Shown: positions 1 to 40,000 of the stretch, one piece after another | How the letters are laid out: each line of letters opens with the position of its first letter | How positions within the stretch are numbered: position 1 is the stretch's first letter | Source: Enhygromyxa salina | GTDB lineage: Bacteria; Myxococcota_A; Polyangia; Nannocystales; Nannocystaceae | NCBI RefSeq assembly: GCF_000737335.2 | Contig: NZ_JMCC02000022.1 | Span: forward strand, 30,242 to 70,241 | Direction of reading: 5' to 3' | Length of the DNA: 40,000 bases | Notes under the pieces: model-generated | The model's input: the letters and a program-made list of their open reading frames with translations, nothing else | What the model was told of the DNA's origin: nothing | Database searches by the model: none | Program-made: the position numbers and the translations under genes

Positions 1-13
1 ACAGTGGTATTCG

Positions 14-2827
14 GTGTCCGAGGGCCTCCCAACCCTTCGGGGCGCTCGGGTCCGTCCCCTTGCCCATCAACTCTACGCCGCGCGCCGCGTGCTCGAGGCC
101 CATTCTCCTCGCTTCGTCCTGGCTGACGAGGTCGGGCTAGGCAAGACCATCGAGACCGGGTTGGTCATTCAGGCGCTGCTCGCTGCCGACCCAGACTTGC
201 GTGTGCTGGTCGTCGCTCCTGGCAGTATGAGTCGGCAGTGGTTGTGTGAACTCTACTTGCGCTTTGGTGGGCGTGCATTTGTACATGTTCCCGGTGACGT
301 TGTCGGGGGCCCACCTGTGGCGGAACGCCGGCGACGGCTAGCTGCCCCGCGGCTCATCGTCTCGACGACGGCGCTACTTGTCGACGAGCCGTTCCGAAAC
401 GCGCTGGTGGATCTGCCCTGGGACCTCGTGGTCATCGACGAGGCTCACCAGATTTCACCGCAGCACTCCCTGTATCCGACGCTGCGGGAACTCTCAGCCC
501 GTAGCACTGGTTTCCTGGCGCTCTCAGCAACACCGTCCAAACGAGAGGCTTGCGGCCTCACGGGCTTGCTGGCCCTCGTGGCACCCGACGCATATGCGCT
601 GGACGACGGGGACGCGCTCGCGGCGAAGTTGAAGGATCGACGTGACATCTGGCGGGCGCTGACGTCCACCGAAGACATTCTGGGCGCGGCCCGAAACTCC
701 GAGGATGGAGCGCCCGACCAAGAGACCATCGAGTTCCTCGTCGATGACTGGAACGGCGTGCTGCCGGAAGAGCCAGAGGTCGCGCGGATGTTGAGTCGGG
801 CCCGAGACGGCGAGGTCGAGGCGCTGGACGAACTCGTCGCCTATGTCCAGGAGCACTATCGGATCGATCATCGTATCGTGCGCACGCGTCGCCGAACGCT
901 CGGCGTCCTGGGCACGCGCTTCGCTCGTCGGCAGTTGAAGTACCTCGAGTACGAGCCCTCTGCGCCCGAGATCCTGCTGGCCCAGCACATGGACAAGCTG
1001 GCCACACCGGAGGCCCAGACCGCAGCTCAGACTCTGCTTCGTATCTTGTTCTGGCGAGGGCTGTGTGCCACGGCCAAGACCTTCATCGAGTTGATCGAAG
1101 GGCGCGTTAGTGCACTTGAACAGGACGAGCATCACGACACCGATGCGTGCGCCCACGCGCTGACATCCGACCCCGGGCCAGGAGAACAAGAACAACTCGA
1201 GCATTTGCTTGTCATGCACACTCCCGCGCTACCCGAAGAGCGCGCGTGGCTGGAAGCGGCTCGCGGGCTCGCGCGGGAGTGGTTGGCGGCTGGATCGGAT
1301 GCCTGTGCGCGGCATCGCGACGTGATGAAGTGGCTCGGCGAACTTTTGACGACCTCACCGAACGCAAAGGTCCTCGTGTTTGCTCAGGACCGTTCTACCG
1401 TGTGCGAATTTGTCGAAGTGCTGCGAGCCCATCACCCGCAATGGGGCGCGGAGGCATTCCATCACGCATTGGATGATCGAGAACTCGAGGAAGCGGCGCA
1501 TCGTTTTCAGCGACTTTCGCGGCACAGGATCCTGGTCAGTGACGAACTCGGTGGCGAGGGACGGAATTTCCAGATGGCAGCGTGTGTGGTTCACCTGGAT
1601 ACACCGTTGTCGGTCGGCCGTGTTGAGCAGCGGATCGGCCGACTCGACAGGATGGGTCGCGAGCCGGATTGCCCAGTGACGTCCATCGTCGTTCGCGGGC
1701 CCAGCCGTGTGGAGCGGGCACTACAAGACATGCACGAGTCGGCATTTCGCGTCTTCACCGACTCGGTGGGCGGCCTGGAGTTCGTCCTGCCCCGGCTCCA
1801 AAACATGATGTACGCGGCGATCGGCAAGGGCGAGGACCTCGCCGAGATTACTCGGCAGATGAAGTCCGAAGTCGACTCGACCCTGGCCGAAGTCGACGAA
1901 GACTTTGAGTTGTCCTTGGATTCGTCGAGGAAGCAGCTCGAGCAGGCCCGGGAACTCGCCGAGATCTTTGAGGAGTCCGCCGACGACGGCGAGGAGCGCA
2001 AAGTGAGGCACTGGCTCGGAACGCTCGGAGTCGATCCTGGGCGTGACCGGCGCAAAATCAGGTTCAAGTGGACGGCAGAGACGCTGAGCGAGCCACTCTT
2101 GGGCTTCGACGCCGGCGATGGAAGCACACCTTTTGGCACTTTCGATCGCTCGGCCGCGCTCGCGGACGAGTCACTGCACTACTTCGCTCCGGGACACAAG
2201 CTCGTCGATGCCGCGCTAGCTGCTCTGTCCTCCAGCCGCCATGGCCGAGCGACGATGCTTCGCCGTGAGTTGGGCTCGCTACACCAAAACCAGATGTTCA
2301 TCGTGCTCTTGGGGACCAGCCGCTTGGACGAGAGCGACTGGGAGGGCGAGGGCATCCCCACCGGACTCCAGACCAAGGCACATCGCTTTTTGTGGCCCTC
2401 TTCCGAGATCACCTGTGTGCGAATCAGCGTCGACGTGGACGAGGAGCCCGAGATGGTGAGGGATCACGAGCTTCGCCAACGGCTGATTCGAATCTACGAG
2501 AGGGATACCGGCGATCGCGAGTTCACGGTCGATGAACTGCTCGAGGCCGTCTCGTCGCCGGGTCCATTGTGGACGGCCGTGCGAGGGGCGGTGTCCACCG
2601 GACTGGACGAGCTCAATCGAAATCTCGAGAGTCTCCGGGATGAGGCAGCCCAAGAGTTGGCCGAGATGATGAGCATGGAGATGGGCTATCTCCGCAACCA
2701 GATCCGCTTGGGGCTGCTCGACGCCCGTGACGCCCACCACGGACTGCAGCAGCGTGAGCGCTTGCTGCAGAGCGTCCGCCGGGCACGGATCGAACTCGAG
2801 AGCATCGCGCTGGTATTGGGCCGATAA
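14..2827 (+). CDS. SNF2/RapA-like SF2 helicase in the DpdE position of the Dpd-like island; the N-terminus may lie upstream of the window
   Basis: 937-aa ORF. Motif I ADEVGLGKT is at nt 134-148 and motif II VVIDEAHQ at nt 431-448. C-terminal motifs SDELGGEGRNFQ and VEQRIGRLDRMGR (QRxGRxxR) are present. The frame has no stop between nt 2 and the GTG at 14, so the true start may be outside the window. Stop TAA at 2825-2827 lies 1 nt before the next ATG. Confidence 0.85.
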   Translation: MSEGLPTLRGARVRPLAHQLYAARRVLEAHSPRFVLADEVGLGKTIETGLVIQALLAADPDLRVLVVAPGSMSRQWLCELYLRFGGRAFVHVPGDVVGGPPVAERRRRLAAPRLIVSTTALLVDEPFRNALVDLPWDLVVIDEAHQISPQHSLYPTLRELSARSTGFLALSATPSKREACGLTGLLALVAPDAYALDDGDALAAKLKDRRDIWRALTSTEDILGAARNSEDGAPDQETIEFLVDDWNGVLPEEPEVARMLSRARDGEVEALDELVAYVQEHYRIDHRIVRTRRRTLGVLGTRFARRQLKYLEYEPSAPEILLAQHMDKLATPEAQTAAQTLLRILFWRGLCATAKTFIELIEGRVSALEQDEHHDTDACAHALTSDPGPGEQEQLEHLLVMHTPALPEERAWLEAARGLAREWLAAGSDACARHRDVMKWLGELLTTSPNAKVLVFAQDRSTVCEFVEVLRAHHPQWGAEAFHHALDDRELEEAAHRFQRLSRHRILVSDELGGEGRNFQMAACVVHLDTPLSVGRVEQRIGRLDRMGREPDCPVTSIVVRGPSRVERALQDMHESAFRVFTDSVGGLEFVLPRLQNMMYAAIGKGEDLAEITRQMKSEVDSTLAEVDEDFELSLDSSRKQLEQARELAEIFEESADDGEERKVRHWLGTLGVDPGRDRRKIRFKWTAETLSEPLLGFDAGDGSTPFGTFDRSAALADESLHYFAPGHKLVDAALAALSSSRHGRATMLRRELGSLHQNQMFIVLLGTSRLDESDWEGEGIPTGLQTKAHRFLWPSSEITCVRISVDVDEEPEMVRDHELRQRLIRIYERDTGDREFTVDELLEAVSSPGPLWTAVRGAVSTGLDELNRNLESLRDEAAQELAEMMSMEMGYLRNQIRLGLLDARDAHHGLQQRERLLQSVRRARIELESIALVLGR

Positions 2828-2828
2828 C

Positions 2829-5414
2829 ATGCGCCGCGACTGGTACGTCTTCGACTCGTTGTCCGACCTGCTCGACGCTCTGCATCGTGGCTGGCATCGT
2901 GGACCTCCCGAGGATCCGTCCACCCAGTGGCTGGATGCCGCGGTCGAGCGTGCCTGGTTCGCTTTCGCAGCCAGTGACGGGGTCGATCGTCTTGTCTGGC
3001 TCCGGGAGCTGGCTCGTCTGCATGGGGGCACTCTCGAGCTTGCAGTGGGCTTGATTGATCCCGTTGACGCCAAGTTGCTCGCACGCTTCGGGCTGCGCTC
3101 GAGTGTAGTGCAAGAGCACCTCGTGTGGCGGATCATGGATGCGGCCGAGGCCGCGCTGCCGGCTCGGCTGCGCGACCAACTCGCCGTGAGCCTGCCGGTG
3201 GATCCGCACCCTCGACGTGTGTCCCTCGAGGAGCCGCCGGACGGGGTATTGCTGCGCTGCTCGTCGCACGAGCAGTACCGAACCACGACACAGAAATCCG
3301 CAGTGCGTGCGTTGTGCACGATGCCGGCCGGGAAGAGCCTTCTGATCACGATGCCCACGGGCAGCGGCAAGAGTCTGTTGTTTCAGCTGGGTGTTCGGTG
3401 GTGGAACGAGCTCGCCAGCGGTCGAGAGCGCGCCTGCGTGCTCGTCATCGTACCCACGGTCGCGCTCGCGCTTGCGCACGAACACACGTTGCGACGCATC
3501 GAAGGGCTCGAAGGTAGTCAGGCGCTGACCGGTGCCCTATCGGGTCAGGAGCGCGACGAGCTGTTCCTACGTTTTCGCCGTGGAGAAGTCCCGATTCTTC
3601 TTGCAGCGCCCGAGTCCGCGCTGGGCTCGGCCCGGTCGGATCTGCAACGCGTTGCCGCGAGCCTGAGCGACCGCCCACTGGCAGAGCGCGGGCGTCTGGC
3701 CGCAGTGTTCGTGGACGAGGCACACATCATCCACAGCTGGGGGCGGAGCTTTCGACCAGACTTTCAGCGCCTCCCCGGTCTGGTTGAGCGCTTGCGGGCG
3801 AGCAATCCCTCGCTGCGTACGGTGCTGCTCTCGGCGACCGTCGGTCGAGAGGCCAAGCAACTGCTCCGTCGACAGTATGCGAAGGATCTGGAGATGCTCG
3901 AGGTCGCTGCCCAAGCGCCGCGAACCGAGCTGGATTTGTGCATCCACCACTTCGACGACGCCGGGGAGCGCGATGGTGCGGTCATCGACCTCGTTGACCT
4001 GTTCCCGCGGCCGATGCTGCTCTACACGACCGAAGTGGACGATGCCGAGCGGATTCACGCTGCACTATCGGCCCGGGGCTATCAACGTCTCGCCTGCTTC
4101 ACCGGAAACACGGGTCCGCGCGAGCGCCAAGCCATCATCGACGGTTGGCAAGCGAGGAGCATCGACCTCGTCGTTGCAACCTCGGCTTTCGGCATGGGCA
4201 TCGACAAGTCCGATGTGCGCGCCGTCGTCCATGCGTGCCTGCCCGAGGACGCGGCTCGGCTGTACCAGGAGATCGGACGTGCCGGCCGCGATGGACACCA
4301 GGCCCTCGCGGTGGTGCTCTCGAGCCAACAAGACGAGGTGCTCGCCGTGCGCATGGGAACAGGGCAGGTGCTGTCGGTCGTCAAAGCCAAGGAGCGCTGG
4401 ATGTCGCTTCTGGAGCAGGCCCGACGCGACGGGCCGATCTCGGCGGAGACGTTCGAGGTCAGCCTCGACGCGGAGCTCGAGCGTCTGCCTCCGCGCACCG
4501 GTCAGCACCATATGAACTGGAACAGGGCGCTGCTCGTCCAGCTGCAGCGCTACGGGGCCTTGAAAGTGCTCGCCGTCGACGACACCCGCGACCGCTGGAC
4601 GCTGCGCATGCTCGAGCCCGGCCTGCTCGATAGCGACACCGCGGCGCAACTCGTCGAGCAATATCTCGCCGCTCGGAGCAAAGAAACCCGTGCCGCGCAT
4701 CGGCGGGTCGACGCGCTCCTGCAGCTCGTGCGGGCGACCCAACTCGTCGGCGACAACACGGATGCTGCCGAGGACGAAGTGGAGGTCGCCGAGGATCCGC
4801 TCTTGGACTATAGCTGCCTCATGCTTGCGCTGTTCGAGCAGGTCGAGGATTCGCTCGAGATTCAAGAGCCTTGCGGGCGATGCATGTGTTGTCGGAAATG
4901 GAAGCAACAGCCGCCTGGCCGTGTGCGCCACCAGGGGGGCACGGCGGTCTGGACCACGCCGACGGTCGGTGATGACCCCTGGGCCGGAGCACGCGTGGCG
5001 TTTGCTCGAGACCCGGAGTATCGCGATCTGAACAATGTGATTCGGGATTTGGTGCGGGTCGGCTTTCAGCAATTCATCGTGCCGGACGGACGAGCCATGG
5101 ACACCGCGCGCGTGCTGGCTGAGTACGCGGGACATCCAGGCCTGGTTCTGGAGGCTCAGCAGATATTGACGGACGCGTGGCGGGCGATGCCGATCGCAAC
5201 CGTGCTGTTCTTCGATCCCACGCTTGGAGAACGCGCGCGCACGATCCTCTACACGCGGACCCGCGATCACGTCCTGGCGACCCCACGCGTTGGGTTGCTG
5301 TTCGTTGCCCCGCACGATTTACAGCTTCAGGGCAAGCGGTTGAGCGCGATCGCTTCCGCCCACGGACCTATGGACATCGAAGATCTCGTCTATCATTCGG
5401 GAGCCCATTCATGA
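2829..5414 (+). CDS. RecQ-family-like DEAH helicase in the DpdF position
   Basis: Motif I MPTGSGKSLLFQL starts at nt 3351. Motif II and the RecQ signature FVDEAHIIHSWGRSFRPDF follow. Motifs V/VI read ATSAFGMGIDKSDVRAVVHACLPEDAARLYQEIGRAGRDG. A Cys cluster CGRCMCCRKW lies near the C-terminus. I chose ATG 2829 (MRRDWYVF...) over the track start 2727, which overlaps the upstream gene by 100 nt. Confidence 0.85.
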   Translation: MRRDWYVFDSLSDLLDALHRGWHRGPPEDPSTQWLDAAVERAWFAFAASDGVDRLVWLRELARLHGGTLELAVGLIDPVDAKLLARFGLRSSVVQEHLVWRIMDAAEAALPARLRDQLAVSLPVDPHPRRVSLEEPPDGVLLRCSSHEQYRTTTQKSAVRALCTMPAGKSLLITMPTGSGKSLLFQLGVRWWNELASGRERACVLVIVPTVALALAHEHTLRRIEGLEGSQALTGALSGQERDELFLRFRRGEVPILLAAPESALGSARSDLQRVAASLSDRPLAERGRLAAVFVDEAHIIHSWGRSFRPDFQRLPGLVERLRASNPSLRTVLLSATVGREAKQLLRRQYAKDLEMLEVAAQAPRTELDLCIHHFDDAGERDGAVIDLVDLFPRPMLLYTTEVDDAERIHAALSARGYQRLACFTGNTGPRERQAIIDGWQARSIDLVVATSAFGMGIDKSDVRAVVHACLPEDAARLYQEIGRAGRDGHQALAVVLSSQQDEVLAVRMGTGQVLSVVKAKERWMSLLEQARRDGPISAETFEVSLDAELERLPPRTGQHHMNWNRALLVQLQRYGALKVLAVDDTRDRWTLRMLEPGLLDSDTAAQLVEQYLAARSKETRAAHRRVDALLQLVRATQLVGDNTDAAEDEVEVAEDPLLDYSCLMLALFEQVEDSLEIQEPCGRCMCCRKWKQQPPGRVRHQGGTAVWTTPTVGDDPWAGARVAFARDPEYRDLNNVIRDLVRVGFQQFIVPDGRAMDTARVLAEYAGHPGLVLEAQQILTDAWRAMPIATVLFFDPTLGERARTILYTRTRDHVLATPRVGLLFVAPHDLQLQGKRLSAIASAHGPMDIEDLVYHSGAHS

Positions 5415-6313
5415 GCCTCCTGTCGGACACCCAAGGTCGCCCCGAACCCGTGAGGTCGCTGTTGCGGTTGCTCGACGCTCTGGGAGGGCGAGCGACGCGT
5501 GACGAGGTCGACACCTGGATGATGCCTGCATCATTCCGAAAGCACGGGGAGCGCAGCCTCTCGCAGGTGAGCCAGACGGTCGGCTGTGCGCGCAGTCTCG
5601 GCCTGGTCGAAGACGATGGGGATGCTCTCGTGCTCAGCGTGGACCCAGCGCCGAACGGCATGGAGGCGTTTTTGGACCTCGTCCACGCGCGACTGTGCGA
5701 TCCGCAAAACGAGGCGGACGACGTCTTGTTCAGGGCCTACGCCTGCGTGGTACTCGAGACGGAACGGACGGGCAACACCGACTGGTTGGCCCAGTCGAGC
5801 GCCGCGATCGCCACCTCCATCAACAGGATCCTCGCGCACGGCGAGAGCGGTGCCCAGCGTGTCTTCAACAATACCAAGGCCCCGGCATGGCGTGCGTGGA
5901 TGGTCGCGCTCGGCCTCGCCATCGAGGGCGGCAACACGCTACCGTATCTGTTTCCACAGCCAGCACAGCGCCTCATCCGGGAGTTGCCTGCCATCGCCGA
6001 CGCGCACGGGCGCGGGGTAGAGATCCCAGCTGCGACGTTCATGGCCGAGATGGGCCGGCGCATGCCTTATCTCGACGGTGGTCAGGTTTACGCGCGCGTC
6101 GCCGCGCAGTTCGCCGAGGTGCACAGTTGGCGTTTGCGGGCGGGCTGGGTAACGACCGTCGTCAGCGAGGCGCTGCGAGATCTTCATGACGAAGGCACCA
6201 TCGAGTTGGTCGCACGAGCCGATGCGGCGGACGCCCTGAGCCTGCATCGCGAGATCGGCAGTTCGCTGCGTTCCTTCGTCGGTGTCATCGTTCGAGATGA
6301 GGCAGACCAATGA
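5411..6313 (+). CDS. Hypothetical 300-aa protein in the DpdG position; the N-terminal region may be wHTH-like
   Basis: ATG 5411 overlaps the upstream stop (ATGA at 5411-5414), and its own stop overlaps the next start (ATGA at 6310-6313). I recognised no catalytic motif. The assignment rests on position only. Confidence 0.6.
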   Translation: MSLLSDTQGRPEPVRSLLRLLDALGGRATRDEVDTWMMPASFRKHGERSLSQVSQTVGCARSLGLVEDDGDALVLSVDPAPNGMEAFLDLVHARLCDPQNEADDVLFRAYACVVLETERTGNTDWLAQSSAAIATSINRILAHGESGAQRVFNNTKAPAWRAWMVALGLAIEGGNTLPYLFPQPAQRLIRELPAIADAHGRGVEIPAATFMAEMGRRMPYLDGGQVYARVAAQFAEVHSWRLRAGWVTTVVSEALRDLHDEGTIELVARADAADALSLHREIGSSLRSFVGVIVRDEADQ

Positions 6314-9300
6314 GCTTTCGCAACTACGCGTGCTGGAAAGTCGATGACGCGACAGCAATGCTCCGCACCGAGGCTCTCGAGAGCTCTCGGGCGGTGTTCA
6401 TGGCCGTCCACTCGCCTATCCGCGATTTTCAGGTCGAGGGCGTGCTGGCGGGACTCCTCGATGAACGCAGCGAGACGGGGCTGTTGGATGCGCTCACGCG
6501 CCCGGACCACCGTCACCTGTTTTGTGTGGTCCAGGGTGAGCCTGGCTCGGGCAAGTCACATCTCATCCGTTGGCTGCGCTTTTGCTGGGAGAAACAGCGC
6601 AAGCAAGACCTGGTCTTGATGGTCCCCCGCAGCAACGGGAGTCTCGAGGGCGCCCTTCGGCACATGAAAGAGCGGCTCCCGGACCGCTACCAACATCTGT
6701 TTGCGGGTCTCGGTCAGGTGCAGAACACCACCTTGCAGGGCCGCGCGCGCGACTTCCACAGCAAGTTGGCCAACAGCCTCAGCCCCAACTACTTCTCCGG
6801 GGAGGCACCTGAACATGCCGAGTGGGCAGAGAAAAATCAGCTGAGTCGCCTCATCGGCCACCACCAAGTGATCGAGCAGTGGTCGGCTCCCCGGCGGATA
6901 CTCGAGACCCTCTCTGGTGGCTCGGAGCGCAACTCCCGGGTCGAGTCGTTCACGCTGCGAGACGTCCACGAACTCGCGCTGCTGCTTCGCTCTGTGCGGG
7001 ATCGGACGATCGGCCCCAAAGCCCTGCAGGCGCGCCGAAAATTCGAGCTGGAGTCTGCACAACTTGGCCCGCTCTTGGACCAGAATCTGGACGGATCCGT
7101 CGACGCGGCAGCGGCCCTCGCGGTTGCGCCCATGCTCGTTCGCCTGCGGGAAGCCCTGGATGCACGCTTTAATGCCGTCGTCCAGGATCTGGTCGGGGTT
7201 GGCCGCGATGGTTTGGTGCGAGCCTTTCGCCAGTTGCGCAAGCATCTCGCCAAGAGTGGTCAGCGACTCGTCTTGCTGCTTGAAGACATCACCAGCTTTC
7301 AGGGCGTGGACAAGCAGTTGCTCGATGTGCTCGTCGCCAAGAGCGAGACCGAGGAACACGGCGGGGAGCTGTGTGATCTGCTCAGCGTGGTGGGCATCAC
7401 GACGGACTTCTTCGATCAATCGATGCGAAGCTACGGCAACCTGCGAGAGCGCGTCTCGCTGCATGTGTATCTGGGCGACGCAACGGCCGGCCAGGCAGCG
7501 CAGAGCCTCTCGCTCACGGACTCTAGTGGTCGCCAGCGCTTCGCTATCCACTACCTGCGAGCCGTGCGGGCGGGAATCGACACGATCGAGCGCTGGGAGC
7601 AGAGCGGTCACGGAAAGCCGACCAACGCCTGCGTGGCCTGTCCACACCGCGGTCCCTGCCATCGTGCATTCGGCAGCGAGGACGGAGTGGGCTTTTACCC
7701 GCTCTCGCCTCGCGCCATCGATCGCATCTTCGAGTCACTGCGCGACCCCGCGGGCACCATGAGCCTGCGAACGCCCCGGGGCATGGTCCAAAATGTATTG
7801 TCCCCGCTGCTGCTGCACCCCGAGCGGCTGGAGAGGGGCGAGTATCCCCCGGCGAACCTCGAGGGCACCTACTTGCCCAAAGATGAGGGCTATCTGCTCG
7901 GACAAGTCGAGCGGATCCCGGCGATGTTGGACGACCCCGCCGATAGCGAACGCATGCGTCGCTTCATCGCGTGGTGGTCGTCCAGGGATCCTGGGGCACA
8001 GACCAGGCGCGATGCCCAGGGGCGACTGCTGTTTGCGGAGATCGCCAAGGAAGCCTACGAGGCCTTCGATCTGTGCTGGCCGGGTGAGCCCGTCGAGACC
8101 GAAGGAGAGGAACCTGACACCCCGGCTTTGATCGCGTTCGAGTCGAACGAATCTGCGCGCGCAGATGAGGTTCCCGAAGCAGACGCCGCTCCGGTTCCCT
8201 CTCCACCAGCACTTCCAAAGTCCCCGCGGGCCAAGGATGACAAGGGCACGAGCGCACCGCACAAGGTCAGCCGCACGCAGATGGACAAGCTCCGCACGGA
8301 GCTCAAAGGTTGGTTCGAGGGAGGCAGGGTGAGCGACGACAAGAAGTGGTCGTTGCTGCTGATGGAGGTTCTCAACACGCTTCCGTGGCGCAGCCTCGAC
8401 GTGCCCCACTGGCTTCAGCACAGGTTGTTCACGGACTCGACGGTCATGCTCGAGGGCTCGCGCAAGGCTAGTGTGCGGCACTTCGTGATCCCCCGAGTAG
8501 ACTGGGTTCGAGAGGGGCTGGATGGCTGGCTGGCCCTGCGAACCCAAAGTGGGGGCGAGGTCGAGTACCACCGCAAGCGCGTGGCTCGGTTTCTTCGCAG
8601 GTTGAATGGACTCGTGCTCGCCCATGTCGAGAGCAAGAGTTTGGCGGCGTCCGAGGGCGGCGTGTGGAACCCAGCCGGGACTGCCGCGCAAGCCCTGTTG
8701 GCCCGGGCCTGGCTGCAGGGCCGACTGCCAGAGGATGCGTCTTTGGCCAAGCGCTGGGAGATGATCCTGGTTGAGGATCAGGGGGCGGCGCTCAGCGCCG
8801 CCAACCATACCCCTGGGTGGCAGGAAGTGATTCGCAAGGTCGGACACTACCTGGGTGTCTTTCGGCAGTTCGTACGGGACTGGGTCCAGCTGAGCCTCAC
8901 CCCCGAGAAGGGAGACGACGGAATCGTCGATGCTGGCGCCATCGCTCCCGCGCTGGTGGCCTTTGGCCAGCGGCTCGCTCCAGATCTACCGCCACTCGAG
9001 CCCGTCCTTCCCAAGCAGCTGACCGAGTGGGTCTCAATCGCGGACGTGGGGCGAACCGTCCGCAAGATCATGCCGCTGCTTGCTCATCACGAGTTCAATC
9101 GCGTCAAGAAGGACATCGAACTTCTCGAGTTCGCATGCGATCGCCGAAGTCTCCCGCAGTACTTCGTCGAGGTCGGCCAGACGATCGAGCAACTCCGGGC
9201 GATGGACAATCGAGCACCCCAGGCTCGGATCGAGGAGTGGCATCGCGTTCGGCGCTTGCTGACAGACAAGAACATGCTCGAGCCCAGCGAGGGCAGTGGA

Positions 9301-9609
9301 CTGCGAAAGCTGGATGATTTTCTCGGCGACACCGATCCCGATGCTCGGGAGGCGTTGGAGAAGGCCGACCCCATCGACCAGTTGGCCTGGATCCTCAAGA
9401 GTCCCTACGACAACCTCGTCCTGATGGCCTCGCAGGTGGAGATCGTGCAAGCGATCCTCGTTCAGCTCTGGTCCTACGTGTCGACCCTGCTGCAGGAGTC
9501 TCCCGGCGACGACAGTGACGCCCCCGGAGCCCTCGACGCCGCAGGTACACGCCTGGGCTGCGCCGCCGAGCAACTAACCCGGGTGCTGACCAGCGAAGGG
9601 AAGTCGTGA
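6310..9609 (+). CDS. Large P-loop NTPase (1099 aa) in the DpdH position
   Basis: Walker A GEPGSGKS is at nt 6535-6558. A Walker-B-like LVLLLEDITSF lies about 250 aa downstream. There is a CxxC...C cluster (NACVACPHRGPC) and an acidic/Pro-rich linker (EPVETEGEEPDTPALIAFESNESARADEVPEADAAPVPSPPALP). It is translationally coupled on both sides. Confidence 0.7.
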   Translation: MSFRNYACWKVDDATAMLRTEALESSRAVFMAVHSPIRDFQVEGVLAGLLDERSETGLLDALTRPDHRHLFCVVQGEPGSGKSHLIRWLRFCWEKQRKQDLVLMVPRSNGSLEGALRHMKERLPDRYQHLFAGLGQVQNTTLQGRARDFHSKLANSLSPNYFSGEAPEHAEWAEKNQLSRLIGHHQVIEQWSAPRRILETLSGGSERNSRVESFTLRDVHELALLLRSVRDRTIGPKALQARRKFELESAQLGPLLDQNLDGSVDAAAALAVAPMLVRLREALDARFNAVVQDLVGVGRDGLVRAFRQLRKHLAKSGQRLVLLLEDITSFQGVDKQLLDVLVAKSETEEHGGELCDLLSVVGITTDFFDQSMRSYGNLRERVSLHVYLGDATAGQAAQSLSLTDSSGRQRFAIHYLRAVRAGIDTIERWEQSGHGKPTNACVACPHRGPCHRAFGSEDGVGFYPLSPRAIDRIFESLRDPAGTMSLRTPRGMVQNVLSPLLLHPERLERGEYPPANLEGTYLPKDEGYLLGQVERIPAMLDDPADSERMRRFIAWWSSRDPGAQTRRDAQGRLLFAEIAKEAYEAFDLCWPGEPVETEGEEPDTPALIAFESNESARADEVPEADAAPVPSPPALPKSPRAKDDKGTSAPHKVSRTQMDKLRTELKGWFEGGRVSDDKKWSLLLMEVLNTLPWRSLDVPHWLQHRLFTDSTVMLEGSRKASVRHFVIPRVDWVREGLDGWLALRTQSGGEVEYHRKRVARFLRRLNGLVLAHVESKSLAASEGGVWNPAGTAAQALLARAWLQGRLPEDASLAKRWEMILVEDQGAALSAANHTPGWQEVIRKVGHYLGVFRQFVRDWVQLSLTPEKGDDGIVDAGAIAPALVAFGQRLAPDLPPLEPVLPKQLTEWVSIADVGRTVRKIMPLLAHHEFNRVKKDIELLEFACDRRSLPQYFVEVGQTIEQLRAMDNRAPQARIEEWHRVRRLLTDKNMLEPSEGSGLRKLDDFLGDTDPDAREALEKADPIDQLAWILKSPYDNLVLMASQVEIVQAILVQLWSYVSTLLQESPGDDSDAPGALDAAGTRLGCAAEQLTRVLTSEGKS

Positions 9610-10319
9610 TGGCCGAGCCTGAGACCCTCTCACCCTTGCGCTCCTTGCAGGCGGCCGTGCAGGACGGCCGACTTGCGGCCGCGGTTCGCCGCCGAGAACA
9701 CGGCGCCGCTCTCGACAAGGCGTCGCGTGCCTTGGCGAGTTTCGGGGGGTCTGTTGATCGGATCGAGGAGCTGGTTCGCGTCGCGGCCACGGTCGTTACG
9801 CACATCGATGAAAACAGTCAGATCGTGCTGCGTAGCAAGCTCGACACGCTCGCGCAGAAGAGCCACACCCTCGTCGGCGAGATCACCACGGAGATCCTCG
9901 ACAATTCTTGGCGGCAGCTGGAAGAGATCGACGGCCTGACTAAAGACATCAGCATGCAACTGCAGCGAGCCTGGAACAGCCTGATCCAGGCCGAGTTCGC
10001 AACCCTCGCGCAACTCGGTGGTGCTTTGAAGATGATGAAGGCCGAGACCGAATTGGGTGAACGCATGCGAGTCATTGCCCATGACGCGTTAGCACTTGGA
10101 AGCCAGTTTCCCCCGAGCGAGACGGCACTGGAGGCACTGGCCAAGCACACTCAGGCCCGGAACGAGGTGCGCGACAGGTTATCGAAGTCCGGATCGGGGA
10201 TCAGCTCGTTTCTGCTCAAGGTCGCCGAAGGTCAGGCGACGCTGGCCGATTTGGATCAGGAGACGCTGGATTGGCTGCGCAAGCAGGGGGCCATGCAAGC
10301 GTTCGCGGTCCGCCTGTGA
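9606..10319 (+). CDS. Hypothetical 237-aa protein, predicted all-helical or coiled-coil, in the DpdI position
   Basis: Start is GTG 9606 or ATG 9609, overlapping the upstream TGA at 9607-9609. The composition is heptad-like and helical, with no recognisable motif. It is the last gene of the plus-strand operon, and its stop lies 8 nt from the stop of the convergent gene. Confidence 0.55.
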   Translation: MMAEPETLSPLRSLQAAVQDGRLAAAVRRREHGAALDKASRALASFGGSVDRIEELVRVAATVVTHIDENSQIVLRSKLDTLAQKSHTLVGEITTEILDNSWRQLEEIDGLTKDISMQLQRAWNSLIQAEFATLAQLGGALKMMKAETELGERMRVIAHDALALGSQFPPSETALEALAKHTQARNEVRDRLSKSGSGISSFLLKVAEGQATLADLDQETLDWLRKQGAMQAFAVRL

Positions 10320-10327
10320 GGGGCGGC

Positions 10328-13300
10328 TCAGCTCCATCCCAAAAATTCCGCCAGCCGAGTCAGCACCGTCCGGCTGACCGTCGCGTCCAGCATCTGCTGG
10401 GGGAACAGCGGTGACCCCGTGTGAAGACAGGCCTGACAGCCGTCGACGCAGAGTCGCGCGCTGAGCCGGTAAACCTGATCACCGAGTCGAGCATCCGCCT
10501 CCAGCGATCCTTCCTGCGCCGCATCCTCGAGTTCGAGGTAGCAGCGGCGAAGCTGAGCCCAGCGCTGGACGCTGGGATCTCCGCCGCGGGCGAGCGCGAC
10601 GACCCGTCCTACCAGTTCCCAAGCCGTGGGGTCGCGGTCCATCTCGGCGCTCAACTGTTCGCGCACGGTCCGGACTTCTTGCTGGAGACTCCGGTAGGAA
10701 AAGCGCTCGCCGCCGATGTCCTCGCTGTCATACAGCACCCGGACGACCGATTGCATGATGTTGGCGTCGTCCTCGGGGTCGAGACCCAGCACGCCGGCTA
10801 GCTCTCCGATTCGGTCGGCAGATATCGGATCCCTCAACGACCACGTGTTTGCGAGATCTGCATCCTCGAGTAATCGCTCGAGGACCTCGTCCTCGCGCGC
10901 ATTCGGACACTCGAACAGCGCACCGGCACGCAGTTCGCCGAACGCGATGTCCAGGGTCTCGAGGAAGGTTCGCGTGGTTCCGTCTCCGTGCTCGCCGTCT
11001 TCGCAGACCACGATGACGTCATCGGCATCTTCACCGAACTGAATAGGCAGCTTGGTGTGAAACAGTACCCGTCGCGGATCGCCGGCACCGTGGATCGCGA
11101 ATAGCTGCTGCAGACGCATCGCTAGACCGTGCAGAGCGAGGGATCGCAGGTACTGGCGAAACCCCTGGTCGTCCTTGCAACCCGCGATTGCCTGAACGAG
11201 GAAACCCTGCATGCCGGCCAGGTGTGGTTTGGCCAACTCTTCAGCAATTCGAACGATCCGCTGCTCGGTGAGCAATGGGTGCAAAGACAGGTATTGAGTG
11301 TAGGTCTCGAGCAGCAACTGGCGAAAGTGGCCCACGTCCCAACGCCGAAGCAGCCGCTGGAGCTTTTCGTTGGTGTTCTCGAACGCGCGGGCGGTAACCA
11401 GCAGATCAGCGAGTTCGCGGGCCTGGAAGCGGTTCATACCGGCCTGCGGTGCGCCACTGAGAACGAGGAAGCGAAAGTACTGTCCTCGCAACCAGCGCCC
11501 ATCGCGGGTGCCCTCGATCCTGTCGAACTCATGTTCCACGAAACGATCCAATGTGTCTTGATCGAGGCGCAGCCGGACGCCCTCGGTGCTGACCTGATAG
11601 CCGTAGAGTTGAACGGCCGGCGCGGGTGCGCCACGCTTGTGGTGGGCCGCGTGTTGCTGGGCTTCGACGAAGGTCTGCGTGTGGATGAACTCCTCGCGTT
11701 TGAACGAATTGACATCGACGATGATGCGAGACTCGGCGCCCCAGTAGATCCGGGACACAGTCAAACCGGTGCCTTGTTCGGCGGCTCCGCTACCCTGGTA
11801 GGCGTAGAGTCCCGTCGTGAGCGGCTCGAGGGCGCCCACGGCGCGGGGCTGGCCCTGGTCCCGGCGGGCATTGCAGATGATGAAGCCGCTGAGGCTGCCC
11901 TGACTCTTGGGGTTGATCCCAGGATGCTCCTCGGCTGACGAGGTGAGGTCGACGAGCCGCGTCGTGGACCTGTCGTAGCCGACGAAGGGAGTCCACCCCG
12001 CACCGTCGAACCTGCCGAGCTTCTCGAGCCGGAGTTCGCTCGGACGAATTGCCGCGAGCACGACGTTGTCTCCGATCTCCTGGTGGAGGTAGCGAGGAAG
12101 CGCGAGCCGAAGTGCCGTCAGGCCACCGGGTATCGGTTCGAAGGTTTCGTGTTGCGAGCGGTGATCAACCGCAGCCCAGGGGGTGCGACCGCTGTGTGGG
12201 GTGACCCAGTGGGTGACGCCGAATCCGTAGCGACGCGTGGCCGTGCCCGGAGCACAGGTGGCCAGGGCAACGCCGATATCCTCTTCCTTACCAACCGGAT
12301 CATTGTTGTCGTCGATGAAGCTCACCCGGACCGCCGGCAGGTTAATGGTTTCGAATAGCTGGGTGGGCACTTCGGGGATCTGAGCGACCCAGCAGGCCAG
12401 ACCGGTTGTCGCAGGATTGCTGATCTTCGGCCTGACCTGTGCCCAGAGCGCCTGCAGATCCGTGATGCCCATATCGACGAAGACTCGCTCGCCGAAAATA
12501 TCGCGGATCATGATCATGGCTTCTGCGAATACGTGTGCGGGCAAATTCGGCGACGGGTCTTGTCGATAGTGGTGATTCCGCGCCGCGGCGTCCAGGAGCG
12601 TGGCGATGAGTTGACCGCGGCGAACGAAGAAGTTGCGCATGTTCAGGGGCACGCGAAAGCTCGCCGCCTCGAGCATGCGTTCGGGTCGTCGAAAGAACCA
12701 CGTGTCCCGCGGGCTGTAGACCGAGAGGGTAACGCCGGTCACGGGACGATCGTCCGCGCCGCGACCACCGCGCCCCTTTCGCTGCACGAAGCTCGCCGCG
12801 TTCAGGGGCGCATAGTGCTGAAACACGAGGCTCATCTCGGGGTCGTCGAAACCGACCTCGAGCGAGGACGTGGCGAATACCACGTCGCTGCTTCCGATCA
12901 TGTCATCCACGCGTTCCTTGGTCCCGGAGAACACCGGGCTTTGACACACGGAGAGACTCTGGCCGGCTTCATATGCACCATTGGCGGTCTCCTGGTGGGG
13001 GTCCCGGGCCGCGAAGAACCAGCACTCCCCATCGACGAATCGGCTGCAGGTCTCGGGGTGGCCGCAGCACTCGCGGCGGGGCGTGGACTCCGGGGGAACA
13101 GTGCCGTACCGACTCGTACGCAGCCGAGCGAGGCGATTGTTCCGCTCCGCGTCGATGTAGTCACCGTGCAAGCGTTTGACTTTGTCGATGGAGTCGAGGA
13201 ACGCGAGCGCTCGATAGCCCCCACGATTGCCCCGACGGCGTCGCATCCCATGGGCCAGACACATCAACGACTGGATCGTGGTCGAGGCGCCGGCCACATC

Positions 13301-16300
13301 CTTGCCGCGCGACTCAATCTCGGGCTGGACGAAGTAAAAGTACTCGCGCGAGCGTGGATTGGGCTCTCGCTCCTCGGGTGTGGGAGAGATTTGCGTCACT
13401 GGCCCGCAGCCGCACAACTCTTCCCAGACACGGCCGGGCTCCCCGAGGGTGGCGCTCATCCCGACAGCGAGGGGGCGGTCTTGCGGGTCGCGGCTGTTGA
13501 TGCGCAACCGAGCCAGCAGCCGACGTAGCGCATAGCCGACCTGGGCGCCTTGAATGTGCGAGTAGATATGGATCTCGTCAGCGAGCACGGCGCGTGGAGG
13601 GAGAACACCCCTGGCGTCTCCGAACAGGCGACCACGCCATTGGCTGTGAAGCCAGCTGTGCAGAGATTCGGTGGTCGTGATGAAGATGCTGGTGTCGACT
13701 TTGCCCAGGCTCCGCTTGGATCCGACCCAGCCCGCAAAAGACCAGCCGCAACGCCGACAATGCAGGTGATCCGGCTGGTGAGTGTCCGGCGTGGGTGTCA
13801 GCAGCAAGTCCCCCCCACACTCGCCTTCGGGGCAAGGGAACAGCGGAAAGGCATAGCGCGATCCTACGCGCTTCCAGTGGGCGCCGAGTTCCCCATCGAA
13901 GTTACTGGGGACCTCGCTGTTTTGCACTCCCAGGGTCAGTGTGGGCATCCCGTCTTGTCGGGCCAGGGCAGCGAGATAGCCGGCGAGCCGTTGTGCCTGG
14001 TTGTTGGCGAGGCGGATACGCGGATAGACCAGCACGCAACGAGTCCCGGTCACGCCCTCGAGCGCATCGATGGCTGAGGCAATGATGAGAGGCAGAGCGG
14101 CGGCCTCGGTCTTGCCCGATCCGGTGTCAGCGGTAATCACGAACGAGCGAGTCTCGCTACGTCCGAACCAGGCTGGAAGCACCTCCAACAGAGCGCGAGA
14201 CTGAAAGCCGGTCAGCAGCGGGTCGTCGACCATCCAACGCTCGCTGAGCATCTGACCGGCGCCACGCAGGACCCGGACCGTGGTTGGATCGCTTCCGAGG
14301 AGTTCCTCGAGCGTCGTCAGCGTTCGGCTCAGTGGCTGGTTGCGGGTGGGCTTGGAGCGATCAACGAAGCGCACCTTGGTCGCGCGCACCAAGAAGGGTC
14401 GGTTTCCGGCGTCGTCTTCTCGGAAGCGCTGCTTGATGTAGCGAAGCTCGCGGGCAAGCTCGGCCGCGCGGCTGCGCATGCGGCCATCGTCGAGGCTCAT
14501 CAGCCATCCGTCTTGACGCAGGCGCCGGAGTACGGGGGCGAGCTCGGTGGCCGATCGGTGGGTGATGCTGGCGAGCTCGGCAGGGTGAACCCAGGCCTCG
14601 TAGACCCCAAAGTTGATGCGCCCCTGCTCGAGATTCTCGAGACTGTTGAGCACCTCGAAGTCAGATTCGGAGGGGACCTCGGGCAGAGGCAGGCGCTCGA
14701 CAGGCTTCGCCTCCTGTTGCCGGGCCACCGTCAGGTCGAGGGTGCGCCGTCCTTTGTCGTTGGCTCCCCATTCCAGCACACCTTCGACAACCAGCGCATC
14801 GACGAGGGGCTCGAGCCGGTCCTCACCATCCAGGTCGAGCCAACAAAAGTGATCGCGAACGATGAAGTAAAAGGGGGCGTACCTGCCATGACGCAGCGCA
14901 CCGAGCAGGCCTTGGATGTGGTTGCGGACCGACTCGAGATCACAGGGGAGCGGCCGCTGAGCGGGATCTCGGGGCTTGGCCGTCCAAAACGGGCCGTAGG
15001 GGCCATCCTTGAGTCGAATCACGACCATACCCAGCTCGAACAATTTCAGCAGCCCTTCGTGGATCTCCTGCTGAGTCCTCGACAGCGCCTTCGTCAGGGC
15101 AAAGCTCGCCGCTGATTTATGCTTGCTGGTCTTCGCTAGCCGACGGATCGCATCGAGCAATTCCGTGAGTACTGGGTCGAGCGCGCCTTCGTCGGGTGGG
15201 GGCTCGGACGGGACTTGTGTCGCGTCGACCTCGAGATTGGCTGCGTCGTCAAATCGTCGGACTCGCACGGTCAGCGGAACCGAGGCACCCGCGGGCCCCA
15301 TCACCGACCAGGTCGCCACCTCTTGAGTCTCGTACACGAAGTTTCGCAGCACCTGGGCCTGCTCGAACAGCTCGTCGTCTTCAGGCACCACGCTGAGCAA
15401 CTGTCGCGCCACTACCAGGATGAGCTTGGTGCGTGCGCGTGTGATCGTGACGTTGAAGCGCTCCGGACTGAAGATGAAGCTCGCCTCCATCTTGGCAAAC
15501 TCGGGATCGGAGACGGTGTAGCAAGCAACAATCGCGTCTCGCTCTCGCCCCTGAATACGATCGACGGTCTCGACGACGCAGTCCTCGCCAAACCCCGTGG
15601 CGCGGATCAGCGTACGAAGCAGGGCGTTTTGGGCCCGGTGCGGCGAGACCACTGCGAGCCGTTGATTCCAGAAGGTTTGCGACGAGAGTTCGTCCTCGCG
15701 GTCCGGGGGGACCATGCGCGCCCGCAGCCGAGCCACGAGCCCCGCCGCGATACGCGCCTCAAACTCGTTGGAGGTTCCGCAGAGTGGGCCGCTGTACAGT
15801 AGTATGCAGACCGGGTTGTCCGGGTCGAGAGCGTGCCGCTCCCAATCTTGCAGACCCAGTTCCCAGCTCTCATGAAGCGCGAGGCGCTTGCTCTTGACCT
15901 CGGCGACGGACTCGTAACGGCCTTCGTAGAACACCTGCGCGGGGTATTCGGACAGCAGCTGGTTGAGCCGGAATGTCTCCGTTAGCGGAAATACCTCGAT
16001 GCCGGCGTGCTTGAGAAAGCCGTAGAGGCTCGAGCCCAGGCGTAGGCCATCGATTTCACGTTCGTGGGTCTCGCGGACTGGAGCGAGTTGCTTGTCATCA
16101 CCGGCGACGAGCACCCGTCCCTGCGGCGCCAGCCCAGCGATGCTGAGCAGCCCCTGACTGATGACCATCTGCGAGGCCTCGTCGATGCACACGAGATCGA
16201 AGAGCGGGGCCGTCGGGCCCTGGGCCTCGGCGAGCCTACCTCGCTCGATCGCCCGAAATAGTCCCCAGCCGGTTGCGCCGATCACCACATACTCGGAATT

Positions 16301-16771
16301 GAGGGCCTCTCGGAGGTCTTCCGGCTTAATGACCTCCACACCGTCGGGAAGAGACTGGTCGGGCTCGTGGCCAAGCCAGATCATGCGAATTGGGCCCCTG
16401 GCATGGATCGCTCGCTTCCTCACCGCCTCGAGCAAGTTGGCGATCGAGTTGCGCGTGAAGCCGGTGACGTAGACTCGACATGGCCGCCCGGCCGCTCGAC
16501 GACCTTCGAGATAGCCCAGCGCCATCCACGATAGGGCGAATGTCTTGCCGGTACCTGGGGGCCCGAGGATCAGCGAAGTGCGGTGTTTGGCGATGCCCTC
16601 CCAACCGCGCTGCTGAGCTTCACGCAGAGAGAACTCGGACTGGTTGCCGATGATGGCTTCGCGGGCGAAGGCCAGCCCGGCTAGCCAGTCTCGCTGCGAT
16701 TCCTCTGATACGTCGTGGGCAAACTCCAGTGGCCGACGCAGGAAGGTGCGCAAGTCGTCTCGAACCGTCAT
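10328..16771 (-). CDS. Giant dual-helicase protein (2147 aa): N-terminal SF1 Upf1/DNA2-like helicase, then an SF2 DEAD/DEAH (DEIH) helicase with Zn-ribbons and a DUF1998/MrfA-like C-terminal Cys cluster; DpdJ-like
   Basis: SF1 part: Walker A GPPGTGKT (nt 16541-16564), VCIDEASQM, VAGDDKQLAPV, VDRIQGRERDAIV, NVTITRARTKLILV. SF2 part: TGSGKT (nt 14108-14125, aa 883-888), DEIH (nt 13568-13579), SATL, FATSSLEVGFDDPEMSLVFQHYAPLNAASFVQRKGRGGR. Zn-ribbon-like CPEGECGG...HCRRCGW and ECCGHPETCSRFVDGEC are present. The C-terminal motif CVDGCQACLH lies at about nt 10420-10450. Confidence 0.85.
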   Translation of the reverse strand: MTVRDDLRTFLRRPLEFAHDVSEESQRDWLAGLAFAREAIIGNQSEFSLREAQQRGWEGIAKHRTSLILGPPGTGKTFALSWMALGYLEGRRAAGRPCRVYVTGFTRNSIANLLEAVRKRAIHARGPIRMIWLGHEPDQSLPDGVEVIKPEDLREALNSEYVVIGATGWGLFRAIERGRLAEAQGPTAPLFDLVCIDEASQMVISQGLLSIAGLAPQGRVLVAGDDKQLAPVRETHEREIDGLRLGSSLYGFLKHAGIEVFPLTETFRLNQLLSEYPAQVFYEGRYESVAEVKSKRLALHESWELGLQDWERHALDPDNPVCILLYSGPLCGTSNEFEARIAAGLVARLRARMVPPDREDELSSQTFWNQRLAVVSPHRAQNALLRTLIRATGFGEDCVVETVDRIQGRERDAIVACYTVSDPEFAKMEASFIFSPERFNVTITRARTKLILVVARQLLSVVPEDDELFEQAQVLRNFVYETQEVATWSVMGPAGASVPLTVRVRRFDDAANLEVDATQVPSEPPPDEGALDPVLTELLDAIRRLAKTSKHKSAASFALTKALSRTQQEIHEGLLKLFELGMVVIRLKDGPYGPFWTAKPRDPAQRPLPCDLESVRNHIQGLLGALRHGRYAPFYFIVRDHFCWLDLDGEDRLEPLVDALVVEGVLEWGANDKGRRTLDLTVARQQEAKPVERLPLPEVPSESDFEVLNSLENLEQGRINFGVYEAWVHPAELASITHRSATELAPVLRRLRQDGWLMSLDDGRMRSRAAELARELRYIKQRFREDDAGNRPFLVRATKVRFVDRSKPTRNQPLSRTLTTLEELLGSDPTTVRVLRGAGQMLSERWMVDDPLLTGFQSRALLEVLPAWFGRSETRSFVITADTGSGKTEAAALPLIIASAIDALEGVTGTRCVLVYPRIRLANNQAQRLAGYLAALARQDGMPTLTLGVQNSEVPSNFDGELGAHWKRVGSRYAFPLFPCPEGECGGDLLLTPTPDTHQPDHLHCRRCGWSFAGWVGSKRSLGKVDTSIFITTTESLHSWLHSQWRGRLFGDARGVLPPRAVLADEIHIYSHIQGAQVGYALRRLLARLRINSRDPQDRPLAVGMSATLGEPGRVWEELCGCGPVTQISPTPEEREPNPRSREYFYFVQPEIESRGKDVAGASTTIQSLMCLAHGMRRRRGNRGGYRALAFLDSIDKVKRLHGDYIDAERNNRLARLRTSRYGTVPPESTPRRECCGHPETCSRFVDGECWFFAARDPHQETANGAYEAGQSLSVCQSPVFSGTKERVDDMIGSSDVVFATSSLEVGFDDPEMSLVFQHYAPLNAASFVQRKGRGGRGADDRPVTGVTLSVYSPRDTWFFRRPERMLEAASFRVPLNMRNFFVRRGQLIATLLDAAARNHHYRQDPSPNLPAHVFAEAMIMIRDIFGERVFVDMGITDLQALWAQVRPKISNPATTGLACWVAQIPEVPTQLFETINLPAVRVSFIDDNNDPVGKEEDIGVALATCAPGTATRRYGFGVTHWVTPHSGRTPWAAVDHRSQHETFEPIPGGLTALRLALPRYLHQEIGDNVVLAAIRPSELRLEKLGRFDGAGWTPFVGYDRSTTRLVDLTSSAEEHPGINPKSQGSLSGFIICNARRDQGQPRAVGALEPLTTGLYAYQGSGAAEQGTGLTVSRIYWGAESRIIVDVNSFKREEFIHTQTFVEAQQHAAHHKRGAPAPAVQLYGYQVSTEGVRLRLDQDTLDRFVEHEFDRIEGTRDGRWLRGQYFRFLVLSGAPQAGMNRFQARELADLLVTARAFENTNEKLQRLLRRWDVGHFRQLLLETYTQYLSLHPLLTEQRIVRIAEELAKPHLAGMQGFLVQAIAGCKDDQGFRQYLRSLALHGLAMRLQQLFAIHGAGDPRRVLFHTKLPIQFGEDADDVIVVCEDGEHGDGTTRTFLETLDIAFGELRAGALFECPNAREDEVLERLLEDADLANTWSLRDPISADRIGELAGVLGLDPEDDANIMQSVVRVLYDSEDIGGERFSYRSLQQEVRTVREQLSAEMDRDPTAWELVGRVVALARGGDPSVQRWAQLRRCYLELEDAAQEGSLEADARLGDQVYRLSARLCVDGCQACLHTGSPLFPQQMLDATVSRTVLTRLAEFLGWS

Positions 16772-19020
16772 CCGGCCCCCTCACTCAGGTAGCGCAGGAG
16801 GGTTTCCATGCGAGCTGTGTTGACGTCGACATGACCCTTGTCCAGGAACCAGCCAGCGGTCGGTGTGTCCCGCATCAGTCGGCGCATGGTCTGGCTCGTC
16901 CAGGCTTTCTTCCAGATCTTCACGCGCAACCGACTGGGATCGGCGCCGGACAGCAACTCGACCGTGCATTCGGGCCAGCGCGAAGGGTCCATGCGCAGGT
17001 CCGGGTCGTCGTCGGTGAGGATTAGGCCCAGGCTACCCGGTGAGATCTCGGCCTGGCGGCTCTCAGGCGGCACCAAAAAGTCCAGGATTGCGCCCCCACT
17101 CCGATTTTTCGCTTCACGAAGCTCGAGATTGGCGTAGCAGCGCAATCGCTCTCGGCGTTCCTCGGACGGGCGGGCCAGATCGATCAGCGCGCCGAGACGC
17201 TCCGCTCGACTTTGAAGTAACTCCTGGGCGAGCAGCACGTCGAGGTCGATGGCTTCGAGCGGGTGAAACTGCTCTTGAAAGCGAAACGGCGGCTTGCGCA
17301 GGCGCAAGAAATCGTGGCCCGACTGCGCGTTGTCGTCGAGTATCCACTGACAGAGGCTCTGCATCGCGCGGAGTCGAGCGATCGCATCCTGTTGCGTGGC
17401 TTCGACCCACTGAGGCTTGTCGCCGAGTTGTCGCATCACGTCGATGGACAGGCGTGCGGAGAAGGGCCGTGTGAAGGGCGGCCCTGGAAGATACGGGCTC
17501 TTCAATGGAGGTGTCGCCTCGGCCAGGGCTCGGCTTACCCGCGCGAGGTCGTAGGAGACCTTGGCCGGAAGCACGTACAGCTGCTCTATCACGCTGCGCA
17601 AGGCACTAGCCGGCAAGTGATGGGCCCCGCGATACTCAGGCTCGGGTGCGCGGACTTCCTCTGGTGGAAACAGGCGCACGAGATGAATGAGGCCCGAACG
17701 AATATCGCTGTCGTCGAGGTGAGTGGCGAGAGTGTCGCGGAGGTCGTTTGCCTCCGACGGTTCGTAGACGAAGATGTGCATGCGCAGGCCCTCCGTAGTA
17801 GGGAGACGCTGGTTGTGCTCGTGGAGCTCTTGCAGGACATCGATGAGGCCACGCAGCACGCGGGTGAGCGCCGGCAATTCATCTGTAGGCCGAGTCACTA
17901 CCTCGACCACCGGTGGCCTGGCCCGCTTGCCGCCTACAAGACAACCGATGGTCACAAGGTGAGCGGCGACCGGGTCCCGATCCACGACGAGGAAGATAGG
18001 CACGTCGATTTGTGGCGGCATCAACCAGGTGTGGTGTTCGGGTAGGCGGCACCACTGCCTCGAGAGCAACGCCTCAGCCCTGTTCTTGAGCAGCTTGCCT
18101 CGGGTGCGCAGCGTCCAGGTGTCATCGCCCAGGTGAGACGCGCGGGCGACAGCGCCGAGTGTTCGCAGACCATTACGATGAAGCGCGGCCTTGGACTGGT
18201 GGGAGAGTCCCGGTATTGCGGATATGTCCCAGTCTTCCCGAGGCCGATCGTCAGCGATGGCCTTGTCGCAATGCTGCAACCACTTACACTGCTCGCATTT
18301 GAAGTAGAGATGAAAGAAAGTCTGGTCTGACCCGCTGCCGATCTTTGTCTGGCTGATGGAACCGAGTTGGCGGCGAAAGAAGTCGCGCAATAGCTCCTCG
18401 TGGCTGCGGAGATCAAACAGACCTCTCTCCGCCTCCCATAGCGGGCCTCCGTCCGCGCCGATAGACCAGATGTTGGCCTGACGATGGATCGGCGGCTCAT
18501 TGATTCCCAGTGAAGCGAATACTCCGCGCAACATCAGTGCGTAGAAAGCGACCTGTGCGCGATGATACTGGGTCGGGCGCCGGGTGTGTTTAACGTCGAT
18601 AATTCTGAGGCACCGCTGCTTCCCCTCGCCCACCCACTCCATGAAATCCGGTAGGCCAGAGCGTATGGAGACGTGCTCAGGGAGTTGAAGATCGCGTCGC
18701 AAGGATGGAGTCTCATCGAGCTTGGCCTGGTAGATGAGCCTCGCTGGATGTTCTCCGCGCAAGAATGCGGCGGTCAGCCCCGGGGGCACGTGAAGACTCC
18801 CACCGTTCGGGCGCAGGATGGACTCGCCCCGCTCGCGCAGTCGTCGGAGTACGTCTTCCTCGAAACGGACGCCCTCCTCCCTACGGATGCTGCGGTCGTC
18901 GACCTCGTGCACGGGGACGGCGTCCCTGACCTCACGCGGAAGGGTCGCGTAGATCAACCTGCGCTCACAACGATACTGAAACCAATCCTTGATGTCGCTC
19001 GCGCGGATTTCCATTTTCAT
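16768..19020 (-). CDS. PD-(D/E)xK nuclease, RecB/Cas4-like, resembling the TM0106 family (750 aa); candidate effector nuclease
   Basis: The N-terminal third carries GLPDFMEW...CLRIIDVKHTRRPTQYHRAQVAFYALML (D...DxK...QxxxY; IIDVK at nt 18589-18603), followed by the Cys cluster CEQCKWLQHC. Its stop overlaps the start of the 2147-aa gene (ATGA at 16768-16771). It is the first gene of the minus-strand operon. Confidence 0.65.
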   Translation of the reverse strand: MKMEIRASDIKDWFQYRCERRLIYATLPREVRDAVPVHEVDDRSIRREEGVRFEEDVLRRLRERGESILRPNGGSLHVPPGLTAAFLRGEHPARLIYQAKLDETPSLRRDLQLPEHVSIRSGLPDFMEWVGEGKQRCLRIIDVKHTRRPTQYHRAQVAFYALMLRGVFASLGINEPPIHRQANIWSIGADGGPLWEAERGLFDLRSHEELLRDFFRRQLGSISQTKIGSGSDQTFFHLYFKCEQCKWLQHCDKAIADDRPREDWDISAIPGLSHQSKAALHRNGLRTLGAVARASHLGDDTWTLRTRGKLLKNRAEALLSRQWCRLPEHHTWLMPPQIDVPIFLVVDRDPVAAHLVTIGCLVGGKRARPPVVEVVTRPTDELPALTRVLRGLIDVLQELHEHNQRLPTTEGLRMHIFVYEPSEANDLRDTLATHLDDSDIRSGLIHLVRLFPPEEVRAPEPEYRGAHHLPASALRSVIEQLYVLPAKVSYDLARVSRALAEATPPLKSPYLPGPPFTRPFSARLSIDVMRQLGDKPQWVEATQQDAIARLRAMQSLCQWILDDNAQSGHDFLRLRKPPFRFQEQFHPLEAIDLDVLLAQELLQSRAERLGALIDLARPSEERRERLRCYANLELREAKNRSGGAILDFLVPPESRQAEISPGSLGLILTDDDPDLRMDPSRWPECTVELLSGADPSRLRVKIWKKAWTSQTMRRLMRDTPTAGWFLDKGHVDVNTARMETLLRYLSEGAG

Positions 19021-19203
19021 CGTGGCAGTTCACGCCTCTGCGCGAAGTTTCGCCAATAATACGAGTTCTTTCTGAGTGTGTCTCCTGGGTTCACAACCGT
19101 TAGCAACAGATTGACGCACGTTTGCCATGACGCTGGACCAAACGGCCCACTCGTCAGGGCTCGACGCGTCCGGATACAGCCCAGTTTCTCAACCACTTGA
19201 TCT
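19021..19203. promoter_or_regulatory. Divergent intergenic control region between the nuclease/helicase operon (-) and the folE2-dpdA-dpdB operon (+)
   Basis: This 183-nt non-coding gap is the only sizeable one in the island and is noticeably AT-richer than its surroundings (for example ccaataatacgagttctttctgagtgtgt). It contains TTGACG at about 19110 and two gttcac words. I could not place convincing -35/-10 pairs. Confidence 0.5.
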
Positions 19204-20025
19204 ATGGTACGAAACCCGGCTATGCAGGACGTCCAGGGCCTACCAGACGACCGAGAAATCCCGATCGACCGCGTCGGCGTCGCGGGTCTCAACCACCCGA
19301 TCGTCGTCCTCGACCGCCGCTCGGAGAAGCAGCGGACCGTGGGAGCGTTCACGATGTCCGTTTCGCTGCCCCGGGAGCAGAAGGGCACGCACATGAGCCG
19401 GTTCGTGGAGGTCCTCAACGACCACCACGGAGAAGTGACGATGCGCACGGTTCCAAAGATCTTGCGAGATCTCCAGGATCGGCTTGGCGCATCCTCCGCA
19501 CAGATTGAAGTCACGTTCCCCTACTTCCTCGAGCGCGCGGCGCCGGTGAGCGGGGCGACGGCGCTCATGGACTACTCGTGCGCGTTCATCGGTGAGCTTC
19601 GCGAGGACCACGATGATTTCGTCCTCCGCGTGCGGGTGCCAGTGACCAGCCTATGCCCTTGCAGCAAGGCTATCTCGGAGCGAGGTGCTCACAATCAACG
19701 GGGCTACATCACGATGTCCGTTCGGACGAACACCGACAGTTCGGGAGATCCGCAGCTCGTGTGGATCGAGGAGCTGATTCAGGTCGCCGAGCAGTCTGCG
19801 TCGGCTCCCGTATATCCGTTGCTCAAGCGTCCGGACGAGGCCCACGTGACCGTGCAAGCGTACGACAATCCAGTCTTCGTCGAGGACATGGTTCGCAACG
19901 TCGCTCGGCGACTGCAGGACGACCCACGAGTTTACTGGTTCGAGGTCCACGCCGAAAACCACGAGAGCATCCACAACCACTCGGCCTTCGCTCAGGTCAC
20001 GTGGTCTCGCACCGAGAATCAATGA
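19204..20025 (+). CDS. folE2: GTP cyclohydrolase IB (FolE2/GCYH-IB), the first step of 7-deazaguanine (preQ0) and folate synthesis
   Basis: N-terminus reads DVQGLPDDREIPIDRVGV. The metal-site motif is SLCPCSKAISERGAHNQRGY (CPCSK at nt 19654-19668). The length of about 270 aa is typical. An alternative start is ATG 19222. The stop overlaps the next start (ATGA at 20022-20025). Confidence 0.85.
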   Translation: MVRNPAMQDVQGLPDDREIPIDRVGVAGLNHPIVVLDRRSEKQRTVGAFTMSVSLPREQKGTHMSRFVEVLNDHHGEVTMRTVPKILRDLQDRLGASSAQIEVTFPYFLERAAPVSGATALMDYSCAFIGELREDHDDFVLRVRVPVTSLCPCSKAISERGAHNQRGYITMSVRTNTDSSGDPQLVWIEELIQVAEQSASAPVYPLLKRPDEAHVTVQAYDNPVFVEDMVRNVARRLQDDPRVYWFEVHAENHESIHNHSAFAQVTWSRTENQ

Positions 20026-20960
20026 CTGTCCATCTCGTCGCCAGCTGCACGGACCGAAAGCGTTCGAAGGTGCCACCTGAGCTGCGGCTCCGCGAACTCG
20101 CTGGCGGCTCAGTGAACGAACGCGTGCGCGGGTGGCTGACGACGTTGAGCAACTCGGCGACACCCGCTCTGCCAGCGCGCGAACTCTACGGCGGCGAGCA
20201 CTGGAAGCTCATCCTCGAACTCGAGAGCGAGTTGCGCGAGACTCGGGGAAATATCGAACTCTCCGTCGCCTCGGCCGGCTATGGCTTGGTGTCGGCCGAC
20301 GCGCACCTCAAGCCCTACTCCGCCACGTTCGCTGGACGCCAACCCGACTCGGTGGCTCAGAACCAGGACGATCGGTCTTCCACGTGGTGGGACGGGCTTT
20401 GCGCCGGTGGAGAATCTCCAAATTCTCTGCAAACTCTGATGAGCGGGGCCGAAGGTCTCGTCGTGATCGCATCTGCCAAGTACCTTCGGGCCATGCTGCC
20501 GGATCTCCTGCTCGCACGCGCCACACTGCCGGACCCTGGCAACCTGGTGGTCTTCGCCGGATCCAAGGTGGACGAACTGGAGAAGTCACTCATCCGGGTT
20601 GATGCGCGCGTCCAAGTCGCCCTCAAAGACGTGGGTGCGGACCGTCTGCGCGGTACCAAGCAAGGTCTCGCAGCCCGAACCGCGAAAGAGTTGTTGTGCC
20701 AGACCAAGACCTGGCCACCAACGGCCGCCGTGCTCAGTGAGGCGTACGAACGCCTCGTCGCTGGCGTCGCCCCACCCGAGGCGTTAGATCGTGAGCGCCA
20801 CGAGGATGACGACGTCTCAGCGTTCATTGCCAAGGCGCTGGACGAGAACCCGCGCGCTGGCTGGACTAACCTGCTACGCACCTGGCGAGCCCAAGGCCAG
20901 GCTTGCGAGCAATCACGCTTCCGTCGTCTCCACGGCGAAGTCAAGGCGCGGAGGTCCTGA
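20022..20960 (+). CDS. Hypothetical 312-aa protein embedded in the modification operon; the N-terminal pattern resembles the DUF6884 type
   Basis: Translationally coupled to folE2 (ATGA), with its stop 2 nt before the dpdA-like GTG. The pattern HLVASCTDRKR...ARELYGGEHW...SVASAGYGLVSADAHLKPYSATF recalls, from memory, the DUF6884 consensus (C-S-x-x-K, LY, SA-x-x-GL, PY). This is unverified. The C-terminal third is helical and basic. Confidence 0.55.
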   Translation: MTVHLVASCTDRKRSKVPPELRLRELAGGSVNERVRGWLTTLSNSATPALPARELYGGEHWKLILELESELRETRGNIELSVASAGYGLVSADAHLKPYSATFAGRQPDSVAQNQDDRSSTWWDGLCAGGESPNSLQTLMSGAEGLVVIASAKYLRAMLPDLLLARATLPDPGNLVVFAGSKVDELEKSLIRVDARVQVALKDVGADRLRGTKQGLAARTAKELLCQTKTWPPTAAVLSEAYERLVAGVAPPEALDRERHEDDDVSAFIAKALDENPRAGWTNLLRTWRAQGQACEQSRFRRLHGEVKARRS

Positions 20961-20962
20961 CC

Positions 20963-22243
20963 GTGCACTACTTCCTGCCAGACAGCCAAGACCTGGTCGA
21001 CCCGAGCTTCGACTTCGAAAAAGAGATCCGCAGTCCCGACCGTGTACGCCACCGCGACGATCGCTATGCCCACGAGGTGTTTGGCTCCCGGGCGTTCGAC
21101 GGCATCCTCGTGTCCAAGGGCATCGTGGACTCGAATGGCGGCACTGGCCGCTACACGGGTCCGCAGCGGCGCCGCTTCGATCGTGATGGCGTCAAGCGCT
21201 TCTTCCGGGCGCAAGGCCACGGTTGGGGCAAGCTGCGCTTCATGGGTGACTGCGGCGCGTTTACCTATGTGAAGGACGAGGTCCCGCCCTACACGGTCGA
21301 CGAGGTCATCGATTTCTACGTCCGGGGCAAGTTCGATCTCGGGGTTTCGGTCGACCACATCATCCTCAGCTACGACCCAGACTGGGACGCGTTCGGCAAT
21401 GCTTCGGTGCCACCGGAGGTGCTCGAGCGGCAGCGGATCACGTTCGAACTCGCGCGGGAGTTCATCAAGAAGGCTAAGAAAGCTGGTGGTTTCACACCTT
21501 TGGGTGTCGCCCAGGGTTGGAGCCCATCCTCGTACGCGCACGCGGTCAAGCAGCTGCAGAAGATGGGCTACAAGTACATTGCGATCGGCGGCGTGGTACC
21601 GCTCAAGACTCACAAGCTGATCCACGTGCTCGATCAGATCAACGCGATACGCAACCGCGGCGTGAAGCTCCACCTCTTGGGCGTGACGCGCCTCGAGAAG
21701 ATCGCAGACTTCCGCTCGTACGGAGTCGCCAGCTTCGACAGCACGTCGCCGCTGCGTCGCGCGTGGCTGGACAACAAGGTCAATTATTTCACGCCTGATC
21801 GCTCCTACACGGCGGTTCGGGTGCCCCAGGTCGACGGCAACGTGCGTCTGCAAAAGCGCATTCGAGCGGGCGAGGTCAAGCAAGAGCACGCGCTCAAGGC
21901 CGAGGCCAAGTGCCTCAAGTACCTCGCGGAACTCGATGCTGGCAAACGAAGCGCAGCGTCTGTGGTCAAGGCTCTGACGGAGTACGAGCGCATTCACGAT
22001 CCGGGCGGCGACCGCTCGGAGCCGTACCGCGAGGTGCTCACCGATCAGCCCTGGAAGGCCTGTAAGTGTGAGGTGTGCATGCGGCTCGGACATCACGTGA
22101 TCATGTTTCGAGGCGCCGAGCGCAACCGCCGACGTGGTTTCCACAACGTGGCGGTGTTCTATCAGCAGCTACTGCAGGAACTTGCGCGACCCAAGCGTCG
22201 TAACCCCGCGCGCGAGCCCGAGCAACAACTCCTGAGTGTCTAG
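20963..22243 (+). CDS. dpdA: DpdA-like DNA-guanine transglycosylase (TGT superfamily)
   Basis: N-terminus (M)HYFLPDSQDLVDPSFDF when started at GTG 20963. The TIM-barrel-like core carries MGDCGAFTY, GVSVDHII, AIGGVVPL, HLLGV and SFDSTSP. A TGT-type zinc motif CKCEVC...H lies at nt 22061-22078. The length of about 426 aa fits. The genomic context is folE2 upstream and a DGQHR protein downstream. Confidence 0.8.
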   Translation: MHYFLPDSQDLVDPSFDFEKEIRSPDRVRHRDDRYAHEVFGSRAFDGILVSKGIVDSNGGTGRYTGPQRRRFDRDGVKRFFRAQGHGWGKLRFMGDCGAFTYVKDEVPPYTVDEVIDFYVRGKFDLGVSVDHIILSYDPDWDAFGNASVPPEVLERQRITFELAREFIKKAKKAGGFTPLGVAQGWSPSSYAHAVKQLQKMGYKYIAIGGVVPLKTHKLIHVLDQINAIRNRGVKLHLLGVTRLEKIADFRSYGVASFDSTSPLRRAWLDNKVNYFTPDRSYTAVRVPQVDGNVRLQKRIRAGEVKQEHALKAEAKCLKYLAELDAGKRSAASVVKALTEYERIHDPGGDRSEPYREVLTDQPWKACKCEVCMRLGHHVIMFRGAERNRRRGFHNVAVFYQQLLQELARPKRRNPAREPEQQLLSV

Positions 22244-22247
22244 GTCC

Positions 22248-23372
22248 ATGCCCAAGTCCCGTTCAGTGATCAAGGTCCCGGCGATGGAGATCCATCAATC
22301 GCCGGGACGCAAACTCTACACCTTCGCGATCGACGGCAAGCACGTCTACGACTTTGCGGACGTCTCCCGCATCCGGCGCAACGAGAAGACCGAACTCGAA
22401 GGCTACCAACGGCCTGAAGTCATCGCGCACATCCAGGAGATCAAAGAGTATATCGAGAGTGACTCCCCGATGCTTCCCAACGGCGTGGTGGTCGCCTTCG
22501 ATTCGCGGGTGAAGTTCAAGCGCGTCAAGACCACAGAACTCGACATGGGCACCGATACTGCGATGGGTGTGCTCGAGATTCCCGTTGGAGAGGATCCCAA
22601 GCGCGGACGCGTGGGGTTCATTGTTGATGGGCAACAACGGCTGGCTGCCATTCGGGGGGCGAAGATCAAAAAGTTCATGGTGCTGGTGTCCGCGTTCATT
22701 ACTGATGATCTGCGCCAACAAACGGAGCAGTTCATCCTCGTCAACTCGACCAAACCGCTGCCCAAGGGGTTGATCTACGAGTTGATCCCGCACACCGATG
22801 CAAGGTTGCCGACCGCGCTGCACCGACGCCGACTCGCTGCATTTTTGCTCGAGCGGCTCAACCATGAACAAGGGTCGCCGCTCCACAAGATGATCCGCAC
22901 CCCGACGGCGCCGGACGGGGTGATCAAGGATAATTCGATGCTCAAGATGCTGGGCAACAGCCTGAGCGACGGGGTGCTCTACGAGTTTCGGGATCGCAAT
23001 GAGCTGACCGACGAGTCCGTGGCCGAGATGCTTGCGCTGCTTCAACGGTTCTGGGGCGCAGTGAGCGAGACTTTTCCTGACGCGTGGGGAAAGAAGCCGC
23101 GTGAGTCGAGGTTGATGCACGGTGCGGGGATCGTGAGCATCGGCAACTTGATGGATCACATCGCCTCGCAGCGAACCCGCCGCTCGACGATTCCCTCGCA
23201 ACAGTACTTTCGGAAGCACCTCTCGCTGGTTGCACCCGAGTGCGCATGGACAGATGGGGACTGGCGCTTCGACGACGACGACGTGCGGAGCTGGAATCAG
23301 ATCCAGAATACGCGGCAGGATGTCGAGATGCTGACGGACTTCTTGCAGCGGGCGTACGACGCCTCGGCGTAG
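22248..23372 (+). CDS. dpdB: DGQHR-domain (ParB/DndB-like) protein, DpdB-like
   Basis: The DGQHR-type motif FIVDGQQRLAAI is present (GAT GGG CAA CAA CGG at nt 22626-22640). It lies immediately downstream of the dpdA-like gene. Start ATG 22248 is 4 nt after the dpdA stop, and GTG 22236 is an alternative. Confidence 0.8.
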   Translation: MPKSRSVIKVPAMEIHQSPGRKLYTFAIDGKHVYDFADVSRIRRNEKTELEGYQRPEVIAHIQEIKEYIESDSPMLPNGVVVAFDSRVKFKRVKTTELDMGTDTAMGVLEIPVGEDPKRGRVGFIVDGQQRLAAIRGAKIKKFMVLVSAFITDDLRQQTEQFILVNSTKPLPKGLIYELIPHTDARLPTALHRRRLAAFLLERLNHEQGSPLHKMIRTPTAPDGVIKDNSMLKMLGNSLSDGVLYEFRDRNELTDESVAEMLALLQRFWGAVSETFPDAWGKKPRESRLMHGAGIVSIGNLMDHIASQRTRRSTIPSQQYFRKHLSLVAPECAWTDGDWRFDDDDVRSWNQIQNTRQDVEMLTDFLQRAYDASA

Positions 23373-23477
23373 CAGCGCGGGCCACAGGCTGCGAAACAAC
23401 AACGCGATGACGCCGACGACGATGGCGTCCCCAATGATCAATCGTCTCCGCCCACCTCCACGGCGCCCCCGGAAGCG

Positions 23478-24602
23478 CTACAGCGTCAGCACCGTCTCGA
23501 GTTGGTTGAAGACCGCCTTGCGCCACTGCGCGAGCTCCCCTTCCCCATCCAGCAGCTGCTCGGTCGCGCGCAGCACCGCCGGTAGATCAACCACGAAGCA
23601 ATACGGGTCGTCAGCCGAGCGCGTCGCAATCTCGGCCGGCAGCTCGCTCGGAGGCAGCCACGCGACCATCACCCGCGTGCGCCCTGCGATCAACGCCCGC
23701 ACAGCGACGTTGGCCAGCCGCGAGCCAAGCAGACGATCGAAGGCCGACGGCCGACCACCCCGAACGACGTGGCCCAGCACGGTCACGCGGGTCTCGACCG
23801 GGTGCTCGGGGTCGCCGCGGCGCGCGAGCTCCTCGTCGACCCTGCGCTTGAGCTCGGTCGTTGGCAGCCGCACGCCCTCGGCTGTAATCGCAATCACCCG
23901 CCGGTCCCGAACCGCCCGCTTGCGCACCGCCGCGACCGCCCGGACCACGTCGGCGACCAGCTCCTCGTCGCTGCGCTCGGCCTCGGGGAACAGCACCAGA
24001 TCCGCCCCGGCCGCGACCGCCGAGGTCATCGCCAGGTAGCCACATTCGCGGCCCATGACCTCGACCAAGAAGGTGCGATCGTGGGCCGAGGCCGTATCGG
24101 CGATCTTGTCGCAAGCCTCGACGATCGTGTTCATCGCCGTGTCCGCGCCGATCGAGAGGCTGGTCAGCGCGAGATCATTGTCGATCGAGGCCGGGATGCC
24201 GACGACCCGCGGGGCGTGCTCGCCGGCCTCGTCGGGATCCGAGAGCGCCAGGGCCCCGGCCAGCGATCCATTGCCGCCGATCACCACGAGCCCCGAGATC
24301 CCACGCGCAGCCAGGACCGCCCGCGCGCGGTCGCGGGTGGCCTGCTCGTGAAATGCCTTGCAGCGAGCGGAGCCCAGCATCGTGCCGCCCTCGCGGACGA
24401 TCCGCTGGACGTCGCGGGGGCCGAGCGGCTCGAGCTCGTCTGCGATCAAGCCTTGGTAGCCATGCCGCACGCCGTACACCTCCCAGCCAGCCGCGGTCGC
24501 AACCAGGGTCGCCGCGCGCACGGCCGCGTTCATGCCCGGCGCATCGCCGCCGCTGGTCAACACCGCGAGTCGTTGGTTTGGGGGATTCGTGGTTTGGCTC
24601 AT
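23478..24602 (-). CDS. pfkA: ATP-dependent 6-phosphofructokinase
   Basis: N-terminus LAVLTSGGDAPGMNAAVRA, plus GIPASIDNDL, MGRECGYLA and TVLGHVVRGG. The 374-aa length is canonical for the PfkA family. Confidence 0.9.
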   Translation of the reverse strand: MSQTTNPPNQRLAVLTSGGDAPGMNAAVRAATLVATAAGWEVYGVRHGYQGLIADELEPLGPRDVQRIVREGGTMLGSARCKAFHEQATRDRARAVLAARGISGLVVIGGNGSLAGALALSDPDEAGEHAPRVVGIPASIDNDLALTSLSIGADTAMNTIVEACDKIADTASAHDRTFLVEVMGRECGYLAMTSAVAAGADLVLFPEAERSDEELVADVVRAVAAVRKRAVRDRRVIAITAEGVRLPTTELKRRVDEELARRGDPEHPVETRVTVLGHVVRGGRPSAFDRLLGSRLANVAVRALIAGRTRVMVAWLPPSELPAEIATRSADDPYCFVVDLPAVLRATEQLLDGEGELAQWRKAVFNQLETVLTL

Positions 24603-24632
24603 CTATCTTGCGCTCGAATTTCAGCTCGGGAT

Positions 24633-25595
24633 TCAGCTCGCGCGAGGCTTCTCGCCCGGCTGTGGGCCGCGTTCGTAGGCCGGTTCACTGTTGGCATCGA
24701 ACTGGCTACGGACCGCCTGCAGCCACGCCTGCAGCTGCGGATCCTCGCGGCCTCGCGCGAAGTCGGCCGCCACCGCGATGATCGGGTGAGCCAAGCTGCC
24801 AAGGCCCGCCACCACCTCGAACGCGGCCGCGCGCACGCTGGGCTCGCCCTCGTGCTCGATGATCCGCAACAAAGCGGCCCCGAGCTGGCCAGCGTCGCGG
24901 CCGTGCTCGTGCAGGCGCTCGAGCGCGCGGCGGCGATCATTGGGCTCGGCGCTGGCCAGCGCCCGCCCCAGATCGGCCCGACGCGTCGGCGTCCACGGCT
25001 GCTCCCCCCGATCGAGCGCGGCGCTAGCGAACGGCAGCGGGATCACGCGCGCGTCGACCCCAAGCGTGAACAAGCTGATCAGCCGGGTCCCGAGCGCGTC
25101 GCGGCGCTCGCTCAGCTCGGTGAACAGCTGCTCGCCCGTGCCCTCGGGCTCGGGCTCGAGCTCGAGCTGGCGCAGGCTGATCGGCGTGCGGCCCAAGCGG
25201 CTCGCGTCGTCGCCAAGCAACAACGCCACGCAGGCCCGCAGCCGGTTCGCGTCGCCGCGCAGCTGCAGGCGCAGCACGAAGGGGGCGTCCGGCCGACCCA
25301 GCAGCGCGGCCAGGCGATCGGGTGTGGCCCGGGCGAGCTGGATGTCGGCGATCAGCCCGCGCTCACGCACCACGTGCGGGCGCCCGAGCGCGGGATCGTC
25401 CGCGAGCACCAAGCGAGATCCCAGCCGCCCGCGCAGCGCCCGCGCCCGGCTTCGGAGGATCTGCCGCTCGGGCCGGGCCAGGCCGCCCGCGTCCACACGC
25501 ACGCGAACCGCCAGCCACTCGCCGAGCGGGTCCCCCTGGGCCTGGAGTCGATCGGCGATCACGGGGATCTCGGCCAGCTGATCGACGTCCCACAC
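24633..25595 (-). CDS. Hypothetical protein (320 aa) with HEAT-like C-terminal repeats; the N-terminus loosely recalls the TIGR02996 repeat-companion motif
   Basis: The N-terminal ADRLQAQGDPLGEWLAVRV resembles the ADWLEExGDPRGEFI-type motif. The C-terminal DRRRALERLHEHG...EPSVRAAAFEVVAGLG looks HEAT-like. It ends 30 nt upstream of pfkA on the same strand. Confidence 0.45.
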   Translation of the reverse strand: MWDVDQLAEIPVIADRLQAQGDPLGEWLAVRVRVDAGGLARPERQILRSRARALRGRLGSRLVLADDPALGRPHVVRERGLIADIQLARATPDRLAALLGRPDAPFVLRLQLRGDANRLRACVALLLGDDASRLGRTPISLRQLELEPEPEGTGEQLFTELSERRDALGTRLISLFTLGVDARVIPLPFASAALDRGEQPWTPTRRADLGRALASAEPNDRRRALERLHEHGRDAGQLGAALLRIIEHEGEPSVRAAAFEVVAGLGSLAHPIIAVAADFARGREDPQLQAWLQAVRSQFDANSEPAYERGPQPGEKPRAS

Positions 25596-25647
25596 GCGCG
25601 CCCAGGATAGCCCAAGCGCAACACGGATCGGCTATGATCGCGGCCCC

Positions 25648-27795
25648 GTGTTCAAGGATCTCGAGACTCCGCAGCTGGTCATGATGTTGATGGGCTTCGC
25701 CGGCATGCTGGGCTTTGCCGGGCTCGCGCTGTGGCTGTTGCGGGCGCAGAGGCGTCAGGCGCCGCAGGCCGGCTCCGCGGGTGCCGTGTCGAGATCCCAG
25801 CCGCAGGCGGCTCCTGCCCCCGTGATTTCGCCGCCGCCCGAGCCCTACGATCCCACGGAGTTCATCGCGATCCCGGGTCAGCGCGAGCTCGACTCTCCGC
25901 TCGCCGCGGGGGTCGGCGCCGAGAGCGTCGAGGCGTTCTCAGATCAGCACGCGGACACCGAGTTTGCGCCGCGAGACAAGACCGAGTTCATCGCGGCGCC
26001 CCTCGGTGGTCGACCTGATCCCGATCCCGATCCCTTTGCACATACAGCGATGGTGGCCAGCGCCGAGCTGCGCGAGCGCCAACGACTGGCGGCCCAACCA
26101 GCGCCCGACTCGGAGAAGACCGCCTTCGTCGCGCCGCCACCTCCCGACGACAAGACCGAATTCATCACGCCGCCGCACGCTCGCGAGCCCGCGCCCGACA
26201 AGACCGAATTCATCACGCCGCCGCACGCCCGTGCGCCCGCGCCGGACACCACGGGCTTCGTCGCGCCGCCACCTCCCGACGACAAGACGGCATTCGTCGC
26301 GCCGCCGCCTCCCGACGACAAGACGGCATTCGTCGCGCCGCCGCCTCCCGACGACAAGACGGCATTCGTCGCGCCGCCCGAGCCCGCTCCAGACCGGACC
26401 GCCTTCATCACGCCACCGCACGCGCGGGCGCCCGCGCCAGACCCGACCAGCTTCGTCCCGGCACCACCCGCGCGCGCGCCCGCGCCAGACCCGACCAGCT
26501 TCGTCCCGGCACCACCCGCGCTCGCGCCTCCCGTCGCGCCCCCGAGTCCGCAGATGATCGAGCGCCCAGGCCCGGTCCCGGACCCACCGCAGAAGTCCGT
26601 CATCCCGTCGGCCCCCGCAGCGCCGATCAGCGCTCGCCCGTCGGCGCCCTCGATCGATCTGAACGAGCACTTTGCCCTGGCCGCCGCCGCCTTCGAGCAG
26701 CTGCAGACCGCGACCACCAGCGCGTCCCTGCAAGCCTGGCGCGGCCACGTAGAGGTGCTGGCCTCGGTCCCGGGCGAGCAGCTCGCGGCCCACCTGCGTC
26801 CGCACCTGAGCGCGCTACCCAGCCACCGCGCTGCGGCGGCGCTGCTGGCCCTGCTGCACAGCAAGTCGTGGCCGGCCAGGCGCGCGTTTCCGCAGCTGCT
26901 GGCCGAGCTCGAGCCCGACGCTCGAACTGGCGCGCTGGTGGTCCTGCGGTCCTGGAATGACCCCCGCGCGCTTGCGATCGCCGTCGCCGCGCTCGCGCTG
27001 GCCGACACCGATGAGCTGCGCGCGACCTGGCTCGAGTGCTTCGCGGATCACGGGTGGGACCCCGGCGCCGAGGCGATCGACGCCGCGCTCACCCACGCGA
27101 ATCCGCAGGTCGTCAGCGCGGGCCTGCGCGCCCTCCCCCACTGCGCGACCGCGTCCAGCCTCGAGCCCAAGCTGGCCAACCACGTGTTCGCCCCGGATCC
27201 TCGGGTGCGCGCCCAGGCGATCGAGACCTCGCTGCTGTTCGCAAACAACAGCGCGTGGTTGGTCTGCCACCAGCTCGCCCGCAACCCCAGCTTCCCCGGC
27301 GCGGCCGAGCTCGCCGGGCTGCTCGGCACCCAAGCAGAGATCGAGAAGCTGTGCGCGGCGCTCGTGGCCAGCCCCACCCCCGCGCTGCTGCGGGGGCTTG
27401 GGCTCTCGGGCCGCCACGTGGTCCTGGACGTCTGCGTGGGTCATTTCGACGACGAGGATGCAGACATGGCCGCAGCCGCGCGCGCGTCCCTGCAGGCCGC
27501 CGCTGGGCGCAGCTTCGCGGATGCCCCGGAGGCCAAGACCTGGCTCGCCGCCCAACCCAGCGCGCGACTGCTCGGCGGCGCGGTGCGATCGGGCAAGCAG
27601 GTGTTGGCGACCCTCGCGTCCGCGCAGCCGCCCCTGCGCCGCGCGATCGCTCGTGAGCTGCGGCTCCGCACCCGCGCCCGCGTGCACCTCGACGTCGACA
27701 CCCTGCCCGACGCGTGGCGCCACCAGATCGAGCAGCTGAGCCACAACGAAGCATTTGGCGCGATCGACTTCGATCGCGGGTTTCCGTGGGTCTGA
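25648..27795 (+). CDS. Membrane-anchored protein (715 aa): N-terminal TM helix, a proline-rich array of (D/P)xTxF(I/V)xxP motifs, and C-terminal HEAT-like repeats
   Basis: TM helix LVMMLMGFAGMLGFAGLALWLL. About 13 motif copies are present (DPTEFIAIP, DKTEFIAAP, EKTAFVAPP, DKTEFITPP x2, DTTGFVAPP, DKTAFVAPP x3, DRTAFITPP, DPTSFVPAP x2). The C-terminal segments NPQVVSAGLRALPH and PDPRVRAQAIETSL look HEAT-like. Confidence 0.7.
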   Translation: MFKDLETPQLVMMLMGFAGMLGFAGLALWLLRAQRRQAPQAGSAGAVSRSQPQAAPAPVISPPPEPYDPTEFIAIPGQRELDSPLAAGVGAESVEAFSDQHADTEFAPRDKTEFIAAPLGGRPDPDPDPFAHTAMVASAELRERQRLAAQPAPDSEKTAFVAPPPPDDKTEFITPPHAREPAPDKTEFITPPHARAPAPDTTGFVAPPPPDDKTAFVAPPPPDDKTAFVAPPPPDDKTAFVAPPEPAPDRTAFITPPHARAPAPDPTSFVPAPPARAPAPDPTSFVPAPPALAPPVAPPSPQMIERPGPVPDPPQKSVIPSAPAAPISARPSAPSIDLNEHFALAAAAFEQLQTATTSASLQAWRGHVEVLASVPGEQLAAHLRPHLSALPSHRAAAALLALLHSKSWPARRAFPQLLAELEPDARTGALVVLRSWNDPRALAIAVAALALADTDELRATWLECFADHGWDPGAEAIDAALTHANPQVVSAGLRALPHCATASSLEPKLANHVFAPDPRVRAQAIETSLLFANNSAWLVCHQLARNPSFPGAAELAGLLGTQAEIEKLCAALVASPTPALLRGLGLSGRHVVLDVCVGHFDDEDADMAAAARASLQAAAGRSFADAPEAKTWLAAQPSARLLGGAVRSGKQVLATLASAQPPLRRAIARELRLRTRARVHLDVDTLPDAWRHQIEQLSHNEAFGAIDFDRGFPWV
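26113..26523 (+). repeat. In-frame coding tandem repeats, with 36-bp and 48-bp units, encoding the proline-rich motif array
   Basis: The 36-bp unit ttcgtcgcgccgcc(a/g)cctcccgacgacaagacggca occurs three times at 26257-26364, with a partial fourth copy to 26378. A 48-bp unit gcgcccgcgccagacccgaccagcttcgtcccggcaccacccgcgc starts at 26428 and again at 26476. Related gacaagaccgaattcatcacgccgccgcacgc copies lie at about 26149-26230. Confidence 0.9.
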
Positions 27796-27861
27796 TCCGC
27801 TCCGCGCATTGACCCGGCCACCAGAGCCCAGGCGAGGTATCAGCTCTGGTACCTTGCTGAT

Positions 27862-30051
27862 ATGCGCTTTGCTGCCCTGACATTCGTGCTCGCGCTGCTG
27901 CCCCTCACGGCCCTCGCGGTCGAGCCGGTCGGCGTGAGCGTCGAGCGAGGCCTGTTCATGGAGGCGGTCGCGTTCCCAGTCGAGCTGAGCTGCGCGACCC
28001 CGGGCGCGACGATCACCTACACGCTCGACGGCAGCGATCCACGCACGTCCGTGACCGCGCAGAGCGGCCCCTCGGGCACCCAGGTCATGATCGATCCCAA
28101 CGCCTCGGCGGCCCCAGGCGTGGTGCTGCGCGCCTACGCGTCCCTCGATCCAGACCCGCCCAGCAAGATCGCAGCGCACACCTACATCTTCTTGCCCGAC
28201 GTGCTCACGCAGCCAGCCGAGCTGCCGGGCTGGCAATCCTACGACTACAACGGCGGCGGCGGCCCTGCTCATCACGACCTCGAGATGGACCCCGCGATCG
28301 TGAATGACGTTGTCTATTCGCAAGAGATGATCCCCGCGTTGACGGCGATCCCCACCATGAGCCTGTCAGCCGAGCAAGGCGCCCTGTGGTCAGCCTATCG
28401 CGGCGACGCCGAGATCATGGTCTCGATCGAGGTGATCTATCCCGAGGGCGACAGCGAAGACACCACCGGCGGGCTCGAGCGCCACAGTCATGACCGCGTG
28501 AAGAACTCGATGCGGCTGTCGTTCAAGTCGCAATACGAGGATCCCAAGTGGAGCACGGATCTGCTGCAGCGCGGGCCGCTCAACGGTGCCAGCGCCGTCG
28601 CCAATTTCGACCGGCTGGTGCTGCGCGGCGGCAACAACCGCAGCTGGGCGCGCAACTGGAACCCCGATCGCACCACCTACACCACCGATCAGTGGATGCG
28701 CGACACCTCGATCGAGCTGTCCGGCGTCGGCTCGCACGGCACCTTCGTCCACCTGTACCTCAACGGGGTCTATTTTGGCCTGTACAACCCCGTCGAGCGC
28801 CTCGATGAGTGGTTCACCAGCGCGTACATGGGCGGGCCCGAGACCGATTGGTTTGCGATCAGCCACGCGGGCCCCAAGGGCGGCGATCCAACCCGCTGGG
28901 ACTATCTGTCGGGGCCGCTCAAAGACACCGACATGGCCCAGCTCGAGAACTATGAGGAGCTGCGCGAATACTTGGATGTCGACATGTTCGCGGACTACCT
29001 GCTCTTGCATTGGTACGCCGGGGTCCGCGATTGGCCCGGCAACAACTGGTGGGGCGGCAACCAGAACGTTCCGCCCGCGCCGTTCATGTTCTTCACCTGG
29101 GACGGCGAGTGGTCATTTGGCGTGGGCATGGGCTCGCCCACGCAGCCGCAGGTTCACCCGGATTTTCTGGCCGGGGTTGGCAAGGGCGCGGGCCCAAGCA
29201 CGGCGCGGATCTTCAACTCGGCCAAGCACAGCCCGGAGTTCATGATCGCGTTCGCGGACCGGGCCTATCGCGCGCTCTACAACGACGGCGCCCTGCGGGA
29301 CGAGCACGCCCGCGCGCGCTGGCAGGCGCTCGCCGACCACCTGCGGACCCCGGTGGTCGCCGAGTCGGCGCGCTGGGGTGACGCGGTGATCGGCGGGCCC
29401 ACGCGCACCCGCGATGAAGATTGGCAAGACGAGGTCGATCTCCAAGACGCGTACATGGACGGCGCCGCCGCTACCATGATCACGGCGCTGCGCAATGAGC
29501 AGTACTACCCCTTGGTCGATCCGCCGCTGTTCTTCGATGGCGCGGCGCTGATCGAGACCACCCAGCTCGAGCTCGAAATGGGGACACCATTCGCGACCCG
29601 CCTCGAGCTCGATGGTGGCGGCGGAACAATCTATTACACCGTTGATGGCACGGATCCACGCGCGCCCGGTGGCGCGCCGCAGGGGATCGACGGCGGCGTC
29701 ACGGTCGACGTCGACCTGGTCTCGCCAGCGCAGCTGCAAGCCCGCACGCTCGACGGAAACGAGTGGAGCGCCCTGCACCTGCTCGACCTTCACGGTGTTT
29801 CCACGGGCGATGGCGACGGCGATCCGGGCGATGGCGACGGCGATCCAGGCGACGGGGACGGCGATCCAGGCGACGGGGACGGCGATGGAAACACCGCTGA
29901 CACCGACACCGAGACCGGTACGTCGGGCGGGGATCCGGGCGTCGCGGCCGGCAGCGAAGGCTGCAACTGCGCCGTCCAAGCCGCTGGACCGCCTCCTCTG
30001 CTGTTCTTGGTTGGATACGGCTTGCTGCGACGGCGTCGACGCGACGCCTGA
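27862..30051 (+). CDS. Secreted CotH-like protein with an acidic GDGDGDP repeat and a MYXO-CTERM-like sorting tail
   Basis: Signal peptide MRFAALTFVLALLPLTALA. The CotH-like core reads SMRLSFKSQY...LVLRGGNNRSW...TFVHLYLNGVYFGLYNPVERLDEWF. The C-terminus SEGCNCAVQAAGPPPLLFLVGYGLLRRRRRDA fits the Cys, hydrophobic helix, Arg-cluster pattern of MYXO-CTERM. Confidence 0.7.
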   Translation: MRFAALTFVLALLPLTALAVEPVGVSVERGLFMEAVAFPVELSCATPGATITYTLDGSDPRTSVTAQSGPSGTQVMIDPNASAAPGVVLRAYASLDPDPPSKIAAHTYIFLPDVLTQPAELPGWQSYDYNGGGGPAHHDLEMDPAIVNDVVYSQEMIPALTAIPTMSLSAEQGALWSAYRGDAEIMVSIEVIYPEGDSEDTTGGLERHSHDRVKNSMRLSFKSQYEDPKWSTDLLQRGPLNGASAVANFDRLVLRGGNNRSWARNWNPDRTTYTTDQWMRDTSIELSGVGSHGTFVHLYLNGVYFGLYNPVERLDEWFTSAYMGGPETDWFAISHAGPKGGDPTRWDYLSGPLKDTDMAQLENYEELREYLDVDMFADYLLLHWYAGVRDWPGNNWWGGNQNVPPAPFMFFTWDGEWSFGVGMGSPTQPQVHPDFLAGVGKGAGPSTARIFNSAKHSPEFMIAFADRAYRALYNDGALRDEHARARWQALADHLRTPVVAESARWGDAVIGGPTRTRDEDWQDEVDLQDAYMDGAAATMITALRNEQYYPLVDPPLFFDGAALIETTQLELEMGTPFATRLELDGGGGTIYYTVDGTDPRAPGGAPQGIDGGVTVDVDLVSPAQLQARTLDGNEWSALHLLDLHGVSTGDGDGDPGDGDGDPGDGDGDPGDGDGDGNTADTDTETGTSGGDPGVAAGSEGCNCAVQAAGPPPLLFLVGYGLLRRRRRDA
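29806..29886 (+). repeat. 21-bp in-frame tandem repeat encoding (GDGDGDP)n
   Basis: The unit ggcgatggcgacggcgatccg occurs three times (29806, 29827, 29848) with synonymous variation, plus a partial fourth copy. Confidence 0.9.
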
Positions 30052-30223
30052 ACGCGCGCCCGATCATGCAGCGTGCATGAAAACTCCGCGCGCCCTGTGT
30101 ACGGTCTCTTGGCTTCGCGACGCTTTCACTACAAGTGCTCGATGTGCGGTGATACGCTGCCGGGGATCCCGCTCGACGTCTCATGACGATGCGTCCTCAC
30201 CCGGGACTCTCAGGAGATACACC

Positions 30224-30739
30224 ATGGAACCATTCATCGGCATGATCGTGCAATTTGGCGGCAACTTCGCACCCCGTGGTTGGGCGCTCTGCAATGGGCA
30301 AATTCTCTCAATCGCCCAACACACTGCGCTGTTTTCGATCCTCGGTACCACGTACGGTGGCGACGGCCGCACCAGCTTCGCGCTGCCCGACCTGCGCGGC
30401 CGGGTCGCCATTCACGAGGGCGCGGGGCCCGGCTTGACCCTACGAAAGCTCGGCGAGACGGGCGGCCACGAGACGGTCACGCTCACCGTCAATCAGATGC
30501 CCGCGCACAACCACCCGGTGCTCGCTGACAAGACCCTCGCAACCACGGGCGACCCGGTGGGCAACGCATTTGGGCATACCGGCGACACGTCGATCTACGA
30601 GGCTGGCCCGCCCAACCAGGTCATGGACGCGGACACGATCGGAAACAGGGGCGGCGGGCAACCGGTGGATGTGATGCCGCCGTTCTTGGCCATCAATTTC
30701 ATCATCGCGCTCGAGGGCATCTTCCCGTCGCGGAACTAG
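30224..30739 (+). CDS. Phage tail collar domain protein (MdpB/microcystin-dependent-protein-like), 171 aa
   Basis: MEPFIGMIVQFGGNFAPRGWALCNGQILSIAQHTALFSILGTTYGGDGRTSFALPDLRGR is the classical tail-collar N-terminus. An AGGAGA RBS sits at 30212-30217. The track ORF start at 29612 is an upstream extension overlapping the CotH-like gene. Confidence 0.85.
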   Translation: MEPFIGMIVQFGGNFAPRGWALCNGQILSIAQHTALFSILGTTYGGDGRTSFALPDLRGRVAIHEGAGPGLTLRKLGETGGHETVTLTVNQMPAHNHPVLADKTLATTGDPVGNAFGHTGDTSIYEAGPPNQVMDADTIGNRGGGQPVDVMPPFLAINFIIALEGIFPSRN

Positions 30740-30903
30740 AGCGCCGATCAGTTTGGAGTCGCGGCGTCAGGTGCGTCTGGGGCCGTTCCTGCCTAGGAGG
30801 GAGGCCGAAGCTGTATCCGGCATACTGCGAGCGCCGACCGACAACGGCAGGGGCGGTCCCAGATGTGCCTGGCGTCGTGAATTCAAACTGATTGGCGCTC
30901 TAG
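30736..30903 (+). repeat. Extended imperfect-palindrome hairpin element A (168 nt, CTAG-bounded); candidate structured RNA or MITE-like repeat
   Basis: The 5' arm ctagagcgccgatcagtttgga...cggcgtcaggtgcgtctggggccgttcctgcc pairs with the 3' arm ggcaggggcggtcccagatgtgcctggcgtcg...ttcaaactgattggcgctctag. All 10 arm differences I aligned are transitions that give G:U pairs on the + strand. The apex is gtatccggcatac at 30813-30825. The first CTAG contains the TAG stop of the tail-collar gene. Confidence 0.6.
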
Positions 30904-31065
30904 CAGCCCGTGGTGCAATGCCTCGCGTCGCCTCGCGCCGGGATTTTCGTCGAGATTGAGGAGCCGAAACGCAGCTGTACCGGGCGTACTGCAAGTTTCG
31001 GCGACGAAGAGCTCGGCGGAAAGACCAAGCGAGGCGGTGCGAGGCATTGCACCACGGGCTGCTAG
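30900..31065 (+). repeat. Extended hairpin element B (166 nt, CTAG-bounded), tandem to A and sharing its apex motif
   Basis: The arms ctagcagcccgtggtgcaatgcctcgc (30900-30926) and gcgaggcattgcaccacgggctgctag (31039-31065) are perfect 27-nt complements. Further pairing continues inward with G:U-compatible changes, and gccgaaac pairs with gtttcggc. The apex gtaccgggcgtac (30977-30989) differs from the A apex by a compensatory pair (T...A to C...G). Confidence 0.6.
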
Positions 31066-31352
31066 CCCCGAATCAAGCGCTGCGCGCTCGACTCGGGCCT
31101 ACTATGTCTTCAAGGGGGCTTTCGAAAGCCCCTCGCTTCGGCGGCGGAGCCCCCTTCGCTCACCCCAAACGCTCGCCTGTCGGCTCGTACTAGCCCATCT
31201 CGTTGGTGGGACGATACCAGGCCGCTGCGGCCGGGCGACCGCCTGAGCTTCCTCCACGACACGCGCGCGGAAATCCGTGGGCGTGCTGGTGCAGCGGGTG
31301 TTCGCTGTCGCCGTGCCATGCTAGGTTCCCGGGCAGTCGACGGGAACCGAGA

Positions 31353-32798
31353 GTGCACAAGCCGCTAGCCACTACATTGATCGGACTCCTCGTGTTTGGG
31401 ATTTGGGCGATCGGGCTCAGCGCCACCTTGCAGGCGGCCGCGCCCAGTGGGTCAATCGATGACTTCATCGACAGCGAAATGCCGGCCTCGGGGGCGCCTG
31501 GGCTGGCATACGCCGTCGTGGTCAATGGCGAGATCGTGGAGGTTGGTGCGCGCGGTGTCCTAGAGCTCGGCGAGAATCAGGAAGTGACCCCCGACACGCC
31601 CTTCCTCACGGGCTCGATCTCCAAGAGCTTCACCGCCCTGGCGGTGATGCAGCTCGTCGAAGCGGGCAAGATCAACCTGGACGCGGAGCTGTCCCGGTAT
31701 CTCGACAGATTCTCGGGCGGACCTTCTGGGTCGATCACCATCCGGCAATTGCTCAGCCACACCAGCGGGTTCTCCACGCTGCAAGGGAACGCCCCCCCCG
31801 CGGAGCGCCCAGAACAGAAAGATGAGCTTGCACGCGTCGTCGACCAGCTCGCCACCCTGGCTCCCGCCTATCCACCCGGCACCACCTGGGAATACTCGAA
31901 CCTCAACTATCAGATTCTCGGTCGCGTGATCGAGGTCGTGAGCAACCAGGACTTTCAAACCTATGTGGTGTCCAACATCTTGGTCCCGGTGGGCATGAAG
32001 AACAGCTTTGTCGCCAACGGCGAGGTTCACGAAGAGATGGCCACGGGTCACCTGCCGTGGTTCGGCACCAAGCGCCCGCTGGCCGAAAATCGGACCCGCC
32101 GCAGCACCGCTCCTCAAGGGGGGGTCGTCGCTAGCGCGAGCGATCTTGCCCGCTACATGCAGGTCATGTTGAACGGCAAGGATGATGTTCTGAGCGCCAG
32201 CGGCAAGGCTGCGATGATGCGGCCGGCGAGCGATGCATCACCGTCGTACGGGTTTGGATGGTTCTTGGATGCACAAAGCGGGAGCGTCTGGCACTCCGGC
32301 GCAAGTCCTGGGACCGAGACCCTCGCCACCATGGTGCCCAACGAGCAGACGGGCGTCGTCGTGCTGGTCAACTCGGGGGGCGGACTGGGCTTTGGCGAGT
32401 CGGCGCAGCTGCGCAACGGCATCACCGCCCGTGCGATCGGCGCAGACTACGACGGGGAGGGCAGCCGCTGGGCGCAAAAGGCAACCTTCGTTGCAATGCT
32501 CGTCTTACCCTTCGCGTACTTGTTCAGCATCCTCTGGGCATGGCGCGAGCGAGCTGCGATCCGAGCCAAGTCGGGCCCGTTTGGCGTCTTCAGCCTGTGG
32601 TTCCCGCTGCTCACGACGCTCGGCGCGGCTGGGTTCATCTTCGTGCTGGTGCCCAAGCTGTTTGGCGTCCCGCTGGGAACGCTGCGCCGATTCCAGCCTG
32701 ACTTCGCGCTGGTCCTGAGCGCGACCGCCGTGACCGGCGTGGTGTGGGCGGTGTTCCGGCTTGGCGTGGCCTACAGCGGCAAGTCACGCCAAGCCTGA
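31353..32798 (+). CDS. Serine beta-lactamase-family hydrolase (PF00144-like, AmpC/DD-peptidase/esterase type) with C-terminal TM helices
   Basis: A signal/anchor (V)HKPLATTLIGLLVFGIWAIGLSATLQA follows GTG 31353. The SxxK motif is SISKSF and the YxN motif is YSNLNY. C-terminal hydrophobic segments are FVAMLVLPFAYLFSILWAW, LWFPLLTTLGAAGFIFVLV and ALVLSATAVTGVVWAVF. The track start 31203 adds an Arg/Pro-rich extension that looks non-native. Confidence 0.75.
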   Translation: MHKPLATTLIGLLVFGIWAIGLSATLQAAAPSGSIDDFIDSEMPASGAPGLAYAVVVNGEIVEVGARGVLELGENQEVTPDTPFLTGSISKSFTALAVMQLVEAGKINLDAELSRYLDRFSGGPSGSITIRQLLSHTSGFSTLQGNAPPAERPEQKDELARVVDQLATLAPAYPPGTTWEYSNLNYQILGRVIEVVSNQDFQTYVVSNILVPVGMKNSFVANGEVHEEMATGHLPWFGTKRPLAENRTRRSTAPQGGVVASASDLARYMQVMLNGKDDVLSASGKAAMMRPASDASPSYGFGWFLDAQSGSVWHSGASPGTETLATMVPNEQTGVVVLVNSGGGLGFGESAQLRNGITARAIGADYDGEGSRWAQKATFVAMLVLPFAYLFSILWAWRERAAIRAKSGPFGVFSLWFPLLTTLGAAGFIFVLVPKLFGVPLGTLRRFQPDFALVLSATAVTGVVWAVFRLGVAYSGKSRQA

Positions 32799-32818
32799 TC
32801 GCGCTTGGACCACCCTGG

Positions 32819-35800
32819 TCACTGCACGATCTTCACCATTGACGACGACCCATGCCCAAACCGCTCGGGCTCGTACATGGCCTCGGCGTGAACCGGCGGC
32901 AGCACGAATGTCCCCAGGTTGGTCGCCCGCGCGGTGTAGCTATATGTGTAGACCCCCGCGCCCAGGTGATCGGCAAACAACAACATTCGGTCATCCCGCA
33001 TTTGCGTGTGATCGAAGCTAAACCACGGGTACCACCAACCCCGGCTCACCTCCGCGTATGGGTACCCCCGGTATCCATAGTCGTAGTCGTAGCCACCGTC
33101 GTAGTTGGCGCCGCCCCCAGACACCCCAACGCTAGTCGAGAAGCGCGGGTTTTGGCCCTCGAACCCACCGGGCAGCGGATCATCAACGACCACGAAGTTG
33201 GCCCGATCCTGCACGGTCAAGGTCAGCGTGACCTTGACGTTGGTCCCCGCCTTCACGCTCCACGAGCCATCGTCGAGCTGCCGGACCGCGTTGGGATCCG
33301 GCTTGTCGGCGCCGCCCTCGGGCAGCGCTTCGTACCGGCGTGAGACCGTGAACCCGCGATCGACCGGATCCATGTGAAAGTCCGCAGGCGCGTAGCGCAG
33401 CCCCAGCCGGTAATACAGCTTGCCCGGCCCCTCTTTGGCCAGCGTGACGCTCTGGACCGACTGGCCAAGCAGCGCCCGCATCGGCAGCTGTTGGTTGACC
33501 TTCGCCATGTCGCGCCCCTCGAATTTGGCCTCGCCCGCGAACATGACGTCGAGCCAGATCCGGGCCACGTAGTCCGGGGTCTCGCTCTCGATCGCGGCGT
33601 AGTAGCGCGACGCGGCCATCAACGCCCACGCGTTGGCGTGCGTGGTGGTCCAGCGCCCGCCGCTGCGAGGGTCGCGGTCCGACATCAAGCCGGCCATGAT
33701 CTTTGGCGCCATGCCTTCGTCGCCGGTCTCCTGGCCCAGCTCGATCAGCGCCATCAAGGCGATCGCGTCGGTCTGCGTGTTCGAGTGCATGAGCGCGGCC
33801 AGACCGTCGCCAGCCGCTTCGGTCTTCGACTCGGCGAAGTGGATCACCCGCGCGTTCTCGATGACGAGATCCTCGAGCTCGGCGAGCACGGCCTCGACCG
33901 GAGCCTTTCGCTTGTAGCGATGCGCGGCGCTCATCAGCAGGATCCGCCCATACAGCGGGATCTGGGACCGCTTGGCCCAGACCTTGTCGAACAGATCCGC
34001 GCCCCGGTCTTCGCGTGACAGCAGCCACAGCGCAAACGCCCGCGTGGTCCAATCGTAGTAGGTGCCCCACCGCGTGGTCACGCCATTGCGCACGTAGCTG
34101 TCTAGATACGCCATCGCGCGACCGAGCTTGGCCTCGTCGACCTCGTAGCCGGCCTGCTTGCCCTCGAGCAGCGCGAGCGTGACCCAGGTCGAGACATAGG
34201 GCCAGCTCTCGCGGCGCTTGTCGTCGCCCCAATAGGTGAAGCCGCCGTCCCAGTTTTGCCGCTGAAACAGGCGCTCGATCCCGTCGCGCGCCAGCGCGTC
34301 ACGCCGGGCCCGATCATGGACATCGGCGATCGGGAAGTCGTTCAGCACGTCGCCAAGCGCGAAGATCGGCAGCAGCCGGCTCGCGGTCTGCTCCGAGCAC
34401 TCGTAGGGGTAGCTGACCAAGAAGTCGACAGCGTCCTCGAGCCCGTTGAGCGCGGTCGAAGACATCGAGACATCGAGCCCGCCAAACCCAGGCAGCGCGT
34501 CCTTGGGCAGCTGCACTTGGCGCTGCACGGACGCCGAGGTCATGCCGTAGTCGGCGAACGCCTGCTTGGTCGCGGGCACCAACACCGGAATGTCGAGCTG
34601 GGTCGCGTCGCGGCCCTCGTTTGACAGCGCGGCGAACTGCAATCGCATGATCCCCACGCCGTCAACGGCCATCGGAAACCGGACCTCCCGGGACTCGCCT
34701 GGCGGGATCTCGAGGGTGTCCTGCACGCTGCCGAGCATGGTCACGTTGACCCCACGGGTCCCAACCATGATCGCCTGGGTCGTCTCGCTCTGGTTGTCGA
34801 CCATGACCGAGGCCTCGAACTGATCGCCCATGTTCAAGAACCGGGGTAGCGAGGGCCGCAGCATGATCGTCTTGCGGACCCGGACCGAGGCCTCGCCGCT
34901 GCCAAAGCGATCGGGCCGGTCGGGATCAATGGCCACGGCCATGATCCGAAAGCTGGTCAGGTTCTCGGGCATCTCGATCGTCGCGCTGGCCCGCCCCTGC
35001 GCGTCGGTCTTCAGCTCCGACTCGAAGTAGGCCGTGGTCGCAAACAAGGTGCGCAGCGACACCTCTTGGGCCATCGCCACGTTGGCGTCGAGCGTGGTCG
35101 TGGCAGTGCTCGCACGCGCGGGAGAGGGCGCGGGCGGTGGCATGGCCCCCGGCGCGGACTTGCGCTTTGACTCCTTTTCGGCTTCAGCGGGCATGTTGCC
35201 GCGGCCGCCAAACCCTGCCCCAGAGCCCCTGCCGTAGCCCGACCCAGACCCGCCGCCGCCGCCGCCCTTGCCGATCAGCCCCGTGGTGCCAAGACCGATC
35301 GTCCCCTCACCCGTCCCGCCGCCGCCGCGCCCGGTCCCGACCAAGCCCAGGCCGCCCACGCCGTAGGCCTCGCCGACCTCCCCACCCATGAGGCCGCCCG
35401 TGTCCGCCGAGGGCACGTCCGGGGTGGGCCCGACCGAGGGCTTGGGTTGCTGCTGGGCGTCGCGCGGCAACACCAGGCTGTGATCCGCGAACAGCCCAAC
35501 CTCGCCGGGCCGCTGGTAGTGAAAGAACGAGAGCGGATCCGGGGTCTGGTAGCCCATCAGGCTGAGCACGCCCTCGTCGACCACGAACAGCGCGACCGCA
35601 GCGGGGATCGACTCGCCGTCGACCGCGTGGGTGTGCAGGTCGACCCGCAGCTTGGTCCCAGGCTCGACGCGATCGAACTCGGGCTCGACCTCGACGACCA
35701 CGGTCTTGCTGTCCTTCGACACCATCAGCTGGACCTGGCCGCTGGCCGCCGCGGGGGCGCCCAGATCCTGATCTTCGGGGGCCCCCGCCACGCGGGTGCG

Positions 35801-38800
35801 CGGCTTGCTGAGCACCGCAGACGCCGTCACGCCCGCGACCATCTCGGGCGTGATCGCCACTTCGACCACCGCGACGCCGCCGCGCACGTGCAGCTGATGG
35901 GTCTGGGCCAGGCCCTCGCGCTCGATCACCAAGAACCCGCTGGCCTCGTCGAAGGGCGAGCGGACCAGCAGCTTGGCCGTGTCACCGGGCTCATAGCTGG
36001 CTTTGTCCGCGACCAGATCGACGCGCTTGTCTTCGTCGTCCCAGACCACGGCGTCGTCGCCATGCACGTAGAGCTCGAGCACCGCGCGGTTGCTGCGGCC
36101 CTTCGCGTCGGTGATCTCGGCGACGACCTCGTGGGTGCCGGGCTCGCCCACTTTGACTTCGCACGCGACCGGCGTGGCCCCAGACGTGAGCGCGCAGGCG
36201 CTGGTCTTGGTCTCTTCGGTTGAATACGCGTAGGTCCAGACCCCCTGCTTTTGCACGGCTGTGCGGGTGGTGTCCTTGCGAATGACCTTCAGCGCGACGG
36301 GCACGTCGTGCACGCGCTTGCCCTCGACGTCGACGACCACGGCTTCAACCCGGGTCTGCTCGCCCTCGCGCAGCACGCTGCGCTCGGATCGAAGCCCCAC
36401 ATAGTAAGCGGCCGGATGCACGACGAAGCTGCCGTTGCCCGCGATCGCTTGGCGGTTCTCGTCGGTCACCGTCGCCGCGATCGAGAAGGTCGCCGCGACC
36501 GGCGGCGGATCGACCTTGGGCGCGTCCTCGGGATCCGGCTTGGCTGGCGGCGTCTGGCCCGGCAGCGGCGGCTCGACCTGCGCGAGCGCGTGGGTGACCT
36601 TCAAGATGCCCTGGGCGTCGAGCTGCTTGGACTTCGACTCGAGCTGCTGGGTGGGGTTCCAACCACCGCCCCAGTACTCGCCGCCGCGCCCGTAGCCGCC
36701 ATATCCGCCAAACCCATATCCGCGCCGGCCCGGCGACGCAGAGAAGTGAAACCCCGAGAGCCCCTCGGCCGGCGGGCGAAACTCCGTCGCTTGGCGCGAG
36801 AGCGTGTAGTGAACGTCGGCGCCGATCATTGGCGCACCAAACAGATAGCGACCGCGGATCTCGGCCTCGAGCTCGTCGCCAAAGTACAGCGGCGACGACT
36901 CTGCCCGCGCGACCTCGACCTCGAACTCGGGCGTGCGAAACGCCTCGACCGCGAAGTGGTGATAGAAAGTCTCGCTCGAGCCAAACAGCCCGTCGTGCTC
37001 GAGCTGAAACGTGTACGTGCCGGTGTCGCCGTTCTCGTCGGTCTGAATGTCGACCGCGAAGGTCCCAAATGCGCTGATCTTAAGCTCGCCCTTTTGGACC
37101 TCGACCCCGCGCTCGGTGCTGACCTGGTACTTGGCGGTGATCCCATTCCCCCACGGGATCACGGCGCCAGCGGGCCCGCGGGTCTCTTTGCGCACAACCC
37201 CCACGAGGTGAACGAGCTCCCCGGGCTTGTAGGGCTGACGCTCGGTGAAGATGAAGGCCCGGACCTGATCCTCGGCCTTGTCACCGTACAAGCGCGAGAC
37301 CCAGCGGCCCTCGAGATCGCTCCGATCCAGGGGCAAGAACGCCTCGTCGTTGCCCTGCTTGACCGCGAGCATCAAGGTGTACATGCGTTCGCTGCCAAGC
37401 TTGGGCCGCGCGACGCCCTTGGCGTCGGACTTGCCCTTCCAGACCTCCCGCGCGCCTTGATCCGTGAGCAGCCGGACCTCGGCCCCCGCGATCGGCTCGC
37501 CGGTGTCGAGCGCGGTCACCAGCGCGACCGCGTCGTGGCGATCCACAGCCGCGCTCACGCCAATGTTGGTCAGCTGAACGACCTGCCCCAGCGTGCTGCG
37601 CTCGGTCCAGCCCCAGCGCTTGTACTCTTCCGAGCGCAGCATGAGGTAGACGAAGGTATCGGTGCCATCAATGTAGTCGTCGAGGTCGAGGGTGATCGTC
37701 TGCTCTTCCTTGCGCGACTTCGAGACGTTGATCTTGTGGGTGTGCTGGGGGCTGCGAAGCTCCTCGGGCCACTTGTAGTCGTAGGCGGCCATGCCGTCGT
37801 GGCGGTGATAGCTGCCAAGCTCGGTGCTGTTGAAGGACGAGGCCATGACCTCGATCTCGCGCAGACCCGCGACCTTGATCTGGAGCGTATGACCAGCCTT
37901 GGCCTCGATGATCCCGGAGTGCTTGGCCATCGGCCACACGCGCAAGTTGGGCTCGAGCGGGCCAAGCTTGACCTTGGCCTTGTAGGGCTTGGCGAGCGCT
38001 TGTGCGTAGACGTCCTCGATCCCCGCGTCCACGCTGACCTCGTAGGTGGTGTCACCCATGAAGTCACCGCTCAGCTGGATGCCGTTCCAGCCCGCGTCGA
38101 TCTTCAGGTTGTCCACCGCGGGGCTGACGTGGACCTTGTCGATCACCCGCGCGTCACGGATCTGGTTGCTGGCGTCAATGATGATCCCATAGCTGGCCGA
38201 GCACGGCGACGAATCGCAGCGATGCGATGACAGCTTCAGCGGCGGATAGGTATGAAACGAGAACGACAGCTTGTCGCTGCGCAGCGGTCCCTCGCCGTAG
38301 ACGCCCGGGGGCAGCTCGACGGTGTACTTGGTGTTGGGCGCCAGCTTGGCGGTGGGGCGCAGCACGACCACCCGCGCGCGCTCCCACGCCTGCTCGCCGC
38401 CGATCACCGCCTGGCCAACCCAGGGATCGACGAACTTGGCCAGGTCCTCGTCGTTCCAGCGCGACTCCGGTATCAGCTCGAACGCCACCCGCTTCGAGCC
38501 GGCCTTCAAGCTCAGCGCCGAGGCGACCGCGGCCGCGTCGACGCCCTGGTTGAAGCGCAGCAAGATCGGCTGATCCAGCGCGACGTGGGTGGCCCCGTGT
38601 TGATGCGGCACGCTGCGATCGAGCGCCAGCTTTGGCGTGGAGATTGACCACTCGACCGGCTTCGCAAGCTCGGTCCCGTGGGTTGACTGGGTCCCCGCGG
38701 GGATCGTGATCTTGTAGTCGGTCGAGAACGGCAGCCGGCCGCTCGGGTAGAAGGCCAGCGTGCGCGTGCCCATCCAGCGAAACTCACCGTCGATCGCAGG

Positions 38801-39265
38801 CTCGATCTGCATCGGGGCCGTGAGCGCGCGCAGATCTTCGATCGACGCGAGCGGGACCATGGGGTGGTTGAACGACACCCGGATCGCATCAACCAGACCC
38901 TGATCGCCATCCGGGCCCTTGCGCAGGACCTCGAGCGGGCCGGTTGGTGGCTCGGAGATGCCGACCGCGTCGCTTGGCGGAGCCGGCGGCGGGAACGGCA
39001 GCTCGATCTCTTCGCCGACCTGCGCGGGCTTTTGCGGGCCGGGCTTGGGGACCAGCTCACCGTGGAGATCGGCCGCGCTTGGATCGAGGGGCGCGACGCC
39101 AGCCCAGAGGTCCAGCTCCACGACCGGCTCGGGCTCGGGCTCGGGCTCGGGCTGCTTCTTGGTGCACCCGACGAACACGAGTGCGAACACCACCAGCAAC
39201 AGAACGCTCGCGCGCCAACGTGGGGTGTGCTTCGACCGAGCAAAGACGGCTTGGGGTCCGCGCAT
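32819..39265 (-). CDS. Alpha-2-macroglobulin family lipoprotein (2148 aa) with a thioester motif
   Basis: Lipobox LVFVGC at the N-terminus. Repeated MG (macroglobulin) beta-sandwich-like modules follow. The thioester CSEQ sits in YPYECSEQTASRLL (nt 34388-34399, Cys at aa 1623), followed by a TED-like helical region. Gly-rich low-complexity inserts are GGYGGYGRGGEYWGGGW and GLVGTGRGGGGTGEG...GKGGGGGGSGSGYGRGSGAGFGGRG. Confidence 0.9.
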   Translation of the reverse strand: MRGPQAVFARSKHTPRWRASVLLLVVFALVFVGCTKKQPEPEPEPEPVVELDLWAGVAPLDPSAADLHGELVPKPGPQKPAQVGEEIELPFPPPAPPSDAVGISEPPTGPLEVLRKGPDGDQGLVDAIRVSFNHPMVPLASIEDLRALTAPMQIEPAIDGEFRWMGTRTLAFYPSGRLPFSTDYKITIPAGTQSTHGTELAKPVEWSISTPKLALDRSVPHQHGATHVALDQPILLRFNQGVDAAAVASALSLKAGSKRVAFELIPESRWNDEDLAKFVDPWVGQAVIGGEQAWERARVVVLRPTAKLAPNTKYTVELPPGVYGEGPLRSDKLSFSFHTYPPLKLSSHRCDSSPCSASYGIIIDASNQIRDARVIDKVHVSPAVDNLKIDAGWNGIQLSGDFMGDTTYEVSVDAGIEDVYAQALAKPYKAKVKLGPLEPNLRVWPMAKHSGIIEAKAGHTLQIKVAGLREIEVMASSFNSTELGSYHRHDGMAAYDYKWPEELRSPQHTHKINVSKSRKEEQTITLDLDDYIDGTDTFVYLMLRSEEYKRWGWTERSTLGQVVQLTNIGVSAAVDRHDAVALVTALDTGEPIAGAEVRLLTDQGAREVWKGKSDAKGVARPKLGSERMYTLMLAVKQGNDEAFLPLDRSDLEGRWVSRLYGDKAEDQVRAFIFTERQPYKPGELVHLVGVVRKETRGPAGAVIPWGNGITAKYQVSTERGVEVQKGELKISAFGTFAVDIQTDENGDTGTYTFQLEHDGLFGSSETFYHHFAVEAFRTPEFEVEVARAESSPLYFGDELEAEIRGRYLFGAPMIGADVHYTLSRQATEFRPPAEGLSGFHFSASPGRRGYGFGGYGGYGRGGEYWGGGWNPTQQLESKSKQLDAQGILKVTHALAQVEPPLPGQTPPAKPDPEDAPKVDPPPVAATFSIAATVTDENRQAIAGNGSFVVHPAAYYVGLRSERSVLREGEQTRVEAVVVDVEGKRVHDVPVALKVIRKDTTRTAVQKQGVWTYAYSTEETKTSACALTSGATPVACEVKVGEPGTHEVVAEITDAKGRSNRAVLELYVHGDDAVVWDDEDKRVDLVADKASYEPGDTAKLLVRSPFDEASGFLVIEREGLAQTHQLHVRGGVAVVEVAITPEMVAGVTASAVLSKPRTRVAGAPEDQDLGAPAAASGQVQLMVSKDSKTVVVEVEPEFDRVEPGTKLRVDLHTHAVDGESIPAAVALFVVDEGVLSLMGYQTPDPLSFFHYQRPGEVGLFADHSLVLPRDAQQQPKPSVGPTPDVPSADTGGLMGGEVGEAYGVGGLGLVGTGRGGGGTGEGTIGLGTTGLIGKGGGGGGSGSGYGRGSGAGFGGRGNMPAEAEKESKRKSAPGAMPPPAPSPARASTATTTLDANVAMAQEVSLRTLFATTAYFESELKTDAQGRASATIEMPENLTSFRIMAVAIDPDRPDRFGSGEASVRVRKTIMLRPSLPRFLNMGDQFEASVMVDNQSETTQAIMVGTRGVNVTMLGSVQDTLEIPPGESREVRFPMAVDGVGIMRLQFAALSNEGRDATQLDIPVLVPATKQAFADYGMTSASVQRQVQLPKDALPGFGGLDVSMSSTALNGLEDAVDFLVSYPYECSEQTASRLLPIFALGDVLNDFPIADVHDRARRDALARDGIERLFQRQNWDGGFTYWGDDKRRESWPYVSTWVTLALLEGKQAGYEVDEAKLGRAMAYLDSYVRNGVTTRWGTYYDWTTRAFALWLLSREDRGADLFDKVWAKRSQIPLYGRILLMSAAHRYKRKAPVEAVLAELEDLVIENARVIHFAESKTEAAGDGLAALMHSNTQTDAIALMALIELGQETGDEGMAPKIMAGLMSDRDPRSGGRWTTTHANAWALMAASRYYAAIESETPDYVARIWLDVMFAGEAKFEGRDMAKVNQQLPMRALLGQSVQSVTLAKEGPGKLYYRLGLRYAPADFHMDPVDRGFTVSRRYEALPEGGADKPDPNAVRQLDDGSWSVKAGTNVKVTLTLTVQDRANFVVVDDPLPGGFEGQNPRFSTSVGVSGGGANYDGGYDYDYGYRGYPYAEVSRGWWYPWFSFDHTQMRDDRMLLFADHLGAGVYTYSYTARATNLGTFVLPPVHAEAMYEPERFGHGSSSMVKIVQ

Positions 39266-39340
39266 GCCGGCATGATAGCGCGGCAGCGACGCGAGGGTGC
39301 GTGATTCAGGCGGACACTTGGAATCACCGGAGCGCTGGGT

Positions 39341-40000
39341 TCATGGTCGCCAGCGATCCTCGGGCAGCCCGAGCCCGCCCGAGAAGCGCCGGGGCTGATC
39401 CTTGTGATAGACCTTGGTCGGGATCAGCGTGACCTCGGGCAGGCTCTGCATCCCGTCTTCGTAGGCGGCGCACCACGCTTTGTAGTCGTCCCGCCACTCC
39501 TCGGCGCGGGCCTCGAGCTCCGCGCAGGTCCAGCTGCTGCCGGCCACCTGCTCGCTCGGCCGCGAGGCGCACCACGACTTCTTGTCGGCCCACAGCGCGG
39601 CTTCGGCCTTCATGTTCACGCACCAGGGATCCCGGCCCGCGAAGGGATCCGCGATGCCCTTGTCGGTCACGACCAGCGTGAGCTTGGCGCTCGCGCCAGT
39701 GTCCTTGACCGCCGCGTAGCAGCCGTCGGCCCAGCTCTGAAAGCTGGCGTCCAAGAAGATGTACTCGCGCACCTTCGCCGAGCCGCGCCGGGCAATGTTG
39801 AGCAGGGCGATCCCGCCAGCGCTGTGGCCCTCGGCGATCACGGCGTCGGGCAGCTTGCTCGCGTGAACCCCCAATTCGTCCACGAGCAGCGCCGTCACCT
39901 GTTCGTGGAGCTTGGCAAAGTCGTCGCGGTAGTCGGGCGGCGCGGCGGGATCCATCCACATGCGATCGTAGGCGACGTTGCTCCACCCGCGGTGGCCCGG
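39341..40000 (-). CDS. Alpha/beta-hydrolase-like protein, 5'-truncated by the window edge
   Basis: A nucleophile-elbow GHSAGG is present within ...DAVIAEGHSAGGIALLNI. The frame stays open from 39961 to nt 40000 (PGHRGWSNVAYDR precedes MWMD). I preferred it over the Arg-rich overlapping frame 39324-39986. Confidence 0.5.
   Translation of the reverse strand, partial: PGHRGWSNVAYDRMWMDPAAPPDYRDDFAKLHEQVTALLVDELGVHASKLPDAVIAEGHSAGGIALLNIARRGSAKVREYIFLDASFQSWADGCYAAVKDTGASAKLTLVVTDKGIADPFAGRDPWCVNMKAEAALWADKKSWCASRPSEQVAGSSWTCAELEARAEEWRDDYKAWCAAYEDGMQSLPEVTLIPTKVYHKDQPRRFSGGLGLPEDRWRP

Follow-up and report, generated by a model that had tools for sequence, protein, structure and literature searches.

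The canonical Dpd system comprises the dpdA-K genes of Salmonella enterica serovar Montevideo, and the functions of DpdA, DpdB, and DpdC have been established for the Salmonella homologs (PMC10164549). In surveys, 146 dpd gene compositions have been distinguished, with dpdD and dpdI being the least conserved genes (PMC11888242). BRIGADE and the deeper-branching Dpd-like systems combine a 7-deazaguanine gene set with YprA-family helicases, occasionally have the PLD nuclease swapped for a PD-(D/E)xK nuclease, and are associated with DNA2-like helicase/nuclease proteins (Bell et al., bioRxiv 10.1101/2025.09.15.676423). The same authors called DpdH and DpdI BrxC-like, and reported that a DUF1998 cysteine cluster has been lost in canonical Dpd but kept in the deeper-branching Dpd-like systems.

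The locus described here, found in a 40,000-nt stretch of DNA (the window), resembles BRIGADE and the Dpd-like branches in these traits, a putative DUF1998-like cysteine cluster included. However, BRIGADE has been described only in halophilic archaea and contains ARMADA-like YprA homologs, usually two, whereas the window system is bacterial and encodes one DpdJ-type YprA homolog together with a full DpdE-I set. There is also some likeness to DISARM and BREX, given that DpdJ is YprA/DrmA-like and DpdE BrxHII/DrmD-like according to PADLOC matches. In contrast to those systems the self mark would be a 7-deazaguanine base exchange instead of methylation, and the island contains no methyltransferase, PglZ, or DrmC. 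Judged from its sequence, the region is very probably a genuine and intact 7-deazaguanine Dpd modification-restriction island that belongs to a divergent, conserved subtype.

Layout of the island and its Dpd genes

ORF analysis of the window revealed eleven contiguous genes, intact apart from the edge-cut dpdE and arranged in three tightly coupled units, as the first-pass annotation had outlined. Unit 1 (1-10319, plus strand) contains dpdE-F-G-H-I with junctions that are either 1 nt apart or 4-nt overlaps, unit 2 (10328-19020, minus strand) consists of the nuclease and the long dpdJ overlapping by 4 nt, and unit 3 (19204-23372, plus strand) comprises folE2-dpdC-dpdA-dpdB with overlaps of 4, 7, and 8 nt. 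Units 1 and 2 are convergent with stop codons just 8 bp apart, and unit 2 and the modification unit diverge across an intergenic region of 183 bp (19021..19203). Within it, one stretch of the minus strand (19084-19056) resembles a sigma-70 promoter, compared to 0.1 such matches expected from shuffles, which is a consensus match only. Immediately past dpdB, beside pfkA, GC increases from some 0.63 to some 0.72, and we therefore place the right border of the island there.

Canonical Dpd was compared via the PGAP-annotated cluster of Enterobacter cloacae pPOL9A, whose proteins have 1035 (DpdE), 826 (DpdF), 291 (DpdG), 1068 (DpdH), 282 (DpdI), 1478 (DpdJ), 176 (DpdK), and 727 (DpdD) residues. Both systems share DpdA (47% identity), DpdB (49%), and DpdC (26%), the E-F-G-H-I order, a DpdJ homolog, similar protein sizes, and a modification operon that is set apart from the restriction genes; the agreement in order and sizes from dpdE to dpdJ had been noticed at first pass and holds. 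In contrast to canonical Dpd, the window lacks DpdK and DpdD and has a 750-aa Fe-S PD-(D/E)xK nuclease instead, the genes of DpdJ and the nuclease are set apart in a unit that converges with the E-I operon, folE2 is part of the island, and the restriction proteins are only 24-34% identical, with DpdE, DpdF, DpdH, and DpdJ being best matches yet under the NCBIfam equivalog cutoffs. DpdA, DpdB, DpdG, and FolE2 are above their curated cutoffs, which bears out the earlier assignment to a Dpd-type island. HMM searches of the window genes identified no queC, queD, or queE, as had been supposed.

The modification unit starts with folE2 (19204..20025, plus strand), which matches NCBIfam NF010200 (287 bits, cutoff 215) and Pfam GCHY-1 (7e-95) and encodes a 273-aa GTP cyclohydrolase IB, the enzyme with which the route to preQ0 begins. 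The following gene (20022..20960, plus strand) encodes a DUF6884-type protein of 312 aa, which the first-pass annotation had regarded as unknown while stating that DpdC is missing. The protein is DpdC: it matches PADLOC DpdC PDLC02817 over its full length (2.5e-65) as well as nine further DpdC models, next to a weak Pfam DUF6884 match, and is similar to the ORF just before dpdA in the pPOL9A cluster (BLASTP, 2.6e-15). The DNA-guanine transglycosylase DpdA (20954..22243, plus strand; 429 aa) has D99, D134, and D262 as counterparts of the catalytic Asp95, Asp130, and Asp256 in the S. Montevideo DpdA structure 7UI4. Unlike in canonical Dpd, the position equivalent to His181 is a Gln, and thus identical base specificity is not guaranteed. 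The last gene, dpdB (22236..23372, plus strand), encodes a DGQHR/ParB-like ATPase of 378 aa (NCBIfam NF041060, 468 bits, cutoff 300; PADLOC DpdB, 8e-149).

At the other end, the SNF2/BrxHII-like helicase DpdE (1..2827, plus strand) matches NCBIfam NF041062 (338 bits, cutoff 500) only from profile position 141 of 1048, and PADLOC DpdE (6e-64) from position 152 of 1091. Because bases 1-13 contain no in-frame stop and a homolog with 57% identity has 1086 aa, extending upstream through a 'QW[YF]..SEGLPTLRG' stretch common to both, dpdE must be truncated by the window edge with about 150 codons missing. The 937-aa protein starting at position 14, as first proposed, is therefore an artefact of the edge. 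The RecQ-like SF2 helicase DpdF (2829..5414, plus strand; 861 aa) reaches 467 bits against NCBIfam DpdF (cutoff 550) and 4.8e-143 against PADLOC DpdF PDLC02862, and is 32% identical to canonical DpdF (E 6e-65). DpdG (5411..6313, plus strand; 300 aa) aligns over its full length to NCBIfam NF041064 (88 bits, cutoff 80), and the 1099-aa P-loop, BrxC-like ATPase DpdH (6310..9609, plus strand) matches NCBIfam DpdH (260 bits, cutoff 450), PADLOC DpdH PDLC02884 (7e-149), and, weakly, Pfam AAA_16/NACHT. The 237-aa protein encoded at 9606..10319 (plus strand) has no direct HMM match, but it groups with proteins of about 232 aa that occupy the equivalent, syntenic place in 50 loci. Of 25 proteins from this family, 18 match NCBIfam NF041066 DpdI (best 3.7e-9), and hhalign relates the family to canonical DpdI with 84% probability (E 7.7e-6). 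Judged by this family, the protein is a divergent DpdI. Profile similarity to DpdE-I has been found for all five genes of the operon, for dpdI through its family, and the proteins that were first described as a 300-aa unknown and a 237-aa helical protein are DpdG and a divergent DpdI. The other first-pass identities (FolE2, DpdA, DpdB, SNF2, RecQ-like, P-loop, DEIH plus SF1, and PD-(D/E)xK) hold by HMM.

The nuclease and the long DpdJ

The Fe-S PD-(D/E)xK nuclease (16768..19020, minus strand; 750 aa) is Cas4/DNA2-like and translationally coupled to the long dpdJ. In 22 homologs C18, D125, D142, K144, Q156, Y160, C242, C245, and C251 are invariant. With its one N-terminal and three C-terminal cysteines the protein is built like the PD-(D/E)xK nucleases of DNA2 and the Cas4/AddB-type Fe-S nucleases, and the matches to Cas4 and TM0106 RecB-like models are weak. 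The top PDB fold match of the AF2 model (pLDDT 85) is Dna2, which is also weak (E 2e-3, TM ~0.16). The protein has about 490 extra C-terminal residues, which can be assigned only tentatively, with some parts being RNase H-like and others beta-barrel-like in the model. None of the Dpd models covers the nuclease. By HMM searches DpdK and DpdD are undetectable in the window, and the nuclease has no similarity to either, in agreement with the first-pass view of a PD-(D/E)xK nuclease at the place of DpdK. It may stand in for both DpdK and DpdD.

The long DpdJ (10328..16771, minus strand) has 2147 aa compared to 1478 aa in canonical Dpd and consists of an added N-terminal DNA2/Upf1-like SF1B helicase, a YprA-like DEIH SF2 helicase, and a C-terminal four-cysteine cluster. 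The NCBIfam DpdJ model (329 bits, cutoff 800) aligns only from residue 708, while PADLOC DpdJ PDLC02895, a model of 2112 positions, covers residues 1-2140 with 1716 bits, confirming the fusion of an SF1 helicase to the giant DpdJ that had been recognised before. Both helicase motif sets and three cysteine clusters are kept in 56 full-length homologs. The SF1B domain (residues 49-470, 15362..16627, minus strand; Pfam AAA_11/AAA_12) has the helicase domain of mouse DNA2 as best solved-structure match (1.9e-13), and conservation in the 56 homologs is 95% or higher for its Walker A motif G70-T77 and for D197/E198. The SF2 core (residues 857-1400, 12572..14203, minus strand; Pfam DEAD/Helicase_C) includes DEIH at 1065-1068 and is 29% identical to residues 75-679 of canonical DpdJ (E 5e-48) with invariant motifs. 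The C-terminal cysteines C1955, C2108, C2112, and C2115 (10427..10909, minus strand) are 98-100% conserved in the same homologs. Although the Pfam DUF1998 model does not match this region, the cluster could be a DUF1998-like zinc site.

A nuclease partnered with an SF1B (AAA_11/AAA_12) helicase is reminiscent of DNA2. However, nuclease and helicase are separate polypeptides here, the latter is joined to another helicase of the SF2 type, the nuclease is about 490 residues longer, and a role in replication is not implied. In the metagenomic Dpd locus L091 nuclease, SF1 helicase, and DpdJ form a single protein of 3312 aa (P0178), and P0191 combines a nuclease-like N-terminus and an SF1 helicase in 1256 aa.

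By homology, FolE2 would direct GTP into the preQ0 pathway, with the QueD, QueE, and QueC steps presumably supplied by genes outside the window. As in the Salmonella homologs, DpdA, together with the ATPase DpdB, would replace guanine by preQ0 at particular sites in the DNA, and DpdC would convert dPreQ0 to dADG. The restriction arm (1-19020) would be built from DpdE, DpdF, DpdG, DpdH, DpdI, and the minus-strand nuclease/DpdJ pair, in which nuclease and SF1B domain might act together as a split nuclease-helicase of the DNA2 kind that docks on DpdJ. This module would be the effector degrading DNA without the 7-deazaguanine mark and would replace DpdD as well as the PLD nuclease DpdK. The proteins look active, to the extent that this can be read from invariant nuclease catalytic and Fe-S residues and both invariant helicase motif sets of DpdJ.

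Distribution of the subtype and alternative explanations

In 52 of the 53 genome loci with enough sequence, which belong to several phyla, a full-length long DpdJ comes immediately after the nuclease. Therefore, the island is one member of a conserved, widespread, and poorly annotated subtype and not a one-off rearrangement. Loci of Alphaproteobacteria and other phyla, for example those of the Rhizobium sp. N324 chromosome, Skermanella rosea pSR-1, and a Caulobacter sp. S6 plasmid, share the overlapping or closely spaced pair, the convergent DpdI-DpdH-DpdG-DpdF, and linked dpdC, dpdA, and dpdB. In contrast to the window, they usually have two DpdB paralogs around DpdA, most carry queE-queD-queC, sometimes yhhQ is added, everything upstream of the nuclease is often on one strand, and some do not encode DpdE. 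The layout of the window, with a single DpdB, folE2 only, and a modification operon divergent from the nuclease, is shared with the closest genome relative, a Myxococcales MAG.

It could be argued that two unrelated systems adjoin each other, namely a modification-only dpdCAB/folE2 cassette and an independent helicase-nuclease defence system resembling DpdE-J. Modification-only dpd islands have been reported (PMC11888242), and a 91%-identical relative has no dpdCAB within 10 kb upstream of its nuclease. Furthermore, DpdA and DpdB of the window have a higher identity to their canonical counterparts (47-49%) than to those of the alphaproteobacterial subtype (36-40%), and the reverse is true for DpdJ, which suggests that modules can be exchanged. 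However, of 49 genome loci from different phyla, 25 have DpdA and DpdB inside the upstream flank of the nuclease, often with both modules transcribed the same way, and in other loci the two lie beyond the F-I operon, while in L091 dpdB-dpdA-dpdB sits directly upstream of the fused nuclease-DpdJ gene. As DpdF, DpdG, DpdH, DpdI, and DpdJ also have their best matches specifically in Dpd families, a chance neighbourhood is unlikely. It is still a little less probable that the island is in decay or survives only in an inactive form. DpdK, DpdD, and queC/D/E are missing, there is a single DpdB, and the Myxococcales relative keeps queC beside folE2, but DpdK and DpdD are missing at every subtype locus examined, which marks a trait of the subtype and not decay, and the canonical Salmonella system likewise uses housekeeping preQ0 synthesis (PMC10164549). 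Moreover, all eleven ORFs are full length compared to their families, the window-edge cut aside, the catalytic motifs are intact, and translational coupling has been kept.

The TGT-like enzyme might also act on tRNA instead of DNA, so that the genes would serve tRNA modification of the queuosine/archaeosine type. DpdA is a member of the TGT superfamily (Pfam TGT, 5.8e-7), and bacterial tRNA-guanine transglycosylase likewise has a Gln at the His181-equivalent position. This explanation is hardly credible given that DpdA scores 542 bits against NCBIfam NF041059 (cutoff 200) versus at most 25 bits against tRNA TGT models, matches the solved DNA-guanine transglycosylase 7UI4 with E 2e-119, and is encoded in an operon with DpdB and DpdC linked to restriction genes.

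The preferred reading, a Dpd island of its own subtype, had been put forward before as an undescribed subtype. The non-canonical subtype stands, and our literature search found no paper describing it; in RefSeq its restriction genes are labelled "hypothetical". That the locus itself is unusual is not supported, and PADLOC 2.0 (2023) already contains models matching the DpdJ, end to end over the fused protein, the DpdH, and the DpdC of this subtype.

Layout of the island and its modification genes

The region is a Dpd system, a system of a known kind, and represents an unexceptional example of a conserved subtype. This subtype comprises the Dpd loci that encode a 750-aa Fe-S nuclease together with a long DpdJ (2147 aa in the window), in which an SF1B helicase is fused to a YprA-like SF2 helicase. 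According to the ORF listing and translation, eleven intact genes extend from the left edge of the window to position 23372, the first of which, dpdE, is cut by the edge. They are grouped into three units, dpdE to dpdI at 1-10319 on the forward strand, the nuclease and the long dpdJ at 10328-19020 on the reverse strand, and folE2-dpdC-dpdA-dpdB at 19204-23372 on the forward strand. Within the units, neighbouring genes are separated by 1 nt or overlap by 4-8 nt. The second and third units are divergent with 183 bp between them. The first and second are convergent with stop codons 8 bp apart (window 10317-10330), and no terminator-like site was found at this junction. In related loci the gap is likewise tiny, or the genes overlap (e.g. 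18559-18579 in locus L002 of Rhizobium sp. N324). Because the gap is so small, contains no terminator, and is similar in the relatives, it suggests antisense transcription by read-through or a coupled regulation of both operons. The left border of the island falls outside the window. The right border is placed near 23.4 kb, because the GC content of about 0.63 over the island rises to 0.69-0.73 directly past dpdB and because ordinary chromosomal genes follow to the right of dpdB (pfkA, a CotH-domain protein, a tail-collar-domain protein, a beta-lactamase-family hydrolase, and alpha-2-macroglobulin). Neither a tRNA gene nor a terminator marking the island junctions was found. Very GC-rich DNA (about 0.73) at 25648-27795 contains a 715-aa ORF that has no match in Pfam and whose tandem repeats of 36 and 48 bp (26148-26528) code for proline-rich 'DKTAFVAPPPPD'-type units.

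In Salmonella, DpdA and the ATPase DpdB replace guanine in DNA by preQ0, and the resulting dPreQ0 is turned into dADG by DpdC (PMC10164549). By analogy to these homologs, the enzymes in the window would perform the same chemistry. The transglycosylase scores 542 bits against the NCBIfam DpdA model NF041059 (cutoff 200) and at most 25 bits against the tRNA TGT models, and thus does not group with the tRNA-modifying enzymes, which bears out its designation as DpdA-like in the first-pass annotation. It also matches the solved DNA-guanine transglycosylase of S. Montevideo (PDB 7UI4, E 2e-119). Allowing for a 20-residue tag offset in that structure, D99, D134, and D262 are the counterparts of Asp95, Asp130, and Asp256, and F103 and L242 those of Phe99 and Leu236. 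Gln187 (window 21512-21514) is found in place of the base-contacting His181. The three catalytic aspartates are invariant in the DpdAs of the subtype loci, 29 of 30 of which have the glutamine, so that this residue could be a signature of the subtype or could reflect a difference in specificity. DpdB, a DGQHR/ParB-like ATPase whose start overlaps the dpdA stop, was identified by NCBIfam NF041060 (468 bits, cutoff 300), and FolE2 by its NCBIfam model (287 bits, cutoff 215). The 312-aa protein between folE2 and dpdA, which had been listed as unknown, turned out to be DpdC. PADLOC PDLC02817 matches it over the full length (2.5e-65), and it is also matched by nine further DpdC models and by the ORF before dpdA in the canonical cluster on the Enterobacter cloacae plasmid pPOL9A (BLASTP, 2.6e-15); the Pfam DUF6884 match is weak (0.0025) and NCBIfam gave no match. 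The only preQ0-supply gene in the window is folE2. The genes queC, queD, and queE, which are present in most subtype loci and not in the window, may lie in another part of the genome. FolE2 would then boost the first step of preQ0 synthesis, and the later steps would be performed by products of genes outside the window.

The restriction genes, the nuclease, and the long DpdJ

DpdD to DpdK provide restriction in Salmonella, where individual roles have not been assigned to them (PMC10164549). In the window, the best match of dpdE, dpdF, dpdG, dpdH, and dpdJ is the respective Dpd family in both NCBIfam and PADLOC. Since DpdG alone passes the NCBIfam equivalog cutoff (88 bits, cutoff 80), the others (DpdE 338 of 500, DpdF 467 of 550, DpdH 260 of 450, and DpdJ 329 of 800 bits) are best regarded as homologs and not as curated equivalogs. 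Alternative PADLOC Dpd models match far better (DpdF 4.8e-143, DpdH 7e-149). The length of 937 aa initially given for the SNF2 protein DpdE has to be abandoned, because the reading frame is open to the window edge (positions 2-13 give Q-W-Y-S and no stop), the HMM alignments begin at profile positions 141 and 152, and the 57%-identical homolog in the metagenomic locus L006 comprises 1086 aa and is continuous through the same sequence. In the metagenome scan with DpdE, L006 is the only true syntenic relative, and L007 has a different dpd layout. The contigs L003, L004, L008, and the short L005 (5.2 kb) did not reveal any other Dpd gene by tblastn and were rejected as Dpd relatives; apparently, their DpdE-like SNF2 genes belong to other contexts. 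L006 also encodes a 328-aa radical-SAM protein (472-1458, reverse strand), which is found some 3 kb upstream of the dpdE homolog and adjoins a sigma-54-type activator. By eye, the CxxxCxxC region of the radical-SAM protein resembles that of prokaryotic viperins. The 237-aa protein at the end of the first unit does not match any NCBIfam or PADLOC model as a single sequence. In 50 related loci, this position is occupied by a syntenic ORF, about 232 aa long, 18 of 25 members of this family match the NCBIfam DpdI model NF041066 (best 3.7e-9), and the family profile aligns to the canonical DpdI with 84% probability (hhalign, E 7.7e-6). By these profile comparisons the protein is a divergent DpdI. 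Its placement at the DpdI position was thus correct, and its description as merely a helical protein has been replaced.

The first gene of the second unit had been annotated as a PD-(D/E)xK nuclease at the place of the PLD-family nuclease DpdK, and this distinction is retained. In 22 homologs D125, D142, K144, Q156, and Y160 are invariant as are C18, C242, C245, and C251, and this residue pattern is that of Cas4/AddB/DNA2-type Fe-S PD-(D/E)xK nucleases with a predicted four-cysteine cluster. Good conservation of the family extends over its full length. There are 332 matches in the 90%-clustered database, and the 50%-clustered library contains 326 representatives with E <= 1e-3, 76 of them with E <= 1e-30. 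The AlphaFold model based on 22 sequences is confident (pLDDT 85.4, pTM 0.75). Foldseek gave weak matches to PDB structures, with mouse Dna2 first (E 2e-3), and partial matches to RNase H-like nucleases and to the barrel region of Upf1-family helicases; these likenesses between folds are suggestive only. Searching PDB sequences with the family profile did not result in any match. An identity of the protein with DpdK or DpdD was considered and rejected, and it is unrelated to either of them. The hhalign probability is 0.1 for both, BLAST, PADLOC, and NCBIfam did not produce any such match, and the PADLOC Dpd models do not match any of the 22 family members, for which only weak Cas4 matches were obtained. 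DpdK itself was not detected elsewhere either, neither as a PLD/DpdK match among the window proteins nor by tblastn with the canonical DpdK in the window and 85 related loci. DpdD likewise was not detected in the window, in the related loci, or, in L006, within 4.6 kb upstream of the dpdE homolog; a copy could lie beyond the open left edge of the window. The N-terminus of the long DpdJ was also considered as a possible DpdD and shows no similarity to it.

The proposal that an SF1 helicase is fused to the giant DEIH helicase was confirmed. Residues 49-470 are an AAA_11/AAA_12 SF1B helicase, for which the helicase domain of DNA2 is the best match of solved structure (1.9e-13), and the alignment to the NCBIfam DpdJ starts from residue 708 or so. 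PADLOC PDLC02895 covers residues 1-2140 of the 2147 (1716 bits), and the SF1-fused form had therefore already been modelled in 2023. The SF2 core matches DpdJ and YprA, and the C-terminus is not matched by the Pfam DUF1998 model. Both helicases show at least 95% conservation of their Walker A/B and arginine-finger motifs among 56 full-length homologs of 2036-2150 aa. Three cysteine clusters are conserved as well, including the C-terminal C1955/C2108/C2112/C2115 at 98-100%.

Linkage of the nuclease to DpdJ and comparison with the canonical system

Scanning for the nuclease with one genome per species yielded 75 loci, 62 of which contain a near-complete nuclease. The downstream sequence is 6.4 kb or longer in 53 of these 62 loci, and in all but one of the 53 (52 loci) the nuclease is directly followed by a full-length long DpdJ, on which DpdI and DpdH then converge. 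The pair is found in Myxococcota, many Alphaproteobacteria, Chromatiaceae, Bryobacteraceae, Vulcanimicrobiota, and Lentisphaeria. The upstream flank of the nuclease includes DpdA and DpdB in 25 of 49 loci, and the typical order is dpdC-dpdB-dpdA-dpdB-queE-queD-queC(-yhhQ)-nuclease-dpdJ. On plasmids without these genes upstream they were found past the F-I operon (Caulobacter sp. S6). The closest genome locus, that of a Myxococcales MAG (L011), has a 73%-identical nuclease and the layout of the window plus queC.

In the metagenomic Dpd locus L091 (7686-17624), the nuclease, the SF1 helicase, and DpdJ are part of a single polypeptide of 3312 aa (P0178), which is encoded directly downstream of queC-folE2-(324 aa)-dpdB-dpdA-dpdB and convergent with DpdI/DpdH. 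Another relative, P0191 (1256 aa), is a fusion of a nuclease-like N-terminus and an SF1 helicase with 32% identity to DpdJ residues 49-460, and is found in a non-Dpd, Tn7-like context. Based on these fusions and the invariant catalytic residues, the nuclease and DpdJ are supported as a predicted physical and functional unit. The occurrence of nuclease-DpdJ fusions in some genomes points to DpdJ as the platform that carries the effector. While DNA2 combines nuclease and SF1B helicase in one polypeptide, the window has separate overlapping genes, and P0191 and P0178 have fused ones. The pair in the window may be likened to a split DNA2 and is not filed as a member of the DNA2 family. The P0191 gene (10001-13771 in L088-L090) is cargo of a Tn7-like element with TnsA/B/C/D/E, next to unknown proteins of 475 and 307 aa and a Mrr_cat protein, and this locus may represent a distinct defence system that makes use of the same module of nuclease and helicase.

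The PGAP-annotated pPOL9A cluster of Enterobacter cloacae (L087), in which dpdC?-A-B is convergent on dpdE-F-G-H-I-J-K-D, served as canonical reference. Its DpdA, DpdB, and DpdC are 47%, 49%, and 26% identical to those of the window, and its restriction proteins 24-34%, over partial lengths only. In a comparison of window 19204-23372 with L002, L011, L013, L039, and L087, the DpdA and DpdB of the window are nearer to the enterobacterial proteins (47-49%) than to those of the alphaproteobacterial subtype members (36-40%). The reverse is true for DpdJ, which is 41-44% identical to the subtype proteins over the full length and 29% over a part to the canonical one. In addition, the window has a single DpdB, whereas in most subtype loci DpdA is flanked by two of them. 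These opposite affinities and the copy number of DpdB suggest that modification and restriction modules have been exchanged between systems.

Proposed function and standing among Dpd systems

The Fe-S nuclease and the SF1B domain would together form a split nuclease-helicase of the DNA2 type, with the YprA-like DpdJ as its carrier. In place of DpdK and DpdD, this module could be the effector against unmarked DNA, and the roles of DpdE, F, G, H, and I would be those they have in other Dpd systems. By exchanging the presumed effector DpdK (and DpdD) for another nuclease, the subtype offers a natural comparison for dissecting Dpd restriction.

The gene content of dpd clusters is known to vary, with 146 compositions in which dpdD and dpdI are least conserved (PMC11888242), and many uncharacterised Dpd-like classes have been noted (Bell et al., bioRxiv 10.1101/2025.09.15.676423). 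The window locus would fit the latter description. Provisionally, we did not find in the literature that the 750-aa nuclease family had been described as part of Dpd systems, or its split-DNA2 relation to DpdJ. It is conceivable, although we would rather lean against it, that the nuclease and the SF1B::YprA double-helicase module define a formally undescribed Dpd class. Such a class would have a processive DNA2/AddAB-like nuclease-helicase as effector and not the PLD endonuclease DpdK with DpdD, its DpdA would carry a TGT-like Gln at the base-recognition position, and it would be common in Alphaproteobacteria and Myxococcota and annotated as hypothetical. RefSeq labels the restriction genes of the subtype as "hypothetical", "AAA domain-containing", or "helicase", and surveys using Salmonella Dpd queries are likely to have passed over it. 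Because NCBIfam and, for the nuclease, PADLOC under-annotate the subtype, the number of Dpd restriction arms in Alphaproteobacteria and Myxococcota is probably underestimated.

Some variants of the locus were observed in addition. The closest relative, a JGI metagenome contig (L001), encodes a nuclease 91% identical to that of the window. Upstream of it (1-10000), folE2-dpdC-dpdA-dpdB are replaced by genes for an 881-aa SNF2/DUF3670 helicase and a protein of 326 aa. The versions on plasmid pSR-1 of Skermanella rosea and on the Caulobacter sp. S6 plasmid are flanked by IS elements and an integrase and do not have DpdE, and PGAP names only their DpdA, DpdB, and Que enzymes.

What the first reader, a model, noticed from the sequence alone, without database searches (positions are those of the whole stretch)
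10328..16771. 2147-aa single polypeptide fusing an SF1 and an SF2 helicase with several Zn-ribbons and a DUF1998-like tail
Two complete motor cores are visible in one ORF. The N-terminal core is Upf1/DNA2-like SF1 (GPPGTGKT, DEAS, QGRERD, TRAR). From about aa 880 there is a DEIH-box SF2 core (TGSGKT, DEIH, SATL, QRKGRGGR). The SF2 core is interrupted and followed by Cys4-type ribbons and ends in CVDGCQACLH, the kind of C-terminal cluster seen in DUF1998/MrfA-type helicase partners (DrmB in DISARM). A helicase with DUF1998 next to a nuclease resembles the DISARM DrmA/DrmB/DrmC logic. Adding an SF1 motor to it is unusual, and it suggests dual-polarity translocation or a sensor-plus-motor arrangement.
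Basis: partly seen in the sequence, partly recalled or inferred. Interest (0 to 1): 0.7.

Follow-up and report, generated by a model that had tools for sequence, protein, structure and literature searches.

The report
Dual-helicase DpdJ of a Dpd system
The 2147-residue ORF is real and is DpdJ, a helicase of a known 7-deazaguanine DNA restriction-modification (Dpd) island, in a widespread but undescribed long form that carries half of a DNA2-like nuclease-helicase on its N-terminus, with the other half encoded by the overlapping upstream gene.

Summary
The minus-strand ORF 10328..16771 encodes 2147 aa with a complete SF1B core and a complete DEIH-box SF2 core, both invariant across 110 homologs.

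The protein is DpdJ. It matches PADLOC model PDLC02895 end to end and sits in a full Dpd island (dpdE-F-G-H-I, dpdJ, dpdC-A-B) of Enhygromyxa salina.

The SF2 half is a YprA/DISARM-clade helicase. Its tail folds most like MrfA and DrmB but matches no DUF1998 sequence profile.

- The upstream 750-aa gene overlaps dpdJ by 4 nt and encodes a Cas4/AddB/DNA2-type Fe-S nuclease.
- Nuclease plus SF1 head together equal a single-chain nuclease-helicase of about 1250 aa found elsewhere.
- One Dpd locus fuses nuclease, SF1 and YprA in a single 3312-aa protein.
- No PLD nuclease DpdK was detected in the window, and a compact relative leaves no room for one. A short-form locus does keep DpdK.

Best reading (inferred): a RecBCD-like bipolar helicase-nuclease that degrades unmodified DNA.

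Known family, undescribed architectural variant, moderate interest.

The parts
10328..16771 (-). dpdJ, long form, 2147 aa: SF1B head, winged-helix linkers, YprA-type SF2 core, OB-CON-DUF1998-like canopy
   Evidence: PADLOC PDLC02895 DpdJ matches aa 1-2140 to profile positions 1-2107 of 2112, 1716 bits. 100% identical to an Enhygromyxa salina protein named 'DNA helicase'.
15332..16639 (-). SF1B (Upf1/DNA2-like) helicase core, aa 45-480. Walker A K76, DEASQ 197, GDxxQLxP 224-231, QGRERD 407, TRAR 444.
   Evidence: Pfam AAA_11/AAA_12. PDB profile hit to DNA2 residues 625-1035, E 2e-31. Foldseek top hits Dna2. Motifs invariant in 110 homologs.
14672..15331 (-). Linker found only in the long form, aa 481-700: a beta hairpin and two winged-helix-like modules
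   Evidence: AF2 model of aa 1-870, pLDDT 80.9, secondary-structure pattern. Matched only by long-form DpdJ in the representative search.
14192..14671 (-). Start of the canonical DpdJ region, aa 701-860: winged helix plus helical N-terminal region
   Evidence: NCBIfam NF041067 DpdJ position 1 aligns at aa 708. Short-form DpdJ matches start at aa 690-765, mostly 706. The YprA paper describes a MukF-like wHTH at the canonical N-terminus.
12572..14191 (-). SF2 YprA-type helicase core, aa 861-1400. TGSGKT K887, DEIH 1065, SAT 1106, QRKGRGGR 1330.
   Evidence: Pfam DEAD and Helicase_C. PADLOC DpdJ, DrmA and DruE hits. PDB profile hits to Lhr and YprA/MrfA. Motifs invariant.
13748..13834 (-). Cys4 module 1 inserted in RecA1: C980, C985, C1005, C1008
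   Evidence: 98-100% conserved in 110 homologs. Also present in short-form DpdJ.
13022..13069 (-). Cys4 module 2 in RecA2: C1235, C1236, C1242, C1250
   Evidence: 100% conserved in 110 long-form homologs. Three of the four are kept in short forms.
10331..12571 (-). C-terminal canopy, aa 1401-2147: OB-like beta region, helical insertions, and invariant C1955, C2108, C2112, C2115
   Evidence: AF2 model pLDDT 87.1, pTM 0.82. Foldseek top two hits are MrfA 6znp_A and DrmB 7s9v_B. Cys invariance. No Pfam DUF1998 hit.
16768..19020 (-). 750-aa nuclease gene, overlapping dpdJ by 4 nt (ATGA). Cas4/AddB/DNA2-type Fe-S PD-(D/E)xK nuclease, then a helix-hairpin-helix-like stretch (by eye, not tool-tested) and a conserved C-terminal half.
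   Evidence: PADLOC Cas4 hits, which are weak. NCBIfam TM0106 RecB-like nuclease. C18, D125, D142, K144, Q156, Y160 and C242-x2-C245-x5-C251 are invariant in 51 homologs. It lies directly upstream of long dpdJ in 52 loci, with a 4-nt overlap in 42.
14..2827 (+). dpdE (SNF2/BrxHII-like helicase), 5' end cut by the window edge
   Evidence: PADLOC DpdE PDLC02843. NCBIfam NF041062, 338 bits.
2727..5414 (+). dpdF (RecQ-like DEAD helicase). ORF as listed; the true start is probably downstream.
   Evidence: PADLOC DpdF, 476 bits. NF041063, 467 bits.
5177..6313 (+). dpdG. ORF as listed; the family match starts at aa 79.
   Evidence: NF041064, 86.9 bits, above the cutoff of 80.
6310..9609 (+). dpdH (STAND/BrxC-like ATPase)
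   Evidence: PADLOC DpdH, 496 bits. NF041065, 260 bits.
9606..10319 (+). 237-aa helical protein in the dpdI position, convergent with dpdJ
   Evidence: No family hit. Homologs sit after dpdH in about half of the related loci.
19653..20960 (+). dpdC. The family match covers aa 126-432 of the listed ORF.
   Evidence: PADLOC DpdC PDLC02817, 217 bits.
20903..22243 (+). dpdA (DNA-guanine transglycosylase)
   Evidence: NF041059, 542 bits, cutoff 200.
22236..23372 (+). dpdB (DGQHR/ParB-like ATPase)
   Evidence: NF041060, 468 bits, cutoff 300.

Best explanation
What it is (shown): the ORF is the long form of DpdJ, the YprA-family SF2 helicase of a Dpd (7-deazaguanine in DNA) restriction-modification island. 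Its first 480 or so residues are an SF1B helicase. That helicase, together with the translationally coupled upstream 750-aa Fe-S PD-(D/E)xK nuclease, amounts to a split copy of a single-chain DNA2-like nuclease-helicase.

How it most likely works (inferred): DpdA, DpdB and DpdC mark host DNA with dPreQ0/dADG. On unmarked DNA, the nuclease and long DpdJ act as one complex.
- The SF1B head tracks one strand 5'->3', as DNA2, RecD2 and Upf1 do.
- The YprA core tracks the other strand 3'->5', as MrfA and SftH do.
- The OB-CON-DUF1998-like canopy clamps ssDNA.
- The Fe-S nuclease cuts the unwound strands.

This would be a RecBCD/AddAB-like bipolar helicase-nuclease. It would take the role that the PLD nuclease DpdK is assumed to play in canonical Dpd systems.
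For: Identity:
- Full-length PADLOC DpdJ match.
- All other dpd genes are in the window.

Both motors look active:
- All catalytic motifs are invariant in 110 homologs.

The SF1B head is nearest to DNA2:
- By sequence profile and by fold.

The SF2 half is YprA-like:
- PADLOC DrmA and DruE hits.
- A PDB profile hit to YprA/MrfA, 6znp.
- The tail's fold hits MrfA and DrmB.
- JGI names some homologs 'YprA (DUF1998 family)'.

The nuclease is linked to the SF1 head:
- A nuclease homolog lies directly upstream in 52 of 52 informative loci. The stop and start overlap by 4 nt in 42 of them.
- The nearest non-Dpd relatives of the SF1 head are proteins of about 1250 aa. Their N-terminal 750-790 aa are homologous to the nuclease over its full length.
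- A 3312-aa protein in a bona fide Dpd locus fuses nuclease, SF1 and YprA.

Nuclease catalytic and Fe-S residues are invariant.

No PLD gene turned up where it was looked for:
- The window's eight dpd-flank ORFs gave no DpdK hit.
- The compact locus L007 leaves no room for one by coordinates.
- The short-form locus L069 has DpdK directly after dpdJ.

Polarity:
- 3'->5' for the YprA homolog SftH comes from the paper read.
- 3'->5' for MrfA and 5'->3' for SF1B helicases are established knowledge, not tested here.
Against: - There are no biochemical or genetic data for any Dpd restriction protein in the literature I could search.
- Polarity, complex formation, nuclease activity and specificity for unmodified DNA are all inferred.
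- The tail matches MrfA and DrmB only weakly (TM 0.19-0.30, E about 1e-2) and matches no DUF1998 sequence profile.
- Upf1-like helicases can act on RNA.
- Many related loci lack a detectable dpdE, so system composition varies.
- Absence of DpdK across the long-form loci was not scanned systematically. It rests on the window, one compact locus and one short-form comparison.
- The Zn and Fe-S sites are inferred from Cys patterns only. I could not read model coordinates.
Confidence: 0.6

Rival explanations
1. Sensor plus motor. Only one ATPase drives translocation: the DNA2-like SF1B head working with the nuclease. The YprA core with its canopy acts as a DNA-end or modification-status sensor that licenses the nuclease. 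This would resemble DrmAB activation in DISARM or HamB control of HamA in Hachiman.
For: YprA canopies change conformation on ssDNA binding, and DrmA is autoinhibited, according to the paper read. The Hachiman abstract describes a sensor helicase that restrains its nuclease. Three winged-helix modules lie between the two motors.
Against: All SF2 catalytic motifs, including motif VI, are invariant. This shows ATP hydrolysis is under selection but does not separate sensing from translocation. No trigger-loop equivalent was identified.
Confidence: 0.25
2. The SF1 head acts on RNA, as Upf1, Sen1 or Mokosh MkoA do. For example, it might clear transcripts or R-loops on invading DNA, with only the YprA core acting on DNA.
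For: The PADLOC second-tier hits of the head are MkoA and MkoC. Upf1, Sen1 and IGHMBP2 are close by fold and by profile.
Against: The best sequence and fold matches are to DNA2, a DNA enzyme. Its obligate partner is a Cas4/AddB/DNA2-type DNA nuclease. The system marks DNA.
Confidence: 0.06
3. DpdJ and the nuclease serve modification or repair rather than restriction. For example, they might open or process DNA so that DpdA/DpdB can insert preQ0.
For: In several loci the nuclease and dpdJ lie in one string with dpdC-A-B, as in L007 and L072. Stand-alone nuclease-SF1 relatives sit in housekeeping contexts.
Against: The abstract of the 2023 NAR paper says genetic studies implicated dpdA, dpdB and dpdC in modification. 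The GATOR-GC paper assigns dpdD-K to the restriction operon. DpdJ's relatives DrmA and DruE belong to defence systems.
Confidence: 0.05
4. The long ORF is an artefact: a frameshift or misassembly joining two genes.
For: None found. SF1-only ORFs of 656-661 aa with real stop codons do exist in two metagenome contigs.
Against: The same 2100-2170-aa architecture occurs in at least 120 protein clusters and about 60 genomes, including complete chromosomes and plasmids. The linker aa 481-700 is conserved.
Confidence: 0.01

Closest known systems
Canonical DpdJ (Salmonella/Enterobacter type; NCBIfam NF041067, PADLOC PDLC02896)
   Same: Homologous from aa 708 onward: winged helix, YprA-type SF2 core with a Cys4 module in RecA1, and membership of a dpdA-K island.
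   Different: - It has no SF1B head and no aa 1-700 region.
- It scores only 329 bits against the equivalog cutoff of 800, and identity to the Enterobacter dpdJ is 28%.
- The paper reports that the canonical form has lost the DUF1998 Cys4 cluster, has a single Zn module and ends in an ALBA-like domain.
- This protein keeps the four C-terminal Cys and has a second Cys4 module.
- The canonical partner nuclease is the PLD enzyme DpdK.
Short-form deep-branching DpdJ (cyanobacteria, Symbiobacteriaceae; loci L062-L070)
   Same: Same YprA module. It shares Cys4 module 1, three Cys of module 2, and all four C-terminal Cys.
   Different: It starts at the equivalent of aa 706 or so. In L069 it is followed by PLD DpdK, and no homolog of the 750-aa nuclease is present.
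DISARM DrmA/DrmB/DrmC
   Same: YprA-family helicase with an OB-CON-DUF1998 canopy and an adjacent nuclease. DpdJ lies in the DISARM-like clade. DrmB is the second-best fold hit of the tail.
   Different: - Here the canopy is fused to the helicase, not a separate DrmB.
- The nuclease is a PD-(D/E)xK Fe-S enzyme, not PLD.
- The other locus genes are all assigned to Dpd families. DNA marking is through DpdA/B/C.
- DISARM has no SF1B motor.
DNA2, and bacterial single-chain nuclease-SF1B proteins of about 1250 aa (e.g. P0156, P0180)
   Same: Same domain order: an Fe-S PD-(D/E)xK nuclease followed by an SF1B helicase. The helicase is the best PDB match by sequence and by fold. The bacterial proteins are homologous to nuclease plus head over their full length.
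   Different: - Here the module is split at the nuclease/helicase boundary.
- The helicase half is covalently joined to a second, SF2, motor.
- Stand-alone relatives are not in PADLOC as defence proteins.
- At least one stand-alone relative sits in a housekeeping context.
RecBCD / AddAB / AdnAB
   Same: Works-like comparison only. The parts list is the same: a 3'->5' motor, a 5'->3' SF1B motor, and a RecB-family nuclease (Fe-S type as in AddB).
   Different: No homology for the 3'->5' motor, which here is SF2 YprA rather than SF1A. The two motors are in one polypeptide. Bipolar action is untested.
BRIGADE Type I (haloarchaeal Dpd-like systems)
   Same: [quoted passage not shown]
   Different: There the DNA2-like protein is a separate intact gene, and a small PLD nuclease is almost always present. 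Those systems are archaeal. Here the DNA2-like module is split and half-fused to DpdJ, in bacteria.

Membership tests
Dpd system (7-deazaguanine DNA restriction-modification) | DpdA DNA transglycosylase and DpdB ATPase are present | tested here: met
   NF041059 at 542 bits (cutoff 200) and NF041060 at 468 bits (cutoff 300).
Dpd system (7-deazaguanine DNA restriction-modification) | DpdC and restriction-side genes dpdE-dpdH lie next to dpdJ | tested here: met
   PADLOC DpdC, DpdE, DpdF, DpdG and DpdH all hit. Of the NCBIfam equivalogs only DpdG passes its cutoff.
Dpd system (7-deazaguanine DNA restriction-modification) | PLD-family nuclease DpdK | tested here: not met
   The eight ORFs scanned on the dpdE-to-dpdJ side gave no DpdK hit, and the three ORFs called on the other side are dpdC, dpdA and dpdB. 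An Fe-S PD-(D/E)xK nuclease is present instead. DpdK is present in the short-form locus L069.
Dpd system (7-deazaguanine DNA restriction-modification) | dPreQ0/dADG in genomic DNA and restriction of unmodified DNA | not testable with these tools
   Needs LC-MS/MS of E. salina DNA and transformation or phage assays.
DpdJ | Full-length match to a DpdJ family model | tested here: met
   PADLOC PDLC02895, aa 1-2140 to profile positions 1-2107 of 2112, 1716 bits.
DpdJ | NCBIfam equivalog NF041067 at or above its cutoff of 800 bits | tested here: not met
   328.7 bits, covering aa 708-1402 only. RefSeq names homologs 'AAA domain-containing protein'.
YprA/MrfA family (SF2 helicase with DUF1998) | SF2 RecA1/RecA2 core with a DExH box | tested here: met
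   Pfam DEAD and Helicase_C. Motifs invariant. PDB profile hit to YprA 6znp, E 1e-7.
YprA/MrfA family (SF2 helicase with DUF1998) | C-terminal OB-CON-DUF1998 canopy fold | tested here: inconclusive
YprA/MrfA family (SF2 helicase with DUF1998) | Match to the Pfam DUF1998/MrfA_Zn profile | tested here: not met
   No hit at E<=10 on the C-terminal 790 or 290 aa. A PDB profile search with A2 found no MrfA or DrmB.
YprA/MrfA family (SF2 helicase with DUF1998) | Four conserved Zn-binding Cys in the tail | tested here: met
   C1955, C2108, C2112 and C2115 are invariant in 110 long forms and 6 short forms. Metal binding itself was not tested.
SF1B Upf1-like helicases (DNA2, Upf1, Sen1, IGHMBP2) | Motifs I, Ia, II (DEAxQ), III (GDxxQLxP), IV, V and VI, plus the fold | tested here: met
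   Motifs seen and their conservation. Pfam AAA_11 and AAA_12. DNA2 is the top hit by profile and by fold.
SF1B Upf1-like helicases (DNA2, Upf1, Sen1, IGHMBP2) | 5'->3' translocation | not testable with these tools
   Needs polarity assays.
DNA2-like nuclease-helicase | Fe-S PD-(D/E)xK nuclease N-terminal to an SF1B helicase in one polypeptide | tested here: not met
   Here they are two genes with a 4-nt overlap. They are homologous to single-chain proteins of about 1250 aa and are joined in the triple fusion P0160.
DISARM | Separate DrmA and DrmB, a PLD DrmC, and a DrmMI/MII methyltransferase | tested here: not met
   Helicase and canopy are fused. The nuclease is PD-(D/E)xK. The remaining locus genes all match Dpd families, including DpdA/B/C.

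The most novel reading that the evidence does not exclude
The nuclease and long DpdJ form the first known covalently fused SF1B-SF2 bipolar motor. It would be a RecBCD-like machine built from unrelated parts that processively destroys DNA lacking 7-deazaguanine. The modified base would be read during translocation as a stop or 'self' signal, much as Chi is read by RecBCD. This would identify the long-sought Dpd restriction effector.
Probability: 0.3. Interest if true: 0.7.

Novelty: new variant of a known kind. Interest (0 to 1): 0.45.

Why it matters
How Dpd systems restrict unmodified DNA is unknown. [quoted passage not shown]

This variant has a clear parts list: an Fe-S nuclease, an SF1B motor expected to run 5'->3', and a YprA motor expected to run 3'->5'. 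All three are obligately linked, and in one case they are fused in a single chain. That gives a concrete and testable candidate for the effector.

It also shows a DNA2-like module substituting for the PLD nuclease. Finally, the curated equivalog models and RefSeq annotation leave this widespread restriction half unnamed.

Tried and rejected
- Pfam DUF1998 on the tail at E<=10: no hit.
- PDB sequence-profile search with the tail alignment A2: only chance hits.
- PDB sequence search with the 750-aa nuclease: nothing.
- Reading model coordinates to check that the four Cys cluster in space: models are not exposed to the sandbox.
- Thiaville et al. 2016 (the original dpd paper): not held.
- The 165-aa ORF 19017..19514(-), upstream of the nuclease: no hits, and an Arg/Ser/Trp-rich off-frame-like composition. 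Judged spurious.
- SF1-only ORFs P0122 and P0128 as evidence for a three-gene variant: the stop codons are real, but the contigs end 12-39 nt later. Left unresolved.
- My first sub-queries for the DpdJ middle, SF2 and C-terminal regions were out of frame. Those columns are void. Only the SF1, nuclease and other Dpd columns were used.
- tRNA scan for an integration site: none in the window.

Full report
**1. The observation**

The ORF is on the minus strand, 10328..16771, and encodes 2147 aa without internal stops.

I aligned 110 full-length homologs at 42-65% identity.
- The catalytic residues of SF1 motifs I, II (DEASQ), III (GDxxQLxP), V (QGxERD) and VI (TRAR) are 95-100% conserved.
- The catalytic residues of SF2 motifs I (TGSGKT), II (DEIH), III (SAT) and VI (QRKGRGGR) are 95-100% conserved.

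Three Cys4 sets are invariant:
- C980/C985/C1005/C1008, inserted in RecA1.
- C1235/C1236/C1242/C1250, in RecA2.
- C1955/C2108/C2112/C2115, in the tail. C2077 is not conserved.

The fusion is not an artefact.
- The best 120 protein clusters are nearly all 2100-2170 aa and cover about 100% of the query. The top hit is an identical Enhygromyxa salina protein.
- About 60 genome loci carry the same architecture. They span Myxococcota, many Alphaproteobacteria, Gamma- and Betaproteobacteria, Lentisphaeria, Acidobacteriota, Planctomycetota and Desulfarculus.
- Four plasmids or megaplasmids also carry it.

**2. What it is**

PADLOC model PDLC02895, named DpdJ, matches aa 1-2140 against profile positions 1-2107 of 2112 at 1716 bits.

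The window holds the rest of a Dpd island:
- dpdE (cut by the window edge), dpdF, dpdG and dpdH, followed by a 237-aa protein in the dpdI position, all on the plus strand.
- dpdJ and an upstream 750-aa gene on the minus strand.
- dpdC, dpdA and dpdB on the plus strand.

DpdA and DpdB pass their curated NCBIfam cutoffs. A phosphofructokinase gene at 23478..24602 marks the end of the island.

The curated DpdJ equivalog NF041067 (Salmonella type, 1482 positions) aligns only from aa 708 and scores 329 bits against a cutoff of 800. RefSeq accordingly calls these proteins 'AAA domain-containing protein' and calls the neighbouring nuclease 'hypothetical protein'.

**3. Anatomy of the protein**

*aa 45-480: SF1B helicase.*
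- Pfam AAA_11 and AAA_12 hit this region.
- A family profile finds the DNA2 helicase domain first in the PDB (5eax, E 2e-31), then Upf1/NAM7, IGHMBP2 and Sen1.
- An AF2 model of aa 1-870 (pLDDT 80.9) hits Dna2 5ean/5eaw/5eax first (E 3.5e-22, 22% identity, rmsd 4.4 Å over about 519 alignment columns), then Sen1, ZNFX1, Upf1 and IGHMBP2.

*aa 481-700: linker.* The model shows a beta hairpin and two winged-helix-like modules. Only long-form DpdJ proteins match this stretch.

*aa 701-860: start of the canonical DpdJ region.* A third winged helix and a helical N-terminal region. This is where canonical and short-form DpdJ begin. The YprA paper describes a MukF-like wHTH at this position.

*aa 861-1400: YprA-type SF2 core*, carrying Cys4 modules 1 and 2.

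*aa 1401-2147: the tail.*
- The AF2 model is good (pLDDT 87.1, pTM 0.82). It has a long beta region, large helical insertions, and the four invariant Cys.
- Against the whole PDB, the only credible Foldseek hits are MrfA, the 'DUF1998 helicase' (6znp_A, prob 1.00, E 6.7e-3), and DrmB of DISARM (7s9v_B, prob 0.85, E 2.1e-2). The next hit has prob 0.07.
- TM-scores are low (0.19-0.30).
- No DUF1998 sequence profile is matched.

So the 'DUF1998-like tail' is supported by fold rank and Cys pattern, not by sequence membership.

[quoted passage not shown] Consistent with that, short-form DpdJ from cyanobacteria and a Symbiobacteriaceae MAG share all four tail Cys with this protein.

**4.

The 750-aa ORF 16768..19020(-) overlaps dpdJ by 4 nt (ATGA).

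Its sequence has these features:
- C18.
- A PD...(D/E)xK core: D125, D142 and K144.
- A QxxxY motif: Q156 and Y160.
- C242-x2-C245-x5-C251.

All of these are invariant in 51 homologs. This is the pattern of the Fe-S 'iron-staple' nucleases Cas4, AddB and DNA2 (established knowledge). PADLOC Cas4 hits and an NCBIfam TM0106 RecB-like hit agree weakly.

A homolog of this nuclease lies directly upstream of long dpdJ, on the same strand, in all 52 informative loci. The stop and start overlap by exactly 4 nt in 42 of them. None is found in the short-form loci.

I searched aa 1-700 against 1.84 billion representative proteins.
- The top hits are the long DpdJ family.
- The next tier (E 1e-70 to 1e-40) is proteins of about 1200-1450 aa with the SF1 domain at their C-terminus.
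- The N-terminal 750-790 aa of those proteins are homologous to the nuclease over its full length. For example, nuclease aa 4-750 aligns to P0156 aa 9-773 at E 4e-38, and about 45 such proteins were found.

So the nuclease (750 aa) plus the SF1 head (about 480 aa) equals one single-chain nuclease-helicase with DNA2's domain order. In this island it is split at the domain boundary, and the helicase half is fused to DpdJ.

P0160 (3312 aa) carries nuclease, SF1 and DpdJ/YprA in one chain. It sits in a bona fide Dpd locus with QueD, QueC, FolE2, DndB-like and TGT-like genes.

A stand-alone relative, P0156, lies among housekeeping genes. These stand-alone proteins are not catalogued as defence proteins: their best PADLOC hit is just the SF1 segment of the DpdJ model.

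**5. Relation to the PLD nuclease**

Canonical Dpd pairs DpdJ with the PLD nuclease DpdK.
- In the short-form Nostoc locus L069, a 171-aa DpdK follows dpdJ directly.
- The window's dpd-flank ORFs gave no DpdK hit.
- In the compact Bryobacteraceae locus L007 (dpdC-A-B-nuclease-J, convergent with I-H-G-F-E), the gene coordinates leave no room for a PLD gene.

The Fe-S nuclease plus SF1B module therefore appears to take DpdK's place. I did not scan all long-form loci for DpdK.

**6. Mechanism (inferred)**

DpdA, DpdB and DpdC make the dPreQ0/dADG mark (literature). dpdD-K are the restriction genes.

SF1B enzymes move 5'->3' (established knowledge). The YprA relative SftH moves 3'->5', and the same polarity for MrfA is established knowledge. 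A covalent SF1B-SF2 pair tightly coupled to a RecB-family nuclease has the parts list of RecBCD, AddAB and AdnAB.

I therefore propose a bipolar helicase-nuclease that degrades unmarked DNA. Identity is near-certain (about 0.95). The bipolar mechanism is perhaps 0.4. The main rival is a sensor-plus-motor arrangement like DrmAB or HamAB (0.25). RNA targeting, a role in modification, and artefact are all unlikely.

**7. Novelty**

The family is known, and even the long form has a PADLOC model.

In the papers I could search, I found no description of the SF1B fusion, of the split DNA2-like module, or of the replacement of DpdK.
- The YprA preprint analysed an enterobacterial DpdJ. Its text has no 'SF1' or 'superfamily 1' hits. 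It notes only that haloarchaeal BRIGADE Type I systems are often accompanied by a separate DNA2-like protein.
- The GATOR-GC survey grouped Myxococcota apart from the phyla with complete restriction operons. That fits these divergent genes being missed by Salmonella-type queries.

Verdict: a new variant of a known kind, of moderate interest.

Noticed in passing
window 32819-39265 (-): A second giant ORF (2148 aa) is a bacterial alpha-2-macroglobulin. It hits bMG3, MG2, bMG6, A2M_BRD, A2M and bMG10, has a lipoprotein-like N-terminus and a CSEQ thioester-like motif. It is unrelated to the Dpd island, and the near-identical length is a coincidence.
   Followed up: partly
window 1-23400 versus 23400-30000: The Dpd island has 60-66% GC. 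The adjacent region, which starts with the housekeeping PFK gene, rises to 67-74%. That fits horizontal acquisition. No tRNA gene is in the window.
   Followed up: partly
L072 7686-17624: P0160 is a 3312-aa single polypeptide fusing the Fe-S nuclease, the SF1B helicase and the DpdJ/YprA helicase. It lies in a metagenomic Dpd locus with QueD, QueC, FolE2, two DndB-like genes and a TGT-like gene.
   Followed up: yes
L074 2930-4915; L075 2425-4395: SF1-only ORFs of 656-661 aa follow a nuclease gene with the 4-nt overlap. They end in real stop codons at the equivalent of DpdJ aa 660, but both contigs end 12-39 nt later. This could be a three-gene variant or an assembly break at a variable site.
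   Followed up: partly
L069 6195-8408: In a Nostoc short-form Dpd locus, a UvrD/GajB-like SF1A helicase (737 aa) lies about 1.5 kb upstream of dpdJ, with a 339-aa gene between them. SF1 plus YprA pairing may recur in another form. ARMADA Type II has a GajB-like ArmD.
   Followed up: no
L073 8001-11969: A stand-alone 1322-aa nuclease-SF1B relative (P0156) lies among FeoAB, SHMT and TonB-receptor genes. This is not a defence context, which suggests a housekeeping origin for the module.
   Followed up: partly
window 9606-10319 (+): A 237-aa helical protein in the dpdI position has no family hit in Pfam, PADLOC or NCBIfam. Homologs follow dpdH in about half of the related loci.
   Followed up: partly
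window 19017-19514 (-): This 165-aa ORF upstream of the nuclease looks spurious: Arg/Ser/Trp-rich and without hits. The region 19021-20020 is probably the divergent promoter region between the nuclease-dpdJ operon and dpdC-A-B. dpdC probably starts near 20022.
   Followed up: partly
L003-L060 (table): Most alphaproteobacterial long-form loci show no dpdE hit within 10 kb, whereas most Myxococcota and several other lineages do. The composition of the restriction operon varies among long-form systems.
   Followed up: no
window 27862-30739 (+): Downstream of the island are a CotH-kinase-like protein with chitobiase/Fn3-associated domains (27862-30051), an overlapping ORF with a phage tail collar domain (29612-30739), and a beta-lactamase-family protein at 31203-32798.
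   Followed up: no
PDB entries 9tu7_Y (2108 aa) and 9wae_A (1970 aa): These recently solved giant 'DEAD/DEAH box helicase' and 'Helicase' chains hit only the SF2 motif regions of the profile. They are probably other defence YprA relatives such as DruE. They have a different architecture from DpdJ despite the similar length.
   Followed up: no

Follow-up and report, generated by a model that had tools for sequence, protein, structure and literature searches.

ERIC, Correia and similar small palindromic repeats have a history of several decades, yet the way they move and the reason for their resemblance to RNA hairpins are unsettled. ERIC in Enterobacteriaceae, Correia/NEMIS in Neisseria and RUP in Streptococcus pneumoniae insert at TA with duplication of the target, and we know of no transposase for ERIC or Correia. 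Over its whole length, a palindromic TA-targeting MITE of this kind can form one long RNA stem-loop (PMC3184786). REPs are 20-40 nt long, with one end marked by a GTAG or CGTC tag (PMC3733652), and the single-strand hairpins of REPs and REPINs are recognised by a trans-acting enzyme (PMC3479197, PMC3733652). Two further systems are tied to CTAG: IS630, by the account of Tenzen and Ohtsubo (1991) that PMC2170065 cites, inserts at the TA within CTAG and duplicates the TA, and the IS5-derived MITEPsy1 targets CTAG with a 4-nt CTAG duplication (PMC3189936).

Here we analyse two adjoining hairpins, A and B, in a 40,000-nt stretch of Enhygromyxa salina DNA (contig NZ_JMCC02000022.1; hereafter the window). 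A and B are copies of a previously undescribed small mobile repeat family of marine myxobacteria; they are mobile repeats inserted at CTAG and not a dedicated single-locus RNA gene. No description of MITEs from Enhygromyxa, Plesiocystis or other myxobacteria was found in the literature searched. The family has the descriptive properties of MITEs, namely small size (below about 500 bp), no transposase, TIRs and dispersed copies, and it is most like ERIC/Correia/RUP and REP/REPIN, from which a conserved centre, a fixed length, a CTAG at both ends and wobble pairing on one strand set it apart.

The likeness to ERIC, Correia/NEMIS and RUP lies in the 100-170 bp size, the absence of transposase coding and the dozens of dispersed copies; unlike these elements, the hairpin family has termini that vary beyond CTAG, a conserved centre, covariation along the full length of the arms, and mismatches that are nearly all wobble pairs on one strand. 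It shares no sequence similarity with them, and its host clade is Nannocystaceae. REP and REPIN elements (RAYT/TnpA-REP, HUH Y1) are likewise imperfect palindromes with a tetranucleotide tag that occur in mosaics and in both orientations, but the hairpins described here, at 166 nt and with the palindrome CTAG at either end, fall outside the definition of a REP; REPINs, moreover, conserve the base of the stem and vary the loop, which is the reverse of what we observe. IS630/Tc1-mariner, IS5/IS1182 and their MITEs (MITEPsy1 among them) have the CTAG/YTAR target in common with the family and, save for a weak resemblance of the A-type end, no terminal repeat; DDE-mobilised MITEs are not known for strand-specific wobble or a conserved apex. 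Rickettsia palindromic elements (RPE) resemble the family in that palindromic repeats can lie in frame within protein genes; unlike RPE, the hairpins are mostly intergenic or at stop codons, and there is no sequence relation. With structured ncRNA families the hairpins share a structure backed by covariation, and they match no Rfam family.

The CTAG-bounded mosaic in the window

Positions 30736-31193 are a mosaic of three repeats (A, B and a third repeat) placed head to tail, with CTAG junctions in common (Table 1). A tail-collar-domain gene flanks the mosaic on one side and a beta-lactamase-fold gene on the other, with a convergent alpha-2-macroglobulin gene 3' of the latter. The window holds two occurrences of the apex motif defined below, where 0.08 would be expected, and a covariance model of the family run over the window matches A and B and nothing else. 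The third repeat has 10-22 related pieces in loci of E. salina SWB005 by BLAST and belongs to the same family as positions 3268-3400 of one of these loci (L082); its minus strand folds more stably than its plus strand (-64.3 vs -49.0 kcal/mol).

Table 1. Features of the mosaic and adjoining genes, in window coordinates
Feature	Position	Strand	Basis or remark
Element A, 168-nt CTAG-bounded hairpin repeat, A subfamily	30736..30903	+	fold -127.5 kcal/mol, z -13.6; covariance model 115 bits
Element B, 166-nt CTAG-bounded hairpin repeat, B subfamily	30900..31065	+	fold -124.6 kcal/mol, z -14.5; covariance model 167 bits
Apex of A, GCTGTATCCGGCATACTGC	30810..30828	+	stem with U-U mismatch, CCGGC loop
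Apex of B, GCTGTACCGGGCGTACTGC	30974..30992	+	sequence, fold, motif match
Left boundary CTAG of A	30736..30739	.	includes the tail-collar TAG stop codon
Junction CTAG common to A and B	30900..30903	.	sequence
Junction CTAG common to B and third repeat	31062..31065	.	sequence
Third CTAG-bounded repeat, 132 nt, other family	31062..31193	-	BLAST; not a full palindrome
Tail-collar domain gene, 171 aa	30224..30739	+	Pfam PF07484, E 3e-28; start codon as assigned here
Beta-lactamase-fold gene	about 31203-32798		3' of mosaic

The layout of A and B, with their common CTAG and with the tail-collar gene ending in the first CTAG, had been proposed in an earlier note made from the letters of the window, and its coordinates are confirmed, as are further claims of that note. 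Folded as RNA, the plus strands of A and B form hairpins from end to end, and for each element 0 of 200 shuffles was as stable; the minus strands give less stable RNA folds (-85.0 kcal/mol for A and -109.4 kcal/mol for B). The outermost 27 nt of B's arms are perfectly complementary in our arm alignment. A and B have unrelated arms (26-39% identical, about random) and similar centres: identity is 67% in the apical module, 84% in the 19-nt apex and 100% in the CTAG ends, and the apices differ by a compensatory pair (gtaT/Atac in A vs gtaC/Gtac in B) and both contain a U-U mismatch.

To type the mismatches, the left arm was aligned, colinearly and in a strand-neutral way, to the reverse-complemented right arm; arm complementarity extends over about 74 nt per arm. 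The earlier note had counted ten differences in A, all transitions giving G:U pairs on the plus strand; the direction holds without exception (12/12 transitions are G:U-compatible on this strand), while the count rises to 12 transitions and is joined by 1 transversion. The transitions in the stem of B are of the G:U type, as had been claimed for the segments that the note aligned, and the apparent A:C positions sit in an internal loop.

A hairpin family in Nannocystaceae

We scanned one genome per species for the apex motif GCTGTAYCSGGCRTACTGC and obtained more than 100 sites. Among the matches listed, 98 had full flanks, and 80 of these passed the threshold for hairpin energy; removal of 2 coding sequences of Micromonospora leaves at least 78 family hairpins of 166-168 nt, with element boundaries set by distances anchored on CTAG. 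CTAG stands at both ends in 63 of the 78 among the matches listed; in these 63 copies the left CTAG begins 74 nt ahead of the apex, and the right-hand CTAG ends 73-76 nt past it. The flanks differ from copy to copy. Hosts are almost all Nannocystaceae and overwhelmingly E. salina SWB005 among the matches listed; the others are E. salina SWB007, Plesiocystis pacifica, an Enhygromyxa MAG, Nannocystaceae bacterium ST9 and Nannocystaceae/Myxococcota MAGs. Apex matches in Micromonospora, Ensifer, Chloroflexota and similar genomes were rejected as chance occurrences in coding DNA. Phage, plasmid and viral collections gave no family match, with one chance apex match in a viral coding region, and Rfam gave no match at gathering score, its sub-threshold matches being generic long hairpins of miRNA-precursor models.

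The largest subfamily, of B type, has at least 54 copies with mutual identities above 90%, which lie mostly in E. salina SWB005; element B itself clusters with this SWB005 subfamily at 80% identity. To the A type belong element A itself, two E. salina SWB007 copies (L043, L044) and, in SWB005, a remnant of 55 nt (L082). By clustering there are at least 7 further subfamilies beside the A and B types, and covariance-model and context searches added two more whose apex is diverged and structurally equivalent (L009, L111). With 11 representatives as its basis, a covariance model finds about 95 copies within the loci of the apex scan, internal-deletion derivatives without the apex among them. The arms of different subfamilies can barely be aligned and have kept their pairing; the ends beyond CTAG vary among subfamilies, even within one genome, and the apex is common to them, an invariance that is in part circular, as the copies were retrieved by the apex motif, L009 and L111 having come by other routes. 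The only open reading frames in these 166-168 nt are derived from the repeat itself, and none is a transposase gene. Contig ends truncate many copies, and in SWB005 many of the contigs stop within the repeat.

In 26 of the 63 complete copies listed, a terminal CTAG holds the in-frame stop codon of a long, high-GC3 open reading frame, a frequency that would be expected if C-TAG stops are the main CTAG sites in G+C-rich genomes. A minority of copies lie in frame within annotated genes, most being intergenic or at stop codons: one is read through in a 479-aa open reading frame of SWB005 (L037), where it has the ends CTAG...CTAT and adds a net 162 nt, and another lies inside a kinase of Pseudenhygromyxa. 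No insertion-free homologue of the L037 reading frame was found in the database. Other copies depart from CTAG at one end (TTAG...CTAG in two, and CTAG...CTAT in one, that of L037), variants that would be compatible with TA having been duplicated in a CTAG-like target, and variants at inner positions (CGAG, CTCG, CTGG) are also present. For the tail-collar protein of the window there is no exact match in the database, and its nearest orthologue, in SWB007, is 77% identical. At this orthologous locus the collar gene ends in TGA, the macroglobulin gene follows 44 bp on, and both the repeats and the beta-lactamase-fold gene are missing; as the loci differ by a whole gene and the collar proteins by the identity just given, they are too diverged for an insertion point at base level.

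Stacking is not peculiar to the window: head-to-tail copies also occur at L051/L052, with a spacing of 162 nt. The near-identical scattered copies, the CTAG bounds and the stacking on common CTAGs identify the hairpins as mobile repeats inserted at CTAG. The earlier note had offered nested insertion of mobile palindromes into CTAG as an alternative to selection on structure; the CTAG-bounded, stacked and dispersed copies support part of the first, and part of the second is supported as well, as follows.

Covariation and wobble pairs on one strand

In the alignment of 11 sequences the consensus hairpin has 64 pairs. Standard pairs fill 94% of its cells, against 73% after shuffling and 31-40% when the partners are slid by 1-3 columns; compensatory double changes, with both sides altered, are found at 48 of the 64 pairs; and covariation scores 0.611, compared with 0.204 for shuffles and no more than 0.16 for the slid controls. 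For every one of these pairing and covariation measures, the observed value was matched by 0 of 500 shuffles. The conserved apical module consists of a short stem-loop and two internal loops, and its Y/R pair is C-G in 7 of the 11 representatives and U-A in the other 4.

The mismatches left in the arms have a direction. On the strand defined by the apex, isolated arm mismatches in 12 representatives are of G:U type in 59 cases and of A:C type in 2 (strand-neutral alignment), and private variants in copies of the young B subfamily turn Watson-Crick pairs to G:U in 47 cells vs 18 cells to A:C; since representatives and copies are related by descent, neither these counts nor the covariation cells above are independent events, the direction being uniform across subfamilies. 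Of the 80 threshold-passing matches listed, 74 fold more stably on the apex-defined strand, as do 14/14 subfamily representatives. Deamination of one strand was considered as the sole cause of the G:U excess and rejected, because compensatory transversions are common; a 14-copy sub-lineage of B, for example, has the compensated transversion pair G12U/C155A. In a tally of variant sites in the B copies, private C-to-U and A-to-G changes are both enriched over their complements, which likewise speaks against deamination as the sole cause.

These observations strongly support selection on a single-strand structure of one particular strand. The earlier note had argued for selection on RNA structure: the selected single-strand fold stands, on the 48 covarying pairs, the 59 vs 2 mismatches and the uniform strand preference of the representatives, while the specification of RNA does not follow from energies, as ssDNA parameters give an equal asymmetry (for A, -58.7 vs -40.4 kcal/mol). 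On these calculations, which agree in asymmetry under both parameter sets, the folded strand may be either RNA or ssDNA. RNA helices accommodate tandem U:G/G:U steps well, and DNA is destabilised by them. Several subfamilies have kept such steps, which are easier to reconcile with RNA than with DNA.

Explanations for the fold and for its spread

Pairing of this extent could in principle arise by chance or by a local inverted duplication without any family, and the high G+C content of these genomes does favour spurious pairing, though nothing more; the folding z scores (Table 1) and the more than 100 related sites in other genomes refute such an origin, to which we attach practically no credence. 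A more serious alternative is that the hairpins are structured RNAs of the host, that is, cis elements of 3' UTRs (terminators, mRNA stabilisers or RNase III sites) or small-RNA precursors that were spread by duplication and kept for the host's benefit. The strong covariation, the G:U pairs on the plus strand with tandem U:G/G:U steps in several subfamilies, the stop codon adjoining many complete copies, and the orientation of A and B along the upstream tail-collar gene, at whose stop codon they begin, are all in keeping with this explanation. Orientation relative to genes is nevertheless random over the family: by a crude GC3/ORF heuristic, 14 elements are co-directional and 16 anti-directional with their flanking genes, 15 lie between convergent genes and 10 between divergent ones, and this lack of any relation to gene direction disfavours a cis-acting RNA role for the host. 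Also against a host RNA, no promoter or terminator consensus was found at the elements, no Rfam family corresponds to them, some copies are in frame within open reading frames, and the dozens of near-identical copies in one genome, together with an orthologous locus of a sister species that has no copy, point to recent selfish spread. We consider a host function of this kind unlikely. The unrelated gene orientation, the stop-codon contacts, the in-frame copies and the near-identical burst in one genome make up the pattern of a selfish mobile element rather than of a host regulatory RNA.

It might then be asked whether the hairpins are ordinary double-stranded DNA MITEs, i.e. deletion derivatives of CTAG-targeting DDE insertion sequences of IS630, IS5 or IS1182 type, with arms that are transposase-bound TIRs and a hairpin that is a by-product. 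The CTAG/TA-type ends agree with this, as do the CTAG targets of IS630 (in the citation of PMC2170065) and MITEPsy1. In related genomes, CTAG-flanked insertion sequences of the IS1182 family abut hairpin ends at two loci (L073, L111), with a remnant at a third (L110); their terminal repeat and the A-type end agree in 15 of 22 positions, at most a weak resemblance that concerns the A subfamily alone, and one of the genomes with such neighbours also has an IS630-family (DDE_3) gene. Constraint on double-stranded DNA, by contrast, cannot produce the excess of G:U-type over A:C-type mismatches, and it leaves the complementarity of the full 74-nt arms and their constant length without explanation; coexisting subfamilies have different ends beyond CTAG, and the conserved part is the centre. 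The earlier note had named many near-identical scattered copies with conserved termini and variable centres as the mark of a plain MITE: at least 54 near-identical copies with conserved termini exist, and yet covariation is strong and the apex is the conserved part. Because the ends differ among subfamilies beyond CTAG while the apex is common, one TIR-binding transposase would be a poor fit for the whole family. An origin as ordinary MITEs seems to us quite improbable.

The search for an autonomous partner combined long-range pairs of CTAG plus arm, tblastn with an IS1182 transposase, and the open reading frames between paired copies. In 700 kb of loci it yielded no transposase flanked by elements; in the examined loci no RAYT (Y1 HUH) gene lies between paired copies, and no insertion sequence with B-type ends was seen. 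Copies that neighbour each other within 8 kb have the same orientation in 11 cases and the opposite one in 9, a mixture that does not favour a lagging-strand ssDNA route of the IS200/IS605 type.

We therefore regard it as probable that A and B are non-autonomous, CTAG/TA-targeting MITE-like repeats whose strand-specific single-strand fold, in RNA or ssDNA, serves their mobilisation; we do not think that the fold serves the neighbouring genes. In such a scheme an element would insert at CTAG, probably at its central TA, with the C-TAG of a stop codon often serving as the target. Every inserted copy, being CTAG-bounded, would create two new CTAG targets, and this supply of targets would account for head-to-tail stacks such as that of A, B and the third repeat. 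The family is constrained to keep one strand, here the plus strand, as an end-to-end hairpin of fixed length; we infer that this strand-specific fold, whether RNA or ssDNA, is recognised by mobilisation machinery acting in trans, the apex being the putative recognition module and the CTAG ends, about 74 nt away, the putative sites of cutting and joining. The structural constraint would then act on the proliferating copies, that is, on the form that is recognised and moved. A bolder version, in which the hairpin itself is the transposition intermediate (a fixed-length RNA or displaced DNA, bound by the enzyme at its apical module and copied or joined into CTAG), strikes us as doubtful. If the intermediate were RNA, the family would be a bacterial, SINE-like retroelement recognised by its structure, a mode of mobility undescribed for miniature repeats of bacteria.

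For questions of this kind the family offers an unusually clean signal, with unrelated arms, constant length, tip and CTAG ends, and wobble pairs nearly confined to one strand, and it allows a test of the need for a single-stranded form, be it RNA or DNA, in the spread of miniature repeats. There are practical consequences as well: the repeats break Enhygromyxa assemblies, provide stop codons, occur inside annotated proteins, and make CTAG targets for insertion sequences in genomes otherwise poor in CTAG. The window itself is depleted of this tetranucleotide, with 23 sites vs 49 expected, and 8 of the 23 fall within 30736-31563.

Breadth of the hairpin family and its derivatives

Two subfamilies of the CTAG-bounded hairpin repeats retain the architecture and CTAG ends of the family and keep a stem-loop at the apex, of different sequence; both escaped our exact-motif scan, and the hairpin family is therefore wider than the scan shows. 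Internal-deletion derivatives, which look like the products of palindrome-stimulated deletion, include copies of 121-126 nt without the apex, a 55-nt remnant of element A type (L082), and a 20-nt mini-palindrome (CTAGCAGCCCGGGCTGCTAG), 16-nt tandem arrays of which adjoin full copies. A nearly perfect hairpin of ~204 nt in E. salina SWB007 is unrelated to the family; its arms include the apparent beginning of a sequence coding for a signal peptide.

Features and their coordinates (local to each locus; L-numbers are loci in other genomes)
Feature	Locus	Coordinates	Strand
Subfamily with diverged apex	L009	4493-4662	-
Subfamily with diverged apex	L111	356-520	-
Internal-deletion derivative	L011	118-238	
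Internal-deletion derivative	L061	2485-2610	
Internal-deletion derivative	L036	3726-3793	
Internal-deletion derivative	L063	2468-2519	
Internal-deletion derivative	L080	2780-2815	
Internal-deletion derivative	L082		
In-frame copy of element B type	L037	1407-1572	-
In-frame copy of element B type	L107	2656-2821	
Contig ends inside copies	L002, L009, L010, L013, L041, L067, L075, L084, L086, L088, L090, L091		
IS1182-family insertion sequence	L073	1395-3040	
IS1182-family insertion sequence	L110		
IS1182-family insertion sequence	L111	518-2179	
Third CTAG-bounded repeat, 132 nt	window	31062-31193	
CTAG-rich intergenic region	window	30736-31563	
Beta-lactamase-fold gene	window	31203-32798	
Hairpin weakly matching covariance model	window	32727-32825	
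Orthologous SWB007 site lacking the beta-lactamase-fold gene	L104	5519-5563	
Unrelated ~204-nt hairpin (SWB007)	L043	6150-6353	
G+C-rich segment	window	23000-28000	

Copies inside proteins and at contig ends

Copies of the element B subfamily lie in frame within two annotated proteins: a 479-aa ORF of E. salina SWB005 (L037), lengthened by a net 162 nt (54 codons), and a Pseudenhygromyxa Ser/Thr kinase (L107). The repeat-encoded peptide is also present in several SWB005 "hypothetical proteins". Many contigs of this strain stop within a hairpin-repeat copy, and these repeats are a likely reason why its assembly is fragmented.

CTAG sites and neighbouring repeats

The IS1182-family insertion sequences (1646-1662 bp; terminal repeat CTAGAGAGGCGATCCGCTAA) are flanked by CTAG at both sides and abut hairpin-element ends, with the CTAG common to both; such ends seem to be preferred CTAG targets of these insertion sequences. 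CTAG is rarer than expected across the window (23 observed vs. 49 expected), and 8 of the 23 sites cluster within ~830 bp of intergenic sequence. The third repeat of this mosaic belongs to a different family: it is not palindromic over its full length, and it contains a small terminal hairpin as well as a stem resembling a terminator; 10-22 pieces related to it occur at the SWB005 loci. Because its - strand folds better than the other strand (-64 vs. -49 kcal/mol), this repeat is also strand-asymmetric.

A gene-sized difference beside the mosaic

At the orthologous locus of SWB007 the tail-collar gene is followed after 44 bp by the macroglobulin gene, and the beta-lactamase-fold gene that lies downstream of the repeats in the window is missing; the two genomes differ by a gene-sized indel adjoining the mosaic. 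The covariance model, built from 11 family representatives, weakly matched (19.8 bits, E 0.02) a hairpin lying between the beta-lactamase-fold gene and the macroglobulin gene convergent with it; this hairpin is probably a terminator rather than a family member. Elsewhere in the window, G+C reaches 0.70-0.74 in one segment vs. 0.60-0.65 over most of the remainder.
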